Shown one piece after another: positions 1-64,000 of a stretch of 64,000 bases of DNA; position 1 is the stretch's first letter, and each line of letters opens with the position of its first letter. Position numbers and translations under genes: made by a program. Where the stretch lies: the IMG/VR virus record IMGVR_UViG_3300031555_007106; one strand, written 5' to 3'. The notes below the pieces were generated by a model. The model searched no databases, had not been told where the DNA came from, and saw only the letters and a program-made list of their open reading frames with translations. The DNA comes from a virus. Taxonomy: Duplodnaviria; Heunggongvirae; Uroviricota; Caudoviricetes.

Positions 1-3000
1 ATTTTAGGCGTTACAGAAGATAAATCAATATCCTTGGATATTGATATGTTAATCTCACCAGTTTCTTGATTTATTTCAGCTGTTTTACCAAGCACATCAA
101 ATGATGTGATATAACCGTCTTCAAGAGCAATTACTTTAACAGTAAAGGTTTCTGTTGTTCCCGCTTCAGATGTCACTGTATAAATAACATCTTTTGTAAA
201 ATCAAGTTTTTCGGCGATTGCAGGTTCAACCTTTGCAGCTCCTACGATTTCAAACTTATCAGGTGCAATATTTGTCAAATCTACACTGTTATCAAGTTTT
301 ACAGTTATAACGTTTTCTTCGTTATCAACATCACCCTTAACGCCGCTAAGAATAAAACTTCCAATAACAACATCACTTGTATGTACAGAAGCAAAAATCT
401 TTATATTATTTGCAGGCATCACAAATGTCATAGTTTGCAAATCAATTTCAACGGGATTTTCAGTATCAAGAACTTCTCGATTGCTTTCATTTACAACATA
501 GTTGTAATACCATACACGATTAACTTCCGTTGTTTCATCGATAGGCGTAACATTTACATTGATTTCGCTATTAGGAGCCGACGAAGGAACATTCGTGGTT
601 ATTTTTACAAATTCACTTTCATCATCTGTATCAATCACATATACATCGGCCCAAGTAGCATAGATGGTAACATCATTTGCCTCCATTGTTCTTGTCAAAG
701 GTTCTCCGATGACAAATTTAAGTTCTGTACTCTTTTCATTAATAATTTCCTCAAGCTTTGAAAGTCCATAGCCCGTTTCTGCCTCAGGGATAATTGTATA
801 TTTTTCCCCTTTCTGTATATAAAGATGTGTTTGAGGGAATATTTGATTAGCAGCACTTGTTACCTGCTCAATTTCATCCTGAATAACAGAACCTTTAATC
901 TCACCTACGCCATAACCTGTGTATGGTATATCAACACAATAATAAGGTTTTTCAGAAGAATTGTTGATAGTTCTTGTGTAAGATGTAAGAGGTCTTATTC
1001 CTGTAAACATAACTTTATCAATTTCAACGTTCTGTGAAATTTCTGAAAGAACATCTATGGTGTCATTATGTGCTACGGTGTAATTGTATGTACGAGTATC
1101 AGACGAGCCGTTATCAAGTATGTATGCGAATGCTCCTGTTGACTTCGCATTGTTATCATACACAAGTGTTAACCCATCAATCTTATGGACTGGAACATCG
1201 TACATAAAGTTAGCCTGTGTTTCGATGTTATAACCATTTCCACATTGAATAAAGCAGTCTGTAAATGCATTGGTATTTCCATTAACGGTTTCTGTATATA
1301 TTAATCCGGGTAAATACTGTTCTGCATTATAACGTGGGTCTTTCCACTCCACGGGAACTTCAAGTTCGAGAATGACGTTGTTTAAGTCACAGTACATAAA
1401 ATTGTTTAATGCCTGTGCGCTGCCACTTTTCTCTTCAAAAGAGCCTACGGCTAAAACGTTATCGATATCAACATTGTAACACTCAAAAGCTCGTGTCTTA
1501 ATATCTGTAAATGTTGTAACATCAGACAAGATACCATTCTTATAGTCAATCAGATATGTACACATTCCAAGAGAATCGTTGGCAAAGTTACCTGTGTTGA
1601 TAGACACGTCTGAAATAGCTCCATTTTCGAAAACACCAACAGCGTATTCCGCACTGTTGCCATAGAAATTGATGTTATTCATTTGTGTTGCAATAGTACC
1701 CTTACCAACACCATTTACGGCAGTTCCATACATATAGAAATTTGTTACGTTACAATTTTCGATTTCAGACAATCCGTTTTCAGAGTTCTGAAAGTTGTAG
1801 ACATCATTGAAATCTACATTATAAGCATTCACGCTTATTCCCTTTCCTGTAAGTTCATTGTCATATAAACGTATATTGCTTACTTTCATTCGGTTATCAT
1901 CCGCATAAAGTTTATAATAACCGCCACTTCCGTTATAAACACTTAAATTATCCTGCAAAACTGTAACTCCATCCGATTTAACAATATAGGCGAGGCCATA
2001 AATGCCGCTTTCATTTGTTACAGTTGAATCGGTAACATCTGTGTTATACAGATAATAACCTAAGTTGTTAACCGTCTGTCCGTTTTGTTTGCAGCCTGCA
2101 ATCATAGCTTTGCTACCATTAAGACCTGTACTAAAATGAACAATACCATTTTCTGCATAAGCTTCATTTGTTGAATTGTTGATATTGTTTGTATTCCATA
2201 CAGATATACCCGATGTAAGCTGTATTGTAGAATATGTATGTGTTCCATTGAACACATCTTCACCTGTCACAGAATAATCGGAAAGTTCACTATCAGATTG
2301 CTGGAAAGCATAGAGAACAGTAGGATACGGCATATTCGCATCATAATTGTAATTAACTGTTCTGCAAATGTCGTTTTCATCAATATCATTTCCACGCTGA
2401 TGCATATAAAATGACTGACTTGTAGGGTCACTTGCTTCGATATGCCAACGTAAACCTGTGGGGTTATATGTCATATCAGCAGCCCCGTATATAATACAAT
2501 CATTTGCATAGAATCCATTAGAGGTGTATGTTATCTGACCGATAGGCAACATATTGTTTATAACTTTATCTCGGTCTGTATACATACGCTCGACAACATT
2601 ACCTTTGTTTGAACAGCCTGATATTGTCCCTCTGTTTAAAACAGCAATGCCTGCAGCATTGTTTATTGTATTGCTCTGTGTAGAAAACAACCCATAAGCA
2701 TTATCAGGTCTGATATAACTTAGTGCATCAGCAGTATCAGAAGAATTTGTTAAATTACCGGTAATACGGGTAGAGGTATTATTCATAACAATAATAACCC
2801 CATTGTTCGTGCATCCGGAAATAATTCCATCATTTACAGCACATATACCGCCAACTGCTGTGTATCCATACACACCATACAGATGGTTTGCCGCTATTGA
2901 TTCCCCAATTTCAGTATTGTACTGAACAGGAATCCATGCTTCGCCTGATTCTGTTACACCTTGCAAGTTTGCCGCCATATAGTTTAACGAAGGCAGTTGG

Positions 3001-4742
3001 CCGTCATCACGCTTAGTAGAAACTTCGTAATTAAAGGAAGTCGGCAATGATTCGCTGGCGTAAAGAGGATACGCTTCAAGAAAAGGAAGGGCGAGATAAA
3101 CATATGGCATGCTCTGCTTATATGTTACAACTGAGTCTGTATACATATTAAAATCAGTTACAGTAGCCAGCGTTTCTTTATAAACAGATTCGTTTAAAGG
3201 ATTATACCATCCATTATTCATGCCTTGGTAAGAATAAGACCATTCATCCGTAATAAAATCGGTTTCGACCTGTTTAGTTGAAAAAGAAGCATTGTTTACT
3301 GAATTCCGAATTGTTCCTTTGTTTGTACAAGTCATAAAACCGAACTGTCTGTACGCCTGTGTAACAGAGCCATTTGTAACACAACCTTCTATTGTTCCTT
3401 CATTCCAAGCAGTAAGAAAACCAGAGTTACCTACTGGAAGGACTGTCCCAGCTGTTTCAGATAACTTATAAATGCTTGTTCCATAAGGACCGTAATCACG
3501 TGCTACAGGATATATGGATGTTACTAAACCCTGTTCCATATCACCGTAAACATAACAATTGCTTATTTCTCCGTAGTTATAAGCACATAAGAATGCACTG
3601 TACGATACAATATCATTTTTATTATACGAACCTTTGATATTTAAATTGCAGATTGAACCCGAAGTCCCGAGATAACCTACAAAACCTTTACCGATAGGGT
3701 CATAAGTTTCAAGACGCTCAATATAATCTTCGGTCCAAGGCGTATCAGGGTGTAATCCTTTTATACGACAATTGTTGCCATCAAATACGCCCATAAATCC
3801 TTCAGTATCAGCATATTCAGAAATGTCATCATAAGTATAGCTCGCAATAATATCGGTAGATTTTAACTCTTTGATAGCACTTACTTCATTATCTGAAATT
3901 AGATTATATTCACTAAGAGTTATGGGGTGTCCTTCAAGTGGGAGCTCCTGATTAGTAGTTGCTGCGCCGATAGGTGTGTACCAATGCTCAATATTTCCAT
4001 CAGGCAAACGATAAACTAAAAGTCCGTTCGTTACAGCATTCAACCCATTCATTTTATCATCAAGTGTATCTGACACTTGTTTGTAACGAGCTGTTATAGG
4101 TGTGCCATCTGATAATGTTGCTGTCGACCAGTCATACAAATATCTTTTATTGATTTCACCATTAAAGTTTACCCCATAGAGCAAATCTCTGAAACGCATT
4201 TCAGCCTCAGGAAGCTCATAATAACGAGTGGAAATCATATCACCTGTACTGCTACAACCGATAGTAGCATCGACTGGCGTAATGTCGGGAACGTGTCCCA
4301 GAGCATTATAATCCTCACTGGTTATGTTCGGTGTATCAAATGGATATGAGATTGGTAGCCAATCATAGCCATCTAAATCAATATCCGTATTAAGAGTAAT
4401 TGTTTTTCCTTCAAATGTATCTACTAATGCGAGATATTCTTCGGGCACGTTTTGTAATGTAGCAACAAAATCTGCATATTCTTCGCCTGATAGGTCGTTT
4501 GTGAGGATACTGAGAGCTGCAAGCTGAGCTGCACTTGAGATTGTAAAGTCTGTTTCGTTTGGCTTATACCAACTAAAATCATAGGTTACACCATCCCAAA
4601 CATTAAAACCACCAGAGTCAAAATCTCCATTGAAAGTTGTTGTTTCAGCAGACACCGTAATAGGAATTGAATTCAATGCCATAGCACACGCCAATAAACT
4701 CGCTATTCCTATTTTGACTCGCCTATTAAATTTTGTTTGCAT
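1..4742 (-). CDS. secreted surface protein, partial (>1580 aa; C-terminus beyond window start); signal peptide MQTKFNRRVKIGIASLLACAMALNSIPITVSA/ETT; beta-helix-like GxxNxG repeats and C-terminal Ig-like (Listeria-Bacteroides-type) repeats
   Basis: Hand translation of the minus strand from ATG at 4742 (RBS AAGGAGG 6 nt upstream) runs open to position 1 (checked at both ends). Absent from ORF track only because no stop lies in the window. Domain calls from motif patterns only. Confidence 0.65.
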   Translation of the reverse strand, partial: MQTKFNRRVKIGIASLLACAMALNSIPITVSAETTTFNGDFDSGGFNVWDGVTYDFSWYKPNETDFTISSAAQLAALSILTNDLSGEEYADFVATLQNVPEEYLALVDTFEGKTITLNTDIDLDGYDWLPISYPFDTPNITSEDYNALGHVPDITPVDATIGCSSTGDMISTRYYELPEAEMRFRDLLYGVNFNGEINKRYLYDWSTATLSDGTPITARYKQVSDTLDDKMNGLNAVTNGLLVYRLPDGNIEHWYTPIGAATTNQELPLEGHPITLSEYNLISDNEVSAIKELKSTDIIASYTYDDISEYADTEGFMGVFDGNNCRIKGLHPDTPWTEDYIERLETYDPIGKGFVGYLGTSGSICNLNIKGSYNKNDIVSYSAFLCAYNYGEISNCYVYGDMEQGLVTSIYPVARDYGPYGTSIYKLSETAGTVLPVGNSGFLTAWNEGTIEGCVTNGSVTQAYRQFGFMTCTNKGTIRNSVNNASFSTKQVETDFITDEWSYSYQGMNNGWYNPLNESVYKETLATVTDFNMYTDSVVTYKQSMPYVYLALPFLEAYPLYASESLPTSFNYEVSTKRDDGQLPSLNYMAANLQGVTESGEAWIPVQYNTEIGESIAANHLYGVYGYTAVGGICAVNDGIISGCTNNGVIIVMNNTSTRITGNLTNSSDTADALSYIRPDNAYGLFSTQSNTINNAAGIAVLNRGTISGCSNKGNVVERMYTDRDKVINNMLPIGQITYTSNGFYANDCIIYGAADMTYNPTGLRWHIEASDPTSQSFYMHQRGNDIDENDICRTVNYNYDANMPYPTVLYAFQQSDSELSDYSVTGEDVFNGTHTYSTIQLTSGISVWNTNNINNSTNEAYAENGIVHFSTGLNGSKAMIAGCKQNGQTVNNLGYYLYNTDVTDSTVTNESGIYGLAYIVKSDGVTVLQDNLSVYNGSGGYYKLYADDNRMKVSNIRLYDNELTGKGISVNAYNVDFNDVYNFQNSENGLSEIENCNVTNFYMYGTAVNGVGKGTIATQMNNINFYGNSAEYAVGVFENGAISDVSINTGNFANDSLGMCTYLIDYKNGILSDVTTFTDIKTRAFECYNVDIDNVLAVGSFEEKSGSAQALNNFMYCDLNNVILELEVPVEWKDPRYNAEQYLPGLIYTETVNGNTNAFTDCFIQCGNGYNIETQANFMYDVPVHKIDGLTLVYDNNAKSTGAFAYILDNGSSDTRTYNYTVAHNDTIDVLSEISQNVEIDKVMFTGIRPLTSYTRTINNSSEKPYYCVDIPYTGYGVGEIKGSVIQDEIEQVTSAANQIFPQTHLYIQKGEKYTIIPEAETGYGLSKLEEIINEKSTELKFVIGEPLTRTMEANDVTIYATWADVYVIDTDDESEFVKITTNVPSSAPNSEINVNVTPIDETTEVNRVWYYNYVVNESNREVLDTENPVEIDLQTMTFVMPANNIKIFASVHTSDVVIGSFILSGVKGDVDNEENVITVKLDNSVDLTNIAPDKFEIVGAAKVEPAIAEKLDFTKDVIYTVTSEAGTTETFTVKVIALEDGYITSFDVLGKTAEINQETGEINISISKDIDLSSVTPK

Positions 4743-4943
4743 AGGATTCCTCCTTATTTTATTAAAATGTTTGAACTTTTAAAATTTTTCTTCCATTAGG
4801 TAACATCGTGTATATCCATTTTCTCTTCTCTTTTCTTTTCTTTTGTTTATCAAATACTATGTCATATTTTCCGTCATGCATATTCCAAATCGAATGGTCG
4901 AAAATAAAATTTACCATATCTTTCACCTCTTTTTAGCGAATAA

Positions 4944-4971
4944 ACTCCCACCACCTTACAGTGATGGGAGT
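4944..4971 (-). terminator. candidate terminator hairpin downstream of the adhesin gene (11-bp stem ACUCCCAUCAC/GUGGUGGGAGU with one G-U; weak U-tract)
   Basis: actcccaccac-cttaca-gtgatgggagt. Minus-strand tail UUAUUCGC is only moderately U-rich. Confidence 0.45.
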
Positions 4972-5008
4972 ATTCAACTAAGATGTTATATTAACACGAA
5001 AACATCAA

Positions 5009-8000
5009 TTAACATATAATCTCTTCGTTTTCCTGTTCCTTCTTACGTTCAGAAACACCCTTCAACGCACTTGCTGCACAAGCGATACCGCTTATTGCAG
5101 CCATAGCAACGAATCCGGCCACGTTAAGAGGAGCACCAGTTTCAGGATTATCATCCTTCTTCTTCTCTTCCTCATCGTCGTCCGAAGGCGGCGTTGTTGT
5201 TGTCTCTTCATCGTCATCCGAAGGCGGTGTTGTTGTTATCTCTTCATCGTCGTCCGAAGGCGGTGTTGTTGTTATCTCTTCATCGTCATCCGAAGGCGGT
5301 GTTGTTGTAACAGGAGGCTTTGTATCACCGGGAGTTGTTATAACAACAGGAGGTCTTGTACCGCCGGGAGTTGTTGTAACAACGGGAGGTGTAGTATCAT
5401 CAGGTGTAGTAGTTACAACAGGAGCTGTAGTTTCTTCGGTCTTGTTATTTACAGCTGTAGGATATGTAGTAAAGTCTACGTCTGTGCCTACTACTCTGTA
5501 AAGAACTCTACCAGTTTCATCTACTGTACATCTGAATACCTTTTCGGATAATTCATATCCTGCAGGAGCAGAGATTTCCTTGATGTAACGTGTTACGCCA
5601 ACTTCAACAGCAAAAGATACAACTGCCATATTGTATGTGTCAGAGTCCTTATTACTATCAATCTTGGATGTATCTTCAGCAAGCTTAATTGTGCAAGCTT
5701 CATCTTCGTAAAGACCAAACTTAGCACCTTCAAGAGCCTTAGTACCATCAGTCTTGATTACCTTTGCAAAGTATTCAGCTTCGGAGTTTACACATACAGG
5801 GAATGTTTCGCTTAAATCAGCACCACTGTTATAAATGCGATAAGATGTCTTATTGTTAGCGTCAATTACGCATTCATAAACAGTATCCTTGATATTGTAT
5901 CCTTCGGGAGCAGAAGTTTCGCGTAAGTAATAAGTTGTGTTAGATGTAATACCTGTGGAGAATACTACAACAGCCTTGCCATTAGTAGAAGATTCTTCAT
6001 TTGTATCAATAGCAGATACTGCACTTGCTACAAACTGTTTACAACCTGCATCCTTATAGAGGGAGAATGTAGCACCTTCGAGAGGTTCGTTGCTGCCATC
6101 AACCTTAATAAGTCTAATTTCGTTGTATTCCTTACTGTTATGGAATGTTACAGGAATGTTTTCACCCTTGTAAAGTCTTTCAACAGCGACAGGTGCTACG
6201 GGGATATATTCTTCAAGTTCTTCTTCAGAAATTTCATAACTGATAAAGTTATTTTCTGAATCATAGATGGGAAGATTTTCGAGAGAAGCATAACCGTTGT
6301 TACCTGTTACCATTGTATAGGTATTGCCGTCAGAACCCTTTACATAGAATGTAATGCCTTCAACCTTGTCGTCATCAGCAGTCTTAATAATTTCGATACC
6401 ACCAACTTCTTCGTCAGTAAGCTTGTTTTCGAATTTAACGGTTACTGTGTCATCGGTCTTAAGTTCCTTTTTCTGTACAGGCAATTCATAATATCTGTTA
6501 GGAGTGCCTACTTCAGAAATTTCGTAAACAAGCTTATCGCCTGTTGCAGGGTCTACTGTAAGAAGGTCATTAATGACAATTTCACCATTAGCATCTGTAG
6601 CATAAGTACTGCTTAATACTTCGCCGGTGCTTAAAGTTGTCTTGACGTTGAAGACTACGTTTTCGATAACATTATCTTCTGCTGTCTTAACAATTTTAAG
6701 AGAGCCAAATTCGGACTTATCCTTATAGTTCTTAACATTTACAATAAGAGCAAGAGGACGTGTTTCGCCATCATATTCTTTTGCAATTCTTACATTATCA
6801 TAGTTGTCAACTAAATCGGATGTGCAGTTTGTGGTAAGAGTATAATGAGTATCGCCGTCTGCAATGTAAACGTAAATTTCTTCGTTAAGAAGTTCGTACG
6901 CATTACCCTCTTCATCTACAGGAGCCTTAGTTTCAACAATCCAATAAACATTGTCAAACATAAGGTCTGTAAAAGAAGCTACACCATTTTCATCTGTTGT
7001 TGCAGATGCAACAGCATTACCTGTTTTGTCGTCATAAAGGGTGAATTCAGCACCGGAAAGAATCTTACCTGTGTCTAAATCAGTCTTCATAACATCGAGC
7101 GAAGGAAGAGGAGTGGGAGTATTTTCGATGATAATCGGAATAAACTCTTCCTGACCTTCAACTACTGTTACAGGGAATACTTCTGTTGTTCTTATATAGC
7201 CGGAAGGAGCCTTAGTTTCTTCAATTTCATAATTGCCGGAAGAAACTGTATTAAATACTGCTATACCATATTCATCAGATGTAGCTGTAGCTACTGCTAC
7301 TCTACCACCTAAATCTGTAATCTGATAAAGAGTAAATACCGCTCCCTGAAGAGGAATATTATTGTTATCAACTTTCATTACAGAAAGCTTATTGGAAGAA
7401 CCTTTGTTTTCGATTTCAATTTCTACAACAGCTTCTTCATTACTTGAGAAAACAGGAACATCAACGATTGTTTCGTTATTTTCAGGTAATTCATAGCCAT
7501 AAGGAGCAGAAATTTCAACAAGCTTATACTTACCTGCACTGAGGTTATCAAATTCAACCTTACCATTAAGACCGGTATTTTTCTTTTCAACTACAATTTT
7601 CTTTTCGTTGCCATTAGCATCAAGCTGAATAAGCTTGAATGTTGCTCCGGCAAGAGTCTTACCTGTTTCATCGTCTTTCTTAATTACAACAATCTTTGCA
7701 GGCTGTGTATTTACACAATCAAGATTATAGTAATATTCATTTTCAACTTCGATAACTGTATTTTCTGTAATTGTAAAACGAATGGGGTCAGTTAATTTAG
7801 CATAACCCATAGGAGCCATAGTTTCAACAAGAACATATTCCTTGTTAAACGCAAGGTCTTCAAAAGCTACTTTACCATCAGACTTTGTTGTCTTAGAAGC
7901 GATAAATGAAGCACTTTCGCCCATTACATCAAATTCACTTGCCTCATAAAGCTTAAATGTAGCACCGTTAAGAGTTGCACCAGCTTCATTTTTCTTAGTG

Positions 8001-11000
8001 AGAATTAAAGTAGCATCTTTTGTAATGTTGTTAAAAGGTTTGCCGAGTTCATTACCTAAACCATCTTCATTGAGAGTAATATCTGTAATGGCTTCAGGAC
8101 GTCTATAGCGGTCAGGAACATCAATTTCAATGATGTTATACTTGATTAACTGGTCGTTTTTATCATATACGGGCAAGTCTTCAAATACTACAAGACCGTT
8201 TGCATCGGATTCTGCAATCTGAGAATAATCGCCATTCTGAGATTCGATTAAGAACTTAAAACCAGACTTATCGCCGTTATTCTCCACAGTGTCAAGAATA
8301 TCATCACACCACTTAACAAACTGATAATCTACTCTCTTAAGTTCGTTCTCAAACTCTACTTGTGTAACAGCTAACTCAGGTTCAAAATCGTCATTTACCT
8401 TAATCACAATTTCTACAGGGAACTGGTCTTTGTAACGAAGAGGAGTTTCTTCCTTTACTTCATAAACAATCTGAGCTGTACCCTTTGTGTTATAAACAGG
8501 AAGACGGTCAAGTTCGCCGTAACCTACAATTTCACCAGAGTTGTGATTTCTCTGTCTATAAACTGTAAGTGTGTATTCTTTTGTGGGGTCAATACCTGCG
8601 GGGTCAGTACCTGTAATTGTGAACTCGATACCATTTACTTCATCATCTTCACAATACTTAACGACACCAACAGCAGCTACGTTAATATAATTGTAGAACT
8701 GAGCCTTTTCTGTTTCGCCGGGAGTTACTGTAACTGTCTGGTCTGCACATAATTTATAATAAACATTTGTGCGTTCTTCGTGAATTGTGTATGTAGCGTA
8801 ATTTCCATCTACATCATAAGCGGGAATTTCTTCAAATAAAATTTCGCCGAATTTATCGGTAGCAAGTGTTTCTTCATAAATAGCAGCTTCGCCACCCTTA
8901 TGAATTACCGCCTTATCAGACTTGATTGTAAATTCAAAGCCTTCAATTACACGAGTTTCGGAGTCTTTTTCAATCTTGATGTTGCACCACCAAGGCTGAT
9001 ATACATTCTTGAATACATTTTCAGTGCTGTTAGACTTTGCTTTTTCAATTCTTTCTTCAAGAGTTGTATTAGCAATATCAACACTGATTGCTGCTACTTC
9101 ACAAGAAGGAACATAATCATCGCTCCAGTTACGATTCCAGAAATCAGGAGCTACTGTAGTTTCTTCAACGATATAAGCCCCAGTGGGAATCTTATCTACT
9201 ACAAGAGAGCCGTCTTCTGCAAGAATAAATTCTGTGGAACCTGCACCAGTGTATTCATAAATGCCCTTTTCGGTCATTGACGCACCGATGTATTCGCCTG
9301 TAGCTACGCTCTTAATCTTGAATTTGGAAAGGTTGATACCTGCTTCATATGCTTTTCCGTATTCCTTTTCGCTTCTAGCTGTAAGTCTGGTACGACCATC
9401 CTTATCAACGAACCACTTTTCAAGATATAAGATGCCATCGCCGTCAGCTTCGTTATTGAAGATGATGTGACCTTCTTCATCCTTTTCAAGCTCACTTGCT
9501 TCAAAGTTTTTACCTACATTCTTCTGATAACCAGCAGGAGCATTTATTTCCTTAATCTGATAATTCTCAAGATTACCGAGGAACACATTATCTTTAAAGT
9601 GAATGCTACCGTCGCTGCTAAGTACAAACTTTGTAGCATTATCTGCTACTCTGGTTGTTTCATCAGTAAATGTATATACTGTATAGCCGTTTTCATCGAT
9701 TTCGGAAGTTGCAATAACGTAAGCAATTTCATTCTTATCGAAGATAACAAACTCACACTGTTCGTAGTAAGAGGGGTCTGTTGCTTCCTGACCATCAAAT
9801 GTCTTTAAAAGTCCTGTGGGAGGAACCTGTCTTTCTTCTACATTAAAGCCGAAATCAAACATAAAAGGTCTGGGAACAATTGCTTCCTGTTCAGAAGCAT
9901 GAGTAAGACCAACTGCACCAAGGAACTTATCGATAGAACTATCGGCTGTTGTTACAACATCCTCAAGATTAAATACAACTCTTGTTTCGTCTTCTGCCCA
10001 TGTTTCAATCACATCAGCGGGAATATAAATTGTATAGTTGCCGTTGCGTTCACGGATGATGAAGTTGGAAGCGTTATCATCATCTTCAAAATAAGTTTGT
10101 AAAACAGATTTTTTGTATCCATTGCTATATTCGTCATCACGACTCAATCCCAGTTTCTTCAGACCATCAAAAATGGACTCTGCAAACTTAGCCTGAGCAT
10201 TTTCAGGAATCATATCAAAAGTGGTATCATATCTAATAGTAAAATGAGCATAGCTTGCTTCTTCACTATTTTTTACAAACACTAAACTAGAAGACTGAGT
10301 ATTATCAAAACGATTCATAAGCTCGTAAACCCAAGTTGTCTTTCCTGCGAGAGTTATCATGTTTGTCTTGATGTAGCTGTAAGTATTGATGATATCAGTC
10401 TTTTCATCTGCCTTAAAGTTAGCAAGAAAATAATTAAGAGCTGTCTTTTCATCACCCTTGATAGCTGCTGTGGAATCATCGTACCAACCGCAGACAATGT
10501 TCCAGATGATTAACTGAGTAGCAATTCTTGCTGCTGTGGTTTCACTTGTAGCAGTAAGGCTAACTTTTTTGTTTAATCCTTTAACACCTGCATTGACACT
10601 CTTTTCAATCCACTCTAACTGATTATTATGCCATGCATTTTCCTGCCACACATAAGTTAAATCTCCGGTTAAACCGCAAGAAAGAGCAAGGGAAATATTG
10701 TTGTAGATTGCATTGGTTGTTTCTGTTCCTTCTTCAAGATACTTACAAACTCCGTGAAGGTCTGTAACTTCTCCTAAGAAACCTGTAGCAGAATCCCAAT
10801 AAACTCCTGTGCTAATTCCTTCACTGGGAGCTACACAGTAAGCAATTTGACCTGTTGTTGTTTTTCCTGCCGTTGCTGGGTCATCGCTGTAATTCAAATA
10901 AGTATCATCAATAACAGACATCTTAACGATATTACCTGCTGCAACAGGGCCGATGCCTGTTGACGGAGACAAACCTGAATTCGCAAAGTTATACCCTGCA

Positions 11001-11161
11001 TTATAATCGTCCGTACCACCATGAAGGAAGTTTACGATTACTCTCTTTTTGTCGGTATCTTCGTATGTAGGGTAACTTGCAGCAAATGCACCTAACGTAG
11101 AAGATAGCGACATTACCCCGGCAAGCGAGGCCGCAATGAAGCTTTTTACACTTTTCTTCAT
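5009..11161 (-). CDS. sortase-anchored surface adhesin (2050 aa): signal peptide, N-terminal candidate thioester domain, many Cna-B/SpaA-type repeats (G[AT]xF[KST]LY), Thr/Pro/acidic stalk, C-terminal NPETG + hydrophobic segment + charged tail
   Basis: ORF track. N-terminus MKKSVKSFIAASLAGVMSLSSTLGAFAAS. C-terminus ...DDNPETGAPLNVAGFVAMAAISGIACAASALKGVSERKK. Repeated GATFKLY/GAVFTLY/GAEFTLY/GATFSLY/GAKFGLY segments. Confidence 0.85.
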   Translation of the reverse strand: MKKSVKSFIAASLAGVMSLSSTLGAFAASYPTYEDTDKKRVIVNFLHGGTDDYNAGYNFANSGLSPSTGIGPVAAGNIVKMSVIDDTYLNYSDDPATAGKTTTGQIAYCVAPSEGISTGVYWDSATGFLGEVTDLHGVCKYLEEGTETTNAIYNNISLALSCGLTGDLTYVWQENAWHNNQLEWIEKSVNAGVKGLNKKVSLTATSETTAARIATQLIIWNIVCGWYDDSTAAIKGDEKTALNYFLANFKADEKTDIINTYSYIKTNMITLAGKTTWVYELMNRFDNTQSSSLVFVKNSEEASYAHFTIRYDTTFDMIPENAQAKFAESIFDGLKKLGLSRDDEYSNGYKKSVLQTYFEDDDNASNFIIRERNGNYTIYIPADVIETWAEDETRVVFNLEDVVTTADSSIDKFLGAVGLTHASEQEAIVPRPFMFDFGFNVEERQVPPTGLLKTFDGQEATDPSYYEQCEFVIFDKNEIAYVIATSEIDENGYTVYTFTDETTRVADNATKFVLSSDGSIHFKDNVFLGNLENYQIKEINAPAGYQKNVGKNFEASELEKDEEGHIIFNNEADGDGILYLEKWFVDKDGRTRLTARSEKEYGKAYEAGINLSKFKIKSVATGEYIGASMTEKGIYEYTGAGSTEFILAEDGSLVVDKIPTGAYIVEETTVAPDFWNRNWSDDYVPSCEVAAISVDIANTTLEERIEKAKSNSTENVFKNVYQPWWCNIKIEKDSETRVIEGFEFTIKSDKAVIHKGGEAAIYEETLATDKFGEILFEEIPAYDVDGNYATYTIHEERTNVYYKLCADQTVTVTPGETEKAQFYNYINVAAVGVVKYCEDDEVNGIEFTITGTDPAGIDPTKEYTLTVYRQRNHNSGEIVGYGELDRLPVYNTKGTAQIVYEVKEETPLRYKDQFPVEIVIKVNDDFEPELAVTQVEFENELKRVDYQFVKWCDDILDTVENNGDKSGFKFLIESQNGDYSQIAESDANGLVVFEDLPVYDKNDQLIKYNIIEIDVPDRYRRPEAITDITLNEDGLGNELGKPFNNITKDATLILTKKNEAGATLNGATFKLYEASEFDVMGESASFIASKTTKSDGKVAFEDLAFNKEYVLVETMAPMGYAKLTDPIRFTITENTVIEVENEYYYNLDCVNTQPAKIVVIKKDDETGKTLAGATFKLIQLDANGNEKKIVVEKKNTGLNGKVEFDNLSAGKYKLVEISAPYGYELPENNETIVDVPVFSSNEEAVVEIEIENKGSSNKLSVMKVDNNNIPLQGAVFTLYQITDLGGRVAVATATSDEYGIAVFNTVSSGNYEIEETKAPSGYIRTTEVFPVTVVEGQEEFIPIIIENTPTPLPSLDVMKTDLDTGKILSGAEFTLYDDKTGNAVASATTDENGVASFTDLMFDNVYWIVETKAPVDEEGNAYELLNEEIYVYIADGDTHYTLTTNCTSDLVDNYDNVRIAKEYDGETRPLALIVNVKNYKDKSEFGSLKIVKTAEDNVIENVVFNVKTTLSTGEVLSSTYATDANGEIVINDLLTVDPATGDKLVYEISEVGTPNRYYELPVQKKELKTDDTVTVKFENKLTDEEVGGIEIIKTADDDKVEGITFYVKGSDGNTYTMVTGNNGYASLENLPIYDSENNFISYEISEEELEEYIPVAPVAVERLYKGENIPVTFHNSKEYNEIRLIKVDGSNEPLEGATFSLYKDAGCKQFVASAVSAIDTNEESSTNGKAVVVFSTGITSNTTYYLRETSAPEGYNIKDTVYECVIDANNKTSYRIYNSGADLSETFPVCVNSEAEYFAKVIKTDGTKALEGAKFGLYEDEACTIKLAEDTSKIDSNKDSDTYNMAVVSFAVEVGVTRYIKEISAPAGYELSEKVFRCTVDETGRVLYRVVGTDVDFTTYPTAVNNKTEETTAPVVTTTPDDTTPPVVTTTPGGTRPPVVITTPGDTKPPVTTTPPSDDDEEITTTPPSDDDEEITTTPPSDDDEETTTTPPSDDDEEEKKKDDNPETGAPLNVAGFVAMAAISGIACAASALKGVSERKKEQENEEIIC
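5164..5310 (-). repeat. 4 tandem copies of a 36-bp repeat encoding (I/T)TTTPPSDDDEE in the adhesin stalk
   Basis: ctcttcatcgtc[ag]tccgaaggcgg[ct]gttgttgtt[ag]t x4. Confidence 0.85.
5311..5420 (-). repeat. 3 degenerate ~36-bp tandem repeats encoding TTPGxTxPPVV Thr/Pro linker
   Basis: aggaggctttgtatcaccgggagttgttataacaac / aggaggtcttgtaccgccgggagttgttgtaacaac / gggaggtgtagtatcatcaggtgtagtagttacaac. Confidence 0.7.
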
Positions 11162-11402
11162 TTTGTTTACTCCTTTTCTGTTTTTCTTAGACGGAAAAAT
11201 CCGCCATTAATAGTATGATAGAATAAATCGAAAATAAAAAACATTCTATCACACATAGCTTACATATATAGTATGATAGAAAAAATGAAAAAAAGTAAAA
11301 CTTTTTCTTTTCTCACATATAGATTTTTAAATATACCATTATAATATATAATTCAAATGAGTTTGTTGCAATCAATACATTAATAACATATATTGAACGT
11401 TC

Positions 11403-11437
11403 AAGAAAAAAAGAACACCGCTATAAAACGGTGTTCT
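11403..11437 (-). terminator. rho-independent terminator of the transglutaminase-like gene
   Basis: 9-bp stem AGAACACCG / CGGTGTTCT with 8-nt loop, followed on minus strand by TTTTTTTCTTG. Confidence 0.8.
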
Positions 11438-11451
11438 TAAAACATTAGTTT

Positions 11452-12384
11452 TTACTTAATCTCAATCTTAATATTCGTTCTTTTGCCATCAGAAACCACT
11501 ACAAGATACACAGGACCTTTCTTCAAGCCCTTAACATACAGAGTACCCGACTTAGACTTAACAAGCTTAGCTCTTTTTGTGTTAGAAAAATAAACCTTAA
11601 CATCATCAGTGTTGTATTCTACAAGCTTATTAAGCTTTATTTTCTTCCCTACCGAAAGGCTTACAGAGGACTTATCGGTTATATCCTTATATTCATAAAG
11701 AGTTCCATCATTGTAGATTTGCATATCTTCCACAAAATTCTTAGGAGGAGAAGGTGGATTATTGATATCATATTCGGTTATACAAGGATTACTTCTTTTT
11801 TCTGTTGCCGAATATCCGTGTTTCTTAGCGAACTGAGCATCAGTCTTTAAAAACCAAACGTACTTATTGGGAGCACAGTCGCTCCAGCAAGCGTCCACAT
11901 TGTACCAGTTGTTATAAATGCGAACTTGGTTCCAATCGTGGCAAAGCTTTCCGCTTGACAAAGTTACGCAAGTTATATCACACTTCTCACATAAGTATTC
12001 GAGTGCATCGGCATACCCGGAACACACAGCCTTACCATTAACAAGACACCATTCCTTAGTAACTTCACCTTCATGTCCTAATAAAAGGTCTCCGGCATCA
12101 TCTGGCAGATATCCGCTTGGATACTTTCCATAGAAATCATAATCATATTCTACGCTATCAAGAACAAAATCATAGATAATCTTAAATCTTTTCCAAAGAT
12201 TATCTTCTTTATTTGCTTTCTTTACAATATCTTCAGTAAACTCTTCTAATTCATCTTTAGAATATTGTAATCTTTGTTTATGTGTCGAACCCTTAGCTAC
12301 GACTTCCGCACTCGCCGTCACACTCATCGCACTAAACATTGTAGTAACTGCCATAACAGCAGCGATTAACCTTTTAAATTTCAT
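11452..12384 (-). CDS. secreted transglutaminase-like cysteine-protease-domain protein with C-terminal Big_2-like Ig domain (310 aa from Met24 of the ORF)
   Basis: ORF 11452..12453. Start moved to MKFKRLIAAVMAVTTMFSAMSVTASA (signal peptide) at 12384 with RBS AAAGGAG 7 nt upstream. Cys-His-Asp pattern: KAVCSGYADALEY...CHDWNQV...NVDACW. C-terminus resembles Big_2. Confidence 0.7.
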   Translation of the reverse strand: MKFKRLIAAVMAVTTMFSAMSVTASAEVVAKGSTHKQRLQYSKDELEEFTEDIVKKANKEDNLWKRFKIIYDFVLDSVEYDYDFYGKYPSGYLPDDAGDLLLGHEGEVTKEWCLVNGKAVCSGYADALEYLCEKCDITCVTLSSGKLCHDWNQVRIYNNWYNVDACWSDCAPNKYVWFLKTDAQFAKKHGYSATEKRSNPCITEYDINNPPSPPKNFVEDMQIYNDGTLYEYKDITDKSSVSLSVGKKIKLNKLVEYNTDDVKVYFSNTKRAKLVKSKSGTLYVKGLKKGPVYLVVVSDGKRTNIKIEIK

Positions 12385-12641
12385 ACATATACTCCTTTCA
12401 AAAAGCATTAAAATTTTATTCTTACACCTATAGTATGATGGAAAATTTCCCAAATCAATAAACTTTTTGCGTTCTCACACACGATTTTTTAAAATTTTCT
12501 GTGTATCATTATATATTATAATAGTATATGTGAGGATTTTCTAAAGTTTTCTACCACATTATACCATATAAGACAATGCAAGTCAAGAAAAAAAGATATG
12601 TAAGAATTTACAGTATATATGAAGAAAAATAAAAAAATATA

Positions 12642-12670
12642 TTGACAAACTCCCGTAAATGCTGTATAAT
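12642..12670 (+). promoter_or_regulatory. perfect consensus sigma-70-type promoter TTGACA-17-TATAAT for the plus-strand operon (150-nt leader)
   Basis: ttgacaaactcccgtaaatgctgtataat. Confidence 0.75.
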
Positions 12671-12826
12671 GAATATCAACAAAACACACGTTTGTGTGAT
12701 AGATAGGATGTTTAAATTATGCAATTAATTAAATTACTTATCGAAGACGCTTATTCGTGAGAATAATAGCGCCTTTTTTAGTATATTTTAAAATTAACGA
12801 CATAATATTAATTAGGTGGGTTCAGT

Positions 12827-13198
12827 TTGAGCGATAAGTTAAAAGCTTTTATTCTTTGGGCGTCTACAATTTTAGTCCTTGCTGTAATTTTATTCACTTT
12901 TGTGATTCCTTTAATAGCATTGTTGGTATTTGCGGTATTTCTCCCTGATGTCGACACAGCGTCTCTTACGGAATTTTCACAAAATGTAAGTTCATTTTTA
13001 GGCTTTACGTCTGTTCTACTTGCGATATTTTCTGTATGGCAAGCTTATAAAGGTAATCAGGAGTTTGGCAAGATTGTAAATGAGTTGCAGAACTTAAAAG
13101 AAATCCAAACCGATTTAATCAGCGCCGTCAAACATTCTTCTGAGCTTTCTTCCGTACCTGCTCAAACCCCTATTTGGAAGAAAGACGAATCAAAATGA
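12827..13198 (+). CDS. small membrane protein (123 aa, two TM helices, C-terminal coiled-coil-like tail); TTG start
   Basis: ORF track. AGGTGGG RBS 5 nt upstream of TTG. Hydrophobic segments ILWASTILVLAVILFTFVIPLIALLVFAVFL and FLGFTSVLLAIFSVW. Confidence 0.55.
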   Translation: MSDKLKAFILWASTILVLAVILFTFVIPLIALLVFAVFLPDVDTASLTEFSQNVSSFLGFTSVLLAIFSVWQAYKGNQEFGKIVNELQNLKEIQTDLISAVKHSSELSSVPAQTPIWKKDESK

Positions 13199-13207
13199 GG
13201 TGATTTC

Positions 13208-13708
13208 ATGTGCATGAAATATATTAATGCTAATGTTTCGTTTTTTGAATCTATTTCTATCGAAAACAATATAGTAGCGAAAATGGAACGCTCTTTTGAT
13301 ACTATATTAGCTACTTCCAACGAAAAGGGAGAATACATTGTTTCGGATTTTTCGTTGTTCACTAGTTTAAATGTAATAGGCACCAATAATCCGGACGAAC
13401 AGAAAAATCATGTTTTACATCAAAAGGGTACTCTTAAAGTGATACTTAGGCTGACTAAATGCAGTACAGATGTTTCAAAACAACTTGGAGCTGATGTGGA
13501 TAGTTTTGAATTTGATTTTTCTAAGATAACTCCAGATATGGCTTGTTATCCTTTTTATTGTTTCACTCGTGTTACACATATGAATGGTATTAATGTCCCA
13601 GAACTAGGAGCATATGTAGTTAAAGTTTTGGTTAAAGATGATTTCACAGATGATTATACAATACAATCTATGCGACGATTAATTATAACTGATAAAATTT
13701 CTTCATAA
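13208..13708 (+). CDS. hypothetical protein (166 aa)
   Basis: ORF track. Follows previous gene by 10 nt with AGGTGA RBS. Ends at the bidirectional terminator. Confidence 0.55.
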   Translation: MCMKYINANVSFFESISIENNIVAKMERSFDTILATSNEKGEYIVSDFSLFTSLNVIGTNNPDEQKNHVLHQKGTLKVILRLTKCSTDVSKQLGADVDSFEFDFSKITPDMACYPFYCFTRVTHMNGINVPELGAYVVKVLVKDDFTDDYTIQSMRRLIITDKISS

Positions 13709-13714
13709 AAAAAA

Positions 13715-13752
13715 CAAAAAAACACAGTATCTTTGGATGCTGTGTTTTTCTT
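13715..13752. terminator. bidirectional rho-independent terminator (ends plus-strand operon 12827-13708 and a short minus-strand transcript)
   Basis: aaaaaaacaaaaaa-ACACAGT-atctttggat-GCTGTGT-ttttctttat: A-tract before and T-tract after the hairpin. Confidence 0.75.
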
Positions 13753-13845
13753 TATATGACAGTATAAATCAAGAAAAATTATATGTCTTATCTTGCTCTG
13801 TTTCATTCGGCCAAACAGTATTCATACATATCTCTTTCTGAGACC
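13715..13845 (-). ncRNA. candidate small RNA (~130 nt) from the 13852-13880 promoter to the shared bidirectional terminator; convergent with the plus-strand operon
   Basis: No ORF longer than 14 codons and no RBS. Internal hairpin CUGUUU-ggccgaaug-AAACAG. Confidence 0.35.
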
Positions 13846-13851
13846 ATGCTC

Positions 13852-13880
13852 GTTATACTACAGGTAGTCTCTGATGTCAA
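13852..13880 (-). promoter_or_regulatory. near-consensus promoter TTGACA-17-TATAAC on minus strand, divergent from the 13952 promoter; preceded by TCTATCATACTAT motif
   Basis: Minus strand: CATACTATAAGTAAAAAATATTGACATCAGAGACTACCTGTAGTATAAC. Confidence 0.55.
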
Positions 13881-13951
13881 TATTTTTTACTTATAGTATG
13901 ATAGAAAAAAATACAAGACTAAAAAAATTTTCAAATTTCTATCTTTTCCTA

Positions 13952-13980
13952 TTGACAAATTAGACTAAATCTGTTATAAT
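13952..13980 (+). promoter_or_regulatory. perfect consensus TTGACA-17-TATAAT promoter driving a ~70-nt terminated transcript
   Basis: ttgacaaattagactaaatctgttataat. Terminator at 14026-14059. Confidence 0.7.
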
Positions 13981-13986
13981 AATAAT

Positions 13987-14059
13987 AAGAGATGGTTATG
14001 TATGTTTTTATATACATACCAATTTAGTCCGTCTGCTCCGCAGATGGACTTCTTTTTTT
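13987..14059 (+). ncRNA. candidate small RNA (~72 nt): two stem-loops (GGUUAUGUAUG...AUACAUACC and terminator); only an 11-codon hydrophobic ORF (MVMYVFIYIPI) without usable RBS
   Basis: Consensus promoter + intrinsic terminator bracket a 70-nt non-coding stretch. No plus-strand gene downstream. Confidence 0.45.
14026..14059 (+). terminator. rho-independent terminator of a short plus-strand transcript
   Basis: AGTCCGTCTG-CTCCG-CAGATGGACT (10-bp stem, one G-U) followed by TTCTTTTTTTG. Confidence 0.75.
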
Positions 14060-14099
14060 GCTTTCACTTTCTTTGATTGCATCATTTCTCTGTTATTTA

Positions 14100-14340
14100 T
14101 AATCATTATTATTATAATCGACATCAATTTTATTAATTTTTGATGTCATTATCTTTCAGTTTTTAGACCTATAGCATCAAACAGTATTTTTCCACTATTT
14201 GACTACAACTTCACAATATCACAACTTGACATCAATTTTTAAATCACAATCTCAAAAACACTCCTATTTTGAGATTTACATTTCTATATTACAACATCAA
14301 TATCTCAATTTTGCTATATTTTGAGATTTATATGCAAAGA
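14100..14340. repeat. AT-rich non-coding block with palindromes (GACATCAA-12-TTGATGTC; AATCTCAAAA-9-TTTTGAGATT; ATCTCAA...TTGAGAT) and direct repeats (acaactt x2, tattttgagattta x2, (c)atcaa/atcacaa iterations)
   Basis: Read directly. Lies between convergent terminators at 14059 and 14340. Confidence 0.6.
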
Positions 14341-14378
14341 AAAAGAGGCCCTTCAAAGACCTCTTTTCTTTATTTTGC
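14340..14378 (-). terminator. candidate terminator ending the first minus-strand unit (downstream of 14381..14776)
   Basis: aaagAGAGGCC-cttcaaa-GACCTCTtttctttatttt: 7-bp stem with one mismatch, flanked by A- and T-tracts (bidirectional-looking). Confidence 0.55.
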
Positions 14379-14380
14379 TA

Positions 14381-14776
14381 TTATTGCTGGGTTTCCGCAG
14401 ATAAAATCTCATAAGCTTTTCTCAGCATATCCATATCAAAAAAACCGAAATGACAATCTTCGACGGAGATGCCGAGCTGCTTAGCAAGCTTTTTATATGC
14501 TTTGTTTCTTTTCTTTCTTCTCTCCCGAGGCTCTGAATCCTTCCATTTTAAATCGAATAAATCGTGGCACTTCTTCTTGAGTGTTCTCATTTCTTCATTG
14601 GAAAGAATTCCGTAAGCTTCATCAGGACGAGGTTCGTGTGTACCAACACGGGCACCGCAATTCGTACATAAGTACATTTTCCCACTTCCATAAGGTCTAC
14701 CGTATATTCTAGCATTGTCGGTGAATATAACTTCACCACCGCAAATGTTACATACAGTTGGTCTTAATTCAATCAC
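14381..14776 (-). CDS. zinc-ribbon protein (131 aa; GTG start); CxxCGG...C..CGA pattern, DUF3268-like
   Basis: ORF track. Motif CNICGGEV...YLCTNCGARVGTHEP. First gene of array after terminator at ~14340-14378. Confidence 0.6.
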   Translation of the reverse strand: MIELRPTVCNICGGEVIFTDNARIYGRPYGSGKMYLCTNCGARVGTHEPRPDEAYGILSNEEMRTLKKKCHDLFDLKWKDSEPRERRKKRNKAYKKLAKQLGISVEDCHFGFFDMDMLRKAYEILSAETQQ

Positions 14777-14796
14777 AGTAAATCTCCTTTCTCAAA

Positions 14797-15063
14797 TTAA
14801 CCTTCTTCAGCAGTCGTAAGTTCCAATTTTTCAGAATTTGTCTTTGGATTCTTGAGGTCTGCAAGAAGTCTTTCGATAGCGTCAACGATATTTTCATTCT
14901 GAGCTAAAGTTGCCTCTACTGTGATATCGCGAGTTAAAAACGAACTGCAGAAAGGACATAATTCCATCCCTGCACTGTTCACTTCGAGATTTTCGTCATC
15001 CCATACAGTCTTACAACCGATACAATAAAGCTTTCTTATTCCTTCTCTTCTAAATGTATTCAT
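14797..15063 (-). CDS. small Zn-ribbon protein (88 aa; CIGC...CPFC)
   Basis: ORF track. 4-nt overlap with upstream gene. Confidence 0.6.
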   Translation of the reverse strand: MNTFRREGIRKLYCIGCKTVWDDENLEVNSAGMELCPFCSSFLTRDITVEATLAQNENIVDAIERLLADLKNPKTNSEKLELTTAEEG

Positions 15064-15695
15064 GCCTTTTTCCTTTCTTTTTTACCGTGGAACACCTTAT
15101 TAAAGCTATCGATTGCTGAAATGATAGAGTCCAGTTTTTCGATATACCCTTCATTTATCGTGCATTCAAGATATTTTGTCACTTCATCTGAATCAAGAGG
15201 TCGATTATCCGGTAGTTCCTTTTGAACTTTTTTCACATCATTTGTAACCTTGTAACGCAAATGAGTGAGGTAATTGTAAATATCAACAGTATTTTTGTTA
15301 TTTTCACGAAATGCGTTCGAAATAAAGTCAACAGCAGCACAAGCTCCGTTCTCTTTTGCAAACTGTAAAAAAGCAGGAGATTCTTCATTAACAGAAGATT
15401 TGCCTTTATTGTACACCAATTCAACATCCAACACATCTCCAATAGCTTCAGCTATTCGCGTAGAACAAATAACCTGTTCAATATTTTCATCACCACTGTC
15501 TTTTTCGATAACTGCTTCTGCCCCGCAAATCTTACAGGTCCAGATATTATCAGCGTCCGGGCCGTGAGTTACCTCAACACAGCTATTCTCCTCTTCGAGA
15601 AAATCGCCGTTTTCATCAACAACCCAATCCTGACATACATGAGCAGTTGTAACAAACTGCTTATGCTCAATATTGTTCGGACATATTGCTTTCAT
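15060..15695 (-). CDS. hypothetical Cys-rich protein (211 aa); C-terminal half shares a domain with the N-terminal part of 19740..20576
   Basis: ORF track. SPAFLQFAKENGACAAVDFISNA...DIYNYL vs SPKFLQVAKNEGDKAVIEFITNS...EIYHYL. Confidence 0.65.
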   Translation of the reverse strand: MKAICPNNIEHKQFVTTAHVCQDWVVDENGDFLEEENSCVEVTHGPDADNIWTCKICGAEAVIEKDSGDENIEQVICSTRIAEAIGDVLDVELVYNKGKSSVNEESPAFLQFAKENGACAAVDFISNAFRENNKNTVDIYNYLTHLRYKVTNDVKKVQKELPDNRPLDSDEVTKYLECTINEGYIEKLDSIISAIDSFNKVFHGKKERKKA

Positions 15696-15776
15696 TTTTC
15701 TTTCTCCTTTTCTTAACGCAAATAGTCTATAGATTTTCTTTTTGTACCATTTTCATTGCTGTACACAAATGTGATT

Positions 15777-16706
15777 TCATCTTTCGTTATCTCCTTCGCA
15801 AATTAACTTTATCAAGTCATCTTCGGTACTTCCAACACTCTTCCCTTTTCTATGATAGATGATGATATTTTCGTCAGAGGAAAAGAATTCCCCGTAAATT
15901 TTCTTCCATGAATTAGCTGTGATGTTCGGAGCTATAAATTTGGTAAACAAGAAAACCTTGTATCCTTTTCTTTTAAGAGCATTATATAATGCCATTGATA
16001 AGATAGGATACTTTTCACCATTATTTATTTCTGCATCACGGAGCATAGAATAATCATTACCGCACAAGCATAATTCTACACCATACCAAGTGTCTTCATT
16101 ATAGCCGCTTGTAAGTTCACTTACAATTTTCGATATCAAAGCTTCGTTTTGAGCTTCAAATTCGATATCATTATTAATAATATTACTCTTATCAAAGACG
16201 ACATCCGCAATCGGGGCTAAACCTTCTGCGGTTGTTACGAGTTTTTCTTTTGCTTTTGCAAATTCATCCATGTTACACTCTTCATTAGCAACATAACAAA
16301 CGAAACTGTCGTATATTGCTTTATTAAGTTCTGTAACTGAATTTTCGCTTGTTTCGGTTAAGAAAACACATGATTTTATGTCTCTTTCCCATAGCTTAGT
16401 AAAAACATACGCCGCTACTTCCTTCATTACATTAACGCTGTCACTTATCCACACAACTGATTTTTCCATATTGTTTCCTTTTGCTTCAACAATCTCAGCA
16501 TTAAAATGCTCATTGCTGAGAAACCTTCCAGCCCAACCGTTATCGAAATTGTCGACAATGTAATCCTTATATTCTTCTGAATATCTGACTGTCCCGATAG
16601 AAGTTACCGCACCCGTTATGTAGTTATTGGTCACTTTCAAGTGGTCTCCAACAGCAATTTGTTTACCGTATCTATCACAAAAAGGAGTATACTGCTTCTC
16701 ATTCAT
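15777..16706 (-). CDS. hypothetical protein (309 aa)
   Basis: ORF 15777..16769. Start moved to MNEKQYTPF (Met22), with AAGGAG upstream and an 8-nt overlap with the upstream gene stop. Confidence 0.6.
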   Translation of the reverse strand: MNEKQYTPFCDRYGKQIAVGDHLKVTNNYITGAVTSIGTVRYSEEYKDYIVDNFDNGWAGRFLSNEHFNAEIVEAKGNNMEKSVVWISDSVNVMKEVAAYVFTKLWERDIKSCVFLTETSENSVTELNKAIYDSFVCYVANEECNMDEFAKAKEKLVTTAEGLAPIADVVFDKSNIINNDIEFEAQNEALISKIVSELTSGYNEDTWYGVELCLCGNDYSMLRDAEINNGEKYPILSMALYNALKRKGYKVFLFTKFIAPNITANSWKKIYGEFFSSDENIIIYHRKGKSVGSTEDDLIKLICEGDNER

Positions 16707-16956
16707 TTCCGGAATCTCCTTCCATAACAGGATTAAAGAAATTGATACAGTCTGCTGCAGATACAACAATTACTGCAGGACAGAAATTCATAACCATACC
16801 CTGATGAATGTCTTCTGCTACGGTCTTTGTGAACTTCATAGCGGGCTTGCCGGGTTCACATAAAAATGACTTTGTAGTGTTGTTAATCTTAGTAACATAA
16901 GATAAGCTACCATCATCAGATACAACAGCTAAAAAATAATCATACTTCTTTCTCAT
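16699..16956 (-). CDS. hypothetical protein (85 aa); first gene after cassette 1
   Basis: ORF 16699..17013. Its first 19 codons (MTTGVLKNCYYFIMKGKLI) are cassette sequence. Real start MRKKYDYF, preceded by AAAGGAAAA. Confidence 0.6.
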   Translation of the reverse strand: MRKKYDYFLAVVSDDGSLSYVTKINNTTKSFLCEPGKPAMKFTKTVAEDIHQGMVMNFCPAVIVVSAADCINFFNPVMEGDSGNE

Positions 16957-17096
16957 AATTAATTTTCCTTTCATAATAAAATAATAGCAATTCTTTAAAA
17001 CTCCAGTCGTCATAAAATAATTGCTATTTATAGTATGGTAAAAAAGCTGTAAAACAAAAAAGCCCGCCGTAGCGAGCCTTTTTCTTTGTTTTGCTA
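16957..17096 (-). repeat. terminator-promoter-RBS cassette copy 1
   Basis: Matches ~130-bp consensus (minus orientation): TAATAGCAATAAC-AAAGAAAAAGGCTCGC-TACG-GCGGGCTTTTTTG-TTTTAC-GCAAACTTTATCATACTAT-TAGTAGCAATTATTTT-ATGACGACTGGAGTTTTAAAG-AATTGCTATTATTTT-ATTATGAAAGGAAA-N-ATG. Confidence 0.85.
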
Positions 17097-17438
17097 TTAT
17101 TCTGCGTACTTAAACCAAACTAAGTAACAATCATCATCTGCAATGAATTCTGCACTTGTATCAGCATTGTATCTCATTTCGCCATCTAAAAGAACTTCGT
17201 CGTCCTCTATAAGCTCATCATAATATTCCATATTATCGTTTCTGCTAATAATATATATAATTTCAAGCTTAGTAAGTTCTTCTTCAGCGTGGTCGTATTT
17301 GTATGCTACATCGCCAATATCACATCTGCGTTCATTCAGATAATAGTCAACTGCATCTTCGGTATTTTCATTGTACTCAGATAAAGTCCACCATTCTTCA
17401 AGAGTGGAGAGCAACATTCTTTCTTCGTTTGTCAACAT
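17097..17438 (-). CDS. strongly acidic small protein (113 aa)
   Basis: ORF track. About 27% D+E. Stop codon lies inside the cassette-1 TAATAG motif. Confidence 0.65.
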   Translation of the reverse strand: MLTNEERMLLSTLEEWWTLSEYNENTEDAVDYYLNERRCDIGDVAYKYDHAEEELTKLEIIYIISRNDNMEYYDELIEDDEVLLDGEMRYNADTSAEFIADDDCYLVWFKYAE

Positions 17439-17454
17439 TCCCTTTAGCTCCTTT

Positions 17455-17655
17455 TTATAATTTTATGAGTTCATCCCCTATACGAATAGTATCAAGGTTT
17501 GTAAAATTATCAACCGAAATTTCAATACTCTCTATATTGAGAAGATTCATAGCCTTTTTAGCTTTCTCTTCCGTTGTGCATCTTGCAAAAATTACACCTT
17601 CTAAGTCATCAGTTCCGACTATATTATATAATTTGTCCATATTATTTCCTTTCAT
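17455..17655 (-). CDS. hypothetical protein (66 aa)
   Basis: ORF in co-directional array. Confidence 0.5.
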   Translation of the reverse strand: MKGNNMDKLYNIVGTDDLEGVIFARCTTEEKAKKAMNLLNIESIEISVDNFTNLDTIRIGDELIKL

Positions 17656-17672
17656 TATTCGTTATCATCAAT

Positions 17673-18008
17673 TTATTCTTCGCCATATATTCCAACAGCT
17701 TCAACCTTGTCAAAAATTATTCGAATTAAGATTGAACCACAGCTTATGCCACAAATATCGCAATATTCCTTCCAGACATGAGTTTTAAAGTCATCTGCAA
17801 ACAAGAAGACATAATTCATTTCGGCCATTCTTACATCTCTTCTTGTTTCTTGTTCATTTGTTGCGTCTTCGGGTTTAAAATATATAATGATATTTTCTGC
17901 GCAGCAATTTACACCGCAGTGTTCGCAATACCTTTCCCAGATATCCCAATCAAACTCTTTCAAATCATCCGCACGCAAAACAATGCGGTTCATTTCATTT
18001 TTGTTCAT
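17673..18008 (-). CDS. hypothetical protein (111 aa) with internal tandem duplication of a CxxCGxxC module
   Basis: YCEHCGVNCCAENIIIYFKPEDA and YCDICGISCGSILIRIIFDKVEA halves. Confidence 0.6.
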   Translation of the reverse strand: MNKNEMNRIVLRADDLKEFDWDIWERYCEHCGVNCCAENIIIYFKPEDATNEQETRRDVRMAEMNYVFLFADDFKTHVWKEYCDICGISCGSILIRIIFDKVEAVGIYGEE

Positions 18009-18024
18009 AACTTAATCCTTTCGT

Positions 18025-18624
18025 TTAATTCTTTGTATCATGCTTGCAACGAAGAGTAGGGATTTCATATTTAGTTCCATGTTCTTCATTATATAGTTTA
18101 ACTTTTTCGGCAGCTCTGTCAGAAAGCATATCTGCAATCTTAACAGCAAGTTTATAGTCCGTATATACTTTTTTGGTAAATATACAATCTATATCCTCAT
18201 TAAGCTGCACCTGACTCGACAATACATCCCCTGCTTCTGTTTCTAAGAAGTTGCTTTCCACGATATTGTAGACATCAAGTTGTGTTGTTACAATATTAGA
18301 ATGTAAATAATTAGCAGGACCGGTTTTCTTAAAAATGGAGTATTTTTTACTTGTTTTTATCGTGCCATCAGCGTATGTAGGAAGCTTCCAGTTCTCATAC
18401 GAAACCGCCTGTTCCTCTATGCTATAAACCTTATACTTTGAAACCTTGTATCCATAGACGGTAAAATTGATTATTTCTTTATCACACATCGGACAATCAA
18501 AGGTCATCTCGTTTACAGTAAGTTTCCGGGTTCCCTCACATACCCGGCATGGGCCACGAAAATTAAAATAGTTATTTCTTTCTATACGATAAAAAATATC
18601 ACCAATCTGTGGTGTTACAGACAT
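18025..18624 (-). CDS. hypothetical Zn-finger protein (199 aa; CRVCEG...CPMC)
   Basis: ORF track. Confidence 0.65.
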   Translation of the reverse strand: MSVTPQIGDIFYRIERNNYFNFRGPCRVCEGTRKLTVNEMTFDCPMCDKEIINFTVYGYKVSKYKVYSIEEQAVSYENWKLPTYADGTIKTSKKYSIFKKTGPANYLHSNIVTTQLDVYNIVESNFLETEAGDVLSSQVQLNEDIDCIFTKKVYTDYKLAVKIADMLSDRAAEKVKLYNEEHGTKYEIPTLRCKHDTKN

Positions 18625-18639
18625 AATATACTTCCTTTC

Positions 18640-18864
18640 TTAATCTATACATTCAAAAGCATCTTCATCAGCTTTAGTAGGACGCATAATTCCTATACGA
18701 AGAGATATATCTCCACCCTGATTAATAACAGTATTTGCACCGCCATTATTCTCAAGATGTCTGAAAACTCTTTCCTTTATGGATTCTTCCGTTTCGTCAG
18801 GTCCAATATCCATAATTGCGTCCACATAAAACATTTGCTTTATTCTTACAAATCTTTTAGGCAT
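18640..18864 (-). CDS. hypothetical protein (74 aa)
   Basis: ORF in array. Confidence 0.5.
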   Translation of the reverse strand: MPKRFVRIKQMFYVDAIMDIGPDETEESIKERVFRHLENNGGANTVINQGGDISLRIGIMRPTKADEDAFECID

Positions 18865-18882
18865 ATTACTTTTCCTTTCTTA

Positions 18883-19494
18883 TCAATTTGTGTTTTGCAC
18901 AGCACAATTTATGCTTTTTGTGATTTCTCCGTGGGTAAAATAGCTTACTGAATTATCAGCTACAGAAATAATCTCATCTTCTGCATCCAAATAGTGTTCT
19001 ATGTGATTAACAAGCAAATCATCGTTTGAAAGTTCCATAATCACCCGTTCAAGGAAAAGAGATAAGTAAAAGTTATCACCCTTACCAAACACTTCTTTGT
19101 GAGCGATAAGACAATCCTTTGCTTTTTCATCATCAATTTCACCATAATTTTCATAGTTATGATAACTCTCAAAAGCAAAAGACAAAGCAACGTTGTAATC
19201 GGGAGACCAGCAAGCAAGTCTACCAACAGGCATTTTCTTGCCACTATATCTGCCGCTGTAAATACTACCGATATAATAATATTGCTTTCCAAAAGTTTCA
19301 GCAAACACTTTCATATATTTCTGCAAATACGATTGTTTATCTTTTTCTGTAGAATATCGTAGCCAAACACAAAGAAAATTTTCCATTCTTGTTACAAAGG
19401 GGGAATTATTATCGTATTCCCCCTTCACAATCATCTGAAAGTATTCTTCGACATCAGCTTTAAATGCATCGATTTTATCAACTGATTCGAACAT
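18883..19494 (-). CDS. hypothetical protein (203 aa)
   Basis: ORF track. Confidence 0.65.
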   Translation of the reverse strand: MFESVDKIDAFKADVEEYFQMIVKGEYDNNSPFVTRMENFLCVWLRYSTEKDKQSYLQKYMKVFAETFGKQYYYIGSIYSGRYSGKKMPVGRLACWSPDYNVALSFAFESYHNYENYGEIDDEKAKDCLIAHKEVFGKGDNFYLSLFLERVIMELSNDDLLVNHIEHYLDAEDEIISVADNSVSYFTHGEITKSINCAVQNTN

Positions 19495-19724
19495 TACTTT
19501 TCCTTTCTCTTTTTCATTATGTTATAGGCACCGATTACTACGTGATACATGGTAATACAGCTTTCGGAAAGCGTATACGCTTCAACAATAAATGTAGCCT
19601 TATCATTATCACTGAGACTGTTAAAATAATCAACAGCTTCTCTGATAGGGCCACTTGTGCTTTTACTGGTGGTAATTTCTCTCACATACCACAAAATTTC
19701 CTCTTTAAACTGTTCAATCAACAT
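19494..19724 (-). CDS. hypothetical protein (76 aa)
   Basis: ORF in array. Confidence 0.55.
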   Translation of the reverse strand: MLIEQFKEEILWYVREITTSKSTSGPIREAVDYFNSLSDNDKATFIVEAYTLSESCITMYHVVIGAYNIMKKRKEK

Positions 19725-19739
19725 ATTTTTCTCCTTTTC

Positions 19740-20576
19740 TTATTTTTCTGGCAAGTAAAACTTATCCCACATATATTCGATAGCTGCTTTTGAACCTTTT
19801 TCTCTACGCTTCTCCGCAACTTCATGTGCGTCTCCGGATTCAAGGTGCTGACACATCCAGCATTCCCAGCTTCTTCCAACACAGCCGTCAGTATCACGGT
19901 ACGTTTGCATCAGCCAGCGAAGTCGAATACCTCCACAGAACAAACAACGAGAAAATTCTGTATAGAATATGTTTTCAACTGCAATATCAGCGTCCTCAAC
20001 TCCGCTGTTAAGCATTTCTTCCTTGTAAGGTAATAACTTATCAGCTTCAAAAGAGAAAGAAGCACCTTCGGCATCACCTTCGTAACGAAAAGAAACCTTT
20101 TTAAGAATACCTTTGTCATCGAGATACTCGTACATATTATGTACGGCTTTAACTCTTTTGTTGAATTCCTGATTCTTTTCATTTTCAGAATCCATACCCC
20201 AAGAAGGAACCTTTCCTTTCACATACTCATCATTGATAATTCTTACCCTGCTCATACACTCTTCGAATTCTTCTATAAGTGCGTCGAGTTCAATCAAAAA
20301 TTCTTTATGACTTTCTTTATCTGTGGTCGCTGTTAATGTTTCATCATAGCATATTCGTTCAACCGATTCAAGATAATGATAAATTTCCGCTGCGTCCTTT
20401 TCATTTAACATAAGAGAGTTTGTTATAAACTCAATTACAGCTTTATCGCCTTCGTTTTTTGCAACCTGAAGGAATTTAGGAGATTTCTCGTTAATAGTTT
20501 CATTTGCATACTCTTTATTAAAGGATAAAATTCTTTCAATTCGCTCGGCTAAACTTCTCATCTTTTCGTTTTTCAT
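19740..20576 (-). CDS. hypothetical protein (278 aa); N-terminal domain paralogous to 15060..15695; Cys-rich C-terminus
   Basis: ORF track. C-terminus CLFCGG...CVGRSWECWMC. Confidence 0.7.
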   Translation of the reverse strand: MKNEKMRSLAERIERILSFNKEYANETINEKSPKFLQVAKNEGDKAVIEFITNSLMLNEKDAAEIYHYLESVERICYDETLTATTDKESHKEFLIELDALIEEFEECMSRVRIINDEYVKGKVPSWGMDSENEKNQEFNKRVKAVHNMYEYLDDKGILKKVSFRYEGDAEGASFSFEADKLLPYKEEMLNSGVEDADIAVENIFYTEFSRCLFCGGIRLRWLMQTYRDTDGCVGRSWECWMCQHLESGDAHEVAEKRREKGSKAAIEYMWDKFYLPEK

Positions 20577-20604
20577 CAGTATTCTCCTTCATATTTTTTC
20601 GTTT

Positions 20605-20910
20605 TTAAGCCTTAAGTTCTTCTTTGAGGTAACGCTTAAAGCGGCTTCTGTACTTCTTCTGGATATACATTACGCGGTATTCATATTCAACATAATTATG
20701 TTCTTCCGAAAAACACACAACAACATATTCTCCGTCGTTGTCATTTATATTATTTATTTCAGAGAACTTGTAACCATCGCTGATGCTAATTCCACAAGAT
20801 AATAATCTCTGTTTCGTTTCTTTAAAAGTGCTGGTATTAGTAAAATACTTACCTGTGTAGCACTCTGCGAAGGTAGAAGCACTTATAATCTTATCGCATA
20901 TGATATTCAT
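20605..20910 (-). CDS. hypothetical protein (101 aa)
   Basis: ORF in array. Confidence 0.55.
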   Translation of the reverse strand: MNIICDKIISASTFAECYTGKYFTNTSTFKETKQRLLSCGISISDGYKFSEINNINDNDGEYVVVCFSEEHNYVEYEYRVMYIQKKYRSRFKRYLKEELKA

Positions 20911-20911
20911 T

Positions 20912-21148
20912 TTAATCCTCCTCTGTCAACTTTCTGAACTCATCTACTTCAGGACACATTCCAAGAAAGCGCCCATTGTCAAATTCGACGTGAATAGTTC
21001 CAATATCGTCAACAAACTTAACAGTTCCTTTTGTGTTAGGTGGCACAGGATTAACATCATCTCCCATGGAAACGAGAATTACTCTCGTTCCGGGTGGGTA
21101 AGTATCCTTGTAATACTGTGCCTTTTCTCTACTCATAAACTGGCTCAT
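20912..21148 (-). CDS. DUF4314-like small protein (78 aa)
   Basis: Pattern YPPGTRVILVSMGDD..PVPPNTKGTV.FVDDIGTIHVEFDNG matches my memory of the DUF4314 signature (GTRV.L..M.D...P.GT.GTV..VDDIG...V.WDNG). Confidence 0.6.
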   Translation of the reverse strand: MSQFMSREKAQYYKDTYPPGTRVILVSMGDDVNPVPPNTKGTVKFVDDIGTIHVEFDNGRFLGMCPEVDEFRKLTEED

Positions 21149-21150
21149 TT

Positions 21151-21939
21151 TTACACCTCCGGTCTGTACTCTTCAATTTCTTCGTCAGTAAACCCATACT
21201 GATGCAACACCGTTAAAATTGAGTCGTCGCTTCTGCTCATTGTCGTATTTCCATAGTAGTTATGCGCCCATCTAAGCAATTCACTTATAGCTCCGCGAAG
21301 AAGAAAATCCTTACGAGCACTTTCCGCTTCAAGTCTGGTTATACGAGCTCGCTGTACGCTCACTTCATCCAATCCTTCAATTTGTTTATGAACAGAGTTT
21401 AATACATCGCTGATAACAGCATCACATTCTTCTCCTGCCTTTCTGTTTTCATCACACCAAAAACGCGAAAGAAATGAATAGATGCTGCCATAATCCCATC
21501 TCGCAAACTCTTCAAGACAGTCAAGAGCAAAACTGAAGCCATCACACTGAATGAGGTCTTCATCAATGTAAAGAATTCCAAAAACTCCACCTCCGGCTTC
21601 ATCATCCACCTTAATATATAAACCTCTTTCCGTATATCCGTCTGTACCGAAAATTTCATCACGACACAGAACATCTACAAGGAAGAACGAGCTATACAAC
21701 TTTTCCTTCGGATAATTCCAGCCTATACTTCTGATTTCCTTTGAAAATCTCTGGCAGAATGTTTTGATATCCATATCCCATCCGGCGTCATCATCAACTC
21801 TGTTTGCAGTGATATGTAACTTGCATTCCGGGAAATGCTCAAGTGTTTGCATGACATCCTCAAGCACTCCAAACAACAGTTCATTATCAATACGCTCATT
21901 GTTGCTGAGTTTTTCCCTTAATTCATTAACATTTTTCAT
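21151..21939 (-). CDS. hypothetical protein (262 aa)
   Basis: ORF 21151..22044. Start moved to MKNVNELREKL (Met36) after AAAGGAAAGGAAAA RBS, which removes the overlap with the upstream gene. Confidence 0.6.
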   Translation of the reverse strand: MKNVNELREKLSNNERIDNELLFGVLEDVMQTLEHFPECKLHITANRVDDDAGWDMDIKTFCQRFSKEIRSIGWNYPKEKLYSSFFLVDVLCRDEIFGTDGYTERGLYIKVDDEAGGGVFGILYIDEDLIQCDGFSFALDCLEEFARWDYGSIYSFLSRFWCDENRKAGEECDAVISDVLNSVHKQIEGLDEVSVQRARITRLEAESARKDFLLRGAISELLRWAHNYYGNTTMSRSDDSILTVLHQYGFTDEEIEEYRPEV

Positions 21940-21958
21940 TTTATTTTCCTTTCCTTTC

Positions 21959-22507
21959 TTAATGCACAAGTTTGCAGAAATAGTATTCTCTGATAGCACA
22001 CTTAATAGATTCATTCGAAAGTCTTTCCTCTTCGGGCCAGCCACCTACATTTCTAATGATTGTAGCAATTCTTCTATATCTTACATATGGAAGAATGGTT
22101 AACTCTTCTATATAAGACTTGTTCAGCTTTTCGTTCTCGTCTTCACACATATCGTTTTCAACCTGTGCAATCCGTTCACATAACCAGTCTGGTGCCTGTT
22201 CTTCGCCTTCATAAGCGGTAAATCGCTTAATCATAGGAGCGTCTGTGACAGAATCCCTGAGCTTCATAAGAATATCGAGCATTGTGTCAATACCTGACAC
22301 CAGTCTGCTCATATTAAGCTGAATCATTTTCTTGTTCTCGTAACCAACAAGAGCACAAATCTCATTGTAAACGTGTTTCCCAAAATCAAGGTCACAATTA
22401 GCCTTCTCGAAAGCTACCTCTTCGAGATTTGCGAGATACAATTCGTTTGAATCGTCCCTGCTTGCCATAATTCCGCCGATTTCATTAGATGCAAATTCCT
22501 TTGACAT
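21959..22507 (-). CDS. hypothetical protein (182 aa)
   Basis: ORF track. Confidence 0.65.
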   Translation of the reverse strand: MSKEFASNEIGGIMASRDDSNELYLANLEEVAFEKANCDLDFGKHVYNEICALVGYENKKMIQLNMSRLVSGIDTMLDILMKLRDSVTDAPMIKRFTAYEGEEQAPDWLCERIAQVENDMCEDENEKLNKSYIEELTILPYVRYRRIATIIRNVGGWPEEERLSNESIKCAIREYYFCKLVH

Positions 22508-22522
22508 AATAATTTTCCTTTC

Positions 22523-22768
22523 TTAATGTAAATATTTTCTGTAATAGTCCATAGCGTCCTCGACTGTTTCAAACAGGTCATCTACATCGTCAGGTTCATC
22601 AGGTATGAACCCCGTTCTGCGGTCAATGATGCAATAGCCGAAGAAATATGTGCTATTAGGTTTTTCTTTCTTAAACTCTTCGAAATTATCGTAAATGTCG
22701 CCGTAGTTACCATTTTCTAATTCTTCTGCAACAACTACAGTAATTTCATACTTGTCATTAATCTTCAT
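22523..22768 (-). CDS. hypothetical protein (81 aa); tandem paralog of the N-terminal half of 22800..23300
   Basis: MKINDKYEITVVVAEELENGNYGDIYDNFEEFKKEKPNSTYFFGYCIID vs MKVDERYEITPVVVECLPDGNAGSIYVDFHKFKLDKPNSEYFFAFCVVD. Confidence 0.6.
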   Translation of the reverse strand: MKINDKYEITVVVAEELENGNYGDIYDNFEEFKKEKPNSTYFFGYCIIDRRTGFIPDEPDDVDDLFETVEDAMDYYRKYLH

Positions 22769-22799
22769 AGTTTTAATTCCCTTTCTTAAATAATTTCAA

Positions 22800-23300
22800 T
22801 TAACCCATTGGTCCATAACTTTGATTTTCAATTCTTGCCAACTTTAAACGCATCTCATACGCTTCTTGGTCTCTTTCGTTCATCCTTTTCCGAAGACTAT
22901 CTCTATCTTCTATCAAAGCATAGATATGCTGAACAGCTCTTCTTAAACCATCAACATTAGCAGGTAAAAGACCTATCGGAGACTGAACGTATTTTAAAGA
23001 TTCATCATTTTTCGCCGTCGATGAAAAAGGAAATTCATCGTTCACCTCAATATCGCTGAAACCCATCAATACGTGAAGACGATAATCATTCATAGCATCG
23101 TCAAGCGTTTCATTCCATTTGTTACAGTTGTCAGGGATATATCCTGTTTCTGTATCGACAACGCAAAAAGCGAAGAAATATTCACTATTTGGCTTATCAA
23201 GCTTGAATTTATGAAAATCCACATAAATACTCCCCGCATTTCCATCGGGAAGACATTCGACAACAACAGGTGTAATTTCATATCTTTCATCAACTTTCAT
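22800..23300 (-). CDS. hypothetical protein (166 aa); first gene after cassette 2
   Basis: ORF track. AAAGGAAA RBS from cassette. Confidence 0.65.
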   Translation of the reverse strand: MKVDERYEITPVVVECLPDGNAGSIYVDFHKFKLDKPNSEYFFAFCVVDTETGYIPDNCNKWNETLDDAMNDYRLHVLMGFSDIEVNDEFPFSSTAKNDESLKYVQSPIGLLPANVDGLRRAVQHIYALIEDRDSLRKRMNERDQEAYEMRLKLARIENQSYGPMG

Positions 23301-23441
23301 AATATTTTCCTTTCATTAATAAAAATAATAGCAATCTATAACTCCAGTCGTCATAAAATAATTGCTACTAATAGTATGATAAAGTTTGCGTAAAACAAAA
23401 AAGCCCGCCGAAGCGAGCCTTTTTTTCTTTGTTATTGCTTA
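23301..23441 (-). repeat. terminator-promoter-RBS cassette copy 2 (UUCG-loop terminator variant; 3-nt shorter spacer)
   Basis: aaaaataatagcaatctataactccagtcgtcataaaataattgctactaatagtatgataaagtttgcgtaaaacaaaaaagcccgccgaagcgagcc... Confidence 0.85.
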
Positions 23442-23918
23442 TTAACCAAACGATTCAACCCGAACATAATTAGGGACGACATCAACATCTAACTCTGCAA
23501 AGTATTTTTTGAAAATTTCGCAAAGTTTTTCTTCAGTTAAGTTCTTTTCAGTTTCGTTCATATACCATGGATGTGTTTCAGGATGCATAATAGCCCAATC
23601 ATATTCCGAACGAACTTCATCAATAAAGACTCCTGTTTCTTTTCTCATGATGTAAGCAATTACGGAATAAAACGAACCGCAACCTGATATATCATATTCA
23701 TCTTCAGCTTCAACATATCCGTCTAACCAATCAGAAAATTCTTCGTTTTCTTCATTCAGATTTTCGATATCAAATCCTTCAGATTCGGCCTTTTCCAGCA
23801 TTTTCTTATAATCTTCCGGTAAATGTTTTTCATAGAAACGTAAAAAAGCCTTAAGTTCTACGCATATTACGTTTATATCAACGCCGTATCCATAGGTAAT
23901 ACTTGTCTGCATACTCAT
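23442..23918 (-). CDS. acidic hypothetical protein (158 aa)
   Basis: ORF track. Stop codon inside cassette-2 TAATAA motif. Confidence 0.65.
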   Translation of the reverse strand: MSMQTSITYGYGVDINVICVELKAFLRFYEKHLPEDYKKMLEKAESEGFDIENLNEENEEFSDWLDGYVEAEDEYDISGCGSFYSVIAYIMRKETGVFIDEVRSEYDWAIMHPETHPWYMNETEKNLTEEKLCEIFKKYFAELDVDVVPNYVRVESFG

Positions 23919-23939
23919 AATTAGATTTTCCTTTCTTTA

Positions 23940-24434
23940 TCATAAGTTAATCTTCTTTAAAACTTCTTCACGCGGAATATCAAGCATATAACTAATAGCA
24001 TTAATCGTATGCGTTCTGAGACTAAACTCTTTTGGCTCTTCTTTCTGTGTAATGATAGTAGAGTAAGCATTGAACTGAAAAGCCCCTTCATATTCAAGGG
24101 TTTCAATTACACATACCTCCCCATCAGCAAGAAGACTTTGAAGCTCTCTATATAAACGTTCCATAGAATGTTCAACGTCATCTTCTTCGTCTTCATCACA
24201 GTCTGGTTCAGGAACCAATTCGTTATCAGCATTAATTCTCACGCCTAAAAGGTCTCCGGCAGAAAATGATACAAAACCATTTTCTATACAGAATGAAACG
24301 TCGTCATTGCAATCCGCAAGACACGACATTAAAAAACGAAATCTTTCTTCGTCATTTACCTTAAAACGATTAGTTCTTATCACCGACACAAAATGTCCTC
24401 GTGAAAAATCCTCGTAATTCTTAAATTCCTGCAT
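23940..24434 (-). CDS. hypothetical protein (164 aa)
   Basis: ORF track. Confidence 0.65.
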   Translation of the reverse strand: MQEFKNYEDFSRGHFVSVIRTNRFKVNDEERFRFLMSCLADCNDDVSFCIENGFVSFSAGDLLGVRINADNELVPEPDCDEDEEDDVEHSMERLYRELQSLLADGEVCVIETLEYEGAFQFNAYSTIITQKEEPKEFSLRTHTINAISYMLDIPREEVLKKINL

Positions 24435-24452
24435 ATAATCATTTCCCTTTCT

Positions 24453-24656
24453 TTACTTTTCCGGATAAACCGGAAACATTTTGCAACTTATCCACTTTTC
24501 TGCAAGTTCTTCAACAGATAAACTCTTTATGAACTCTGCACACTTAAGTTTAGCTTCTTTTTCGGGAAGAACTTCATTCGAAACGACACTTATTCGCATT
24601 TCAAATTCCTTAGCCTCATCTATGTACGGAATAGGGTTGATATACTTAATTGCCAT
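24453..24656 (-). CDS. hypothetical protein (67 aa)
   Basis: ORF in array. Confidence 0.5.
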   Translation of the reverse strand: MAIKYINPIPYIDEAKEFEMRISVVSNEVLPEKEAKLKCAEFIKSLSVEELAEKWISCKMFPVYPEK

Positions 24657-24678
24657 ATCGTTATCCTTTCTTTATAAT

Positions 24679-25170
24679 TTATTCCTGTTCAAAGGAATAA
24701 AAATCTTCGTCACAAGTAAAGCACTGATATTTGTAATCGGTTATGTCTGATTCAAACAATGTAGAGCCACAACGCTCGCAAGTGCCACAGCCCTCAACTA
24801 CTTCATAGCCTGAATCAATCAAATTGGTTCTCTTTAGCCAGTCGTATGCTGTAGCTCTGTCTCTAAATACGACAACATTGCTATCCTCTGCTATGAAACA
24901 AGAAGGAATAATGCCGTATTCCTTGCAAAGCTTCTCAAACTCATCTTCTTCAAGGTAATCAGTTGCATTTCTTATAACACAACCTATCTTTCCTCGTTTT
25001 AATGCTCTGTCGCTCATTGCAGGGACCAAAGAAGTTGTGATAAATTCACCACATTTGTCTGCATCACAAACATCCTTAAAATCAGCATCAAATGCCTTTA
25101 TGTGTTCTGCAACACCGGAAAGAGTATTGATAACTCTTTCTAATTCATTTAAAATCTCAATCTTTTCCAT
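24679..25170 (-). CDS. hypothetical Cys-rich protein (163 aa; C-terminus CGTCERCG...CFTC)
   Basis: ORF 24679..25224. Start moved to MEKIEILNEL (Met19) with AGAAAGGAAAAAAAT RBS, which removes the overlap with the upstream gene. Confidence 0.6.
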   Translation of the reverse strand: MEKIEILNELERVINTLSGVAEHIKAFDADFKDVCDADKCGEFITTSLVPAMSDRALKRGKIGCVIRNATDYLEEDEFEKLCKEYGIIPSCFIAEDSNVVVFRDRATAYDWLKRTNLIDSGYEVVEGCGTCERCGSTLFESDITDYKYQCFTCDEDFYSFEQE

Positions 25171-25186
25171 ATTTTTTTCCTTTCTC

Positions 25187-25873
25187 TTACTTAATGGGAG
25201 TACATTTTGCACCGACGTTTTCACACATCTCAGCGAACTGACAGATATGATAAATATTCCCGTTAATCTCTACGTGACAGCTGGCAATGTAACGACAAAC
25301 CATTTCCTTTGGAGGGTCGCCGGGACGTTCATAGAGAATCTTTTCTCCGTCTGATATACGAAACAGCTCATCATACTGAGAAGTAATAAAACGGATGCCG
25401 CTTTCTGCATTACGCATGTGCTTTTCCAGAGAATTACGTTTATAACAGAAGAAGTACATATTGTAATCCCCGCCTTCGGGAACAAAACGCATAAGATATG
25501 TATAATCATCTGTTATTACCGCCATTCCGCACTCCTTACCAAAATTTCCATCAATACAATAGTCAGGGTTTTCCGCGATAAAGCAGCCGATTGCACTCAC
25601 TTTCTTGAACATCTCCGCGAACATTTCATTCTTTTTCAGAGATTCGATAACTTCGTCAAATTCATCTGCAAACTTGTCAAATTCAGTCGCAGCACCTGAA
25701 GAAGAATTATTAGAGCTTTCGTTAAGCCATGAATGCTGAAAAGCCTCGAAAGAAGAGTCGGACAAATATCCTCTGAGATAACCGATGTAACCCGTCTGAC
25801 CGCATATCTGACCGCTCTGACGGTAGCTGTACTTAACTTCTTCCTTTTCCATAGGTCTTACTGTCATATTCAT
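25187..25873 (-). CDS. hypothetical protein (228 aa)
   Basis: ORF track. Confidence 0.65.
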   Translation of the reverse strand: MNMTVRPMEKEEVKYSYRQSGQICGQTGYIGYLRGYLSDSSFEAFQHSWLNESSNNSSSGAATEFDKFADEFDEVIESLKKNEMFAEMFKKVSAIGCFIAENPDYCIDGNFGKECGMAVITDDYTYLMRFVPEGGDYNMYFFCYKRNSLEKHMRNAESGIRFITSQYDELFRISDGEKILYERPGDPPKEMVCRYIASCHVEINGNIYHICQFAEMCENVGAKCTPIK

Positions 25874-25922
25874 ACAATTGTTCCTTTCTTATCCCGGCGT
25901 GTCAACCTCCGGGAATTTAATT

Positions 25923-26342
25923 TTAATCAATCACTCTCGCCCAATTAGGGTTATTTTCATCGAAATCAACCATATCTGCTATTGTAGCCTCAATAGCATT
26001 CTCCATAAATGGAAATGTCTCTTCACCTGCGCAAGACTGATAATTGTGGTAAACTTCGTTACAAAATACCTTTTTGCCGTTTTCGGAAAGATTTTCGTAA
26101 AAAGCTTTGAATTTCTGATTTGCGCAAAGATAATCACTTATACACTCATCAAAATATGCCATTTCAAGCATATTGAATGTACTTGCAACTGACCCGGAAT
26201 AATTTTTTCTTACTCTCACGAGTCTTTCAATAAGAAGGTCAAGAGCATCCGCGTCATCTCTGGTTATTCCTTCGCTTTTCGTTATGGCTACAATAGCAAA
26301 CGCTAAATCATCCATTTTTCCTATTAAGTCTTTTGAAAACAT
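25923..26342 (-). CDS. hypothetical protein (139 aa)
   Basis: ORF track. Confidence 0.6.
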   Translation of the reverse strand: MFSKDLIGKMDDLAFAIVAITKSEGITRDDADALDLLIERLVRVRKNYSGSVASTFNMLEMAYFDECISDYLCANQKFKAFYENLSENGKKVFCNEVYHNYQSCAGEETFPFMENAIEATIADMVDFDENNPNWARVID

Positions 26343-26357
26343 ATCTCTTTTCCTTTC

Positions 26358-26633
26358 TCAAATCATTTCGTTGCCAAGATATTCATCAATGATATTTTCC
26401 CACTGGTCATTGTCAGCGACGTTACAATCGTGGTCATTTCTGAAAATCTTAGCAAAACTTTCGTATTCATCTTCTGTAATTGATGACAGAATTCGATATT
26501 CATCTGAATCATGTTCATAGCGGTCTAAATAATCCGCAACTTGTCTCTTAGCATCTTCAATCAGATATTCGAGCTCTTTTATGCGGTAAATCTGTTCCTT
26601 CTCTGTTTCTGTAAGCTTAGTAACATCAATCAT
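26358..26633 (-). CDS. very acidic small protein (91 aa)
   Basis: ORF track. D/E-rich. Confidence 0.55.
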   Translation of the reverse strand: MIDVTKLTETEKEQIYRIKELEYLIEDAKRQVADYLDRYEHDSDEYRILSSITEDEYESFAKIFRNDHDCNVADNDQWENIIDEYLGNEMI

Positions 26634-27051
26634 CGTAGTCGTCTCCTTTCATATCACACATAGCTTCGTTTACAGCGCGTTCTATCTCCTCATAATCATC
26701 CATTCGGTCAGCACCGTAATAGTTGTCGTACACAGAAGAAAGAAAATACATTTTTTCTTCGTCTGACAAAGAGTTATAGAATTCACAGCTTCTCTCCTCT
26801 GGATGTAAAATACGATTCATGATTCTTCGTTCAAGGAGAACTTCTTCGCATACACCTGCAAGGTCACCAAAACCGGCCTTGAATCCATAACCTAAGATTA
26901 CTCTTACAAGTCCTTCGAAAGCCTCTTTTTCTTCCTTATCCATGGCAGATTCCATAGGAGACTTTTTGCTTAATTCCGACAAAGCCATTACAATTTTCTT
27001 GTATTCGGCAATTCGGAAATTCTTATTAATTTCGTTTGCATTCTTATTCAT
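26626..27051 (-). CDS. acidic hypothetical protein (141 aa)
   Basis: ORF track. 8-nt overlap with next gene. Confidence 0.6.
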   Translation of the reverse strand: MNKNANEINKNFRIAEYKKIVMALSELSKKSPMESAMDKEEKEAFEGLVRVILGYGFKAGFGDLAGVCEEVLLERRIMNRILHPEERSCEFYNSLSDEEKMYFLSSVYDNYYGADRMDDYEEIERAVNEAMCDMKGDDYDD

Positions 27052-27066
27052 ATTGTTTTCCTTTCT

Positions 27067-27420
27067 TTACGTTAAAACGTTTATTAGACAGATAGCTTGT
27101 CTCTCAGCCTCTTCTTCCGAATCATACAATCTTATCTGATTATTCATTTCTTCGCAGCCCATCTGCTCAAAAATGCACTCAGCGATAACACCGTTAGCTT
27201 CATCACCATACTGTTCTCTGATTTCCGATACACTATCATAATATCCCGAAATATATCTGTAGATATCATCTTCAGAATATTCTTCAAGAGAAATGGTAGC
27301 TTCAACAACATAATAACCGTCAGGATAATCGCGAACTTCAACTAACTGAAATTCAGTAGAGTTGAGGTCTCGGCGCCACTGAAGGTCATCTGTTCTTATC
27401 CATCCTCTGGGTAATTTCAT
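27067..27420 (-). CDS. acidic hypothetical protein (117 aa); first gene after cassette 3
   Basis: ORF track. Confidence 0.6.
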   Translation of the reverse strand: MKLPRGWIRTDDLQWRRDLNSTEFQLVEVRDYPDGYYVVEATISLEEYSEDDIYRYISGYYDSVSEIREQYGDEANGVIAECIFEQMGCEEMNNQIRLYDSEEEAERQAICLINVLT

Positions 27421-27553
27421 ATTTATCCTTTCCTTTCATAAAAATAAGCAATAATTTTTAAACTCCGTTCATCATAAAAATATTGCTATACATAGTATGG
27501 TAAAAAAGCCATAAAACAAAAAAAGCCCACCGAAGTGAGCTTCTTTATTGCTA
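27421..27553 (-). repeat. terminator-promoter-RBS cassette copy 3 (divergent; terminator stem carries compensatory GCUCAC/GUGGGC change)
   Basis: ...aaactccgttcatcataaaaatattgctatacatagtatggtaaaaaagccataaaacaaaaaaagcccaccgaagtgagc... Confidence 0.8.
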
Positions 27554-27982
27554 TTATTTTTCTATTATTCTTCTTCGTACGCTTTCCGCCTGTTCCATAG
27601 TCAGAAGATTATTGTTCTTTGCCATATCCTCATTATACCCAAGTTCAGTGCAAATTTTAGCTATCGAAGTTGTTGTCACTCCGAATTCTTCCGCTAGAGC
27701 TTTCATTGAAACAGTCGGCTTTGTTCCTTCTGCAACGCTCGTTTCGGTGTTATCAACTGTCTTTTTCTTGCGTGTAGACTTAGGTAACTTTGTTTCTGCC
27801 TGAGGAGCATCGAAAACTTCGTTTTTCGCATTTTCAAGAAGCTCTTCAAGCATCTCCTTTTTATCCTTGAGGCAATCCTTACGTGCATTCATTATTGCAA
27901 TTTCCGTTTCGCAAGCGGCAATCTCCTTTTTGCACGTTTCAAATTCTTTTGTTATTTTTTCAATAAGAGTCATAATACTCAC
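27554..27982 (-). CDS. coiled-coil protein with C-terminal helix-turn-helix-like segment (142 aa); candidate DNA-binding regulator
   Basis: C-terminus SMKALAEEFGVTTTSIAKICTELGY...LTMEQAESVRRR. Stop codon inside cassette-3 TAATAG. Confidence 0.6.
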   Translation of the reverse strand: MSIMTLIEKITKEFETCKKEIAACETEIAIMNARKDCLKDKKEMLEELLENAKNEVFDAPQAETKLPKSTRKKKTVDNTETSVAEGTKPTVSMKALAEEFGVTTTSIAKICTELGYNEDMAKNNNLLTMEQAESVRRRIIEK

Positions 27983-27992
27983 CTTTCTTTAT

Positions 27993-28865
27993 TTATTCAC
28001 CTGCATATTCTCTAATAAAACCATGTTTCTTCTCGTATTCATGAATAGCATCCTGAAGATAATGATTTACCAATATTGAATCAACATCGTCAAATTCAAT
28101 TTCGTCATCAGCAATTGCTTTAATTATCGTGTCGAAAACAATTCTCGATGCATTGTTTTCAAAGAAATCCCAAGCTGCGCTTGTGATTTGATGTTTAGCG
28201 TAACTGCATTCATCGTTAATCGCTTCGTCTATCATATCCTCTAACTTCTCTTTCTGCTCATCTGTAAGATTAACAGTAATCTGTTCCCAAGGAGTTCTCG
28301 ACCAAGTTTCACCTTCAGCACAAACATAAGGAGAATCCCATAAAGCATAATGGTTGACATTTATACGCCAGCCTTTATCAGTCCAAACAAGACCTGTTAC
28401 TGTACATTCCTCATAACTACATGAATTACGAACATAAATTGTATCACCAATATTAACTGAAGGTAATTCAACGATTTTGGGCTCTCTTTCAAATTCATAC
28501 TTGAAAGTATCCAAATCAAAACCGAGAATATCCTTTGCGTGACATCTAGTATAACTTCTATAACCATTGCTATTTGAGGTTCTGAACATCATATTATCGA
28601 TATATTCAACGAGATAATAAGTATCTTCCGACTCTGCTTTAACTACGAGATAGGTAAACGTATCGCCGTCGCAAGTACAATCATATTCATTAAGGTTATA
28701 CGTAAAATCGTACAAGCATCCGACCATAAGTGTTATTGGTGCTTGCAGCTTATGAAACGGTATGTTTGAATCTATATCAAAGAAGAACTCTTTATGAAAT
28801 GATTCGTCAGTCATATAGATATTTAATTTGTTCGTACGTTCAATATTAACATATTGTCTTCTCAT
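27993..28865 (-). CDS. hypothetical protein (290 aa)
   Basis: ORF track. Confidence 0.65.
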   Translation of the reverse strand: MRRQYVNIERTNKLNIYMTDESFHKEFFFDIDSNIPFHKLQAPITLMVGCLYDFTYNLNEYDCTCDGDTFTYLVVKAESEDTYYLVEYIDNMMFRTSNSNGYRSYTRCHAKDILGFDLDTFKYEFEREPKIVELPSVNIGDTIYVRNSCSYEECTVTGLVWTDKGWRINVNHYALWDSPYVCAEGETWSRTPWEQITVNLTDEQKEKLEDMIDEAINDECSYAKHQITSAAWDFFENNASRIVFDTIIKAIADDEIEFDDVDSILVNHYLQDAIHEYEKKHGFIREYAGE

Positions 28866-28919
28866 TTTTCTTTTCCTTTCTGCTTATCCGTTTCTGTCAA
28901 CGAATTTTCTGTTATCGTT

Positions 28920-29588
28920 TCAATAAATCACTTTTTCAACCATATTGTATGTAATATTGGGATTGAATTTGAAGAATATACCTAAAGCTTCGTTCTTCGA
29001 CCATGCGTAAGTCACGAATTCATAATTCTTATTGTTTATTGTAAAACGAATTTTATATTCTCGACATATGTTTAAATGTTTCGGGTCGTAATCGTGCGTT
29101 ATATCGTACCAATAAATGACACCGTCGTCATCTTCGGATTTGTTGTATTTTTCTAACTCAGGATACTTATTTACCATTTTTCGGTAATTATACTCTTCGA
29201 TAATAGGCATACGACCATAATAAGAGTTTCCTATATATTCATTTTTGAGGTCAATTTCATACCTTGCGTAGTGTTCTACTGTTAAATTGTAGATGAATAT
29301 TTTTATCGTTCTCCACTTACGCAATATGTTTATCTGCGTTGTTAAATCGCAATCGATATAATCATCACAAACCCATCCCCTTTTATCGCAATAAATATAG
29401 CCTAGAAGTGCAAGTTTTTCTGTACCATCTTCTGAAAGTTCTATATTCAAACGAGCCTCAACAAATCCTATACGGTACTTAGCAATAGTAAAAACAGGAA
29501 TTTCTACATTGTGTAATTCATGAGACTCCCAAATCTCGCGAATTGCATCGCTTTCTTCATGACAAAAATTGTCTTTCTTTTTTTTCAT
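28920..29588 (-). CDS. hypothetical protein (222 aa); N-terminal ~110-aa domain paralogous to 38907..39794
   Basis: YRIGFVEARLNIELSEDGTEKLALLGY...GWVCDDYIDCDLT vs YRIGFIQGELMIENSEDGSEKITLFGY...GWCPDDYIDYDLT. Confidence 0.65.
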   Translation of the reverse strand: MKKKKDNFCHEESDAIREIWESHELHNVEIPVFTIAKYRIGFVEARLNIELSEDGTEKLALLGYIYCDKRGWVCDDYIDCDLTTQINILRKWRTIKIFIYNLTVEHYARYEIDLKNEYIGNSYYGRMPIIEEYNYRKMVNKYPELEKYNKSEDDDGVIYWYDITHDYDPKHLNICREYKIRFTINNKNYEFVTYAWSKNEALGIFFKFNPNITYNMVEKVIY

Positions 29589-29602
29589 AGATTTTTCCTT
29601 TC

Positions 29603-29932
29603 TTATTTACTGTAAATTAATTCGGCATTTTTCCAAGGGAACTCTGACCAATCCCCTGTATCCTCACAGTTTGTGATAAGTTCGCTGTATTCCTTCTCGC
29701 ATTTATCTCGTAACTTGCAAGCGTCTTCATATGATAAATCCACCGCATCGGGTACAATATACCAGAATTTAGTAGAATATCCATCACGCGCAGCTTTCGG
29801 AGTGTCAAAATCCTTCAAAAAATCAGGATAGCATCCAAATTTATTTCGATAGATGATGATTGCAAATGTCACTTTATAACGACCTTCGATAAGGCCATCA
29901 TCTTCCACAAAAAACGTACGATTTAAATTCAT
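29603..29932 (-). CDS. hypothetical protein (109 aa)
   Basis: ORF track. Confidence 0.6.
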   Translation of the reverse strand: MNLNRTFFVEDDGLIEGRYKVTFAIIIYRNKFGCYPDFLKDFDTPKAARDGYSTKFWYIVPDAVDLSYEDACKLRDKCEKEYSELITNCEDTGDWSEFPWKNAELIYSK

Positions 29933-30195
29933 ATATTTTCCTTTCTGTATACATTTTCTTTTTTCAGTTTATTTATTATTAACTGCACAATTTTATTGAA
30001 GAATATTATGAACATTATCCATACTCCAAAATCCATATCTCCAACAAAATTTATTTTGTATCCTGATATAAAATAAATCAAAATAACAGTAACACATGCA
30101 GCTAATATTATCAATTGCTTAAATCCTCTGTTAAGTAAAGTAAAACTTTCAAATATTAAAGCAAAAACAAGTGCCATCAAAATATCTATAAGCAT
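29929..30195 (-). CDS. small membrane protein (88 aa, 2-3 TM)
   Basis: ORF track. Hydrophobic. Confidence 0.5.
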   Translation of the reverse strand: MLIDILMALVFALIFESFTLLNRGFKQLIILAACVTVILIYFISGYKINFVGDMDFGVWIMFIIFFNKIVQLIINKLKKENVYRKENI

Positions 30196-30851
30196 ATTTT
30201 TCCCTTTCGTTTTATCTGATTTATGTTTTCGGATATTTCAGCATAAATATCTTCAATTGTTCTCGGCTTTCCATTTTCAGCACACTTGATAACAATCCAG
30301 CTTTCGCGTTTCGCTACATAATAAGCAGCTCGATGACACTCGTTCAGAAAACCAATATTAGATTCGTGAATATCTTTCTTTGTTTCATCTCCGTCATAAC
30401 GATTGGAAAGCATCTTTTGTGACACTTCAATAGGCATATCAAGAAAAATAGTCGCATCAGGTTTTGGTAATCCAAGCTTAACATATTCAAAATCATAAAG
30501 CCAATCAAGATATTCGTCCCATTTGTCTTTAGGTAATTTTGTCATCTGATATATAGCATTCGAAGATACATAACGAGCGGACACCAGAAGTTCATTTTTA
30601 TCATAAAGCTCTTTCCAATGAACCCTAAAACTTGTGTAACGGTCAATTGCATACATTGCACTTGCCGAATAAGCACTAACTGTTTCAGAGGTTTCATCGA
30701 ATTTGCCATCAAGATAATCTCTTATTATTTTTCCGCTATTCGTATCATAATACGGAAATGTTATAAAATCGGCATTTTTGTAATTTTGTTTAAGCAATTC
30801 GAGCTGTGTTGACTTTCCGCATCCGTCAAGCCCTTCGATTACGATAAACAT
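30186..30851 (-). CDS. tmk: thymidylate kinase-like P-loop (d)NMP kinase (221 aa)
   Basis: N-terminal MFIVIEGLDGCGKSTQ P-loop and AIDRYTSF (DRY/DRH-type) motif typical of dTMP kinase family. Confidence 0.65.
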   Translation of the reverse strand: MFIVIEGLDGCGKSTQLELLKQNYKNADFITFPYYDTNSGKIIRDYLDGKFDETSETVSAYSASAMYAIDRYTSFRVHWKELYDKNELLVSARYVSSNAIYQMTKLPKDKWDEYLDWLYDFEYVKLGLPKPDATIFLDMPIEVSQKMLSNRYDGDETKKDIHESNIGFLNECHRAAYYVAKRESWIVIKCAENGKPRTIEDIYAEISENINQIKRKGKICL

Positions 30852-30865
30852 TTTCTCTACCCCTT

Positions 30866-31072
30866 CTACTTATCTGTTTCTGCTAATAATTCTTCTGTCA
30901 GCCTTATCCAAAAGATTTGTTCCTTATTAAACACTCTTTTTTCTAATGCAGAGAGAATATTTTCTTGGTTTGCAATTTGAAACGTAGTTCTTTTATCTTT
31001 ATTTCGAATTATATACTCCATCAGCTTTTTATCTGCCCTTTTGTATATCTTTCGATATATGCGTTTATTCAT
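30866..31072 (-). CDS. hypothetical basic protein (68 aa)
   Basis: ORF in array. Confidence 0.45.
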   Translation of the reverse strand: MNKRIYRKIYKRADKKLMEYIIRNKDKRTTFQIANQENILSALEKRVFNKEQIFWIRLTEELLAETDK

Positions 31073-31087
31073 ATATCCCCTTTCATT

Positions 31088-31408
31088 TTACACATTCACG
31101 AAAAATTCTTCATATAACTTACGTTCAAGATACGTTGTTGTTTTAATCGTCCGACTATTACTGAATTTGAATTCAGCGACCCACTTTCTTGTATCTGTTC
31201 CATCACGATAAATTGCAATATACGTCATAAAAGGAATCCAAGCGAGTATAGGCTGCCATTTTACTAATGCGTCTATTGCATAACTTGCATCGTTGACATC
31301 AAAACTGTATGTGTATTTTTCGATTTCCGATTTTATTACGTTATACAGTTTTTCGATATTAGTTATACGGGTTCTTTCCGTTTTTCTGTCTTCAATTATA
31401 ATATCCAT
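31088..31408 (-). CDS. hypothetical protein (106 aa)
   Basis: ORF 31088..31648 would overlap the SPFH gene. Start moved to MDIIIEDRK (Met81) with AGAAAGGGAAA RBS. Confidence 0.55.
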   Translation of the reverse strand: MDIIIEDRKTERTRITNIEKLYNVIKSEIEKYTYSFDVNDASYAIDALVKWQPILAWIPFMTYIAIYRDGTDTRKWVAEFKFSNSRTIKTTTYLERKLYEEFFVNV

Positions 31409-31447
31409 AGAAATTTCCCTTTCTCGTAAACATATTATATTCCTACA

Positions 31448-31472
31448 AATCAGCCCCTCATTTAAAGAGGGG
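31448..31472 (-). terminator. hairpin downstream of SPFH gene (CAGCCCCTC-tttaaatga-GGGGCTG); weak U-tract, possible attenuator/terminator
   Basis: Perfect 8-9-bp GC-rich stem in 80-bp gap between 31488 gene and 31408 start. Confidence 0.4.
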
Positions 31473-31487
31473 CTGTGTGTGAATTGC

Positions 31488-32477
31488 TTATTCTGTAATA
31501 TCAACAATGGGTGTAGCGTCACTCTGGACCTGAGGAAGCTTACCATCCCACTTCTCAACGTATGTTTCAATCTTACGGAGTTCGACAAGCGAAGGCGTAA
31601 GCGATTCGGCAATCTTCTTATTAGCTTCTGCTTCTGCTTCAGCGGCAATTCTTACTACTTCTGCATCTGCCTGAGCCTTAATCTTTGCTGCATCAGCTTC
31701 AGCCTGTGCTTTTGCAATCTCAACTTCGTTAAGATTCTGCTGTGTGGTAAGAAGCTGTTCAGAGCTGAACTTTTCGTCAATAGCTGCCTGAATAGCTGCG
31801 TTTTCGTAAGATATACCTTCCTTCATACCAAGAACTGTAATTGTTACGCCGTATTCGCTGAAATGAGTCTTTACGTTTGTAACAACTTCATTCATTATAT
31901 TGGTCTTATTAGCCTGTAAATCTGCGATATTGTACTTTCCTACAGCCTTATTGAATTCATCCTCAACCATAGCACGAATATCATTGTCGATTACTGTTTC
32001 GAGAGGCGTGTTATTGTAACGGTATAAGAACTTAGTTGCATTAGCTTCGTCAATCTGAGCAGAGCAGTTCATACCTACATAAACGCCGATACCATCAAGA
32101 GATTCGCCAAAGATAGCACTGTTCTGTGAAGTCTCAGCGTCAACTCCTGATACCCACTCTCTTGTAACAGGCTTACGCTCTACAATTATAAGCTTTGCGG
32201 ACGCGCGATATTCGCCCTGATTATCCATCATACCTGTCTGAACCCAACGATGCGGAATCTGAATTTCCTTTGTGGCAACCTTTGCCTGTTCGAGTAATTC
32301 TTCAGACTCAAAAGATGCCTGTTCACTTGTATCTCCGGTTAAAGGGATAAGGAACGCCGTCTGGCTTGCTTCAATTGTTACAAATTCAGGGGTATCGTAA
32401 GGTCTGCAACCTGCAAGGCTTATTGTGCAGACAAGAAGTCCGATTACTGCGATGATTTTTTTAATTGTTTTTCTCAT
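31488..32477 (-). CDS. SPFH/band-7 (prohibitin/flotillin-like) domain lipoprotein (329 aa)
   Basis: Lipobox MRKTIKKIIAVIGLLVCTISLAGC. C-terminal AQAEADAAKIKAQADAEVVRIAAEAEAEANKKIAE coiled-coil typical of SPFH proteins. Hairpin at ~31448-31472 follows. Confidence 0.65.
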   Translation of the reverse strand: MRKTIKKIIAVIGLLVCTISLAGCRPYDTPEFVTIEASQTAFLIPLTGDTSEQASFESEELLEQAKVATKEIQIPHRWVQTGMMDNQGEYRASAKLIIVERKPVTREWVSGVDAETSQNSAIFGESLDGIGVYVGMNCSAQIDEANATKFLYRYNNTPLETVIDNDIRAMVEDEFNKAVGKYNIADLQANKTNIMNEVVTNVKTHFSEYGVTITVLGMKEGISYENAAIQAAIDEKFSSEQLLTTQQNLNEVEIAKAQAEADAAKIKAQADAEVVRIAAEAEAEANKKIAESLTPSLVELRKIETYVEKWDGKLPQVQSDATPIVDITE

Positions 32478-32503
32478 TTTGATTTTTTCCTTTCGTTTCT
32501 TAA

Positions 32504-32809
32504 TTAATCTTCATTTTTTGCTTTGCGAACTATGTACTTTACGAGCTTGATTATTTCAGGGATGAATATAAGCAGCGGTATTGTCAGTTCAACAACCCAC
32601 ATATAATTCATAGCAACCGAATATGCTCGTATCAGTTCGCTTGACTCAGGTCTGTTTGTCATCTGCTCCATAGCCAAATCATTAGCTATTTCAGGAGATA
32701 TGCTCTGCACAAAGATATTGCATCCTATGATGAACGCAACAACGATGAGAGCCTTGATAACAATTGTTCTGATAATTTTCTTTCTGAGTCTTTCTTCTTC
32801 GTACTGCAT
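32504..32809 (-). CDS. small membrane protein (101 aa, 2 TM) immediately upstream of SPFH gene; possible partner
   Basis: ORF track. Hydrophobic helices. Confidence 0.55.
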   Translation of the reverse strand: MQYEEERLRKKIIRTIVIKALIVVAFIIGCNIFVQSISPEIANDLAMEQMTNRPESSELIRAYSVAMNYMWVVELTIPLLIFIPEIIKLVKYIVRKAKNED

Positions 32810-32830
32810 AGTTTTTCCTTTCCTTATTCT

Positions 32831-33187
32831 TTACTCTTTTGATAAACTCTGAAGAGTTTGCCAATACGGCATTACGCACTTTTTGAGGTAGCCGCATTCG
32901 TCAATATCAATGTAAGCCTCATTGCCGGATTTGATATCCCCTTCAGACAAGCCCCACAGCATATCGGTGAAGAACAATTCTAAAAGAGGAGATTCAATAT
33001 CAACCAATGTATACCAGATGTGTACGAGAGGTTTAATTGTATCACTACAACTTTCTTCAGTAGGTTCACCGAACGCTGCCACAGTTTCAGGAAATCTTTC
33101 TTTAAATTCTTCAACTGTTAAAGCATATCGTTTGTAGTATCCCTTATAGTTCTCTTCAACAATTACTGCTTTAATGTTTTCTGCCAT
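32831..33187 (-). CDS. hypothetical protein (118 aa); first gene after cassette 4
   Basis: ORF 32831..33205 begins in the cassette RBS (ATGAAAGGAAAG). Start moved to MAENIKAVIV. Confidence 0.6.
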   Translation of the reverse strand: MAENIKAVIVEENYKGYYKRYALTVEEFKERFPETVAAFGEPTEESCSDTIKPLVHIWYTLVDIESPLLELFFTDMLWGLSEGDIKSGNEAYIDIDECGYLKKCVMPYWQTLQSLSKE

Positions 33188-33322
33188 TTTCTTCTTTCCT
33201 TTCATTAAAATAATAGCAATTCTTTAAAACTCCAAACGTCATAAAACAATCGCTACTAATAGTATGATAAAAAAGCCGTAAAACAAAAAAGCCCGCCAAA
33301 GCGGACTTTTTCGCAATATTGC
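33188..33322 (-). repeat. terminator-promoter-RBS cassette copy 4 (terminator stem GUCCGC-UUUG-GCGGGC, compensatory)
   Basis: aaaataatagcaattctttaaaactccaaacgtcataaaacaatcgctactaatagtatgataaaaaagccgtaaaacaaaaaagcccgccaaagcggac... Confidence 0.8.
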
Positions 33323-34042
33323 TTAAAAATTATTCATAGCTTGTTCTTTTTCATAGAGTGCCTGATATTTATTGACATACGCTTCAAGCTTTTTTATAAA
33401 TTTCTCAGCGTCTTTTTTTATGTTGTCATTATCCTCCTCAAATAATTTTTCGAGGTTTTCCATTTCATTATCTCGGAATGCCTCGATTAAATCTCTCTTC
33501 ATTAATGCATATTTGTTCTCAGAAAAATGCCCTAAAGAGTAATGTGCAGAAGGTGTGTGTAAAACCTTGTAATTTACAACTCTCAATCCGGTTGTAGGAC
33601 TATTAGCTTGCACTTTTGGCACTTCACAACTTTCTGTTGTAAAGACAATAATCAGTTCATCCTCTTCTTTCTTATCTTTACCGATAATATAAATACTGTT
33701 ATCTTTATCCAAATTTCTTTTTTCTGCTTGCCTTGAATTATAAAAGCCGCATTTAAGCGGTATACCCATAGACATAAATACATCATTAAGTACATCTGAC
33801 ACACAATGAGAAACACTACTGTTTTTGTAAGAGGACACTATTCGAAGTCTCTGGTTGATAATAGAGTCAAAACCTATACCAACAAGAAACTCCCTAATCG
33901 TCATTCGGTAGAAATCTTCAATTTCCTTTACATCTTTTCTCGGATACAGTTTTCGCAATCGAAAATCCTTTTTAGACTTTTCTATAGTTTTAAAAAAACC
34001 ATCTTCCGCAACAAGCACTTTCTTAGTTTCATACATGCCCAT
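33323..34042 (-). CDS. hypothetical protein (239 aa)
   Basis: ORF track. Stop precedes cassette 4. Confidence 0.65.
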   Translation of the reverse strand: MGMYETKKVLVAEDGFFKTIEKSKKDFRLRKLYPRKDVKEIEDFYRMTIREFLVGIGFDSIINQRLRIVSSYKNSSVSHCVSDVLNDVFMSMGIPLKCGFYNSRQAEKRNLDKDNSIYIIGKDKKEEDELIIVFTTESCEVPKVQANSPTTGLRVVNYKVLHTPSAHYSLGHFSENKYALMKRDLIEAFRDNEMENLEKLFEEDNDNIKKDAEKFIKKLEAYVNKYQALYEKEQAMNNF

Positions 34043-34057
34043 TTTTTCTTTCCTTTC

Positions 34058-34486
34058 TCAGTACCACAAACTATATATGCACGTTCCAAGAACTTCAAAG
34101 CAATCTTTTGTCCTGAGTATCACTTCGTCTATCTTATCCTGATTTGCAACTTTATCATTGTTCTTAAGAATAAACTCCAAGTCTTCAATCATTCGGTCAA
34201 TGCACTGTTTTTGAGTTAGTGTTTCTCCGTTGATTTCAAACTTGTGATATTCAAGGTTAATACACTTCTTTGAATCCTTTTCATAGATTTTAAGCCATGT
34301 GTAGAGATTTTCAAGAATAAAGCTGTCAAGATTCCACGCAACACGTGTATCCCAGCCTCCTTGTTTCTTACGGTCACTGTGCCATTTGCTGCCACGTTTA
34401 CCTTTCTCTTTGGCAAAAACCATAGTTGAAGTACTGTTTTTTACGTCATATTCGATTTTTTCAAGGAACTTATTCTTATAAGACAT
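34058..34486 (-). CDS. hypothetical protein (142 aa)
   Basis: ORF track. Confidence 0.6.
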   Translation of the reverse strand: MSYKNKFLEKIEYDVKNSTSTMVFAKEKGKRGSKWHSDRKKQGGWDTRVAWNLDSFILENLYTWLKIYEKDSKKCINLEYHKFEINGETLTQKQCIDRMIEDLEFILKNNDKVANQDKIDEVILRTKDCFEVLGTCIYSLWY

Positions 34487-34501
34487 TATAAACCCCTTTC
34501 T

Positions 34502-34945
34502 TTATTTCCTGCTGATTTCTTTTATTTTATCCTTCTGCTTTTCATTCGGAGTTGTTTTGCAATAGAAATCAATCCTTCCAAAATTATTACGAAAAACCTT
34601 TACATAACCCCGCATTTCAAGTTCTTCTTCAGAAGAATTAAAATAAAATTCAGCAAGTAAATCGTGAGAATTGATACTACAACCATAAAAATGACCGCAA
34701 TCGTCAATATAACCATATGGACTGCCCGGTTTAAGATAATCACCATGTTTAATCTTATCATCAGTCACGATAAGATATTTCCCTACTTTAGCATCAATGT
34801 GTTTTAACTTTTCTTCGTAATAAGCAGACGCTTCGTTTTCTGTATCGAAGGTTTTTACAATTTCGATTTCACCGGCAGAAATTGAACCTTCCCAACTCCA
34901 TCCAAAAGCCCAAGCGTGTTGCGTTCTCTGTATTATTCTTATCAT
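34502..34945 (-). CDS. hypothetical protein (147 aa)
   Basis: ORF track. Confidence 0.6.
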   Translation of the reverse strand: MIRIIQRTQHAWAFGWSWEGSISAGEIEIVKTFDTENEASAYYEEKLKHIDAKVGKYLIVTDDKIKHGDYLKPGSPYGYIDDCGHFYGCSINSHDLLAEFYFNSSEEELEMRGYVKVFRNNFGRIDFYCKTTPNEKQKDKIKEISRK

Positions 34946-34989
34946 TCATCTTTTCCTTTCTTTACCTTTTGTAAATTCGATTATTATCG

Positions 34990-35478
34990 TTAAACTTTTC
35001 TATAATCCGCAACTAAATTTTCACATTCAATTATCGTTGTAATGCAAGGGAGTGTGTCATTACAAAACCGAAACAAACCGTCATTTGATAAAGGGACGTA
35101 ATTTTCTTCGCAATCGAAGGAAACAAAGCCATTGCTCGTTTCCCAATACTGTTTGTAAGAAAAGGTTGTGCCATCATTATTTACCCAAGCGACATTAACG
35201 TAGTCGAGAAAGAGCGGGTCGCCATTGTCTAAAGAAAGCTCCTTTTTCATTCTTTCGCTTATATCAACAGTGTCAAGAAAGTGCTTTAAGGATTTAAGAT
35301 AACCGAAATTGTCTTCAATATCCTCCTTGTCTTCGACAGAAAGATTTTCTTTATCGTAGCTGCCACCGTTTATATTGCAAACCGAAATTAGCGACTTATC
35401 AAAATCATATCTCCAACGCAGAACATAAGGATTTTCCTTTGTGTAATTGTTTTTAAATTGTAACATTTTATTCAACAC
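34990..35478 (-). CDS. hypothetical protein (162 aa)
   Basis: ORF track. Confidence 0.6.
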   Translation of the reverse strand: MLNKMLQFKNNYTKENPYVLRWRYDFDKSLISVCNINGGSYDKENLSVEDKEDIEDNFGYLKSLKHFLDTVDISERMKKELSLDNGDPLFLDYVNVAWVNNDGTTFSYKQYWETSNGFVSFDCEENYVPLSNDGLFRFCNDTLPCITTIIECENLVADYRKV

Positions 35479-35491
35479 TTCCTTCTAACGT

Positions 35492-36142
35492 TCAAGCTTT
35501 ATAAGATTTTGTATTATTCTCAATTTCTTTTCCTTTAGAGATAAGTTCATCAATAACCTCAATCTTAGCTTTTCTTTCCGCCGATTCACGATTATTTGTA
35601 ACTACAAAAACGAAGAAGATAAGGAATATCACAACTGTAATGGATATAAGAATTATATTTCTTCCATCTGCAACTGCATTTACTTCAGTATCAATATCAG
35701 TTTCTGCTTTATTTATTGTATCTGAAATAGCCTGTTCCATTTCATTCTCATTGTAGTATTTAGTGCTACGCGTTGTGAAATAGCAATTTTCCGATACATG
35801 CTGAGGATACTGCACAACAATTTCATAAACCATAAATGTATCACCTACATTAAACGGTTTATCTGTATAATATGAACCAATATCTCCATCCTCTGCAGTT
35901 GGTTCAATATAGTATTTTCTACTTGTTGTGAAATCTTCTCCTATCTTAACAAATTCAGATTCTTCAACAATATCACTACATATCATTTCTGCAGATGATA
36001 ACTTTATTGACATCTCTGATTTCATGCGACTCCTGTCATTTTCGGCCATTGTAGGTATAACAAACCAGCAGCCTAAAAAGACACCGCAGAGTACGATGAA
36101 CGTAACGACCCAAACTACAATTAAATTCTTCTTTGATAACAT
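35492..36142 (-). CDS. membrane-anchored protein (216 aa; N-terminal TM, C-terminal TM)
   Basis: ORF 35492..36196 starts in cassette 5. Start moved to MLSKKNLIVVWVVTFIVLCGVFLG after AAAAGGAGAA RBS. Confidence 0.6.
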   Translation of the reverse strand: MLSKKNLIVVWVVTFIVLCGVFLGCWFVIPTMAENDRSRMKSEMSIKLSSAEMICSDIVEESEFVKIGEDFTTSRKYYIEPTAEDGDIGSYYTDKPFNVGDTFMVYEIVVQYPQHVSENCYFTTRSTKYYNENEMEQAISDTINKAETDIDTEVNAVADGRNIILISITVVIFLIFFVFVVTNNRESAERKAKIEVIDELISKGKEIENNTKSYKA

Positions 36143-36282
36143 TTTAATTCTCCTTTTAAAATAATTTAAGCAATTTTTAGAACTCCATAACGTCATAAAA
36201 TACTGCTATATATAGTATGAAAGTTTTCTTATAAAATAAAAAGCCCGCCGTAGCGAGCTTTTCTTTGCTATTATCTATTATT
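36143..36282 (-). repeat. terminator-promoter-RBS cassette copy 5 (most divergent)
   Basis: ...aagcaatttttagaactccataacgtcataaaatactgctatatatagtatgaaagttttcttataaaataaaaagcccgccgtagcgagc... Confidence 0.7.
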
Positions 36283-36567
36283 TTACACTTTTGCAATTTC
36301 AACAACATCAGATTTTAATTTTCTGCGAATATCCATCTTATTCAAAGCATACATTTCGATAACGCCATTGTGTTTAGTTTTAACACAATACTTATTCATA
36401 CACTCGTAATAAGGAATAGTCCAGCCCGACTGTTTAAAAACAGGTTCGGTTGTGGCAATATGCAATTCTTTTAATGGTTCTTCATTGCCATTATACCAAG
36501 CTTTTATAGCTTGTGGAATTCTCGATTTTAAAACCGTTTCAATTCCTTCTGTTTTGCATTGAGTCAT
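36283..36567 (-). CDS. hypothetical protein (94 aa)
   Basis: ORF track. Confidence 0.55.
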   Translation of the reverse strand: MTQCKTEGIETVLKSRIPQAIKAWYNGNEEPLKELHIATTEPVFKQSGWTIPYYECMNKYCVKTKHNGVIEMYALNKMDIRRKLKSDVVEIAKV

Positions 36568-36579
36568 TTGTTCTTCCTC

Positions 36580-37041
36580 TCACATATTATCCCAATCAAT
36601 ACCAAGAGCGATAAGTTCTTCTCTTGTTGTTCCGAGCTCGTCAAGATATATCTGCTTTGCTTCAGCGACAAGATTATCTTCTTCAATGTCCCTATCGATA
36701 AGCATTTCGAGAGCATTAGAAAGAATTGTTACAATACGAGCAACATCTTCGTTTGAATGCTCGATAATTTCGTACACATCTGCAAGGTCAGACTTATCAG
36801 AGATAGCTTTAGGCGAACTTGCTCCATTATAAAAGTAGTAACTGCCAAAACAATCCTCTAAAACAATTGTGATTGTGTTTGCTTTTCCAAACTCGCGTTC
36901 CTGAAGAAACTCAACTGCCATAGCTATAAGTTCTTCGCGAGAAAAGATTTCGACATAATCATCAAACCCTCTTGCTCTGTTTATAAGCTCTTCAAGAGTT
37001 GACTCTTCAAATTCTTTTCTTGAAATTCTTCTTTCGTTCAT
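36580..37041 (-). CDS. acidic hypothetical protein (153 aa)
   Basis: ORF track. Confidence 0.6.
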   Translation of the reverse strand: MNERRISRKEFEESTLEELINRARGFDDYVEIFSREELIAMAVEFLQEREFGKANTITIVLEDCFGSYYFYNGASSPKAISDKSDLADVYEIIEHSNEDVARIVTILSNALEMLIDRDIEEDNLVAEAKQIYLDELGTTREELIALGIDWDNM

Positions 37042-37066
37042 ATTATCTTCCTTTCTGCTTTAGTTT

Positions 37067-37369
37067 TTACCATTCGTATTCGAAATCATAGTTCAATTCC
37101 GTTACTTCGAACCCGCAAAAAGATTTAAGATAATCATTGAATGCGGTTTGACCGCAAGCTGTTTTTCTCAATTCAAGCATATCGTTAAAATGCTCGTCGT
37201 ATTCGCTTTCATCCTCTAAGTCATCAAAACTTTCACTTGCGTATTTTGCTGCCATAGCGAATTTTGACATAACTTCTTCTTTAGTTGTACCATTTGGTAC
37301 AGTAACGACATAATATTCGTCACCAATTGTAGATTCAGACGATTTTACGATATAAGTATTCTTGCTCAT
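37067..37369 (-). CDS. acidic small protein (100 aa)
   Basis: ORF track. ESFDDLEDESEYDEHF. Confidence 0.55.
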   Translation of the reverse strand: MSKNTYIVKSSESTIGDEYYVVTVPNGTTKEEVMSKFAMAAKYASESFDDLEDESEYDEHFNDMLELRKTACGQTAFNDYLKSFCGFEVTELNYDFEYEW

Positions 37370-37566
37370 AATTTTATTCCTTTCTCTTTTAAAACTTTTT
37401 CTATCTCTTCTCTATTTGTGCAGAAGAGATTTTTGCTGTCAATCCAATACGCTTTAGGAGTTTTCTTCAGGAACTCTATCATTCTTTCACTTAGATATTC
37501 CTCCTCAAAGAATATTATTCGATAACCATGAAAATAGCGTTTATCCTGCACTCTTACAATAGTCAT
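37366..37566 (-). CDS. hypothetical protein (66 aa)
   Basis: ORF in array. 4-nt overlap. Confidence 0.5.
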   Translation of the reverse strand: MTIVRVQDKRYFHGYRIIFFEEEYLSERMIEFLKKTPKAYWIDSKNLFCTNREEIEKVLKEKGIKL

Positions 37567-37840
37567 CTGTCTTCTCCGTTTTTCTCAACCATTCCATATG
37601 TGCTTCCATTTCTGCAATATACTGTTCTTCCGAAACAGGTTCGTCATCTTCAGCTAATGCTTCGCAACATCCTCTTGCAGGACAATAAGAGCAATCAAAC
37701 CATTCGATGCAGTGGAAGTTACCATCTTCATCATACGCAGATTTAACATCCTCTTCGCTGCCTAAAACAGCCTGTAGGTTGTAATATCTGTCATCTTCTT
37801 CTCTGCCTTCATATTCGGCATTAAGCTGTTCGATAGTCAT
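37541..37840 (-). CDS. Cys-rich small protein (99 aa); tandem paralog of 37864..38058
   Basis: NLQAVLGSEED...DEDGNFHCIEWFDCSYCPARGCCE vs NYQAVLGTEAE...DENGNFHCINWFNCCYCPARNHCE. Confidence 0.55.
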   Translation of the reverse strand: MTIEQLNAEYEGREEDDRYYNLQAVLGSEEDVKSAYDEDGNFHCIEWFDCSYCPARGCCEALAEDDEPVSEEQYIAEMEAHMEWLRKTEKTDDYCKSAG

Positions 37841-37863
37841 ATTTTTATTTCCTTTCTTTGTTT

Positions 37864-38058
37864 TTAGGGTTCACAATGGTTACGTGCAGGACAATAACAG
37901 CAATTAAACCAATTAATACAGTGGAAATTGCCATTTTCATCAAATGCTGCCGCTCCTTCTGCTTCAGTTCCAAGTACAGCCTGATAATTAAGATAATCTT
38001 TTTCAGGGACTTTTCCTTCTGCATATGCTCGTTCAAGCTCCTCAATTGTAAGATACAT
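37864..38058 (-). CDS. Cys-rich small protein (64 aa); first gene after cassette 6
   Basis: ORF 37864..38115 starts inside the cassette. Start moved to MYLTIEELERAY after AAAGGAAG RBS. Confidence 0.5.
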   Translation of the reverse strand: MYLTIEELERAYAEGKVPEKDYLNYQAVLGTEAEGAAAFDENGNFHCINWFNCCYCPARNHCEP

Positions 38059-38202
38059 TATTACGCTTCCTTTCATTAATAAAATAATAGCAATCTTTAA
38101 GACTCCAGTCGTCAATAAATAATTGCTACTAATAGTATGATGAAAAAGGTATAAAACAAAAAAAAGCCCGCCGTAGCGAGCTTTTCTGTTATTGCTATTA
38201 CA
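38059..38202 (-). repeat. terminator-promoter-RBS cassette copy 6
   Basis: taaaataatagcaatctttaagactccagtcgtcaataaataattgctactaatagtatgatgaaaaaggtataaaacaaaaaaaagcccgccgtagcgagc... Confidence 0.85.
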
Positions 38203-38424
38203 TTAATATGTATCACCAAAAGATAATTCGATGCACAAGCCGGCTTCTCCGTTGTCTCTTGTGTATGGATACATATATACAATTTCCCTGTCTTCGTATG
38301 AAGATAGATTGTTAATGTCTTCTCCTTCATAATAAACAACAAGTTTATCACCCGGTTCAAAACACTGAATTTTTAAGCAGCCTTCAATAATAATACCGCT
38401 TTCTAAAAGTTCTCCTAAAGTCAT
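38203..38424 (-). CDS. hypothetical protein (73 aa)
   Basis: ORF track. Overlapping 38112..38360 ORF rejected. Confidence 0.5.
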   Translation of the reverse strand: MTLGELLESGIIIEGCLKIQCFEPGDKLVVYYEGEDINNLSSYEDREIVYMYPYTRDNGEAGLCIELSFGDTY

Positions 38425-38439
38425 TTACTTTCCTTTCTT

Positions 38440-38664
38440 TTACAGACATTGACGTTTCAACTTTTTAATCTGAACATTTGCATATTCAATCTGCTTTTCC
38501 AAAGCTTTTTTATTACGTTCCAAAGCAGCTTTTGGTGCATTTTCCTTAGTTAAACGTTTTTCAATATCCTCAATTTGCCGTCTATGTATGGTGTTTTCAT
38601 ACTCATAAAGAGCAATTTTTTCTTTTAATTGTCGCTGACGAAACATAAATACTCCCATATTCAT
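38440..38664 (-). CDS. coiled-coil small protein (74 aa)
   Basis: ORF track. Confidence 0.5.
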   Translation of the reverse strand: MNMGVFMFRQRQLKEKIALYEYENTIHRRQIEDIEKRLTKENAPKAALERNKKALEKQIEYANVQIKKLKRQCL

Positions 38665-38667
38665 CTT

Positions 38668-38892
38668 TTATGACTCCTCTTCAGCGGTAATACCAAGAAC
38701 TCTCATTGCAACTCCCATAGCCTCTTCTTTGCCGATACAATTATAAATCATATCCTTGCAATAAACATTCCAGCCCGGATGATATTTACCATCAAATGTA
38801 CTGTATAAACCATTTTGATGATACTCAACCTTAGCAATTTCGCCGTTTTCCTCAACTTCGTATTTTCCACGACCGATTTTTCTTACAATCAT
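38668..38892 (-). CDS. hypothetical protein (74 aa)
   Basis: ORF track. Confidence 0.5.
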   Translation of the reverse strand: MIVRKIGRGKYEVEENGEIAKVEYHQNGLYSTFDGKYHPGWNVYCKDMIYNCIGKEEAMGVAMRVLGITAEEES

Positions 38893-38906
38893 AAACTTAC
38901 CTCTTA

Positions 38907-39794
38907 TTAATAATTTTCATCAACATACGGATACGCCTTATCGGTATCAATACCATATTCTTTAAGCTTAGAAAGCATAAACTCCGTTACTTCTTTGCCG
39001 ATTTCAAGCACTTCATCTTCGTCAAGCTGTTCTGATGTTGCAGAATGAGATAAAAATGTGGTCACGAACTCTTCGGAAGTATTGTCGATTTCATCCCAGT
39101 AAGCCATATTAGCCTTTTTGTCGAGAGTCTCATCATCTTCCTCAGAGATTAAAGTAATCTTCTTACGAGCCAAAGCAATGTGTTCGGCTGCCTCTGGTAT
39201 TTCCTTAAGGATAACATCTTCCGTAATAGAATCGGGAAAGGTTGTTAAAAAATAAACAATATCTTCTACGTTTTTTTCTCTCAATTCAGCAGCAGCAAGA
39301 CTCTGGAATCCGTTGTTATGAAAAGCATTATCGCAATGATTGAAATTATCATCATTGAAATTCATATACAGTTTATACCATATATCCTTTTCGGCCATAT
39401 ACTTATCATATTCTTCACGAACAGGTAAATATCCGCGATAAACATTATCCATATCAGTATCGCGGCAATCAATGCCGAGCTTCCAGTAGTGTTCCTGAAT
39501 CACATTATAGAGAAACACCTTTATTGCATTCCAGCACTTCAACTTCTTGATTTCATCCGTTAAATCGTAATCAATATAATCATCGGGACACCAACCGCTG
39601 TTTTTCTGGTTTACATAACCGAATAACGTAATCTTTTCAGAACCATCCTCTGAATTTTCAATCATAAGTTCACCCTGAATAAAACCGATACGATATGTAG
39701 CTATGACTACATGGTCTCCGAATTCTCTGTTTTCCCAAAGATGACGAATAAGGTAGTTATCTTCATGCCAAAACTTTTCTATTCTTTTACCCAT
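38907..39794 (-). CDS. hypothetical protein (295 aa); paralog (N-terminal domain) of 28920..29588
   Basis: ORF track. See 28920..29588. Confidence 0.65.
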   Translation of the reverse strand: MGKRIEKFWHEDNYLIRHLWENREFGDHVVIATYRIGFIQGELMIENSEDGSEKITLFGYVNQKNSGWCPDDYIDYDLTDEIKKLKCWNAIKVFLYNVIQEHYWKLGIDCRDTDMDNVYRGYLPVREEYDKYMAEKDIWYKLYMNFNDDNFNHCDNAFHNNGFQSLAAAELREKNVEDIVYFLTTFPDSITEDVILKEIPEAAEHIALARKKITLISEEDDETLDKKANMAYWDEIDNTSEEFVTTFLSHSATSEQLDEDEVLEIGKEVTEFMLSKLKEYGIDTDKAYPYVDENY

Positions 39795-39808
39795 AATGAT
39801 TTCCTTTC

Positions 39809-40150
39809 TTATAATAAATCTGCGGTCCAGTCATCGATATGACAATTATCCACAATTGCTTCCAATTTAATGACAGCGCTTTCGAGCTTATTAATCTTAG
39901 CGGTTGCGTCAATAAGCTTGATGTGCATAACCGCTTCGTTATATGTTTCAAAAAAACCTTCATAGCGAGAAGGCTCTAAACAGCTGAGCAACTTATTTTC
40001 ACCATTTACTTCGATAGAATATTCGGTAAATACGCCACAAGATACTGCATAACGCTTACCAAAACGTTCGCACTGCTCATCGCTAAGTTCGTAAATTGCC
40101 CATTTGTTTACATTTACTCCCCTTACTTCAAAAAATTTTCTTAACTTCAT
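39809..40150 (-). CDS. hypothetical protein (113 aa)
   Basis: ORF track. Confidence 0.6.
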   Translation of the reverse strand: MKLRKFFEVRGVNVNKWAIYELSDEQCERFGKRYAVSCGVFTEYSIEVNGENKLLSCLEPSRYEGFFETYNEAVMHIKLIDATAKINKLESAVIKLEAIVDNCHIDDWTADLL

Positions 40151-40168
40151 TCATTTGCTCCTTCGTTA

Positions 40169-40351
40169 TTACTTTTTCATTTTCTTGACAACCTTAACGC
40201 TGTCACGTTTGAAATTTCCACCGCCATATTTATGATTGGAACGAACATATTCCAGTCCCTTTTTTACAGCATCTTCTTTGTTTTCAGCCATAATTTCAAA
40301 ATGTACATCACCGGCAAAAAAGCCGGTGACGGACATTAAATACTTATTCAT
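40169..40351 (-). CDS. small basic protein (60 aa)
   Basis: ORF in array. Confidence 0.45.
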   Translation of the reverse strand: MNKYLMSVTGFFAGDVHFEIMAENKEDAVKKGLEYVRSNHKYGGGNFKRDSVKVVKKMKK

Positions 40352-40377
40352 TATTTTTCCTTTCTTAACAGCAAATT

Positions 40378-41103
40378 TTACATCAAATCGTATCTTCTGC
40401 GAATTTCCTCAGTAATTTCAATACGTAGATTACAAAGCTGCTCATAGTAACCTGTTTCACTTGGATTCGCAAATTTATATTCGTGAACCTTTTTACAAGC
40501 TTTAAGATGTTCTACAGCAACTCCATTCGATAAGTATTTTTCAGGACATTCTATCAACCTTTTAGGCGTTCCAACAAAAACATAAACATATCTTTTTGTT
40601 TTATCTCTTCCAAGATAAATGTATGTAGAACGCCACGGTGATGAACCAGAAAAATACACTGCTCCCGCAATCAAGTCTTTTGCCTTTACGAAGGAAAATC
40701 CTGCATTTTTATCAGAGGATTCGTATGTGATAGCAAATGGTTCAAGTTTTTCTTTTTCTCGGTCAATGAACGTTGAAAATTCTTCTGTATAGTCAGCCCA
40801 AACCATTCTTATTTTAGGTTTTGACGTATAAGAACAAATAAAATCGACATCCCAAGCTGAGTGAAGAAGCTGTTTAATAAGCCCGTTTAAGAATTCGCTC
40901 TGCTCCTTCTGATGAACAATTCTAACTTCGTTGAAATCGCTGTTCTCTAATCCGCATCGAGCCAAAGTATAGAATACCGTTTCATCACGATTGTTGCGAC
41001 CCAGATACATTCTGAGCCAACCGTCACGCCACATATATACCTTACCCTGCACATATGCTTCAGTAATATATCCTCCGTCAAGAGGGAAACGTAAATCATC
41101 CAT
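40378..41103 (-). CDS. hypothetical protein (241 aa)
   Basis: ORF track. Confidence 0.65.
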   Translation of the reverse strand: MDDLRFPLDGGYITEAYVQGKVYMWRDGWLRMYLGRNNRDETVFYTLARCGLENSDFNEVRIVHQKEQSEFLNGLIKQLLHSAWDVDFICSYTSKPKIRMVWADYTEEFSTFIDREKEKLEPFAITYESSDKNAGFSFVKAKDLIAGAVYFSGSSPWRSTYIYLGRDKTKRYVYVFVGTPKRLIECPEKYLSNGVAVEHLKACKKVHEYKFANPSETGYYEQLCNLRIEITEEIRRRYDLM

Positions 41104-41129
41104 TCTTTTTCTCCTTGTAGTGTTTTACT

Positions 41130-41441
41130 TTAATAAATGCTCCATCCTTCGTTATCTTCAACAAGATACTCCAGTTCTCTCCAAATCTGAGACGAAATAT
41201 CCTTAATTTCAGGGTGTTTAGAAACACATTCCCAAATTTGTTTGGTTTCTTCTGCTGTAAACTCACCATAAATGTTGTTAAACCATTTTACGAGAGTTTC
41301 ATTTGTTCCTTCAGGGAAAACAAATTCAAGAGCTTTAATGTGTTCCTTTTTGATTCCTCCGAAAACCTCGGCTACCGCACATACCTCGCTATTAAAGCGA
41401 GGATAGCTTGCGGAACCTGCGTAATAATAATCCATTCCCAT
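41130..41441 (-). CDS. hypothetical protein (103 aa)
   Basis: ORF track. Confidence 0.55.
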   Translation of the reverse strand: MGMDYYYAGSASYPRFNSEVCAVAEVFGGIKKEHIKALEFVFPEGTNETLVKWFNNIYGEFTAEETKQIWECVSKHPEIKDISSQIWRELEYLVEDNEGWSIY

Positions 41442-41455
41442 AGTTTCACCCTTTC

Positions 41456-41650
41456 TTACTTATGAAAATTTTTTCCGCTCCACTCACAAGCCATCTTTCT
41501 CTTTAAAAGGGGTATGTATGAGTGATTGATGGCGTTTCCTATTTTAACAATCAGAACAAATTCAAACGCAATGAGGTAAATTCGTAACACTTTAAAAAAA
41601 GGTAAACCGTCATCCCAAAGCCATGCTCCGTATCTTTCAATATAAAACAT
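41456..41650 (-). CDS. small hydrophobic protein (64 aa)
   Basis: ORF 41456..41689. Start moved to MFYIERYG (Met14) after AAGAAAGGAAAA RBS. Confidence 0.45.
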   Translation of the reverse strand: MFYIERYGAWLWDDGLPFFKVLRIYLIAFEFVLIVKIGNAINHSYIPLLKRKMACEWSGKNFHK

Positions 41651-41664
41651 AAAGTTTTCCTTTC

Positions 41665-42081
41665 TTATAATCTTGATAATACCTGACAAAGATAGTCATC
41701 AATCTTAAAATGTTCGGGAATATACGACTTACCCTTATCAGTTACAAACATTGAAATTCCAAAATGTGTGTTTTTATCACAAGAAAACTGACTTTCATAC
41801 ACATTGTAATCTTCAAGCCAAAATATAACATTTTTATTTGTTTCTTCTTCTGAAAGAGGATAACGTACACATTCTGTATTCTCTTCAAATGTTTTATTGC
41901 TTTCTTCAACGTAAAAAAGGCCATCTTTTTCGAAAAGAACAAAAACTAATACTGCAGTATCAGTCGGCTTGCCATATTCTTCGGTGTGAATATATGTAAG
42001 CAGCACATCCTTAGGTTCTAAACCTAAAGCATCCCATTCCTTTTTCGATAAAAGTTCTTCTTTTGTGATTTGTCGTTTCAT
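41665..42081 (-). CDS. hypothetical protein (138 aa)
   Basis: ORF track. Confidence 0.6.
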   Translation of the reverse strand: MKRQITKEELLSKKEWDALGLEPKDVLLTYIHTEEYGKPTDTAVLVFVLFEKDGLFYVEESNKTFEENTECVRYPLSEEETNKNVIFWLEDYNVYESQFSCDKNTHFGISMFVTDKGKSYIPEHFKIDDYLCQVLSRL

Positions 42082-42093
42082 TGTTCATTCTCC

Positions 42094-42402
42094 TTAATTT
42101 AATTCGTAATTTTCTCTAAGCTCGGGAATAACTTCGTCAGTAAGCCCCACCTTGTCATATAAATCCATAAGCTTATCGTGGTCTTCTTCCCAGTAGTTGC
42201 CTTCTAAATCTTCCCACATAACGATTCCATCATATATTGTAGAAGACTGCTCCTTTGTAAAACAGCCGTTTTCAACACAGAATTCAAGAAATTCTTCAAA
42301 GCAGTAATCGCAGGCTATTTCGTAAGCTTCAGGAAGCTTCGATTTAGGTAAAGGCTGAACCAGATGCATAACTCTTTCAAAACAAGTTACTGGACAGTTC
42401 AT
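42094..42402 (-). CDS. hypothetical protein (102 aa)
   Basis: ORF track. Confidence 0.55.
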   Translation of the reverse strand: MNCPVTCFERVMHLVQPLPKSKLPEAYEIACDYCFEEFLEFCVENGCFTKEQSSTIYDGIVMWEDLEGNYWEEDHDKLMDLYDKVGLTDEVIPELRENYELN

Positions 42403-42647
42403 ACGTTCACCCCGCTTTCCTTTATAAGCTCACGAATCTTGAGCGTTCCGATGACACAAATGTGTTCTATAAACTCGGAAATGCGAAGCATATAAGGTTC
42501 ATTGTCGATAACCAGATAAATATCGCCGCAATGTAATGCGCCGTTAGAGCTCATTGTGATTGACGGGATAGAGATTATGCAAAAGTCTCTTCCATCGTCA
42601 AGAATTCCCGTTACGCCTTCCTTGATTTCAAAAAATAATTCGTTCAT
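42399..42647 (-). CDS. hypothetical protein (82 aa)
   Basis: ORF track. 4-nt overlap. Confidence 0.5.
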   Translation of the reverse strand: MNELFFEIKEGVTGILDDGRDFCIISIPSITMSSNGALHCGDIYLVIDNEPYMLRISEFIEHICVIGTLKIRELIKESGVNV

Positions 42648-42662
42648 GTTATTTTATTCCTT

Positions 42663-43049
42663 TCATTCATAAAATTCGTTGTTTATTGCATCCGCAATAA
42701 AATGTGTTATTATTAATCCTATTCCAACACAAATGATGATAACAGCCACCGCTGGAATAGTATTAAATATACAAAGCTTGACATAAAAACCGATGAAGAA
42801 TAGCACCACAGCCTTAGTTGATACTTTGCAAAACTCAAAAAGCTTTGTGTACTTTTGATACTTTTCTTCGTTCCACTGCAAAATTGTGCAGCTCATAGCA
42901 TATCCCCAAATACAGAAAGCTCCGATAAATACGGCAGCATTTTCAGCAGGCGTAAAAAGTTTCAAAAAACTTATGTCTGCTAAAGCAAGGATAAAACCAA
43001 ACAGAAACATTCTTGAAAAAAGTTCTGCATATCTTATGATTTTTCGCAT
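42663..43049 (-). CDS. integral membrane protein (128 aa, ~4 TM)
   Basis: ORF track. Hydrophobic. Confidence 0.55.
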   Translation of the reverse strand: MRKIIRYAELFSRMFLFGFILALADISFLKLFTPAENAAVFIGAFCIWGYAMSCTILQWNEEKYQKYTKLFEFCKVSTKAVVLFFIGFYVKLCIFNTIPAVAVIIICVGIGLIITHFIADAINNEFYE

Positions 43050-43060
43050 TTGTATACTCC

Positions 43061-43390
43061 TTACTTTGTAATTTCTACGTCACAGCCAATAAAATAGCTC
43101 ACAAGACGCATTGTTGTTCCCTTAGGAATTTCATTATGCTTCTTGATGTGGCGGATAGCTGCTCTCACACTTCTTATCTTGTGATTAACACTGAATAAAG
43201 AAATATTGTTTCCGGAATTGTCTCGTTCTGACATGGGAATCCACTTATTCAGCTCAGGACACCAATCAAGATAATGATTATCGACATTCTCAAGTCCTCC
43301 AAAAATAGGAGTTCTGTTTTCGTGATGAGGAACCTTAACGGTTCCCTTCATCACACGATGTCCCTTGCTTCTTAAAAACTTCACCTTCAT
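43061..43390 (-). CDS. basic hypothetical protein (109 aa)
   Basis: ORF track. Confidence 0.55.
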   Translation of the reverse strand: MKVKFLRSKGHRVMKGTVKVPHHENRTPIFGGLENVDNHYLDWCPELNKWIPMSERDNSGNNISLFSVNHKIRSVRAAIRHIKKHNEIPKGTTMRLVSYFIGCDVEITK

Positions 43391-43419
43391 AACTATTTTC
43401 CTTTCTTTTCAGCCTCAAT

Positions 43420-43953
43420 TCAATCGAGGGTTATCTCCTTACCTTCTTCGTTGTAGGTCAATCGGGTAACAACGAAATATTCTCCGTTTCTGCGTTCAAT
43501 CTTTGTAAGAGTTCCGTTATCAAAGTCATAATCGATATATTTAGTGACGTTTTTTTCTTTTTCACCAAAACCGGAATGAACAATCGCGGGTCTGAAATTC
43601 TTACTGTCGTGACGACGCTCAAACCATCTCCCCTGCTTATCAAGCTCTTCGAAACGAGCACAAATATTCTTCTGAACAAGATTAGCTGTCGCTTCATGTT
43701 TGAAAATCTTAATACGTCTCACAAAACCCTCTGAATTATACACGTCAACTGCATACTCTTCAGTTATAAGGCCCATAATACGCATATAAGTTCTCTTTGG
43801 AAGGCCTGTTTCTTTACAGATAACATTGATAAACTCTTCGTTATCAATATCCATACATTCAAATGCATGATGTGTATTGTTCACCATAAGAATGAATGCC
43901 TTTAACACATCAGCACATTTTTCTTCTTCCATTTCTTTTAACAACCAATTCAT
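43420..43953 (-). CDS. hypothetical protein (177 aa); first gene after cassette 7
   Basis: ORF track. Confidence 0.6.
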   Translation of the reverse strand: MNWLLKEMEEEKCADVLKAFILMVNNTHHAFECMDIDNEEFINVICKETGLPKRTYMRIMGLITEEYAVDVYNSEGFVRRIKIFKHEATANLVQKNICARFEELDKQGRWFERRHDSKNFRPAIVHSGFGEKEKNVTKYIDYDFDNGTLTKIERRNGEYFVVTRLTYNEEGKEITLD

Positions 43954-44092
43954 AATTTAATTCCTTTCATAATAAAAATAATAGCAATTCTTTAAAAACT
44001 CCAATCGTCATAAAATAATTGCTACTAATAGTATGATAAAGTTTGCGTAAAACAAAAAAGCCCGCCGTAGCGAGCCTTTTTTGTTATTGCTA
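43954..44092 (-). repeat. terminator-promoter-RBS cassette copy 7 (near-identical to copy 2)
   Basis: ...ataatagcaattctttaaaaactccaatcgtcataaaataattgctactaatagtatgataaagtttgcgtaaaacaaaaaagcccgccgtagcgagcc... Confidence 0.85.
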
Positions 44093-44242
44093 TTATATAG
44101 GACAGGTATCCTCTCGTTCTTTTTCTCCTTCTTCCACCTCAGGAGAAATAACAGTATTTGTTAATGTACATTTGTACCCAACAACATCCATTAATTCTCC
44201 ATCAATTATAGATTTTCTGTATTCGCATTCTTTGCACTTCAT
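44093..44242 (-). CDS. small Cys-containing peptide (49 aa: MKCKECEYRKSIIDGELMDVVGYKCTLTN...EDTCPI); below ORF-track cutoff
   Basis: Hand-found. GGAGG 7 nt upstream of ATG at 44242. Stop TAA is inside the cassette-7 TAATAG motif. Confidence 0.35.
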   Translation of the reverse strand: MKCKECEYRKSIIDGELMDVVGYKCTLTNTVISPEVEEGEKEREDTCPI

Positions 44243-44269
44243 TTCATTTCCTCCAATTTACATTTATAT

Positions 44270-44524
44270 TCAATATTGATTAATATAAGGATTAATGCCT
44301 AAAACAATTTCACAGGCAGTATAAACTGCTTCAGTGTCATCTGTATTATCTTTGCATTCCTCGATTATATGATTAACCATATTGAGTGTAACGTCTCGAT
44401 AAGCTGTATCAAAGGGATAAATCTCTGATGTACGAGCTTCAAATGCAATGAAAGAAACAACATCAAACTGTTCATCGGTTAAATCAAGAGTCAGAAGAGC
44501 TTCACCTTTTAACTTTGTTCTCAT
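44270..44524 (-). CDS. hypothetical protein (84 aa)
   Basis: ORF track. Confidence 0.5.
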   Translation of the reverse strand: MRTKLKGEALLTLDLTDEQFDVVSFIAFEARTSEIYPFDTAYRDVTLNMVNHIIEECKDNTDDTEAVYTACEIVLGINPYINQY

Positions 44525-44540
44525 AATCCGTCTCCTTTAC

Positions 44541-44825
44541 TTACTGCGGATTTTCACGAGTAAGAGGAGTCCAGTGCTTTACAAATTTATGTAAAGCCTC
44601 TTTTCCTTCTCTGTCGTAAACGCCTTTTAATGTCCGATATGTGCGATTCCAATCAACGTCATTAATGTCGCCGCCAGCTATTATATACTGTGCAACAACA
44701 TAATTTACATAATCGTTAACTAACTTTTCGCTGCCATTTTCTTCAGTTCCGGGTACACTTGTTAAACATTTCGTTTCCATTTTCTTTACCCTTTCCGCAG
44801 AATTACTGCCACTGCTCGATATCAT
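44541..44825 (-). CDS. hypothetical protein (94 aa)
   Basis: ORF track. Confidence 0.5.
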   Translation of the reverse strand: MISSSGSNSAERVKKMETKCLTSVPGTEENGSEKLVNDYVNYVVAQYIIAGGDINDVDWNRTYRTLKGVYDREGKEALHKFVKHWTPLTRENPQ

Positions 44826-45435
44826 AGCACTTGTTTATAAAGCCGTGCTCTTCAGAGTTGTAAGGCACACAAGGAATTCCGGTTAAATATTCAACACCCT
44901 TAATAAGAGTATTGATGTTTAATCCGTCGTCAATATAGATTTCAGGATGTCTCTTGTTATTCTTGATAAATAACATCAACTCTTCTCTTTCGCTTTCCCC
45001 GGAACTCTTGTATTCTTCTATTGTTTCATCAAGATTTTCAAGCTCATCGGGATGAGTGTTACAGATGAAATTAGCCTTTCTGAAAATATCTACCATTTCA
45101 TCTTTGGTGATATTTCTATCTGCAGAAAAAAGGTATGTGCCCTTATCAATATCGTCCGGGTCATCACTGCCAGCATAGAAAGTAACGTGAAGCAGATAGC
45201 GAGTAGTTTCATTTATAAATTCGTCATCATACTCATCTTCCTCCATATCTTCGTCATCGTACTCATCTTCCTCGACTTCTCTTATATCCGTCAGAGAAAA
45301 ACCAAAATCCTCAACAAGTTCATCGGCAGTAAAGCCTAAATCCATGAGCTTTTCGATAACTGTTGAACAATTCTCGGCAACAAACATATCGTCAACAACA
45401 GCGTTTAATAATTCCATTGCTCTTTCAATATTCAT
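44803..45435 (-). CDS. acidic hypothetical protein (210 aa; EVEEDEYDDEDMEEDEYDDE stretch)
   Basis: ORF 44803..45468. Start moved to MNIERAMELL (Met12) after AAAGGAAAAAA RBS. Confidence 0.6.
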   Translation of the reverse strand: MNIERAMELLNAVVDDMFVAENCSTVIEKLMDLGFTADELVEDFGFSLTDIREVEEDEYDDEDMEEDEYDDEFINETTRYLLHVTFYAGSDDPDDIDKGTYLFSADRNITKDEMVDIFRKANFICNTHPDELENLDETIEEYKSSGESEREELMLFIKNNKRHPEIYIDDGLNINTLIKGVEYLTGIPCVPYNSEEHGFINKCYDIEQWQ

Positions 45436-45454
45436 AATATTTTTTCCTTTCTTT

Positions 45455-45790
45455 TTAAAGTTTATCAACGTCGTATACGTGCATTAAATTGAAGGTGTCA
45501 TCATCATAGGTTACGCGTGAAGATGCACTATCTTCATTAATGAAGAAGTTTAATCCGCCAGCTTCTTCGGCCCAATTAAGAAATTCAATTGTTAATCCCT
45601 TTTCTTCAAGTTCTTTATAAGAGAAATTTTCGGGCAATCCTGACATTTCGGCGAATTCAGATACATCGCCAACTCCAGCTAAGTAATTTTCAATAGTTGT
45701 TTCAACCATGAAATTTACGGCTTCGTCGAATGTTTCTGCTTTTGATGGAGTATATTCTCCATCACCTGTTACATTTGTGATAATATACAT
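45455..45790 (-). CDS. acidic hypothetical protein (111 aa)
   Basis: ORF 45455..45808. Start moved to MYIITNVTG after AAAGGAAGAA RBS. Confidence 0.55.
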   Translation of the reverse strand: MYIITNVTGDGEYTPSKAETFDEAVNFMVETTIENYLAGVGDVSEFAEMSGLPENFSYKELEEKGLTIEFLNWAEEAGGLNFFINEDSASSRVTYDDDTFNLMHVYDVDKL

Positions 45791-45807
45791 ATTGGTTCTT
45801 CCTTTCA

Positions 45808-46011
45808 TTAAAATTGACTTGACTTTGTTCTTGTTTTATTCTCTTCGTGTTCATACACAAGTCTCGCAAAGACTTCAGGTGATACGAGGTGCTTAAGCAC
45901 CTCTGTATCCACTTCAATGCGATGAAACGTGTTGTCAAGATGATTAAAACCGCATTCAATACAAGTACCACAAGCAAAACCTATACGGTTAAGACAAATT
46001 GGACATTCCAT
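45808..46011 (-). CDS. Zn-ribbon small protein (67 aa; CPICLN...CGTCIECG)
   Basis: ORF track. Confidence 0.5.
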   Translation of the reverse strand: MECPICLNRIGFACGTCIECGFNHLDNTFHRIEVDTEVLKHLVSPEVFARLVYEHEENKTRTKSSQF

Positions 46012-46039
46012 CTTTTTTCTCCTTTATCAAATATTTCTT

Positions 46040-46666
46040 TCACCAACTATAAGTCGAAAGACTTTCAACTTCGCAACCATCGCAGTCGAGACAAAGCCAA
46101 TCACAGTTATTTTCCTTAGCCAGCTTAATGCAAGCTCTTAAATCTTCGGGAAGACGTGCAATAGTCTCGGTGTCAATATCACACCATATCCAATAGCCGT
46201 AGTCTTCTTTGTCGTACACAGACAAACCCATGACGCCACACCAGTTTGGTTCGCATAACTTCTCGTTTGTTTCTTCTGTAATATGTGATGTCGCAATTGT
46301 TAAGCATCTGGTGATGTCAAGATTACATTTCTTACCTGCTTCCTGCGTTTCCTTATTTCTTGAACCCTTGCTATATGTAAAGGTTTCAAGCTTTTTCATT
46401 AAGGAAATACTCAAATTTGCCGGACTCCATACATTTACGAATTCGCCATTTATAAGCTTAGCACGAATGAAAGTTAGACCGATTTCAAGACTCTCAATTG
46501 AAGGCACTAAAGCAAGTAAATTGTTTGCTTTAGCCTTTTCTTCATCATCCAGCCCACTATTGTTCACAACATAGAACAATGCGTCGGTTACTTCCTGTAC
46601 ATCACGTTCAACTGCGTATTTTTTTATCATATTAGGATTTGAACTAAAATCTTCGTAAATAATCAT
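46040..46666 (-). CDS. hypothetical protein (208 aa); N-terminal domain paralogous to adjacent 46670..46963
   Basis: MIIYEDFSSNP...EVTDAL...LALVPSIESLEIGLTFIRAKLINGEFVNV vs MIIYDVYGSFP...EVYTAL...IAWLPNIACINAEKEDVEVIFTNGESVEV. Confidence 0.6.
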   Translation of the reverse strand: MIIYEDFSSNPNMIKKYAVERDVQEVTDALFYVVNNSGLDDEEKAKANNLLALVPSIESLEIGLTFIRAKLINGEFVNVWSPANLSISLMKKLETFTYSKGSRNKETQEAGKKCNLDITRCLTIATSHITEETNEKLCEPNWCGVMGLSVYDKEDYGYWIWCDIDTETIARLPEDLRACIKLAKENNCDWLCLDCDGCEVESLSTYSW

Positions 46667-46669
46667 ACT

Positions 46670-46963
46670 TTATTCCTTTCTTATTGTATAATTTATCAGA
46701 GCGTCGCATAAATCGCGGACAATTCCCACGTTTTCTACTTCAACACTTTCACCGTTAGTGAAGATTACTTCAACATCCTCTTTCTCTGCATTAATGCATG
46801 CGATATTAGGAAGCCAAGCAATTAAGGTTGTTATTTTCTTCTTATTAGCACGCTGAAAGCCTGAAAGACCTATCAGTGCTGTATAGACTTCTGATATAGA
46901 ACAATTTGCAAAATACTCTTCATTATCTTCCGGGAAACTACCATATACATCGTAAATAATCAT
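46670..46963 (-). CDS. hypothetical protein (97 aa); tandem paralog of 46040..46666
   Basis: ORF track. Confidence 0.55.
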   Translation of the reverse strand: MIIYDVYGSFPEDNEEYFANCSISEVYTALIGLSGFQRANKKKITTLIAWLPNIACINAEKEDVEVIFTNGESVEVENVGIVRDLCDALINYTIRKE

Positions 46964-46973
46964 TGTATTTCCT

Positions 46974-47375
46974 TTATTCCTTTCTTTTCTTAATCTGTTC
47001 CGTCCATTTTTCTCTTGCTTTTTCGATTGATGTGAATTCTTCTATCACACCATCAATCTTAGCAACGACAAATTCGACATCTTCAGCATTAAACGAACCG
47101 CCACCGATTAATTCCAAGTTACCATCATCGAACTCTTCGTCTTCGTAATCAAAAATTCCCTGATTAGTAAGAATCGCATAAGTCATGTTAACGCCTTCTG
47201 AAACGTACTTACGCGCAAATTCAATTGCAGTATTCACGTCTTCAGCTTTATATATGATGTTATTTTCATTGAAATAACCATATCCGCCGCCATATACAAA
47301 GTTGTATGAATCGTATTCAGCATCGTTTTCTGTAAGTAAAATGCCTATTTCTAACATTTTAAATTCACTTTTCAT
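46974..47375 (-). CDS. hypothetical protein (133 aa)
   Basis: ORF 46974..47492. Start moved to MKSEFKMLEIG after AAGGAGG RBS. Confidence 0.55.
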   Translation of the reverse strand: MKSEFKMLEIGILLTENDAEYDSYNFVYGGGYGYFNENNIIYKAEDVNTAIEFARKYVSEGVNMTYAILTNQGIFDYEDEEFDDGNLELIGGGSFNAEDVEFVVAKIDGVIEEFTSIEKAREKWTEQIKKRKE

Positions 47376-47385
47376 TTTTGCCTCC

Positions 47386-47685
47386 TTAAGCTGCACATTC
47401 GTAGATTTCGGTAATAGGGAGAGGGTCTTCCTCAAAACACATATACCAATTTTCAAGATTTTCGATGTTATCATACTTAAAAATACGGTCATAATATGTA
47501 TTACCTATTACATTAAGGTTTTCGCCATTTTCTTCGGCCACTTCAATTAAATATTCGAAATAGCCATCAAAGAAACCGCTGACAACCTTTCTGTCAATGC
47601 CTAAAGTGTTTTCGTAGTCGCTGTAAAATAGGCTACACATACACACCTGATTTCTTAATTTCTTTAATTCCTGTCTTGTAAGCAT
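47386..47685 (-). CDS. hypothetical protein (99 aa)
   Basis: ORF 47386..47703 begins at TTG inside the RBS. ATG start MLTRQELKKL after AAAGGAAAAA. Confidence 0.55.
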   Translation of the reverse strand: MLTRQELKKLRNQVCMCSLFYSDYENTLGIDRKVVSGFFDGYFEYLIEVAEENGENLNVIGNTYYDRIFKYDNIENLENWYMCFEEDPLPITEIYECAA

Positions 47686-47699
47686 AATTTTTCCTTTCT

Positions 47700-47861
47700 T
47701 CAAAACGTAACAGTCCAGTTAAGAACTGCCGCTGCAAGCCAATAAAGGCCTTTTTTCGGTTCGTGCTGCACAAAGCACACAATTGCCGCTAACACATTAA
47801 TGATTATCAGTATCAACGGCAGAACCTGTTCAGGCGCAATTAAATCCTTCATTTTTTTCAT
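47700..47861 (-). CDS. small two-TM membrane peptide (53 aa: MKKMKDLIAPEQVLPLILIIINVLAAIVCFVQHEPKKGLYWLAAAVLNWTVTF); below ORF cutoff
   Basis: Hand-found and translated codon by codon. GGAGGAGAA directly upstream. Confidence 0.35.
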   Translation of the reverse strand: MKKMKDLIAPEQVLPLILIIINVLAAIVCFVQHEPKKGLYWLAAAVLNWTVTF

Positions 47862-47955
47862 TTCTCCTCCTTGATTTCAAACTCATTCAGAAGTTTTAGA
47901 TATGTGGGAGCGTTGTTTTCAATCGTAATGCAGATTGAATTGTTAGATTTTTTAG

Positions 47956-48246
47956 TCATAATGTTTCCCCTTCTGCAAAATACACATCAGCGAGATATTC
48001 TTCTATTGCTTTACACAAATCTTCTGTATCTCCGAATTTTGCTACTGCATTATAAGGAGCACAAGGTTCCCAAGCTCCATCGGGTTCGATATCGTTTAAT
48101 TCGATAAGGTATTCGTTTCCGTCGCCATAGTCAATAACCTGAATGAATAATCCCTTACTTTCGTCAAGTTCGATGCCAACACAGTCATCAATCTTTTCAA
48201 GAAGTTCAACTTCTTCAATAATGGTTTTCTGTAAAGTAGCTTTCAT
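47956..48246 (-). CDS. hypothetical protein (96 aa)
   Basis: ORF 47956..48333 overlaps upstream gene. Start moved to MKATLQKTIIEE after AAAAGGAGAAAT RBS. Confidence 0.5.
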   Translation of the reverse strand: MKATLQKTIIEEVELLEKIDDCVGIELDESKGLFIQVIDYGDGNEYLIELNDIEPDGAWEPCAPYNAVAKFGDTEDLCKAIEEYLADVYFAEGETL

Positions 48247-48259
48247 ATTTCTCCTTTTC

Positions 48260-48832
48260 TCACACAGCTCTCTGTGAACATATAATCCATTCGGTCCAAA
48301 TCTCTTCAACATCATCCGAGCCGCAAAGCTCAAGTATTGCTTTAATCTTTTTCGAATCGGGATAATACTCTCGCATAAACGTCCAGAGAGTTATTTCTTT
48401 TTCGTTTCCGATATCCTCAGCAACGATTTCATAAAGATTAAACAATGTTGTAAGATTTCTCATCATACGGATTTCTTCATCATCGTCGATTTTTTCTCCT
48501 TCGATGTCGTAAAAACAATTCTGGTTTGCAATCTCGTCAAGTTCATCAACAATATCATTTACATCAACGTCAAGAGCATAAAGAAAATCAATCAGCTTTC
48601 CGTAACCTTCACAGCAAGTTGATTCATTATACTTAAACGTATTATTATAAAAGATTTCCAGAATCTCTCCGAGTGAATTGCCGACAGAATCTGCATATCG
48701 AGCTTCATAACCGTCAACAAAATTATCAGGACAATCTTCAGTGCTCTTATATGCCTCGATTATTTCATTCTTAAGGTCTGCCCTTTCAATAAGGTCGCAG
48801 ACCATTTCGATTAACTTAATACCATAATTCAT
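48260..48832 (-). CDS. acidic hypothetical protein (190 aa)
   Basis: ORF track. Confidence 0.6.
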   Translation of the reverse strand: MNYGIKLIEMVCDLIERADLKNEIIEAYKSTEDCPDNFVDGYEARYADSVGNSLGEILEIFYNNTFKYNESTCCEGYGKLIDFLYALDVDVNDIVDELDEIANQNCFYDIEGEKIDDDEEIRMMRNLTTLFNLYEIVAEDIGNEKEITLWTFMREYYPDSKKIKAILELCGSDDVEEIWTEWIICSQRAV

Positions 48833-48854
48833 ATCATATTATTTTCCTTTCATT

Positions 48855-49310
48855 TTAGTAGACACAATGAACACCTGTTTCATTGCCATCTATATCGTAC
48901 TCAATAGCAAGTATTCTGAGCTCGCACCCCTCAGGAACTTCGTCGTCATACTCCTCAATAAAGCTTTCGGCCTCATTGAAAGTATCGAAAGCCGCGATTT
49001 GTTCCACAAAATTCCACTTGTTGGTTTTTTCATTGTAACGAGCAATTTCAACAGCATATTCTGCATATTCCATGATTTCAACATACTCATCTTTTGATAT
49101 GTCACATATAGAACGTATGTAGGAGACAAACTCTTCGGCAGAAAGAGAACAATTTTTAAATTTCGGATTATTTTCACGAATATCTCTTATTATTCTACTC
49201 ATCCAATATTCTTCATCTTCTACGTCAGACAAGTCAGAAGGATAGTTTTCTTTAGGACAAAACTTGCAGTATTCCTTGACAAGCTTCGCATAAATCTTTT
49301 CGTTGTTCAT
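48855..49310 (-). CDS. hypothetical protein (151 aa); first gene after cassette 8
   Basis: ORF 48855..49367 starts in cassette (MTTGVLKNCYYF...). Start moved to MNNEKIYAKL after AAAGGAAAA RBS. Confidence 0.6.
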   Translation of the reverse strand: MNNEKIYAKLVKEYCKFCPKENYPSDLSDVEDEEYWMSRIIRDIRENNPKFKNCSLSAEEFVSYIRSICDISKDEYVEIMEYAEYAVEIARYNEKTNKWNFVEQIAAFDTFNEAESFIEEYDDEVPEGCELRILAIEYDIDGNETGVHCVY

Positions 49311-49490
49311 AACTAATTTTCCTTTCGCAATAAAATAATAGCAATTCTTTAAAACTCCAGTCGTCATAAAATAATTGCTATTTATAGTATGGTAAAAAAG
49401 CCGTAAAACAAAAAAGCCCGCACACGGCGAGCTTTTCTTTTTGTTGCTACTATTTTTACAGTGTTTTCAAATTATCCACAGAGGCGTAAC
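49311..49490 (-). repeat. terminator-promoter-RBS cassette copy 8 (near-identical to copy 1; hairpin variant gcccgcacacggcgagc; ~45-nt extra spacer before upstream stop)
   Basis: aataaaataatagcaattctttaaaactccagtcgtcataaaataattgctatttatagtatggtaaaaaagccgtaaaacaaaaaagcccgcacacggcgagc... Confidence 0.8.
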
Positions 49491-50021
49491 TTAACGAGTT
49501 ATTGTTTTGCTCATATGTCTTATTTCGACCTCCGGATATTTCCCAAAAGCCTTAAAATAAACCTTTCGATAATCATTCCAATCCATATTATATGGTAAAT
49601 ACAAATTATCATGGTTAATTTTAAATTCTTCCGTATTTACATTATGATAAGCCTTACAAAGCTGTTCATATCTAAAGCTAGAAATCACTTCTCCCTGCTT
49701 CATTTCTTTGTAATTTTCCTTTTTACATAAGTAAACCTTCTTTCCGTTCGCGAAGAGCATATTGCAAACAAAATTAGGCTGTAATATACTGTCAAGAAAA
49801 TAGTCACCATCATCATGTAAACCAAAATTCTTGCAGATATTATTTTTTATTCTATTTACAACCCTTCTTGTAACTCTTATATACGGAGTGCTTACTGAGA
49901 AAAGGATTTGATTATCAACCACGATGTAAAACCACTTTACATTAGTTGCAGTGTAATCTCTTCCTTCAGCTTTATAAGCTTCCTCTATACATTTTTCAAA
50001 ATATCTATCCATTTCTTTCAT
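49491..50021 (-). CDS. hypothetical protein (176 aa)
   Basis: ORF track. GGAGG RBS. Confidence 0.6.
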   Translation of the reverse strand: MKEMDRYFEKCIEEAYKAEGRDYTATNVKWFYIVVDNQILFSVSTPYIRVTRRVVNRIKNNICKNFGLHDDGDYFLDSILQPNFVCNMLFANGKKVYLCKKENYKEMKQGEVISSFRYEQLCKAYHNVNTEEFKINHDNLYLPYNMDWNDYRKVYFKAFGKYPEVEIRHMSKTITR

Positions 50022-50066
50022 TGTATTTACCTCCTGAAATACTATTTCATTTGCATATTATCAGCA

Positions 50067-50399
50067 CTATTCTATAAGCCAAGGTTTGTCATAAGGATAC
50101 ATAAACGTAGAATATTCACCTACTTCGATACGAATTTTGTGAAGAGATTCCAATGTTTCAACTGCTTCCTTAATTTCTTTGCGTTTCTTACTGAACTTAA
50201 TAGCTAAAAGTCCGCTATCATATTCAGTTCCGCCACCGAGCATTGATTCAAGTCTTTCTTTCGATTCCAAATATATGTTTAATACGCAACGGTCAGATAC
50301 GCACATCAGCCGTTCAGTTTCGTAGCGAACATCTTCTCTCATATTCTTAGAAGCTTCGTAGTTATCTTCTACAAGCTTTAAAATTTCATCAGTAAGCAT
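50067..50399 (-). CDS. hypothetical protein (110 aa)
   Basis: ORF track. Confidence 0.55.
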   Translation of the reverse strand: MLTDEILKLVEDNYEASKNMREDVRYETERLMCVSDRCVLNIYLESKERLESMLGGGTEYDSGLLAIKFSKKRKEIKEAVETLESLHKIRIEVGEYSTFMYPYDKPWLIE

Positions 50400-50412
50400 A
50401 TATTTTCCTTTC

Positions 50413-51372
50413 TTATGCTGTATTTTTCGCCACCTTCACAGGAGCATGAATAAGCTTAACCTTGCCATTTTCCCATATAGAAGAATTTGTTCCATATACA
50501 CTCTTAACGGAGTAGTCTTCACAACCATCGGGATAAGCAGATGCTATAAATCTGATAGGAAGCTTTACATCCTTTTCGAGTTCAATTTCAAGGAGACTTC
50601 CAGCTCCAGACCAAGAATCGAATAATCCTGTTGTGGTATTCTTATCAATTACGATATACCCACAATAAGGTCTTTCCGTCGCATCGTACTTTCGCCCATT
50701 TACATCCTGAAGATTTATAAGCTCATTAAGCTTTAAAAGTTCTTCAAGTGTCATTTCAACGAGAAAAGTAAGAATATTCATATGTGAGGATGCATTTGCG
50801 ACTTCTGCTCGAACACTCTTCAGAAAAGTTGATAAATCTTCTTTATTTGCAGATGTAAGTGCTTTTTTAAGTTCGCTTTTCTTAACTCCCTGATTTTTCG
50901 CAAGCCATACAACACTCGCTTTATCAGAAAAGCTTCCGTCATAATAACTATAATAACAAGGAGGAAGACAATTAAGCGTATAGTCGTAATTTCCATCTCC
51001 TGTATCAACAAAGATGTCCACACACACCTTCTGCTTAAGAAAATGGTTATATGGATATTTAGCAAAAATCATATCCTGAATATAACTTTCAACCTGTGCT
51101 TTATCAAAATCAAAGCCGTCATATTCGATATGACAGATGATTCTTCCGATAATATCATCAATACTCTCCATAAAACGAATCTCATAAGCGTCGATGATTT
51201 TTTCGTAAAATGCGTCCATAGGATTTTTCTCTTCAAGAAGCTCTCTTATCTGCTTATCGGTAAGATAATCCCGATAATCGGCATATATCTCATATTCGAA
51301 ATAACCATCGGGAGCCTTATCACAGAACTTTTCAATTTGAGAATTTACATATTTCTTAAAACTTTCTGTCAT
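50413..51372 (-). CDS. hypothetical protein (319 aa)
   Basis: ORF track. Confidence 0.65.
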   Translation of the reverse strand: MTESFKKYVNSQIEKFCDKAPDGYFEYEIYADYRDYLTDKQIRELLEEKNPMDAFYEKIIDAYEIRFMESIDDIIGRIICHIEYDGFDFDKAQVESYIQDMIFAKYPYNHFLKQKVCVDIFVDTGDGNYDYTLNCLPPCYYSYYDGSFSDKASVVWLAKNQGVKKSELKKALTSANKEDLSTFLKSVRAEVANASSHMNILTFLVEMTLEELLKLNELINLQDVNGRKYDATERPYCGYIVIDKNTTTGLFDSWSGAGSLLEIELEKDVKLPIRFIASAYPDGCEDYSVKSVYGTNSSIWENGKVKLIHAPVKVAKNTA

Positions 51373-51394
51373 TTTATTTCATTTCCTTTCTTGT

Positions 51395-51688
51395 TTAATT
51401 GAAATTTACGAGAGCGACCTTGTTTATGACGTTCGCTTCGAAAAACCAATTATAGCCGTCTTCTCCGGTGTATTCGTTCTGAAGATACGAAAGAGGATTT
51501 TCAATACCCTTCTCCTTCATTCTTTTGAATAACCAGTCTTTTTCTACAACAGCGACGAGTTCGTTGAAATCACACTCGCCAAAATTTTCTCTGAATGCAT
51601 CCGCAGGAACACAAAAAGCGATTAAATCCTTGTGTTCAGCAAATGCATAATATGGGGTGAGTATTGATAAAATTCGATTCTTATTCAT
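51395..51688 (-). CDS. hypothetical protein (97 aa)
   Basis: ORF track. Confidence 0.55.
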   Translation of the reverse strand: MNKNRILSILTPYYAFAEHKDLIAFCVPADAFRENFGECDFNELVAVVEKDWLFKRMKEKGIENPLSYLQNEYTGEDGYNWFFEANVINKVALVNFN

Positions 51689-51703
51689 ATTTTTTCCTTT
51701 CTC

Positions 51704-51994
51704 TTAATTTGCGGTATGTATCAGAGTTACATTTTCTGCGTGACAAAGATATATGTCGCCGCTTTCCATCGTTATCTGAAGCTGGTCGCTTTCATAATCA
51801 CACCATTCAGTTATATTACCTTCAACAACAACACCGTTCTGAAGACTTATGATAGCTTTATCATAAGTATAAGTTGTGTCAAACAAAGTCTTGTTGCCGG
51901 AACAGTAAGATATAAGTAATGCAATTGCTACACCAATCACACCACAAATCATTACTAAAACAAATACAGTTAAAAACTTATCCTTTTTCTTCAT
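51704..51994 (-). CDS. N-terminally membrane-anchored small protein (96 aa); first gene after cassette 9
   Basis: MKKKDKFLTVFVLVMICGVIGVAIALLISYCSG. Confidence 0.55.
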   Translation of the reverse strand: MKKKDKFLTVFVLVMICGVIGVAIALLISYCSGNKTLFDTTYTYDKAIISLQNGVVVEGNITEWCDYESDQLQITMESGDIYLCHAENVTLIHTAN

Positions 51995-52154
51995 AAAATT
52001 TATCCTTTCATAATAAAAATAATAGCAATTCTTTAAAAACTCCAGTCGTCATAAAATAATTGCTATTAATAGTATGATAAAGTTTGCATAAAACAAAAAA
52101 GCCCGCCGAAGCGAGCCTTTTTCTTTGTTATTGCTATTATTAAAATATTAGTTA
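51995..52154 (-). repeat. terminator-promoter-RBS cassette copy 9
   Basis: aaaaataatagcaattctttaaaaactccagtcgtcataaaataattgctattaatagtatgataaagtttgcataaaacaaaaaagcccgccgaagcgagcc... Confidence 0.85.
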
Positions 52155-52784
52155 TTATCTTTCAAAGAAATAATCTCCTAAAGGAGTGTTTTCATCAATG
52201 TTTTCTATTTTAAGCTCAGTACCCGACTTTCCATTAAAATAAGAAAGACAAATTTCTACTGCCTTTTCTTCAGAAACACTTTCGCAATACTTAGCATTTT
52301 CGTCAACATAGTCAAAAAACGTTCCTTCAATAAGCATCTGTTGTGCTTCTTTTACGGGAATATAGAAACCGGACCACTCTGAACATTCATAATCATATTC
52401 AGTTTCTCCTCTGAGATATACATTACCTTCAATATGAATATATCTTTCTCCGTTGTCTTCTTCAAGTATGTAGAAATAACGGTCAGTGATTGTAGGACTC
52501 GATTCATTTCCATCGTAAAAATAACCGCCATAAAAAGCATCTCCGCATCTGAATTCAATGCCGAAAGATTCTAACAGCATTGTCTTGTAATCAGAATATT
52601 CCTCTTCCTGTTCGGGAGTAGCAGGAACACTGCCGTCTCCGATATCAGTCGTTTCATTGAGAAAAATGGCTCTTTCAAGTAAAGGCATCTGTTCCTCTGT
52701 TACAAAACCCTTTAAAAATTTAAGAGCTTCGATATCGCTGCGGTTGTAAAGCCCACATAATTTTTTGCCCTGTTCTCTGGTCAT
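52155..52784 (-). CDS. hypothetical protein (209 aa)
   Basis: ORF 52155..52814. Start moved to MTREQGKKL after AAAGGAAGAAAGAAT RBS. Confidence 0.6.
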   Translation of the reverse strand: MTREQGKKLCGLYNRSDIEALKFLKGFVTEEQMPLLERAIFLNETTDIGDGSVPATPEQEEEYSDYKTMLLESFGIEFRCGDAFYGGYFYDGNESSPTITDRYFYILEEDNGERYIHIEGNVYLRGETEYDYECSEWSGFYIPVKEAQQMLIEGTFFDYVDENAKYCESVSEEKAVEICLSYFNGKSGTELKIENIDENTPLGDYFFER

Positions 52785-52801
52785 ATTCTTTCTTCCTTTC
52801 T

Positions 52802-53101
52802 TTAATAGATACATTCGCCGCTTATCTCGATAATACTATCGGTCTTAGGAAATTCCTTTTTAAGCATTTTCTTAAGAATATTTACATATTCTCTGCAGGA
52901 CTTCTTCGTGTTTGCTTTTATTTTGTACTGGCACACATAGTCGTCTGCATCTGATAATCCGAACGCAACACTGAAATCATACACATCAGCCCAGTCGCAT
53001 ATTTTCTCAAGAAATTCCTTGCGTTCTTTTTCGAGTTTTTCAAATTCTTCATTTGTTATCTTGGGGATAAGTACGAATGTACCTTTAATAAACTTTTTCA
53101 T
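52802..53101 (-). CDS. hypothetical protein (99 aa)
   Basis: ORF 52802..53182. Start moved to MKKFIKGTFVLIPK after AAAAGGTGA RBS. Confidence 0.5.
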   Translation of the reverse strand: MKKFIKGTFVLIPKITNEEFEKLEKERKEFLEKICDWADVYDFSVAFGLSDADDYVCQYKIKANTKKSCREYVNILKKMLKKEFPKTDSIIEISGECIY

Positions 53102-53102
53102 A

Positions 53103-53258
53103 TTACAAATCACCTTTTTCTTTATTATTCTTGGCTTTGGTATTCTTATTTTTCTTTTTGGGAGCTGCGTAAATTTTATCAAGACAATTCATACATAACT
53201 CAGCAGTCCCATCATCATGTGGAGTTCCGCACTGTTTGCAAATTGAATAATGCCACAT
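53103..53258 (-). CDS. Zn-ribbon basic peptide (51 aa: MWHYSICKQCGTPHDDGTAELCMNCLDKIYAAPKKKNKNTKAKNNKEKGDL); below ORF cutoff
   Basis: Hand-translated codon by codon. AAAGGGAA RBS 6 nt upstream. CxxC...CxxC. Confidence 0.4.
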   Translation of the reverse strand: MWHYSICKQCGTPHDDGTAELCMNCLDKIYAAPKKKNKNTKAKNNKEKGDL

Positions 53259-53279
53259 ATTACATTCCCTTTCTTTATT

Positions 53280-53567
53280 TCATTCCCAACTACCTCTGTA
53301 ATTAGGGTTTATTTCGTCCTCAAACACAGTAACGACTTCATTGTTTTCAAGTCTAACCTCATACATTGTATTAATGAGGTATCTGTATTGTCCTTGTTCG
53401 TTTTTATCACTGTCGTCAATGAGTTCTCTATCATATTCCTTTTCTGATAGTTCCCTAACCACCTCAACAACCTTTAGTCCGTTATACTTTTTTAATTCAC
53501 TATCAGTAGTTGTTAATGTTTGCCCTACTAAGTTCCGCATATATTCATTGTTCATATATGCTCTCAT
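53280..53567 (-). CDS. hypothetical protein (95 aa)
   Basis: ORF track. Confidence 0.55.
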   Translation of the reverse strand: MRAYMNNEYMRNLVGQTLTTTDSELKKYNGLKVVEVVRELSEKEYDRELIDDSDKNEQGQYRYLINTMYEVRLENNEVVTVFEDEINPNYRGSWE

Positions 53568-53590
53568 AGCAAATTCCTCCTATCTTGATT

Positions 53591-53770
53591 TTAAGTGTGC
53601 TTTTTATACCATTCGTCAACCCACTTTTTCGCTTCGTCGCACGAACTTACAATGGCAATTAAATGCTCTCCACCGCCTCGTGTTTCGTGTAAGATATCAT
53701 AATGAACCTTGTCACGACAAGGTCTCAAAATAAAGCCTTTATACTTATTATTAAAATCGTATATTTCCAT
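53591..53770 (-). CDS. hypothetical small protein (59 aa: MEIYDFNNKYKGFILRPCRDKVHYDILHETRGGGEHLIAIVSSCDEAKKWVDEWYKKHT)
   Basis: Hand-found. One residue below the ORF cutoff. RBS spacing long (~13 nt). Confidence 0.3.
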   Translation of the reverse strand: MEIYDFNNKYKGFILRPCRDKVHYDILHETRGGGEHLIAIVSSCDEAKKWVDEWYKKHT

Positions 53771-53790
53771 TTTCTTTGTAAATCTCCTTC

Positions 53791-54000
53791 TTAATAACCC
53801 GAATGCTTTCTGACTATATTTTCACTAATACAATCAAGTTCTTCAGGAAATTCTTCACAGTTTTCCGCAATTTTAGAAAACATCAGGCCGGGAGCTTTAT
53901 TTGTAAGAAAATCCCAGCCGTCGTTAGCTGTATTGTCGGAAAAAATTCGCAATTCTTCTTCCTTAGTATCTCTGATGATACTTTTCTGCAATTCTGTCAT
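53791..54000 (-). CDS. hypothetical protein (69 aa)
   Basis: ORF track. Confidence 0.45.
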   Translation of the reverse strand: MTELQKSIIRDTKEEELRIFSDNTANDGWDFLTNKAPGLMFSKIAENCEEFPEELDCISENIVRKHSGY

Positions 54001-54009
54001 TTTAACCTC

Positions 54010-54312
54010 CTATGCCAAATATTCAAAAATCTCATTGCAATCATCAAGATTATAAAGCTCATAAACGGTATGACCGTCTTCAAGATACTCAATAACCGCG
54101 TCAATTAGATATCGTTCCGGTGATATACCGATTACAGCGTATCTCCAGCTGCCGATATCCAAATCAGCAACAATATGACCGATACTATCAACGATTGTAT
54201 CAAGGTCAGCACGTGAATATTTTCCAAACAGTTCATCATCGATTATGGCCTTAGTTATAGACATATCAAAAATCATTGGTATACTGTTGCGATAAATCGT
54301 TTTATTATTCAT
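54010..54312 (-). CDS. hypothetical protein (100 aa)
   Basis: ORF track. Confidence 0.55.
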   Translation of the reverse strand: MNNKTIYRNSIPMIFDMSITKAIIDDELFGKYSRADLDTIVDSIGHIVADLDIGSWRYAVIGISPERYLIDAVIEYLEDGHTVYELYNLDDCNEIFEYLA

Positions 54313-54389
54313 TTTCTCTTCCTTTCATAATTTGTCAAATTTGAGTAATTACATTGCCATTTAAGCGATAACTCGTCAAAAATGACAAA

Positions 54390-55001
54390 TTATCCATCAA
54401 TAGAAATGTAATACCAACCGGTATGAACATCGACATCTCCATTACGTTCATCTTCTTTGGGGTCATAGTAGCCTGTAACGCAAACTACTCCTATTCCCTG
54501 AGCGTCATAAAGACGTTCAATCATATCAGCAACCGCGTTAGCGGCGCTCTCGGTTTTGCACAGAATTTCATCTGCACAGGTAGAGTACCAAATATTCTCG
54601 CTGGGATAATTATTAAGAGAAGAAGCTATTTTGTTGAACCAGTTGATTCTTTCTGTCTGTTTCTTTTCGGACTTTGATGCATCTGAATCACCAATAAGAT
54701 TATAACCTTTCACCATATCTCCTTCAATTTTTTCGGTTGAAAGAATAAATTCGGTTACAAAGCTGTCTTCTATTGTATGATAGTAAACATACTCCCAGCC
54801 GTTATCTTTATATTTCTTCCCTGTCATTTCTATTACTAAAGGAGAATAATCCCCCTTAATAACAGCGTGTTCATAAGGATAGACGCCGTGTGACTGTCTT
54901 ATTCCTCTATCGATTTCTCTTTCAAGCTCATCTGCGAGCTTTTCTGCATATACATTCTTTAATTCTTCCGGTCTTATCATATAAATTTTCCTTTCTGTCA
55001 T
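54390..55001 (-). CDS. hypothetical protein (203 aa)
   Basis: ORF track. Confidence 0.6.
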   Translation of the reverse strand: MTERKIYMIRPEELKNVYAEKLADELEREIDRGIRQSHGVYPYEHAVIKGDYSPLVIEMTGKKYKDNGWEYVYYHTIEDSFVTEFILSTEKIEGDMVKGYNLIGDSDASKSEKKQTERINWFNKIASSLNNYPSENIWYSTCADEILCKTESAANAVADMIERLYDAQGIGVVCVTGYYDPKEDERNGDVDVHTGWYYISIDG

Positions 55002-55465
55002 GAATTCTTTTTAAGTAAGTAAATGTAGCTTGTAACAGCGTCTAAAATAAATCGCTGCCCACATTCCGGATTTCTACAAACAAATGTCTGCATATTGTTA
55101 ATAGTAGATTCAAGTTCAATCTTACTATCACAGCAGGGACATCCATTGTATCTTTCATAGTTATAGTAATTCCAATTTTCGTAATCTTGTTTTCTGATTT
55201 CTTCAATCTTTCTTCTCACAATGTACTGGGTTGGTTTCCAGAATATAACTCTGCATTTCTGCGGAATATTAAGCTTTTTCAAATGCTTAACCGCTTCCTT
55301 TTTAGTTTTAAAAAGAAAGGGATGGTCCGGGGTATTATTACTTAAAATGGTTTCCATTGAACTTAAAGTTGTCCAAAAGTAACCTTTCCCGTCTTCGTAA
55401 GCATAAGGTTGCCAAGCCAAATACATAATATCGGCTTCGTTTTTACCGGATGTAATAACGTACAT
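54998..55465 (-). CDS. hypothetical protein (155 aa) with C-terminal Zn-ribbon (CPCCDS...CRNPECGQ)
   Basis: ORF track. Confidence 0.6.
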   Translation of the reverse strand: MYVITSGKNEADIMYLAWQPYAYEDGKGYFWTTLSSMETILSNNTPDHPFLFKTKKEAVKHLKKLNIPQKCRVIFWKPTQYIVRRKIEEIRKQDYENWNYYNYERYNGCPCCDSKIELESTINNMQTFVCRNPECGQRFILDAVTSYIYLLKKNS

Positions 55466-55480
55466 AATTCTTTCCTTTCT

Positions 55481-55867
55481 TTATGTTGCAGTTGCAATAA
55501 TAGCTTTTAATGCATCCTTTGCTTCTTTACGAGTGAAAAACACCATCTTGCCAAAATCTTCAAATGTAACGATATGATTGTGAGATTCCTGAGCACTTTC
55601 ATCTTCCCAATGTATTACTACGTGTTTCCAACCATTACGCATATCCATACATCCTACATAGCCTTTAAATATCTTAAAAGTAGTAGAATCGGCTTTTCTG
55701 GCAATAAACCATACTTTATCCCCCATTTTACAGGGAGGAACGATTATGCCATTGTTTATGAGGTAATCGGCAAGAATTTCGCTTTCATGGCTCATAAAAA
55801 ATATTTCCCCATCTTCACCACAGCAACAATCATTAAGTATTTCAATTAATTTTTCGCGTTCTGTCAT
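55481..55867 (-). CDS. hypothetical protein (128 aa)
   Basis: ORF track. Confidence 0.55.
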   Translation of the reverse strand: MTEREKLIEILNDCCCGEDGEIFFMSHESEILADYLINNGIIVPPCKMGDKVWFIARKADSTTFKIFKGYVGCMDMRNGWKHVVIHWEDESAQESHNHIVTFEDFGKMVFFTRKEAKDALKAIIATAT

Positions 55868-55919
55868 TATAACCTTCCTTTTATATTGTCGTTTTCATTG
55901 AATTGCACAGTAGTCTGTA

Positions 55920-57020
55920 TTAAGACGTAAAAGATAAACAAGTTCCAACCTCTCGGAAATCGACCCCGTTTTCTAAGAAAAAACGAACTCTCTCTTTGAT
56001 TTTAGATATGTACGAGCCGTCAATTTCAATGGTTGTACATTTTCTGTTTTCGCACATAGCGGCAATCAATGAGGAACCTGAACCTGCGAATGGGTCAAGT
56101 ATCATATCCCCTTCCTTTGTTGAGTTGCGTATATACATACGAAGCAAATCAACAGGCTTTTCGGTCTCATGAATCTTATTTCCGATAATGTTATTGAACT
56201 CGTGAACAGTTTTACAACCCTTATCGGCAATTGATTTTGCCTTGCCTTTACGGCAGAAGAGCACATATTCGGCGTTCTTCATATACCAACGATTCGGAGT
56301 AGCGTTGTTTTTCTTCCACACAAGTAAATTGTGTATCTGAAACCCTGCTTTCTGCACTTCAGCCATTAATTCCTGAAGATTTAACAGGTTTATGAAAAAA
56401 TAGGCATGACATTCATTTTTAAGGACACGAAACAGTTCTCCCATATATTCGGAAAAACTGATATTATTGTGTTCAAATATCTTGCCGTTGTTTTTTGTCA
56501 GCATACCTGATGGGTCTCCTTCACCGCAAGCACCACCACTTATAGTGCGATATGGGACATCAGTAAGTATCATATCAAAGCTTTCTGTCTTCAAACGTTT
56601 CAGAATTTCTCTGGCGTCATCCTGTATAAGCATAGCAGAAAGGCTTTCATAATGATTTTCCATGTCTTCAAAAGATGAAAAATTATCCATTCTCTGATAC
56701 ACACCTGTTTTTACATCTTCTTTTGTTACATAATCTCTGTGTATGAAAGAAATTTCCTTGTTGCCATTATAGTAAGTAGCCACGTAATTTACAGACTTAT
56801 CTTCATCAGACAATTCAGTAACCTTTACCACTTCAACAACACTGTATACGCCTTTATCTATACGAGAAAAAGCCGCATTTTCTTCTGTGTTAATAAGATA
56901 GCGGTTAATATTACCACGAATAGAAGATTTCTTATACTCCGGCAATGAATCGTAAATTTCACTCAAACTCATAGTTTTATTAACCTGTAATAGGCTAATA
57001 ACCTTTTCCACAATCGTCAT
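55920..57020 (-). CDS. DNA methyltransferase, beta-class N6-adenine/N4-cytosine family (366 aa) with ~130-aa N-terminal extra domain; no adjacent nuclease (orphan)
   Basis: Motif IV-like ILTDVPY, then HETEKPVDLL, then motif I LDPFAGSGSS. The order IV->I is typical of beta-class amino-MTases. Confidence 0.85.
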   Translation of the reverse strand: MTIVEKVISLLQVNKTMSLSEIYDSLPEYKKSSIRGNINRYLINTEENAAFSRIDKGVYSVVEVVKVTELSDEDKSVNYVATYYNGNKEISFIHRDYVTKEDVKTGVYQRMDNFSSFEDMENHYESLSAMLIQDDAREILKRLKTESFDMILTDVPYRTISGGACGEGDPSGMLTKNNGKIFEHNNISFSEYMGELFRVLKNECHAYFFINLLNLQELMAEVQKAGFQIHNLLVWKKNNATPNRWYMKNAEYVLFCRKGKAKSIADKGCKTVHEFNNIIGNKIHETEKPVDLLRMYIRNSTKEGDMILDPFAGSGSSLIAAMCENRKCTTIEIDGSYISKIKERVRFFLENGVDFREVGTCLSFTS

Positions 57021-57036
57021 TTTACATCCTTTCTTC

Positions 57037-57522
57037 TTATTTTTCGTTTATTTTCGCTTTAATAAATCGACAAAAAGTCTCATTGTTGCTTTCGTTATAG
57101 AAAAAAGTAGGAGAAAGTCGGCCGAAAAACCATTCCTGTACCACCATTTTTATCGGTAATTTCAAGAATTCTTCATCAGGCAACTTCCAAAGCTGCTCGC
57201 AGCGAACGCACGAATCTGTCGTACCGTTGCCAAAACCAATATCCGTTTTAAATTGTTCTTCTACCTCTTTTAATGCATTTTCGAAAGCATTGAAAACGGT
57301 AAGTACTTCAGCGTTATTCTTGTATTGTTCATACAAGCCATTGAATTCGCCGTAAAGAAAACTTAATTCGGGATAACGCTTTTTAGCCTCAGGATTCCCA
57401 AAAGGGACAGTTTCTCCGTTGTACGTAAAAGTAATTTTCATATCCCGGAGAGCTTCGCCACTCATTTCTTTCATAGCGTTGTCAGCTAAATATTGCTCAT
57501 AAGGTTTCCAGTCTTTACTCAC
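57037..57522 (-). CDS. hypothetical protein (161 aa)
   Basis: ORF track. Confidence 0.6.
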   Translation of the reverse strand: MSKDWKPYEQYLADNAMKEMSGEALRDMKITFTYNGETVPFGNPEAKKRYPELSFLYGEFNGLYEQYKNNAEVLTVFNAFENALKEVEEQFKTDIGFGNGTTDSCVRCEQLWKLPDEEFLKLPIKMVVQEWFFGRLSPTFFYNESNNETFCRFIKAKINEK

Positions 57523-57533
57523 TATCTTACCTC

Positions 57534-57758
57534 CTATAACATTACAACTCTCGCTTTAGCTGTTCCAAGTTCCCAATATGCTACTATCTCAGCTACCACC
57601 TTTTCATGAAGCCAAGTATATAAACAATTAGGATACGCTCTTTTGATTGAATAGTCACCATCCTTATCTTCAACGACCAATTGGTTATATCCATCTCTTA
57701 AAGCTATTTTTACAGCATTTTTGATATAATCATTCAATTCCATCTTCTTCTCCTTCAT
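57534..57758 (-). CDS. hypothetical protein (74 aa)
   Basis: ORF track. Confidence 0.5.
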   Translation of the reverse strand: MKEKKMELNDYIKNAVKIALRDGYNQLVVEDKDGDYSIKRAYPNCLYTWLHEKVVAEIVAYWELGTAKARVVML

Positions 57759-57988
57759 GCCTCAAACAAATGAGCAATTGAATCATAACCGGGCTTGTTA
57801 CTACCGAAAGATTCGACGTGATAAAGAATAGTTGTTAAAAGACTTTCGTCATTATTAAGGTCAACAAGTTCTCTTTCTTCGTAGTCAGGCTGAAAATTTT
57901 GTTCTCTTGCGATTTCCTCGTAGATATCAAGCAGAATTTTCTGCTCAGCATAAGATACCTCAACGTATTTGCCATAATACTCGTTCAT
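57755..57988 (-). CDS. hypothetical protein (77 aa); first gene after cassette 10
   Basis: ORF track. Confidence 0.5.
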   Translation of the reverse strand: MNEYYGKYVEVSYAEQKILLDIYEEIAREQNFQPDYEERELVDLNNDESLLTTILYHVESFGSNKPGYDSIAHLFEA

Positions 57989-58125
57989 AGTTTATTTTCC
58001 TTTCATAATAAAATAATAGCAATTCTTAAAACTCCTATCGTCAATAAAATATTGCTATTAATAGTATGATAAAGTTTGCATAAAACAAAAAAGCCCGCCG
58101 AAGCGAGCTTTTTCTATTATTGCTA
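57989..58125 (-). repeat. terminator-promoter-RBS cassette copy 10 (near-identical to copy 9)
   Basis: aataaaataatagcaattcttaaaactcctatcgtcaataaaatattgctattaatagtatgataaagtttgcataaaacaaaaaagcccgccgaagcgagc... Confidence 0.85.
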
Positions 58126-58485
58126 TTATTTTTGTGTTTTACACACAGTTTTTGCTATTTTGTAGCCGTAGTTTTGAGTTAAAGTGCATCCAGCCTTGCT
58201 AATTAGCCTTTTGATACGGTTAATAAGCAAGAACTTAAACTTTATCTTCTCTTGAAACATCAGTATAAAACAAACATCAATAGTTCCGTTTGTATGAACG
58301 ATAAACCTTGCATCATCTACTGCATTGTGTTCGAAGTTAGATACTATCCAACCAGCAATATCTGAACAGGTTTTATTGATAAGTTTTTCATCTTTGGCTA
58401 ATAAGCAGGTTGTTAAGACATCTTCTTCAGCCGTTTTTCTTAAATTAAGAACAATTTCTGTTTTTATCTTGCTGTTCGTACACAT
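58126..58485 (-). CDS. hypothetical protein (~119 aa; start uncertain)
   Basis: ORF 58126..58572 overlaps upstream gene. Start at MCTNSKIKTEIV (AAGGAAG upstream) preferred. Stop inside cassette-10 TAATAG. Confidence 0.45.
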   Translation of the reverse strand: MCTNSKIKTEIVLNLRKTAEEDVLTTCLLAKDEKLINKTCSDIAGWIVSNFEHNAVDDARFIVHTNGTIDVCFILMFQEKIKFKFLLINRIKRLISKAGCTLTQNYGYKIAKTVCKTQK

Positions 58486-58516
58486 CACTTCCTTGCTCGT
58501 TAAATGAGTTTTGTTT

Positions 58517-59239
58517 TTAAAATTTATCTCTGACATTTTCTTGGAAGAACTTTTCGACCACTTTTCTGTCATTTACATCAAGCTTTTCTTTATTAAATTT
58601 TTCTTCTGCCTTGAGTAAAAAAGCGCAAAGAGCTTCAGAAGTAACCCTACAAAGTTTTGGATTCTTTTCTTTCTGTGTATTCCAGAGTTCAGTGAACTGA
58701 CAAAACAGCGATGTCTGGTCGCCCTCTTCTTTTGCTTTCACCTCTTCATCCAGAAGAGTATAAAAACGCGTTTCAAACTGGTCAAAGTTGTTCAAGAAGA
58801 ACTGTAAAGCATCAATCCATTCACCTTTGTCAAGTTTGCAGTCAGCGGTTTCATAAACTATAAGATTCGCATATTTATCACAGCTACCTACAACCGCCTC
58901 AAGTGCGATTAAAGTAATGTTTCTATATTTATCAAAATTGCGTCGTACCTCTTCCTGTGTTGCGCCGTACAACTTACATACTTCTTCGGGGGCACTATAC
59001 AAATTTAAACTGTAGAACTTAATGTAATCGCCATCTTTAACTTTGAACATTTTATCGAAATTCTTAAATCCAGCCTTATATCCTGCAATATAAGTCTTAA
59101 TCAGTTTGGAAATGCGTGGCTGCAACTCTTTAAGCTTGCTCACAGCATTTGTAACAAGCTGTGCGTTTAATTCTTTTTTTAACTGTTCATTTTCTTCATT
59201 TTTAGCAGCAATCGCATTTAATCTTTCAATTCTATCCAT
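58517..59239 (-). CDS. hypothetical protein (240 aa)
   Basis: ORF track. Confidence 0.65.
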   Translation of the reverse strand: MDRIERLNAIAAKNEENEQLKKELNAQLVTNAVSKLKELQPRISKLIKTYIAGYKAGFKNFDKMFKVKDGDYIKFYSLNLYSAPEEVCKLYGATQEEVRRNFDKYRNITLIALEAVVGSCDKYANLIVYETADCKLDKGEWIDALQFFLNNFDQFETRFYTLLDEEVKAKEEGDQTSLFCQFTELWNTQKEKNPKLCRVTSEALCAFLLKAEEKFNKEKLDVNDRKVVEKFFQENVRDKF

Positions 59240-59264
59240 ATTTCTTACCCTTTCTATGATATTT

Positions 59265-59618
59265 TTAATTTCTTTCGAGCATGATTACAAGACCATCTTC
59301 ATATGTAATTTTAAATCCGAAAGTTTTTTTGACCCAGTCTGCAAAACCATCTTCATATATAGTCTTTTGTGGACCGGGCTTTATTGCTCCTAAGAACTCA
59401 ATAAAACACCCTTGTACTCCAAGAACTGACTCAGCTATAACTACCGGTTTCATTCCGCCTAACGCAGAAGGCACAACCCAAAATCTACAACGAGATATCT
59501 TAGGACTACCGCTTTTTACACGCTCTACGACAATAGCAGCTTTTCCGCTTATTCCACCTCGTAAAATAGAGTAGAAATTCCGCGCATTCTGCTGACGTTC
59601 TTTAAACGTTGTTCTCAT
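59265..59618 (-). CDS. hypothetical protein (117 aa); Gly/Pro-richer, locally higher GC than neighbours
   Basis: ORF track. Composition differs from the acidic ORFans around it. Confidence 0.55.
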   Translation of the reverse strand: MRTTFKERQQNARNFYSILRGGISGKAAIVVERVKSGSPKISRCRFWVVPSALGGMKPVVIAESVLGVQGCFIEFLGAIKPGPQKTIYEDGFADWVKKTFGFKITYEDGLVIMLERN

Positions 59619-59644
59619 ATTTTTTTCCTTTTCAAATTCCGATT

Positions 59645-59896
59645 TTATTCTCTTAAAATTAAACCATCTTGAAACGCATCATAATACATTGTTTCTACTT
59701 TATATCCGCGGTCATAAAATGGTTCGTCAAATCTAATTTCATAGGTTGTATATAATCCACAGTGATTAGTTTCATCAATTACAGTTGCGTTTCTATTGGC
59801 ATAAACGCTATTTGCATAATCAGAAAAATATTTAGCAGGCTGAGTTCTTACCTTATCTCCAACCTCAAAAAAAATTTCATTTCCACTTTTAAACAT
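59645..59896 (-). CDS. hypothetical protein (83 aa)
   Basis: ORF track. Confidence 0.5.
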   Translation of the reverse strand: MFKSGNEIFFEVGDKVRTQPAKYFSDYANSVYANRNATVIDETNHCGLYTTYEIRFDEPFYDRGYKVETMYYDAFQDGLILRE

Positions 59897-59987
59897 AATA
59901 ATTTCTCCTCATTAAATCCTGATTTCATTATGAAGTCCATCTTGCTTAATCATCTAAATCACTTGATATTTTATTATCGTTACCATT

Positions 59988-60290
59988 TCAATTTGATTTG
60001 TATTCATCGTTAAAACAGAATACTAACTTTGAAGGACAGGAACCATCTGATTTCCAAAAATATCCATATTCGAATACGTCATTATATTTATTCACTATTC
60101 TCTTAATGAATTTTTCGAAAACATTTTTGTTGCTTTTCCACTGTATTACAACTTCATCTGCCCAAATTGTAATGGGATGAACAACAGTAGAAGAACCACT
60201 CAACCATTCATGTTCATAAAGGTATTTTTTTACTAACTTTTCATTTTGAAATTCAGCAACAACTTGCTTTATTCTGTCTAGCTTATCCAT
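59988..60290 (-). CDS. hypothetical protein (100 aa)
   Basis: ORF track. Confidence 0.55.
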   Translation of the reverse strand: MDKLDRIKQVVAEFQNEKLVKKYLYEHEWLSGSSTVVHPITIWADEVVIQWKSNKNVFEKFIKRIVNKYNDVFEYGYFWKSDGSCPSKLVFCFNDEYKSN

Positions 60291-60311
60291 TTTATATCCT
60301 TTCTTTTTCTT

Positions 60312-60698
60312 TTAATGCATCATTGGAATATACAATCTTGAAGGGTTTTCTTCAATTTCATCTTTTGCATAATATTCTTCGATTTCCGTTTCCTCAAGTA
60401 GATTAATACTCTGAATAAAATCTTCTGCGGTGCCGAATACATCGATAAGTTCTCCACCATATTCTCCAAAAGGGTCGAATTGGTATTGAATTTTTCCATC
60501 ATCATGCAAAAAGATATAAATATAACCCCAGTTTATTCTTATCCAATTGGCGTCTGTTCCGCCAATCAAAGGACTTTCGATTTCCGCGAATTGTGTTGCA
60601 TATTCTTGAACTTCCTTTGATTTTCCGTTTAAAACGATATCCATTGCAATAGCATTGCAATATTTAAATTCGTTGATAACCTTTTCCTTTAATGTCAT
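60312..60698 (-). CDS. hypothetical protein (128 aa)
   Basis: ORF track. Confidence 0.55.
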   Translation of the reverse strand: MTLKEKVINEFKYCNAIAMDIVLNGKSKEVQEYATQFAEIESPLIGGTDANWIRINWGYIYIFLHDDGKIQYQFDPFGEYGGELIDVFGTAEDFIQSINLLEETEIEEYYAKDEIEENPSRLYIPMMH

Positions 60699-60754
60699 AC
60701 TTACCTCCTGTTTAAATCAATCCAAAGATTAATTTTTACCTTTTTATTCGGACT

Positions 60755-60916
60755 TCATATTCTTCTTATCGCGTGCAATGCCATATTACAGTAATTTTCA
60801 TCACCTTCTATGACAATATTTCTGTTTTCCATATCGTCAGGATACCATTCGATTCCTTCTTTGTCGAGTATTGCAATTTCTTCGTCTGTTACATTTTCGA
60901 TAACACGTTCTAACAT
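60755..60916 (-). CDS. hypothetical small protein (53 aa: MLERVIENVTDEEIAILDKEGIEWYPDDMENRNIVIEGDENYCNMALHAIRRI)
   Basis: Hand-found. GGAG 9 nt upstream. Below ORF cutoff. Confidence 0.3.
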   Translation of the reverse strand: MLERVIENVTDEEIAILDKEGIEWYPDDMENRNIVIEGDENYCNMALHAIRRI

Positions 60917-60954
60917 AACAATTTTCTCCTATTTAATCATGGTTTTGTTTACTT

Positions 60955-61110
60955 TTATTTACTCGCTGTCATGGATAATCTATAAGCACCGCCTTCATAG
61001 CTGATTGCGATATCTTTTATATTTCTCCATGTTTTCCCGATTTCTTTTATCTTCCAATCAATTTCTTCAAAAGACATTAATGGATAATACGTTAACGCCT
61101 GTTCTCTCAT
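60955..61110 (-). CDS. hypothetical small protein (51 aa: MREQALTYYPLMSFEEIDWKIKEIGKTWRNIKDIAISYEGGAYRLSMTASK)
   Basis: Hand-found. GGAGG 9 nt upstream. Directly downstream of the MTase gene. Confidence 0.3.
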   Translation of the reverse strand: MREQALTYYPLMSFEEIDWKIKEIGKTWRNIKDIAISYEGGAYRLSMTASK

Positions 61111-61149
61111 ACAAATACTCCTCCATAAATTTTCGATTATAAATTCATA

Positions 61150-62820
61150 TCATTTTAACATTAATATTTCGGAACCACCCTGAGCTATTCTTGTAGCTAT
61201 AGGATTCGCAAGTTCGTTTTCATACGCCTTTTCACCCTGAAAACTATCAACAACAGATTTTTCTTCGTTGTCCATTTCGTTGTAGTGTTTCTTGCCGTAA
61301 GAACGAGGAAGCCAACCCTTTTTCATTGAACCGTAGATATTTAAAGCATTTAAAGCCTCTTCGCAGGTAAACTTGATATGAACTGTTCCCTTTTTATAGA
61401 GAGTAATGTCAAAATATCGAAGTTCAATGTTTTTAGTACGTCCACAAAGAGATGCCGCGTCAAGCTGCTTATTCATATCAAGATAATCCTTTCCGGGAAT
61501 ACAAAAATAAGCACAGGCTTTTTCGATATCAACAAGTAAATTGTATACTTCGTAAGTGGAAAAGGCCTCGCGACACCAATTGTCTTTGAATACATTGCCA
61601 TATGTAGGAAGGATAACCTTATTGTTAATCTTATGCGCTATATTAGTTCTCCATCCATTGTAATAATGAATATTCTTTTCGCATTCAGGGAACCAAGAGT
61701 GCTGTTCAGTCATCTTATCGAAAGCTGCTATAATTGAATCTTCAACACCCTTTTCGAGCATAGCCATCATCTGACACTTAATCTCATTGATATTATGCTC
61801 GTTATAGTCGTATTCACTAAGCATACTAATCTGTGAATAGAAATCATCAATCATTTTAGCAGTAAAACGACTGGTAAGCTCTTTGTTCTTAAAGAAACGC
61901 CTCCAGTATTTACTTCTAAGCATACGAATATACTCATTTATCATTGCTTTACACGAGGTTTTATTACTCTTAACTTCCATATCTCCTATTTTTAGAGAAA
62001 TTAAAGGAGCAAGAGCACTTTCTCGTTCCCAGCTTTGCATTGTATCTTCCACGAAATCTGTAGGCAAATGCTTTGCAATTCTGAAATATTCGGCAATAAA
62101 AGCTTTTCCGGCTTCAAGCTCCACCTGATACGACACAATATCAGCACGCAGTTCTCCGCTACCCAATATTAGTTCATACTTTTCGGTATCTGCTTTTATA
62201 TCTTCGATAACAGTTTTTTTCATATTTTCATAGAAAAAACTTGCTTTCTCCTTTTCAGGAATAGTTAACGTGATAAGAGCGACTTCAACATCAGTTGTAC
62301 GTTCCGCATCTGCAAACGCTCCTGTTATATACTCGACTTCAGCTTCACGTTTAAGAATTTCAACAAGTTCTTTCCTTTTGTTATCATACGGATTTTTAAT
62401 AGTTTCTGCATTGAGCAAGCATACTATTGTACCGCCATCTTTCATCATATTGATTGCTTTAAGTAAATGTTGAGCTCCTTCGGAAAAAGGAGGATTCATA
62501 AGAATGTGTGTATAGACCTTCCCCGTATTGAATTTAAGAAAATCGTCATACACAACATTAACCTTAGGATTATTACCATACTTTCCTTTAAGCTCATTCC
62601 TTAAATTATGGTCGATTTCAATACAATCGATTTTACAGTAATAACCACTTTTCTTCTTATCAAAATAACTGATAAGGGAATCTGTGATGTTACCACGACC
62701 AGTAGAAGGTTCAAGGATGTAACAATCTTTTAAGTTATCCTGAGAACCAAAAGCCTTTTCTATCATCTTCTCGACCAATTCATCCGGTGTAGGATAAAAT
62801 TCTTTCGGAATTCCTGTCAT
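61150..62820 (-). CDS. N6-adenine DNA methyltransferase, gamma-class (556 aa; FYPTP...ILEPSTGRGN...NPPF) with ~350-aa C-terminal region (possible target-recognition domain); no nuclease partner seen
   Basis: Motif X-like EFYPTPDELVEKM, motif I YILEPSTGRGNI, motif IV ILMNPPFSEG in X->I->IV order. Confidence 0.85.
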   Translation of the reverse strand: MTGIPKEFYPTPDELVEKMIEKAFGSQDNLKDCYILEPSTGRGNITDSLISYFDKKKSGYYCKIDCIEIDHNLRNELKGKYGNNPKVNVVYDDFLKFNTGKVYTHILMNPPFSEGAQHLLKAINMMKDGGTIVCLLNAETIKNPYDNKRKELVEILKREAEVEYITGAFADAERTTDVEVALITLTIPEKEKASFFYENMKKTVIEDIKADTEKYELILGSGELRADIVSYQVELEAGKAFIAEYFRIAKHLPTDFVEDTMQSWERESALAPLISLKIGDMEVKSNKTSCKAMINEYIRMLRSKYWRRFFKNKELTSRFTAKMIDDFYSQISMLSEYDYNEHNINEIKCQMMAMLEKGVEDSIIAAFDKMTEQHSWFPECEKNIHYYNGWRTNIAHKINNKVILPTYGNVFKDNWCREAFSTYEVYNLLVDIEKACAYFCIPGKDYLDMNKQLDAASLCGRTKNIELRYFDITLYKKGTVHIKFTCEEALNALNIYGSMKKGWLPRSYGKKHYNEMDNEEKSVVDSFQGEKAYENELANPIATRIAQGGSEILMLK

Positions 62821-62845
62821 AATTTATTTTCCTTTCCTTTTTTTC

Positions 62846-63892
62846 TTACGCTATGTATTTGTTCTGTGCTATGAGTTTTGAAACTCGCTCAGCAACTTCA
62901 TTCCATTTCATCGTAACTTCTGCATCGGGATTTGAGAGGTCGCCTTTTTGGAGTGTTAAACCTTCTGAATTGTACATAGTGTTATATCCACTACAACCGC
63001 TACCACCGATACCATATTCGTTTTTAAGAAAATCAGCCTTTTCTTTTGCTGTATGCGATTCTTTAAAGAATTTTGCAATTCTACTCTTGCCACCTACAAT
63101 GTTACTGCCCGAAGCTACAAGCTTATCCTTTTCATCTTCGGTTATAAAGTATCTATGCTTAACCGAAAAGGACGGTTCAGCAGTAAACTTCACTCGGTCA
63201 AGCTGTCTATCTTCGAGTTTTTCAAGAATTTCGGGGAGGTTGTGAAAATGAAAACGGAGAACCTCACGGTCAGCTTCATACTGTTTCATAAGGTTTTTCA
63301 TTCCATCAATCATTTCCTGCACAGACTTTTCGCACTGTAATGTTTCGGCAATTTTATCTGTACTTTCACTAAAACCTCCGACAAAAAAGAAATCAGGGAT
63401 AAAATACTCTGTTCTCACATCCTGATGAAGATACCACAATTTATCTGCGAGCTGTTTACATTCGTAATTCTCTGCGGTTTTTAGGATATCTTGTGTGACA
63501 AATCTGCCTTCATTTAAAAGCTCTCTGATACGATTGGAAACCTGCTCCCAAGTCATAGATGCACTTGCATCGTGATTGAAAGCTGTTTGTCCCATACCAA
63601 GAGTGATACCATCTTTGTCGTACCAAACTGAAAAACTCGTTTTTCCTGAACAGCTGGGACTTTCATATAGAAAGCCCCTACCGTCCACACCAAATTCCTT
63701 GCGGAGGAACTCAGTGTTACTTTTCATACTCTTATTTTTCTCAAACTGAGCAACAATACGTTCCAAACTGTGTGGTTCGTTACTACCTGCACGAAGCATA
63801 TAGTCAATCATATCCTGTGCAAAAGCATTTGAAGATGAATAGTCGATATCGAAATCATCAAACGATAATTGCACAAATCCATCCATTTTCAT
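62846..63892 (-). CDS. hypothetical protein (~349 aa) with internal duplication of a ~70-aa module
   Basis: ORF 62846..63901. EFLRKEFGVDGRGFLYESPSCSGKTSFSVWYDKDGITLGMGQ...MTWEQVSNRIRELL vs DFLKNEYGIGGSGCSGYNTMYNSEGLTLQKGD...MKWNEVAERVSKLI. Start choice among three clustered ATGs uncertain. Confidence 0.6.
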   Translation of the reverse strand: MKMDGFVQLSFDDFDIDYSSSNAFAQDMIDYMLRAGSNEPHSLERIVAQFEKNKSMKSNTEFLRKEFGVDGRGFLYESPSCSGKTSFSVWYDKDGITLGMGQTAFNHDASASMTWEQVSNRIRELLNEGRFVTQDILKTAENYECKQLADKLWYLHQDVRTEYFIPDFFFVGGFSESTDKIAETLQCEKSVQEMIDGMKNLMKQYEADREVLRFHFHNLPEILEKLEDRQLDRVKFTAEPSFSVKHRYFITEDEKDKLVASGSNIVGGKSRIAKFFKESHTAKEKADFLKNEYGIGGSGCSGYNTMYNSEGLTLQKGDLSNPDAEVTMKWNEVAERVSKLIAQNKYIA

Positions 63893-63924
63893 GTTATGCA
63901 TCTCCTTTTAACTTTCCTTTCTTT

Positions 63925-64000
63925 TTCAGATTGTGGTTAATTCAGCAAGATATCTCTCGACATCATTATCGTAGTTCGTAATCATATTTTCGTTTTTGAG
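63925..64000 (-). CDS. hypothetical protein, C-terminal fragment (...LKNENMITNYDNDVERYLAELTTI*); N-terminus beyond window end
   Basis: Hand translation open to window edge. Stop at 63925-63927. Confidence 0.4.

What the first reader, a model, noticed from the sequence alone, without database searches (positions are those of the whole stretch)
16957..58125. Ten copies of a conserved ~130-bp terminator + promoter + RBS cassette divide the gene array into 2-6 kb units
The same module lies between a stop codon and the next ATG ten times across about 41 kb. In gene orientation it reads: TAATAGCAATAAC, AAAGAAAAAGG-CUCGC-UWCG-GCGGGC-UUUUUUG (bidirectional-looking intrinsic terminator), TTTTACGCAAACTTTATCATACTAT, TAGTAGCAATTATTTT, ATGACGACTGGAGTTTTAAAG, AATTGCTATTATTTT (extended -10-like TGCTATTAT), ATTATGAAAGGAAA (RBS), N4-10, ATG. 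The copies fall into near-identical subfamilies (2/7, 9/10, 1/8). Conservation extends well beyond promoter hexamers to the spacer and loop sequences, which ordinary independent promoters do not show. This is what phage early-gene regions built from mobile regulatory cassettes look like (T4 PeSL-type elements are the known precedent). Whether this is a phage or not, the module is probably both the transcriptional punctuation and the recombination substrate of the island.
Basis: seen in the sequence. Interest (0 to 1): 0.85.

Follow-up and report, generated by a model that had tools for sequence, protein, structure and literature searches.

The report
Repeated terminator-promoter-leader junctions with matched mRNA ends
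A long one-strand array of about 100 unknown small genes is cut into 2-6 kb transcription units by a repeated 140-bp terminator, promoter and leader junction, and each unit's predicted mRNA has a 5' leader complementary to the sequence just before its own terminator, which looks like a built-in way to insulate and stabilise each message.

Summary
Ten copies lie at the stated intergenic positions, and three more lie upstream of the window on the same 193-kb metagenome contig.

Each copy is the junction of two transcription units:
- a 3' box overlapping the stop codon, then an intrinsic terminator;
- a sigma-A-type promoter, TTGTTT-N16-TACTAT, inside an invariant CATACTAT;
- a 5' leader hairpin whose loop carries GAYG-N3-4-GGAG;
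- a Shine-Dalgarno site.

There are two new findings.
- The promoter plus loop motif recurs in unrelated Clostridia-type mobile-element loci, with different stem sequences. No Rfam family matches it.
- The leader box is complementary to the box just upstream of the terminator that ends the same unit. This covaries unit by unit in a distant relative (5 of 5 units, P about 1e-5) and in the window's two variant units. It resembles the Bacillus subtilis hbs 5'/3'-UTR interaction.

One metagenome contig is a recombinant joined inside a cassette. That supports the PeSL-like recombination idea, but only as an analogy.

Transcription, RNA pairing and function are all inferred, not measured.

The parts
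16957..17101 (-). Junction c1: box1 17089-17101 (overlaps the stop codon), terminator 17062-17077 plus U-run, CATACTAT 17030-17037, leader 5' arm 17018-17029, loop motif GACGACTGGAG 17001-17011, box3/3' arm 16980-16992, SD 16965-16971; next ATG 16954-16956
23301..23445 (-). Junction c2: variant box1 TTAATAAGCAATAA 23432-23445, which matches the variant leader of c3 (same transcription unit); terminator 23403-23418; CATACTAT 23371-23378; motif 23342-23352; box3 23324-23335
27421..27559 (-). Junction c3: box1 27546-27559; terminator 27525-27540 with a compensatory A-U pair; CATACTAT 27492-27499; motif GATGAACGGAG 27463-27473; variant box3 ATTATTGCTTATTTT 27441-27455
33188..33329 (-). Junction c4: variant box1 TTTTTAAGCAATAT 33316-33329, which matches the variant leader of c5; terminator 33291-33306; CATACTAT 33259-33266; motif 33230-33240; box3 33209-33221
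36143..36275 (-). Junction c5 (most diverged copy): box1 36264-36275; terminator 36243-36258; CATACTAT 36212-36219; motif GACGTTATGGAG 36183-36194; variant box3 AAAATTGCTTAAATT 36163-36177
38059..38201 (-). Junction c6: box1 38191-38201; terminator 38166-38181; CATACTAT 38132-38139; motif 38103-38113; box3 38083-38094
43954..44096 (-). Junction c7: box1 44086-44096; terminator 44060-44075; CATACTAT 44028-44035; motif GACGATTGGAG 43999-44009; box3 43977-43989. The crossover of recombinant contig L221 lies in its 3' 30 nt
49311..49455 (-). Junction c8: box1 AAATAGTAGCAACA 49442-49455 (an A-to-G change that keeps a G.U pair with box3); terminator 49416-49432; CATACTAT 49384-49391; motif 49355-49365; box3 49334-49346
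51995..52142 (-). Junction c9: box1 52129-52142; terminator 52101-52116; U-run/-35 TTGTTT about 52090-52095; CATACTAT 52069-52076; 5' arm 52057-52068; motif 52040-52050; box3 52018-52030; SD 52002-52008
57989..58131 (-). Junction c10: box1 58118-58131; terminator 58093-58108; -35 TTGTTT 58083-58088; CATACTAT 58061-58068; motif GACGATAGGAG 58032-58042; box3 58012-58024
14336..14385 (-). End of the last unit (the one started by c1): box1 AATAATAGCAAAATAAAG 14368-14385 overlapping the stop codon, followed by a different terminator hairpin 14336-14364 and no cassette promoter. This shows that box1 belongs to the 3' end of a unit
   Evidence: I11
11211..11275 (-). Two tandem CATACTAT promoters (11211-11217 and 11269-11275) upstream of the 2050-aa adhesin gene. 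They share the -10 box but lack the leader motif
   Evidence: (D3, D7)
12431..12437 (-). CATACTA promoter (TTGATT-N17-TACTAT) upstream of gene 11452-12384; no leader motif
13894..13900 (-). CATACTA promoter-like site in the 630-nt non-coding region; no leader motif

Best explanation
Each repeat is the junction between two consecutive transcription units of a very large array of ORFan genes. The array sits in a mobile or accessory element of an uncultured Firmicute.

Anatomy, in gene order:
1. Box1, a 12-14-nt sequence overlapping the stop codon of the upstream unit.
2. A strand-specific intrinsic terminator that ends that unit.
3. A sigma-A-type promoter whose -35 (TTGTTT) is built from the terminator's U-tract. 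Its -10 (TACTAT) sits in the invariant CATACTAT.
4. A transcript that probably starts 6-8 nt later, at the foot of a 5'-terminal hairpin.
5. A hairpin loop that displays the conserved GAYG-N3-4-GGAG.
6. A 3' arm (box3), followed by a U-rich stretch, the SD GAAAGGAAA and the ATG.

Mechanism proposed. Box3 of a unit's leader is complementary to box1 at the far end of the same unit. The finished mRNA can therefore close its 5' and 3' ends into a panhandle next to the terminator hairpin. The 5' arm holds box3 until box1 has been transcribed. I propose that three things together protect each unit's mRNA from RNase J1, RNase Y and 3' exonucleases: the 5' hairpin, the SD-like GGAG in the loop and the 5'/3' pairing. 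The terminator insulates neighbouring units.

Side effect. Because the junctions are 70-94% alike, they also act as substrates for homologous recombination that deletes or reshuffles units.

What is shown: sequence anatomy, conservation, covariation and one recombinant contig.
What is inferred: transcription start sites, termination, RNA pairing in vivo and the effect on stability.
For: Terminator. All 13 copies pair at all 10 stem positions. There is one double compensatory change, and the one-sided changes are wobble-compatible.

Promoter.
- CATACTA occurs 14 times on the gene strand, always intergenic and upstream of a gene. It occurs twice on the other strand, both in coding sequence.
- The same box, with a TTG-containing -35 hexamer 16-17 nt upstream of TACTAT/A, recurs in L033. 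That locus is a distant relative whose methyltransferase is 53% identical. It also recurs in other loci.

Leader.
- GAYG-N3-4-GGAG lies 16-21 nt after CATACTA in the window and L216 (13 copies), in L033 (6 copies) and in about 15 further metagenome or IMG/VR loci.
- The flanks of the motif are complementary within an instance but not between instances. The mean duplex energy is -6.75 kcal/mol, against -4.18 +/- 0.42 in 2000 permutations, none of which reached the native value.
- Stem sequences differ between paralogous cassettes of L033. This is covariation rather than a shared protein operator.

5'/3' matching.
- In L033 each of the 5 testable leaders pairs best or co-best with the 36 nt upstream of its own unit's terminator. 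The own-unit mean is -15.8 kcal/mol and the null is -8.06 +/- 1.54, P about 1e-5.
- In the window, typical box1 (AAUAAUAGCAAU) is the perfect complement of typical box3.
- The only two variant leaders (c3, c5) are followed, 3-4 kb downstream, by the only two variant box1 sequences (c2, c4), and those variants restore the pairing.
- The last unit ends with box1 plus an unrelated terminator.
- Two substitutions read in the box1 cores of c8 and u3 are A-to-G changes that keep G.U pairs.
- In L090/L151 the best partner of the leader, found in a scan of the available downstream sequence (520, 857 and 5421 nt for the three leaders), lies directly upstream of a terminator.

Precedents.
- hbs mRNA has a 14-nt 5'-UTR box just downstream of a 5' hairpin. 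It pairs with a box just upstream of the terminator and limits RNase Y cleavage (PMC5737220).
- STAB-SD and the aprE leader 5' stem-loop are known stabilisers (titles seen in the reference list of PMC3997798; what they show is from my own recollection).

Recombination. Contig L221 is a junction of u2 and c7, and the cassettes have mosaic block structure.
Against: - No transcript data exist. Start sites, termination and RNA pairing are predictions.
- The local hairpin is thermodynamically modest. Folding z-scores are -1.3 to -2.4. About half of the motif-bearing loci elsewhere lack it. In some of those the GGAG is simply the gene's SD (L084, L100).
- Strand asymmetry of the long-range pairs is mixed. 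Five of 6 L033 pairs are more stable on the sense strand, three of them by only 0.5-1.2 kcal/mol, and one is clearly better on the antisense strand. DNA-level inverted repeats are therefore not excluded by energy alone.
- Whole-sequence duplex scans give chance hits as strong as the box1 sites. Significance depends on restricting candidates to terminator-proximal regions.
- The partner or role of the GAYG...GGAG motif is unknown. No complementary RNA was found.
- The recombinant junction is a single short metagenome contig and could be an assembly error.
Confidence: 0.62

Rival explanations
1. These are plain duplicated expression cassettes. A good terminator-promoter-RBS block was copied through the array and kept similar by gene conversion. 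The hairpin, loop motif and box1 have no function of their own.
For: Copies are 68-94% identical and mosaic, as expected under gene conversion. Hairpin folding energies are only weakly better than shuffles.
Against: The promoter box and loop motif are conserved in elements whose genes and stems are unrelated. Stems covary. Box1 and box3 covary between sites 0.5-4 kb apart that lie in different cassettes. Box1 also occurs without the cassette at the end of the array.
Confidence: 0.12
2. The leader hairpin with its conserved loop is the target of an element-encoded or host RNA-binding regulator, such as a CsrA-like, ProQ-like or antiterminator/attenuator protein. That regulator would switch all units together. 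The U-rich tract after the hairpin would make it a protein-dependent attenuator.
For: The 11-nt motif is invariant and displayed in a loop at a fixed distance from the promoter in many loci. The hairpin is followed by U-rich sequence in the window, L033-2559, L090 and L099. In L099 the motif forms half of a terminator-like hairpin. A ProQ-C-like protein is encoded in L033.
Against: No candidate regulator is shared among the loci available. None was found in the window by Pfam. The stems are AU-rich with 14-30-nt loops, so they are poor terminators. This reading is compatible with the 5'/3' pairing and is more an addition to the main model than an alternative.
Confidence: 0.15
3. The function is at the DNA level. 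Box3 and box1 are inverted repeats flanking each gene unit, and arm5 and box1 are direct repeats. They would serve site-specific or single-strand (HUH or integron-like) excision, inversion or capture of units. The hairpin with its conserved loop would be the recombination site.
For: Units are bounded by matched repeats. One recombinant joined within a cassette exists. One L033 pair is more stable on the antisense strand. The array is integron-like in being co-oriented and ORFan-rich.
Against: The repeat sequences are unit-specific, which a site-specific recombinase could not recognise. The L221 crossover lies in a 30-nt stretch identical in both parents, as expected for homologous recombination. 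All 27 other sibling contigs checked are collinear at 99.6% identity or more (most at 100%), with no inverted or circular-junction forms. No recombinase was found in the window. The motif sits at a fixed distance from a promoter, and in some loci it is the SD.
Confidence: 0.06
4. The hairpins are single-strand promoters or priming sites (Frpo or sso type). They would be used when the element enters a recipient as single-stranded DNA during conjugation, with the array being a leading region of anti-defence genes.
For: The array is co-oriented with two orphan methyltransferases. One is a DUF4942 type whose tblastn matches lie in at least 5000 plasmid records, 4179 of them typed as conjugative. 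Hairpins recur at the start of each unit.
Against: An Frpo-type promoter needs a long hairpin on the template strand carrying -35 and -10. Here the stem is 6-11 bp. The conserved -35 and -10 lie outside it as ordinary duplex elements. Local-stem wobble pairs favour the sense strand. DNA folding z-scores are weak on both strands. No relaxase, T4SS or oriT was seen in the 84 kb examined.
Confidence: 0.04

Closest known systems
PeSL elements (promoter-early stem-loop; composite terminator/promoter motifs) of T4-like myoviruses (Arbiol et al. 2010, PMC2839356; Comeau et al. 2014, PMC4122927)
   Same: A composite of a stem-loop terminator and a sigma-70-type promoter. It is repeated many times between ORFan genes in plastic regions and is proposed to mediate indels by recombination between copies. 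Here one recombinant junction lies inside a cassette.
   Different: No sequence homology was seen (a comparison by eye, not an alignment). The host is a low-GC Gram-positive-type element, not a T4-like phage. The unit here is longer (about 140 bp). It adds a conserved 5'-leader hairpin with a loop motif, an RBS, and a 3' box matched to the leader of the same unit. It bounds multi-gene units of 2-6 kb rather than single ORFs.
Long-range 5'/3'-UTR interaction of Bacillus subtilis hbs mRNA (Braun et al. 2017, PMC5737220)
   Same: A 12-18-nt box in the 5' UTR, next to or overlapping a 5' hairpin, is complementary to a box immediately upstream of the intrinsic terminator of the same mRNA. In hbs the 14-bp pairing limits RNase Y cleavage and was proven with compensatory mutants.
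   Different: hbs is a single housekeeping gene. Here the design recurs in every unit examined of a gene array (at least 13 junctions) and in a distant relative with different box sequences. It is coupled to a conserved loop motif. No experimental evidence exists here.
5' mRNA stabilisers of Firmicutes: STAB-SD (Agaisse and Lereclus 1996) and the aprE leader 5' stem-loop plus ribosome binding (Hambraeus et al. 2002)
   Same: A stem-loop at the very 5' end and an SD-like GGAG upstream of the real RBS. The references were confirmed in the list of PMC3997798.
   Different: The motif here is longer and more specific than an SD (GAYG-N3-4-GGAG) and sits in the hairpin loop. Whether ribosomes bind it is unknown.
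Cis-acting regulatory leaders of Gram-positive conjugative elements: canT of Tn916 (PMC11658703), conAn and the zipper-type attenuator of pLS20 (PMC8191782, PMC13401043)
   Same: RNA elements placed after a promoter in mobile elements whose operons contain several terminators. The zipper attenuator also uses complementarity between an upstream segment and terminator-proximal sequence.
   Different: Those RNAs are 300-450 nt, occur once per element, and act by antitermination or attenuation. Here the element is about 50 nt and occurs once per unit. The pairing does not extend into the terminator stem.

Membership tests
Intrinsic (Rho-independent) terminator | GC-rich hairpin immediately followed by a U-tract on the transcribed strand | tested here: met
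   GCUCGC-UUCG-GCGGGC plus U6-8 in all 13 copies. All cells are paired, with one compensatory double change.
Intrinsic (Rho-independent) terminator | RNA 3' ends at the U-tract in vivo or in vitro | not testable with these tools
   No transcript data.
Sigma-70/sigma-A promoter | -35 TTGACA-like and -10 TATAAT-like hexamers 16-18 bp apart | tested here: inconclusive
   TTGTTT-N16-TACTAT in 12 of the 13 cassettes (TTATTT in c5). A TTG-containing -35 hexamer (TTGTTT, TTGCAT, TTGGAC, TTGTGA) lies 17 nt upstream of TACTAT or TACTAA in L033 and other loci, read. The generic scanner did not list these sites, because the hexamers score below its 9-of-12 cut-off. CATACTA is invariant, which is more than a generic -10 needs, so a dedicated sigma factor is not excluded.
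PeSL (T4-like phage promoter-early stem-loop cassette) | Composite stem-loop terminator plus early promoter, repeated in ORFan-rich plastic regions | tested here: met
   definition from PMC4122927.
PeSL (T4-like phage promoter-early stem-loop cassette) | Resides in a T4-like myovirus genome and shares the PeSL consensus of that group | tested here: not met
   No megablast match to 50,697 phage records. PHROGs and Pfam show no T4-like core genes in the window. The consensus is different.
PeSL (T4-like phage promoter-early stem-loop cassette) | Indels between close relatives have end points in the cassettes | tested here: inconclusive
   One recombinant contig (L221). The other 27 sibling contigs checked are collinear.
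hbs-type 5'/3'-UTR long-range interaction | Complementary boxes of about 14 nt, one in the 5' UTR by a 5' hairpin and one just upstream of the terminator of the same mRNA | tested here: met
   Window: box3 and box1 form 12 perfect pairs, and the last unit also carries box1. L033: 5 of 5 units, P about 1e-5. L090/L151.
hbs-type 5'/3'-UTR long-range interaction | Pairing occurs in vivo and changes mRNA cleavage or stability (compensatory mutants) | not testable with these tools
   Needs experiments.
Any Rfam RNA family | Covariance-model score at or above the gathering threshold | tested here: not met
   No hit in the whole window. In the permissive scan of c9, the three best matches, shown as alignments, rest mainly on the terminator hairpin and U-tract; all 43 matches are below their gathering scores.
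Integron gene-cassette array (attC sites) | attC imperfect palindromes with conserved R''/R' core sites at the stem base after each (usually single) promoterless gene, plus an adjacent IntI integrase | tested here: not met
   The conserved part is in the loop and the stem is variable. Each junction carries its own promoter. Units hold 4-14 genes. No integrase was found in the 84 kb seen. The rest of the contig was not examined.
Frpo/sso-type single-strand DNA promoter or priming site | Long hairpin on the entering strand that rebuilds a duplex -35/-10 | tested here: not met
   The stem is 6-11 bp and lies downstream of the -35/-10. DNA folding z-scores are -1.3 to -2.4 on either strand. Local-stem wobble pairs favour the sense strand.
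Host genome-wide repeat (REP/BOX type) | Many copies dispersed through a bacterial chromosome | tested here: inconclusive
   No true match among 185,579 species-representative genomes. There were 27 chance hits, and none carries the extended motif. The host genome itself is unknown.

The most novel reading that the evidence does not exclude
Large ORFan gene arrays of Clostridia-type mobile elements may use a previously undescribed modular mRNA architecture. Every transcription unit carries a dedicated promoter, a 5' leader displaying the conserved loop GAYG-N3-4-GGAG, and a unit-specific 'zip code'. The zip code pairs the 5' leader with the sequence just upstream of the unit's own terminator, closing the mRNA into a panhandle. 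If the loop motif is read by a dedicated factor, this would be a new global post-transcriptional control and insulation system. It would also be the first PeSL-like shuffling system outside T4-like phages.
Probability: 0.35. Interest if true: 0.8.

Novelty: new variant of a known kind. Interest (0 to 1): 0.62.

Why it matters
The finding would show how a mobile element can express about a hundred newly acquired genes safely. Each block gets its own insulated, self-stabilising message, and the identical junctions let blocks be lost or reshuffled by recombination.

Systematic, covarying 5'/3'-end pairing would turn a single-gene curiosity (hbs) into a general design principle for bacterial mRNAs. 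It would give a simple sequence rule for delimiting transcription units in uncultured elements. It would also supply portable parts (promoter, stabilising leader, terminator) for engineering gut Firmicutes.

The conserved loop motif is a concrete handle for finding an unknown RNA-binding partner.

Tried and rejected
Searches that found no close relative:
- Megablast of 24 kb against phage and plasmid collections gave no match.
- Exact-pattern scans for the cassette found only chance hits in GTDB genomes and in IMG/VR.
- The first JGI metagenome scan found nothing. That collection evidently lacks the source contig and its siblings, so this absence is uninformative.

Noisy searches:
- The looser promoter-plus-motif scan of metagenomes returned 120 loci, most of them chance. 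About 20 were kept, judged by gap length, a preceding G and a -35 TTG.
- The same scan of IMG/VR mostly hit a conserved coding region of marine phages. Only the L156, L160, L162, L169, L175 and L177 group is genuine.
- Whole-sequence duplex scans for leader partners were too noisy. GC-rich coding sites scored as well as the true boxes. They were replaced by the terminator-restricted test.
- A literature search for the motif strings returned only unrelated primer sequences.

Ideas considered and rejected:
- Rfam: no family.
- A leader peptide after GGAG: no conserved frame or length across copies (read).
- An antisense partner for the loop motif: none in the window, L216 or L033.
- Sporulation-sigma promoters: CATACTA resembles sigma-G and sigma-K -10 boxes from memory, but the matching -35 elements are absent at the required spacing.
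- A shared operator for a repressor at TAGCAAT repeats: the arms differ among L033 cassettes.
- Extension of the box1-box3 pairing into the terminator (zipper antitermination): no complementarity.

Attempts to identify the element or a trans-acting factor:
- The Clostridium botulinum 210-kb plasmid carrying a homologous methyltransferase has no CATACTA promoters on the gene strand.
- A search for a shared trans-acting protein among motif-bearing loci found none.
- Pfam and PHROGs annotation did not settle whether the element is a phage, plasmid or ICE.

Full report
**1. Observation**

The window is a 35% G+C sequence in which nearly all genes lie on the minus strand.

Repeat finding and alignment recover ten copies of a module of about 140 nt. 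Each copy exactly fills the gap between a stop codon and the next ATG.

The series continues beyond the window. The source is a 193,036-nt JGI metagenome contig (Ga0307249_10001143). The 10 kb upstream of the window carries three more copies, giving at least 13 copies in at least 55 kb.

Pairwise identity is 68-94%. Blocks are reassorted among copies. For example, c3 and u2 share the motif variant GATGAACGGAG but have different spacers.

**2. Context**

A simple gene call gives about 109 tightly packed minus-strand genes. Nearly all have the same RBS, GAAAGGAAA.

Pfam recognises very little:
- two orphan DNA methyltransferases (a DUF4942 type at 61150-62820 and an N6_N4 type at 55920-57020);
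- a dTMP kinase, an SPFH protein, DUF3848, DUF5983 and DUF4314;
- a 2050-aa SpaA/Cna_B/thioester adhesin.

Of 81 small proteins scanned in bulk, only one has a solid hit.

Downstream lie three giant surface proteins in a row. Homologues of the DUF4942 methyltransferase occur in conjugative plasmids, in 200-kb Clostridium botulinum plasmids and in SPbeta-like phages.

The element is therefore a large accessory or mobile element of an uncultured Firmicute. Whether it is a plasmid, ICE or phage is not settled.

Sibling contigs from other samples are 99.6% or more identical to the window, most at 100%, and collinear with it. Many short ones break inside a cassette, as repeats make assemblies do.

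**3. Anatomy: terminator**

The terminator GCUCGC-UUCG-GCGGGC plus U6-8 pairs at all 10 stem positions in all 13 copies. It shows one double compensatory change (c3). A U.G pair in 12 of 13 copies makes it strand-specific rather than bidirectional.

**4. Anatomy: promoter**

It is CATACTAT.
- On the gene strand CATACTA occurs 14 times. All 14 are intergenic and upstream of a gene: the ten cassettes plus four promoters without a cassette, at 11217, 11275, 12437 and 13900.
- On the other strand it occurs twice, both times inside coding sequence.
- TTGTTT lies 16 nt upstream of TACTAT. It is made from the end of the terminator's U-tract.

The same arrangement recurs in L033: a TTG-containing -35 hexamer, 17 nt, then TACTAT or TACTAA. 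L033 is a 21.7-kb piece of an 87.6-kb contig whose DUF4942 methyltransferase is only 53% identical to the window's. It recurs in other loci too.

I read this as a sigma-A-type promoter. The invariance of CATACTA leaves a dedicated sigma factor possible.

**5. Anatomy: leader**

Downstream of the -10, TAGCAATT and AATTGCTA are inverted repeats. They form an 11-bp stem around a loop of about 27 nt. That loop contains GACGACTGGAG.

The predicted start site is 6-8 nt after TACTAT. This puts the stem at the very 5' end of the RNA.

In L033 six intergenic regions have the same layout. The stems are entirely different and the loop carries GACGAATGGAG. Pattern scans found the promoter-plus-motif pair in about 15 further loci, at 16-21 nt spacing and with consensus GAYG-N3-4-GGAG. 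One of these is a group of IMG/VR contigs. Another is a locus where the pair drives a tyrosine integrase and a DUF4368 serine recombinase.

Across 22 independent instances, the sequences flanking the motif are complementary within an instance. The mean is -6.75 kcal/mol, against -4.18 +/- 0.42 for permuted partners, and none of 2000 permutations reached the native value. Only about half the instances have a clear hairpin. In some of the others (L084, L100) the GGAG is simply the gene's Shine-Dalgarno site.

No Rfam family matches.

**6. The junction is two halves belonging to different units**

Box1 (AAUAAUAGCAAU) overlaps the upstream stop codon. It is the perfect complement of box3 (AUUGCUAUUAUU), the 3' arm of the leader hairpin. 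In the window nearly all copies are alike, so this alone says little.

L033 is more informative, because its boxes differ from unit to unit. There, each of five testable leaders pairs best or co-best with the 36 nt just upstream of the terminator or terminators that end its own unit.

| Leader (L033 position) | Own terminator(s) | Duplex energy, kcal/mol |
|---|---|---|
| 901 | 1452 and 2508 | -14.1 and -14.6 |
| 2559 | 6316 | -14.7 |
| 9928 | 12309 | -13.3 |
| 14190 | 14768 | -21.7 |
| 16386 | 19044 | -14.7 |

Non-own partners average -7.2 +/- 2.8 kcal/mol. Under random assignment, P is about 1e-5.

The window shows the same thing.
- Its only two variant leaders are c3 (UUAUUGCUUAUU) and c5 (AUUGCUUAAAUU).
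- They are followed, at the end of their own units, by the only two variant box1 sequences: c2 (AAUAAGCAAUAA) and c4 (UUUAAGCAAU).
- These variants restore the pairing. They pair poorly (-7 to -8 kcal/mol) with all typical leaders, which otherwise reach -12 to -17.
- The unit started by c1 ends at 14368-14385 with box1. An unrelated terminator follows, with no cassette promoter.
- Two substitutions read in the box1 cores of c8 and u3 are A-to-G changes that keep G.U pairs.
- In L090/L151 the leader's best partner in the downstream sequence available also lies directly before a terminator.

**7. Mechanism**

The best-supported reading is that each unit's mRNA has complementary 5' and 3' ends.

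This is the architecture proven for Bacillus subtilis hbs mRNA. There, a 14-nt box next to a 5' hairpin pairs with a box just upstream of the terminator and restrains RNase Y cleavage (PMC5737220).

Two further features are known stabilising devices in Firmicutes: a 5'-terminal stem-loop and an SD-like GGAG. The precedents are the aprE leader and STAB-SD (references confirmed).

I therefore propose three roles for the junction.
- It insulates units from each other, through the terminator.
- It restarts transcription, through the promoter.
- It equips each message with end protection.

All of this is inference from sequence. The role of the extended GAYG...GGAG motif is unknown. A dedicated RNA-binding factor is a live possibility.

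**8. Rivals**

- **DNA-level repeats for unit mobility.** These are disfavoured. The boxes are unit-specific. No inverted or excised forms occur among the sibling contigs. The one recombinant (L221) crosses over inside 30 nt identical in both parental cassettes, as homologous recombination would. However, the strand asymmetry of the long-range pairs is not unanimous.
- **Single-strand promoters of a conjugative leading region.** These do not fit. The -35 and -10 lie outside a short stem, and DNA folding is unremarkable.
- **The large antiterminator RNAs** canT and conAn, and the pLS20 zipper attenuator. These differ in size, copy number and logic.

**9. Comparison and novelty**

As a composite terminator/promoter repeated among ORFans and usable for recombination, the junction works like a PeSL of T4-like phages. 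It is not a member of that family. The host is different, there is no homology, and it has extra parts.

L221 gives one example of a cassette-mediated deletion of about 23 kb.

To my knowledge and within the libraries searched, three things have not been described:
- the unit-by-unit matching of leader and terminator-proximal boxes;
- the conserved loop motif shared by unrelated mobile elements;
- the combination of the two in arrays of about 100 genes.

I rate the finding a new variant of known kinds. Interest is moderate to high, because the central claim is directly testable with compensatory mutants and end mapping.

Noticed in passing
window 1-11161 and beyond (L241 16420-26153): Three giant surface proteins lie in a row downstream of the array: 2050 aa (SpaA/Cna_B/thioester domains and an NPETG sortase-type motif), 1797 aa and more than 2691 aa. 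The first carries a 12-aa tandem repeat (TTTPPSDDDEEI, 36-nt period at 5169-5344).
   Followed up: partly
window 13709-14335: A 630-nt non-coding stretch lies between the end of the array and the only plus-strand genes (12827-13708). It holds repeated 12-17-mers in direct and inverted orientation: TATTTTGAGATTTAYAT twice plus inverted copies, and GACATCAATTTT/TTGATGTCA several times. It could be an iteron, origin or operator region.
   Followed up: partly
L221 (ENA ERZ27248436, k141_1051466) against L216 5913-6621 and window 44096-42299: This is a recombinant contig. The unit upstream of cassette u2 is joined to the unit downstream of c7, with the crossover in the 30 nt the two cassettes share. 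That equals a deletion of about 23 kb. The c7 side is 99.1% identical, while another contig from the same sample (L230) is 100% identical to the window over the c2 region, so a second, diverged variant of the element probably coexists there.
   Followed up: partly
whole window, minus strand: Nearly all of about 109 genes use the same RBS, GAAAGGAAA, 7-9 nt before ATG. Of 81 small proteins only one has a solid Pfam family (DUF4314). The array is an extreme 'ORFanage'.
   Followed up: partly
window 37676-37983; 29527-29606 against 39733-39812; 22523-23300: Paralogous genes occur within and between units. There are adjacent duplicates at 37541-38058 and at 22523-23300. The 222-aa and 295-aa proteins at 28920-29588 and 38907-39794 share their N-termini. 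So the array also grows by gene duplication.
   Followed up: no
L099 about 574-650 (minus strand of the locus): In this relative the conserved GACGAAUG of the loop motif is itself the 5' half of a hairpin (GACGAAUG...CAUUCGUC) followed by a U-run. That makes a terminator-like attenuator built from the motif.
   Followed up: no
L033 1452-1473: An internal terminator lies after the first gene of a unit and before a DnaG-like primase gene. It is also preceded by a box complementary to the unit's leader. So a unit can have two terminators, each with its own matching box.
   Followed up: partly
window 14381-14776: The last gene of the array encodes a DUF3268 protein (precomputed Pfam annotation on L241). 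From memory, Rfam holds a 'DUF3268 RNA motif', but no Rfam hit was found anywhere in the window.
   Followed up: partly
L052 2529-4007: In another metagenome locus the same promoter plus loop motif drives a tyrosine integrase followed by a DUF4368 large serine recombinase. This ties the expression signal to integrative mobile elements of Clostridia.
   Followed up: partly
IMG/VR loci L159, L161, L164 and the many similar loci listed: The promoter-plus-motif pattern also matches a conserved coding region of marine phages (translated by eye as ...PYHTKGDAYWKDDWRNFH...). This is a false positive and is unrelated to the finding.
   Followed up: yes

Follow-up and report, generated by a model that had tools for sequence, protein, structure and literature searches.

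A repeated PeSL-like cassette with putative RNA pairing elements at the operon junctions of a large phage

The operon junctions in the analysed window, a stretch of 64,000 nt, are occupied by a repeated unit of ~150 bp that we read, on balance, as a PeSL-like regulatory cassette. Its TAGCAAT elements would be RNA pairing elements, forming a 5′ leader hairpin and a programmed pairing between the 5′UTR and 3′UTR of each operon, and the window would be the early/accessory gene array of a large phage (contig of at least 193 kb) infecting a Firmicute. The cassette appears to join two operons, with the Rho-independent terminator of the upstream operon followed by a conserved promoter (TTGTTT-16-TACTAT) and then by the 5′ leader, strong Shine-Dalgarno sequence and start codon of the next. 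Its anatomy, its positional conservation and the covariation seen in terminator stems, hairpins and long-range pairs were computed from the sequence.

The motif AATAATAGCAAT, allowing at most one mismatch, has 18 matches in the window against 1.24 expected, a number equalled in 0 of 100 shuffles; two of the 18 (37684 and 37893) lie in the coding sequences of two paralogous genes and are not cassettes. Exact TAGCAAT occurs 31 times against 13.6 expected, with 21 of the 31 inside cassettes. There are ten full cassettes in the window, all on the minus strand; with a further five located upstream on this 193-kb contig, the array numbers 15. The CATACTAT boxes of the window cassettes, also on the minus strand, are at 17030, 23371, 27492, 33259, 36212, 38132, 44028, 49384, 52069 and 58061; the window additionally contains a unit consisting only of copy 1 and a terminator (14374), and four promoter-only boxes.

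In gene orientation the cassettes share one order: a stop codon with copy 1, an intrinsic terminator, the CATACTAT promoter box, copy 2, the loop UGAYG-N3-4-GGAG, copy 3, a Shine-Dalgarno sequence and ATG. The parts of the cassette at 16957-17096, where the three motif copies reported in the earlier note were located on the minus strand, are as follows.

17090-17101, minus strand: copy 1, AATAATAGCAAA, with one mismatch to the motif; includes the TAA stop codon (17097-17099) of the upstream gene 17097-17438
17051-17089, minus strand: intrinsic terminator, from its fold, with an A-tract, a stem GCTCGC (17072-17077)/GCGGGC (17062-17067), a loop TACG and then TTTTTTGTTTT
17030-17057, minus strand: promoter-like element, TTGTTT (17052-17057), a 16-nt spacer and TACTAT inside the invariant CATACTAT box (17030-17037)
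17020-17026, minus strand: copy 2, TAGCAAT, 5′ arm of the predicted leader hairpin
17001-17012, minus strand: invariant loop motif TGACGACTGGAG (consensus UGAYG-N3-4-GGAG)
16980-16992, minus strand: copy 3, AATTGCTATTATT, 3′ arm of the predicted leader hairpin and, in addition, complementary to copy 1 (14374-14385) at this operon's 3′ end
16954-16972, minus strand: Shine-Dalgarno sequence GAAAGGA (16966-16972) and ATG (16954-16956) of the first operon gene (16699-16956, 85 aa)

The CATACTAT box is invariant in all cassettes, and its distance to copy 2 is constant (11 nt in 10/10 window cassettes). From its sequence the element at 17030-17057 is a putative promoter, with a transcription start predicted at 17021-17025. 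Spacing elsewhere is looser: copies 2 and 3 are 33 to 37 bp apart, and copy 1 and the box 51 to 62 bp. Copy 1 overlaps the stop codon of the upstream gene in 9 of 14 cases, and in every copy the conserved block extends ~20 nt beyond copy 3, to TTATTATGAAAGGA at the Shine-Dalgarno sequence. Since the first cassette of the array (L024:3685) lacks copy 1 and the array ends in copy 1 and a terminator only, each operon has one copy 3 and one copy 1. The remaining units of the window are:

14334-14385, minus strand: copy 1 (14374-14385) and terminator without promoter or leader, closing the array's last operon at its 3′ end
23298-23442, minus strand: cassette w23377, with a variant copy 1 TTAATAAGCAATAAC that has 12-nt complementarity to the variant copy 3 of cassette 27418-27564
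27418-27564, minus strand: cassette w27498, whose copy 3 is the variant TTATTGCTTATT and whose terminator stem, GCTCAC/GTGGGC, is compensatory
33185-33330, minus strand: cassette w33265, whose variant copy 1 AATAATTTTTAAGCAAT is conserved in L027 and L028 and has complementarity to the variant copy 3 of cassette 36140-36282
36140-36282, minus strand: cassette w36218, with a variant copy 3 AATTGCTTAAATTATTTT
38056-38205, minus strand: full cassette, consensus type
43951-44099, minus strand: full cassette, consensus type
49308-49456, minus strand: full cassette, with a copy 1 AATAGTAGCAAC that pairs with its cognate copy 3 via G-U
51992-52140, minus strand: full cassette, consensus type
57986-58132, minus strand: full cassette, consensus type

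The earlier note is partly confirmed in what it observed and partly supported in how it interpreted this. The motifs are real, and its count of three TAGCAAT sites per unit holds at 16957-17096; of the 10 cassettes, 4 have all three sites in exact form. The 26-nt interval that it described as strictly conserved is invariant only in TGAYG and GGAGT. Its premise of an inverted pair bounding the cassette was mistaken, as the partners that covary flank the operon and the conserved block runs past copy 3.

The main result is the complementarity of copy 3 in each cassette to copy 1 of the cassette that follows downstream, where the operon begun at that copy 3 has its 3′ end; the complete operon mRNA is therefore predicted to have complementary 5′ and 3′ UTRs, an unusual arrangement. 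All 19 cognate pairs form 11–21 predicted base pairs (−11.0 to −16.6 kcal/mol), with a mean of −13.5 kcal/mol, against −11.1 for copies 3 and 1 of the same cassette. Focal copy 1, for example, has copy 3 of cassette 23298-23442 as its predicted partner, in a duplex of −13.3 kcal/mol. The cognate value was reached in 0 of 200,000 pooled permutations, and 13 cassettes (10 from the window and 3 from L019) gave p=0.004. Sixteen G-U pairs are present in the cognate duplexes, and in folds of whole cassettes copies 1 and 3 stay unpaired with each other. Four independent variant pairs, listed with the cassette of copy 3 first and that of copy 1 second, retain 11–13 bp of cognate complementarity:

w36218 with w33265: −12.4 kcal/mol
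w27498 with w23377: −12.0 kcal/mol, 12 perfect base pairs, AAUAAGCAAUAA/UUAUUGCUUAUU
L027:4698 with L027:7525: −14.7 kcal/mol, GCUACUAUUAU/AUAAUAGUAGC
L027:7525 with L027:9304: −11.8 kcal/mol

These values (−11.8 to −14.7 kcal/mol) compare with non-cognate means of −5.0 to −8.9, the best single non-cognate combinations reaching −11.8 to −13.0, and with same-cassette values of −4.0 to −10.8; shuffle p-values are 0.0003–0.02 for each. Compensatory change thus maintains the match between copy 3 and copy 1, with cognate pairing far exceeding non-cognate pairing in these four pairs, which are the only independent covariation events, seen in the window phage and in a single related lineage (L027/L028). 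The orthologous copy 1 of L027:9304 and w33265 is served by different copies 3, in different registers. One variant copy 3 (L024:7023, AAATTTGCT) has an edge position that its cognate copy 1 does not match. Pairing in cis over 2–6 kb of translated mRNA is entropically costly, which counts against the prediction, and part of the pattern could reflect copy 3, the genes and copy 1 being co-imported as one module from a donor phage without current selection.

At the 5′ end, copy 2, situated at or within a few nt of the predicted transcript start, would pair with copy 3 to form a terminal hairpin displaying the invariant loop. All 20 leaders fold with a 5′-terminal hairpin (−6.7 to −12.9 kcal/mol); these hairpins are AU-rich and their z-scores modest (−0.1 to −1.6), and both G-C pairs are lost if the start lies 2–3 nt downstream of that predicted. 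Changes in copy 2 are A-to-G and yield G-U pairs, and two cassettes have an altered stem sequence with pairing retained (L027:4698, AGCUUAUU/AAUAAGCU; and L027:7525). Terminator stems likewise covary (GCTCAC/GTGGGC in w27498 and GCTCCC/GGGGGC in L026). In two promoter-only units (w11210 and L024:1991) this distance from the box is kept, but the hairpin found there is an unrelated one. Rfam 15 gives no match in the window at the gathering threshold, and its sub-threshold matches all overlap the terminator. No site complementary to the loop motif, such as an antisense or trans target would provide, is present in 82 kb of sense strand. A leader peptide starting in the loop was considered and rejected because the loop ATG is not conserved (CTG and TTG variants occur), has no preceding Shine-Dalgarno sequence and is in different frames in different copies. 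ORF 16699-16956 is sometimes extended by gene callers to an in-frame ATG in the loop at 17013.

These features suggest how the cassette might act. The 3′ pairing element overlaps the stop codon of the last gene just before the terminator, and the 5′ element, copy 3 with its 3′ flank, lies 15–21 nt upstream of the first Shine-Dalgarno sequence, so placed that 11–16 nt could join the two ends of one mRNA. We infer the transcription start, the pairing in cis in vivo and its effect: the duplex may displace copy 2 or stack on the leader hairpin and, by analogy with hbs, could control RNase access or processing and with it the stability or translation of phage early mRNAs. In the Bacillus subtilis hbs mRNA a 14-bp pairing of the 5′ UTR with the 3′ UTR modulates RNase Y cleavage (PMC5737220), and the Staphylococcus aureus icaR mRNA also base-pairs its 5′ and 3′ UTRs within a single molecule (PMC3868564). 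Both resemble the cassettes in the length of the complementarity, in joining a 5′ UTR near the Shine-Dalgarno sequence to a 3′ UTR just upstream of a terminator, and in their Gram-positive context. The cassettes differ in that the predicted pairing is built into a repeated unit and recurs in at least 15 consecutive polycistronic phage operons of 2–6 kb; it would also compete with or stack on a 5′ hairpin and, unlike in icaR, leave the Shine-Dalgarno sequence uncovered. Stem-loops at the 5′ terminus act as mRNA stabilisers in the Escherichia coli ompA leader and the B. subtilis aprE and ermC leaders. These resemble the cassettes, as predicted, in a hairpin at or within a few nt of the transcript 5′ end followed by a strong Shine-Dalgarno sequence, whereas the cassette hairpin has an invariant loop sequence and a 3′ arm with a second, long-range predicted partner.

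A more specific proposal, which we regard as possible but speculative, is that every early operon mRNA is closed or switched by its dedicated duplex between 5′UTR and 3′UTR. The duplex would have to await synthesis of the 3′ end, in which the last stop codon lies, and might serve as a sensor of completion or translation: the 5′ leader would leave its protective hairpin for an end-to-end duplex, and decay, RNase processing or ribosome recycling would be controlled in this way. To our knowledge, programmed genome-wide end pairing of this kind is undescribed for bacterial or phage mRNAs. The array appears to combine composite terminator/promoter cassettes, known in T4-type phages, with the 5′/3′-UTR pairing known for a few single bacterial genes; with the pairing elements built into the repeat itself, matched and covarying ends come to each of at least 15 consecutive operons. 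If the RNA pairing is real, it would show that phages can determine what becomes of an mRNA by a modular pairing of its ends, carried along with each operon, and it would provide a compact portable part for synthetic operons and explain why the ends of gene modules co-evolve under module shuffling. Annotation goes wrong where such repeats are read as terminal inverted repeats or operators, or where genes are called from an ATG that is in frame within the leader loop.

The closest known relatives in organization are the promoter-early stem-loops (PeSLs) of T4-type phages, in which a strong sigma-70-like promoter comes after a stem-loop terminator (Arbiol et al. 2010, PMC2839356; Comeau et al. 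2014, PMC4122927). PeSLs and cassettes alike are small conserved composites, present in many copies between the ORFan genes of plastic large-phage regions, and are linked to indels or replacements between relatives. In the cassettes a stem-loop terminator lies directly upstream of a sigma-70-like putative promoter, and this arrangement is repeated (alignment of 13 copies, covarying stems and fold); the setting is similarly plastic and rich in ORFans (~55 ORFs without a Pfam family). They differ from PeSLs in belonging to a Firmicutes phage, in their unrelated sequence, and in two features not described for PeSLs, a 5′ leader that is structured and has a loop of invariant sequence, and the operon-spanning complementarity of copy 3 and copy 1. 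As with PeSLs, the cassettes may double as conserved recombination substrates at module boundaries.

It is rather unlikely that recombination is their whole function, with PeSL-like terminator/promoter repeats acting as a pure scaffold and the match of copy 3 to copy 1 a functionless result of importing whole modules from donors with a different consensus. Cassette halves are mosaic, with promoter halves 100% identical between non-adjacent cassettes at unrelated junctions and uncorrelated similarity matrices for terminator and promoter halves (r=0.11), and a synteny break with a two-gene indel relative to L027 maps to the Shine-Dalgarno sequence of a cassette (a single case), where PeSL crossovers also fall; PeSLs are themselves a precedent. 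However, every donor would still need a copy 1 that is the reverse complement of its copy 3, and this in turn requires a function; the orthologous variant copy 1 (w33265, L027:9304 and L028) pairs with two different copies 3, in different registers, in two lineages; nor does copy 2 track the variants of copies 1 and 3. The recombination module proposed in the earlier note has some support in the PeSL sense, from the mosaic halves and the breakpoint at a cassette Shine-Dalgarno sequence, and is not supported as a MITE-like element. A non-autonomous transposon with 12–13-bp terminal inverted repeats would suit short, multi-copy, intergenic units with consensus inverted 12-mers ~120 bp apart, but is extremely improbable and largely refuted. 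A search for target-site duplications found none (longest shared flank 3.9 nt on average, against 3.4 under the null), the inverted repeats are not the termini of the unit, conservation continuing beyond copy 3 to the Shine-Dalgarno sequence, and copy 1 overlaps coding sequence and stop codons. All copies have a single orientation and sit at regular operon boundaries, same-cassette inverted repeats break down in the variant cassettes, and no transposase family was detected among ~85 scanned of the ~117 window ORFs. Precise presence or absence at orthologous junctions was not seen in a small sample: the sole difference is a multi-gene replacement, and three junctions, of which L026 shares two and L027/L028 one, are conserved in relatives at 65–79% amino-acid identity.

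Two further explanations place the function in DNA. TAGCAAT could be the half-site of a phage repressor or activator bracketing each promoter (at about −70, +1 and +36) and switching all early operons jointly, as MrpR does through SPBRE in SPbeta, so that repeated operators have a precedent among large Firmicutes phages (PMC10516654). Conservation of the motif is high and it surrounds every cassette promoter, and SPBRE also consists of short motifs at many operon promoters in long one-directional arrays of small genes; SPBRE, however, is a single 15-bp DNA site with demonstrated protein binding (PMC10516654), whereas the cassettes have three copies with variable spacing and compensatory, strand-specific variation, which points to RNA. 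An operator array for a dimeric binder, as the earlier note suggested, is unlikely: the distance between copies 2 and 3 varies by 4 bp and that between copy 1 and the box by 11 bp, in place of a fixed geometry. The three sites are dissimilar in the divergent cassettes L027:4698, L027:7525, w27498 and w36218, each still complementary to its RNA partner, sense-strand changes are G-U compatible, and promoter-only units share the CATACTAT box but not the motif. No DNA-binding protein was identified, and the binder that had been nominated, the product of 27554-27982, has sub-threshold matches only, with no significant match to a DNA-binding family or PDB entry. Alternatively, copy 3 would be a second, extended −10 promoter (TGCTATTAT, which fits TGnTATAAT) and copy 1 the same element on the opposite strand, directing antisense transcription into the end of the upstream operon. 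A scan does predict ATGACG-18-TATTAT with TG at 23354-23325, but the spacer from loop to copy 3 is 20–21 nt in most copies, variant copies 3 (TGCTTATTT and TTGACTTCATT) lose the −10 match and keep complementarity to their cognate copy 1, and promoter-like matches in the region are not enriched over shuffles in a consensus promoter/terminator scan; this we consider very unlikely.

The assignment of the array to a phage of a Firmicute is consistent with its gene content and its relatives. The genes are small ORFans on one strand in operons of ~2–6 kb, and tRNAs and CRISPR-like arrays are present on the same contig. A Pfam scan of ~55 concatenated small ORFs recognised no RNA-binding protein, RNase or regulator. 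Matches to a methyltransferase, DUF3848, DUF4942 and SpaA raised the idea of a plasmid leading region (Frpo), which was rejected on account of the contig tRNAs and CRISPR-like arrays and the phage-only homologs; in the ssDNA fold, moreover, the −10 box is not enclosed in a long hairpin of the kind that makes up an Frpo/ssi promoter, where both the −35 and −10 boxes are so enclosed. By tblastn, matches were found only in Bacillus SPO1-like phages (38 records) and none in plasmids, and the phage homologs of the DUF3848-like window protein are likewise confined to SPO1-like Bacillus phages. Searches with 10 kb against phages (megablast) gave no match, and distant blastn with one cassette returned only terminator-like or AT-rich fragments. 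The cassette pattern was absent from IMG/VR and from both scans of a metagenome collection, which does not contain the source contig, and had one chance match (L011) in GTDB genomes. Sequences nearly identical to the window element (L002-L010 and L020 at 99.96–100%, L021 at 99.6%) are for that reason uninformative.

SPO1's host-takeover module, as summarised in one account, contains 26 early genes of small size, in operons whose promoters and ribosome binding sites are strong (PMC6873191; Stewart et al. 1998 as cited there), and it resembles the window array in that small early genes form short operons, every one of which has a strong promoter and ribosome binding site of its own. The regulatory sites of SPO1 and the cassettes have no sequence relationship. 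Relatives at ~50% amino-acid identity (L012-L018, L022, L023 and L029) have different cassettes or regulatory repeats. We know of no report of complementarity between operon ends in SPO1.

Each repeat, approximately 150 bp in length and situated between operons of a large phage, is a cassette combining terminator, promoter and leader. Running from 17101 to 16954 in the direction of the genes, the focal cassette has the following organization.

Elements of the focal cassette, in gene orientation
17090–17101, minus strand: copy 1, AATAATAGCAAA, including the TAA stop of gene 17097..17438
3′ of copy 1, minus strand: intrinsic terminator, with an A-tract and a stem-loop (GCTCGC-TACG-GCGGGC) followed by TTTTTTGTTTT
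17030–17037 (box), minus strand: promoter-like, TTGTTT, a 16-nt spacer and TACTAT within the invariant CATACTAT box
17020–17026, minus strand: copy 2, TAGCAAT
Between copies 2 and 3, minus strand: TTATTTTA-TGACGACTGGAG-TTTTAAAG
16980–16992, minus strand: copy 3, AATTGCTATTATT
16954–16956 (ATG), minus strand: TTATTATGAAAGGAAAATTAATT, then ATG

The features described in the earlier note, three TAGCAAT-type sites with copies 1 and 3 in inverted relationship, are thus genuinely present at 17101–16954. The window contains 18 matches to the motif with at most one mismatch (1.24 expected) and 31 exact TAGCAAT matches (13.6 expected).

There are ten full cassettes in the window, together with four promoter-only CATACTAT boxes (11210, 11268, 12430 and 13893) and a single unit containing only copy 1 and a terminator (14374). 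A 193-kb JGI contig includes the window in reverse complement, and five further cassettes lie upstream on it. Alignment of 13 copies reveals invariant blocks at the terminator stem and T-tract, CATACTAT, TAGC, TGA-G, GGAGT and the TTGCT/SD region, and conservation runs beyond copy 3, the following 15 nt being identical in nearly all copies. The box and copy 2 are a constant 11 nt apart, and copy 2 is 22 nt from GGAG in all ten window cassettes (23 nt in one upstream copy); the distances from copy 2 to copy 3 (33–37 nt) and from copy 1 to the box (51–62 nt) are variable.

Nearly all window genes are on the minus strand, with a GC skew of ~−0.2 throughout. Those recognizable include orphan DNA methyltransferases, a thymidylate kinase, DUF3848, DUF4314 and DUF3268 proteins, and a 2050-aa SpaA-repeat protein; no Pfam family was found for ~55 ORFs between 36 and 64 kb. 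Upstream of the window, the contig also carries genes for tRNA-Asn and tRNA-Gly and two CRISPR-like mini-arrays. A tblastn search with the DUF3848-like protein matched 38 records of Bacillus SPO1-like phages but no plasmid. IMG/VR contains relatives at ~47% identity, and relatives at ~50% identity are on 180–240-kb contigs labelled Ruminococcaceae, Oscillospiraceae or Clostridia MAGs. We conclude that the source is a large Firmicute phage, in which the window represents an early or accessory gene array. Two large adhesin-like proteins are unusual neighbours for such an array: the 2050-aa protein (5009..11161, minus), which has seven SpaA/Cna_B-type domains and 36-nt tandem repeats (5169–5438) at the 3′ end of its gene, and an ORF of at least 1580 aa (3..4742, minus) that runs past the window start, begins with a signal-peptide-like segment and matched no Pfam family. 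Immediately after the cassette at 38056..38205 come two neighbouring small Cys-rich genes that are paralogues of one another (37541..37840 and 37864..38058, minus; motif FHCI-WF-C-YCPAR); two near-matches to AATAATAGCAAT within their coding sequences are chance or coding matches.

The earlier proposal that the inverted motifs bound a MITE-like unit as terminal inverted repeats is not sustained. In 9 of 14 cassettes the upstream stop codon falls wholly or partly within copy 1, and in seven of these it is the TAA of AATAATAG. Folding of whole cassettes, as RNA or ssDNA, yields the terminator and a copy 2:copy 3 hairpin but no pairing between copy 1 and copy 3 of one cassette. Copy 1 is missing from the first cassette of the array, at the other end of the array a copy 1 and terminator stand alone, and no target-site duplications were found around the cassettes. 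These features are consistent with copies 1 and 3 each occurring once per operon rather than once per cassette.

The main result concerns the variant copies. Variant copies 3 (...TTGCTTA...) occur in only two window cassettes, w36218 (36140..36282) and w27498 (27418..27564), and variant copies 1 (...TAAGCAAT...) in only two, w33265 (33185..33330) and w23377 (23298..23442), each in the cassette directly downstream of a variant copy 3, where the operon led by that copy 3 has its 3′ end. Taken as its reverse complement, the w27498 copy 3 shares the 12-nt AATAAGCAATAA with the w23377 copy 1, and the w36218 copy 3 matches the w33265 copy 1 over TTTAAGCAAT and then, past a 2-nt bulge, AATAATTT. RNAduplex energies for these cognate pairs are −12.4 (w36218/w33265) and −12.0 kcal/mol (w27498/w23377), compared with −7.5 and −10.8 kcal/mol within the same cassette.

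Relatives provide further examples. In L026 (65% aa identity), two orthologous junctions carry this cassette type, the terminator stem being changed in a compensatory way (GCTCCC/GGGGGC). Synteny with the window from 34942 to 27566 extends to L027 (79% identity, 14 kb) and to L028, both of which retain the unusual copy 1 TTTTTAAGCAATATT in the cassette orthologous to w33265. The cassette upstream of that orthologue, L027:7525, has a different copy 3, AAGAATATTGACTT, which pairs with the w33265-type copy 1 in another register (AGAAUAUUG-a-CUU with AAG-CAAUAUUCU, −11.8 kcal/mol), and the L027:4698 copy 3, GCUACUAUUAU, matches copy 1 of the next cassette, AUAAUAGUAGC (−14.7 kcal/mol). Pooling 19 cognate pairs gives a mean of −13.5 kcal/mol, compared with −11.1 for same-cassette pairs and −10.9 for all pairs; 0 of 200,000 permutations reached the value observed for the cognate pairs. 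Every variant pair is significant against shuffles (p = 0.0003–0.02) and against random genomic 30-mers; the covariation events number four, in a single phage lineage.

A leader hairpin is predicted in all 20 folded leaders, starting within 0–2 nt of the A of TAGC. Its stability (−6.7 to −12.9 kcal/mol) is modest, as are the z-scores (−0.1 to −1.6). The stem sequence is altered in L027:4698 (AGCUUAUU/AAUAAGCU) and L027:7525 (CGAUAUUUUUAAU/AUUAAGAAUAUUG) with pairing and the loop motif retained, and copy 2 changes in the window element are A-to-G, yielding G-U pairs. No complementary site and no Rfam family match were found for the invariant loop (UGAYG-N3-4-GGAG). Transcription is predicted to start at 17021–17025, the exact position setting how much of copy 2 is within the RNA. 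The copy 1-pairing segment of copy 3 and the 3′ arm of the hairpin have 3–9 nt in common, such that the hairpin and the long-range pairing would either compete or stack. In some cassettes a leader-loop ATG or TTG is in frame with the downstream gene (16699..17013, 48855..49367 and 37864..38115), and ORF finders and some gene calls add ~19 residues (for the first of these, 104 rather than 85 aa in L001–L003; the call in L004 and L008 is the 85-aa form); this N-terminal extension is an annotation artefact of the cassette.

The TAGCAAT copies could alternatively be DNA sites for a regulator, as the earlier note also suggested, and the SPBRE/MrpR system offers a precedent (PMC10516654). This is disfavoured, as the spacing between sites is variable and the variation between them is compensatory; the proposed binder, gene 27554..27982, gave sub-threshold matches only. 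The covarying terminator stems, covarying leader stems and covarying, G-U-tolerant copy 3/copy 1 pairs point to the sense transcript, rather than protein-recognised duplex DNA, as the probable level of selection. The best explanation of the inverted motifs, correctly observed but misread in the earlier note, is that they are elements for RNA pairing, each having its partner at the other end of the operon, with pairing predicted in cis over kilobases. The closest functional precedent is the Bacillus subtilis hbs mRNA, in which a 14-bp 5′/3′-UTR interaction modulates RNase Y cleavage (PMC5737220); Staphylococcus aureus icaR provides a second example of 5′/3′-UTR pairing (PMC3868564).

In architecture, the PeSL cassettes of T4-type phages (PMC2839356, PMC4122927) come closest. 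Similarities of the terminator and promoter halves are uncorrelated (r=0.11), promoter segments are 100% identical at unrelated junctions, and a synteny break and a two-gene indel relative to L027 both map to a cassette SD. These features fit a PeSL-like role in module exchange and give some support, in that form, to the recombination module envisaged earlier. The cassette appears to combine known kinds, PeSL-like cassettes and 5′/3′-UTR pairing, in a transcript architecture that is testable and potentially novel.

Other differences and repeats were observed on the contig and in its relatives. A 222-aa gene (28920..29588) is missing from the otherwise syntenic L027 (L027:12977–12993), and this indel is mid-operon and not at a cassette. 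The four promoter-only boxes of the window (minus strand) and one at L024:1991, in the upstream part of the contig, constitute a second promoter class sharing TCTATCATACTAT and lacking the terminator and TAGCAAT leader; three of the five have an upstream TGTGTGAGAA...AAAAAGTTT motif, and two (w11210 and L024:1991) have unrelated hairpins at copy 2's distance from the box. L024:1991 is at the upstream end of the mini-array region (L024:1933–3746, ~15 kb past window end 64000), which also includes the two tRNA genes. Each mini-array has four copies of a ~35-nt palindromic repeat, CTTTAGAGGTGTATGAATTTACACTATTCTAAAG, with a period of 65–66 nt, and is preceded by a conserved ~234-nt block beginning GGGTGGCTTTGCACCCTCAGAGCGAG (3 copies); no cas gene was seen in the sequence examined. 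L027 opens with the reverse complement of this block, and at L027:150–330 a promoter-only box is preceded by the palindrome-like AATGTGAATTTTCAC, which is present three times and may represent operators. L012 and L015 (~50% aa identity) have their own repeated promoter cassette, in which GAAAAATATTCGAAAA repeats are followed by TTGACT-17-TAAGAT and AAAGTAAAG; lineage-specific regulatory cassettes seem to be a family trait. The motif TTACCGATTGG of L012 and L015 recurs in direct, not inverted, orientation, both within terminator loops and immediately ahead of the SD in 5′ UTRs.
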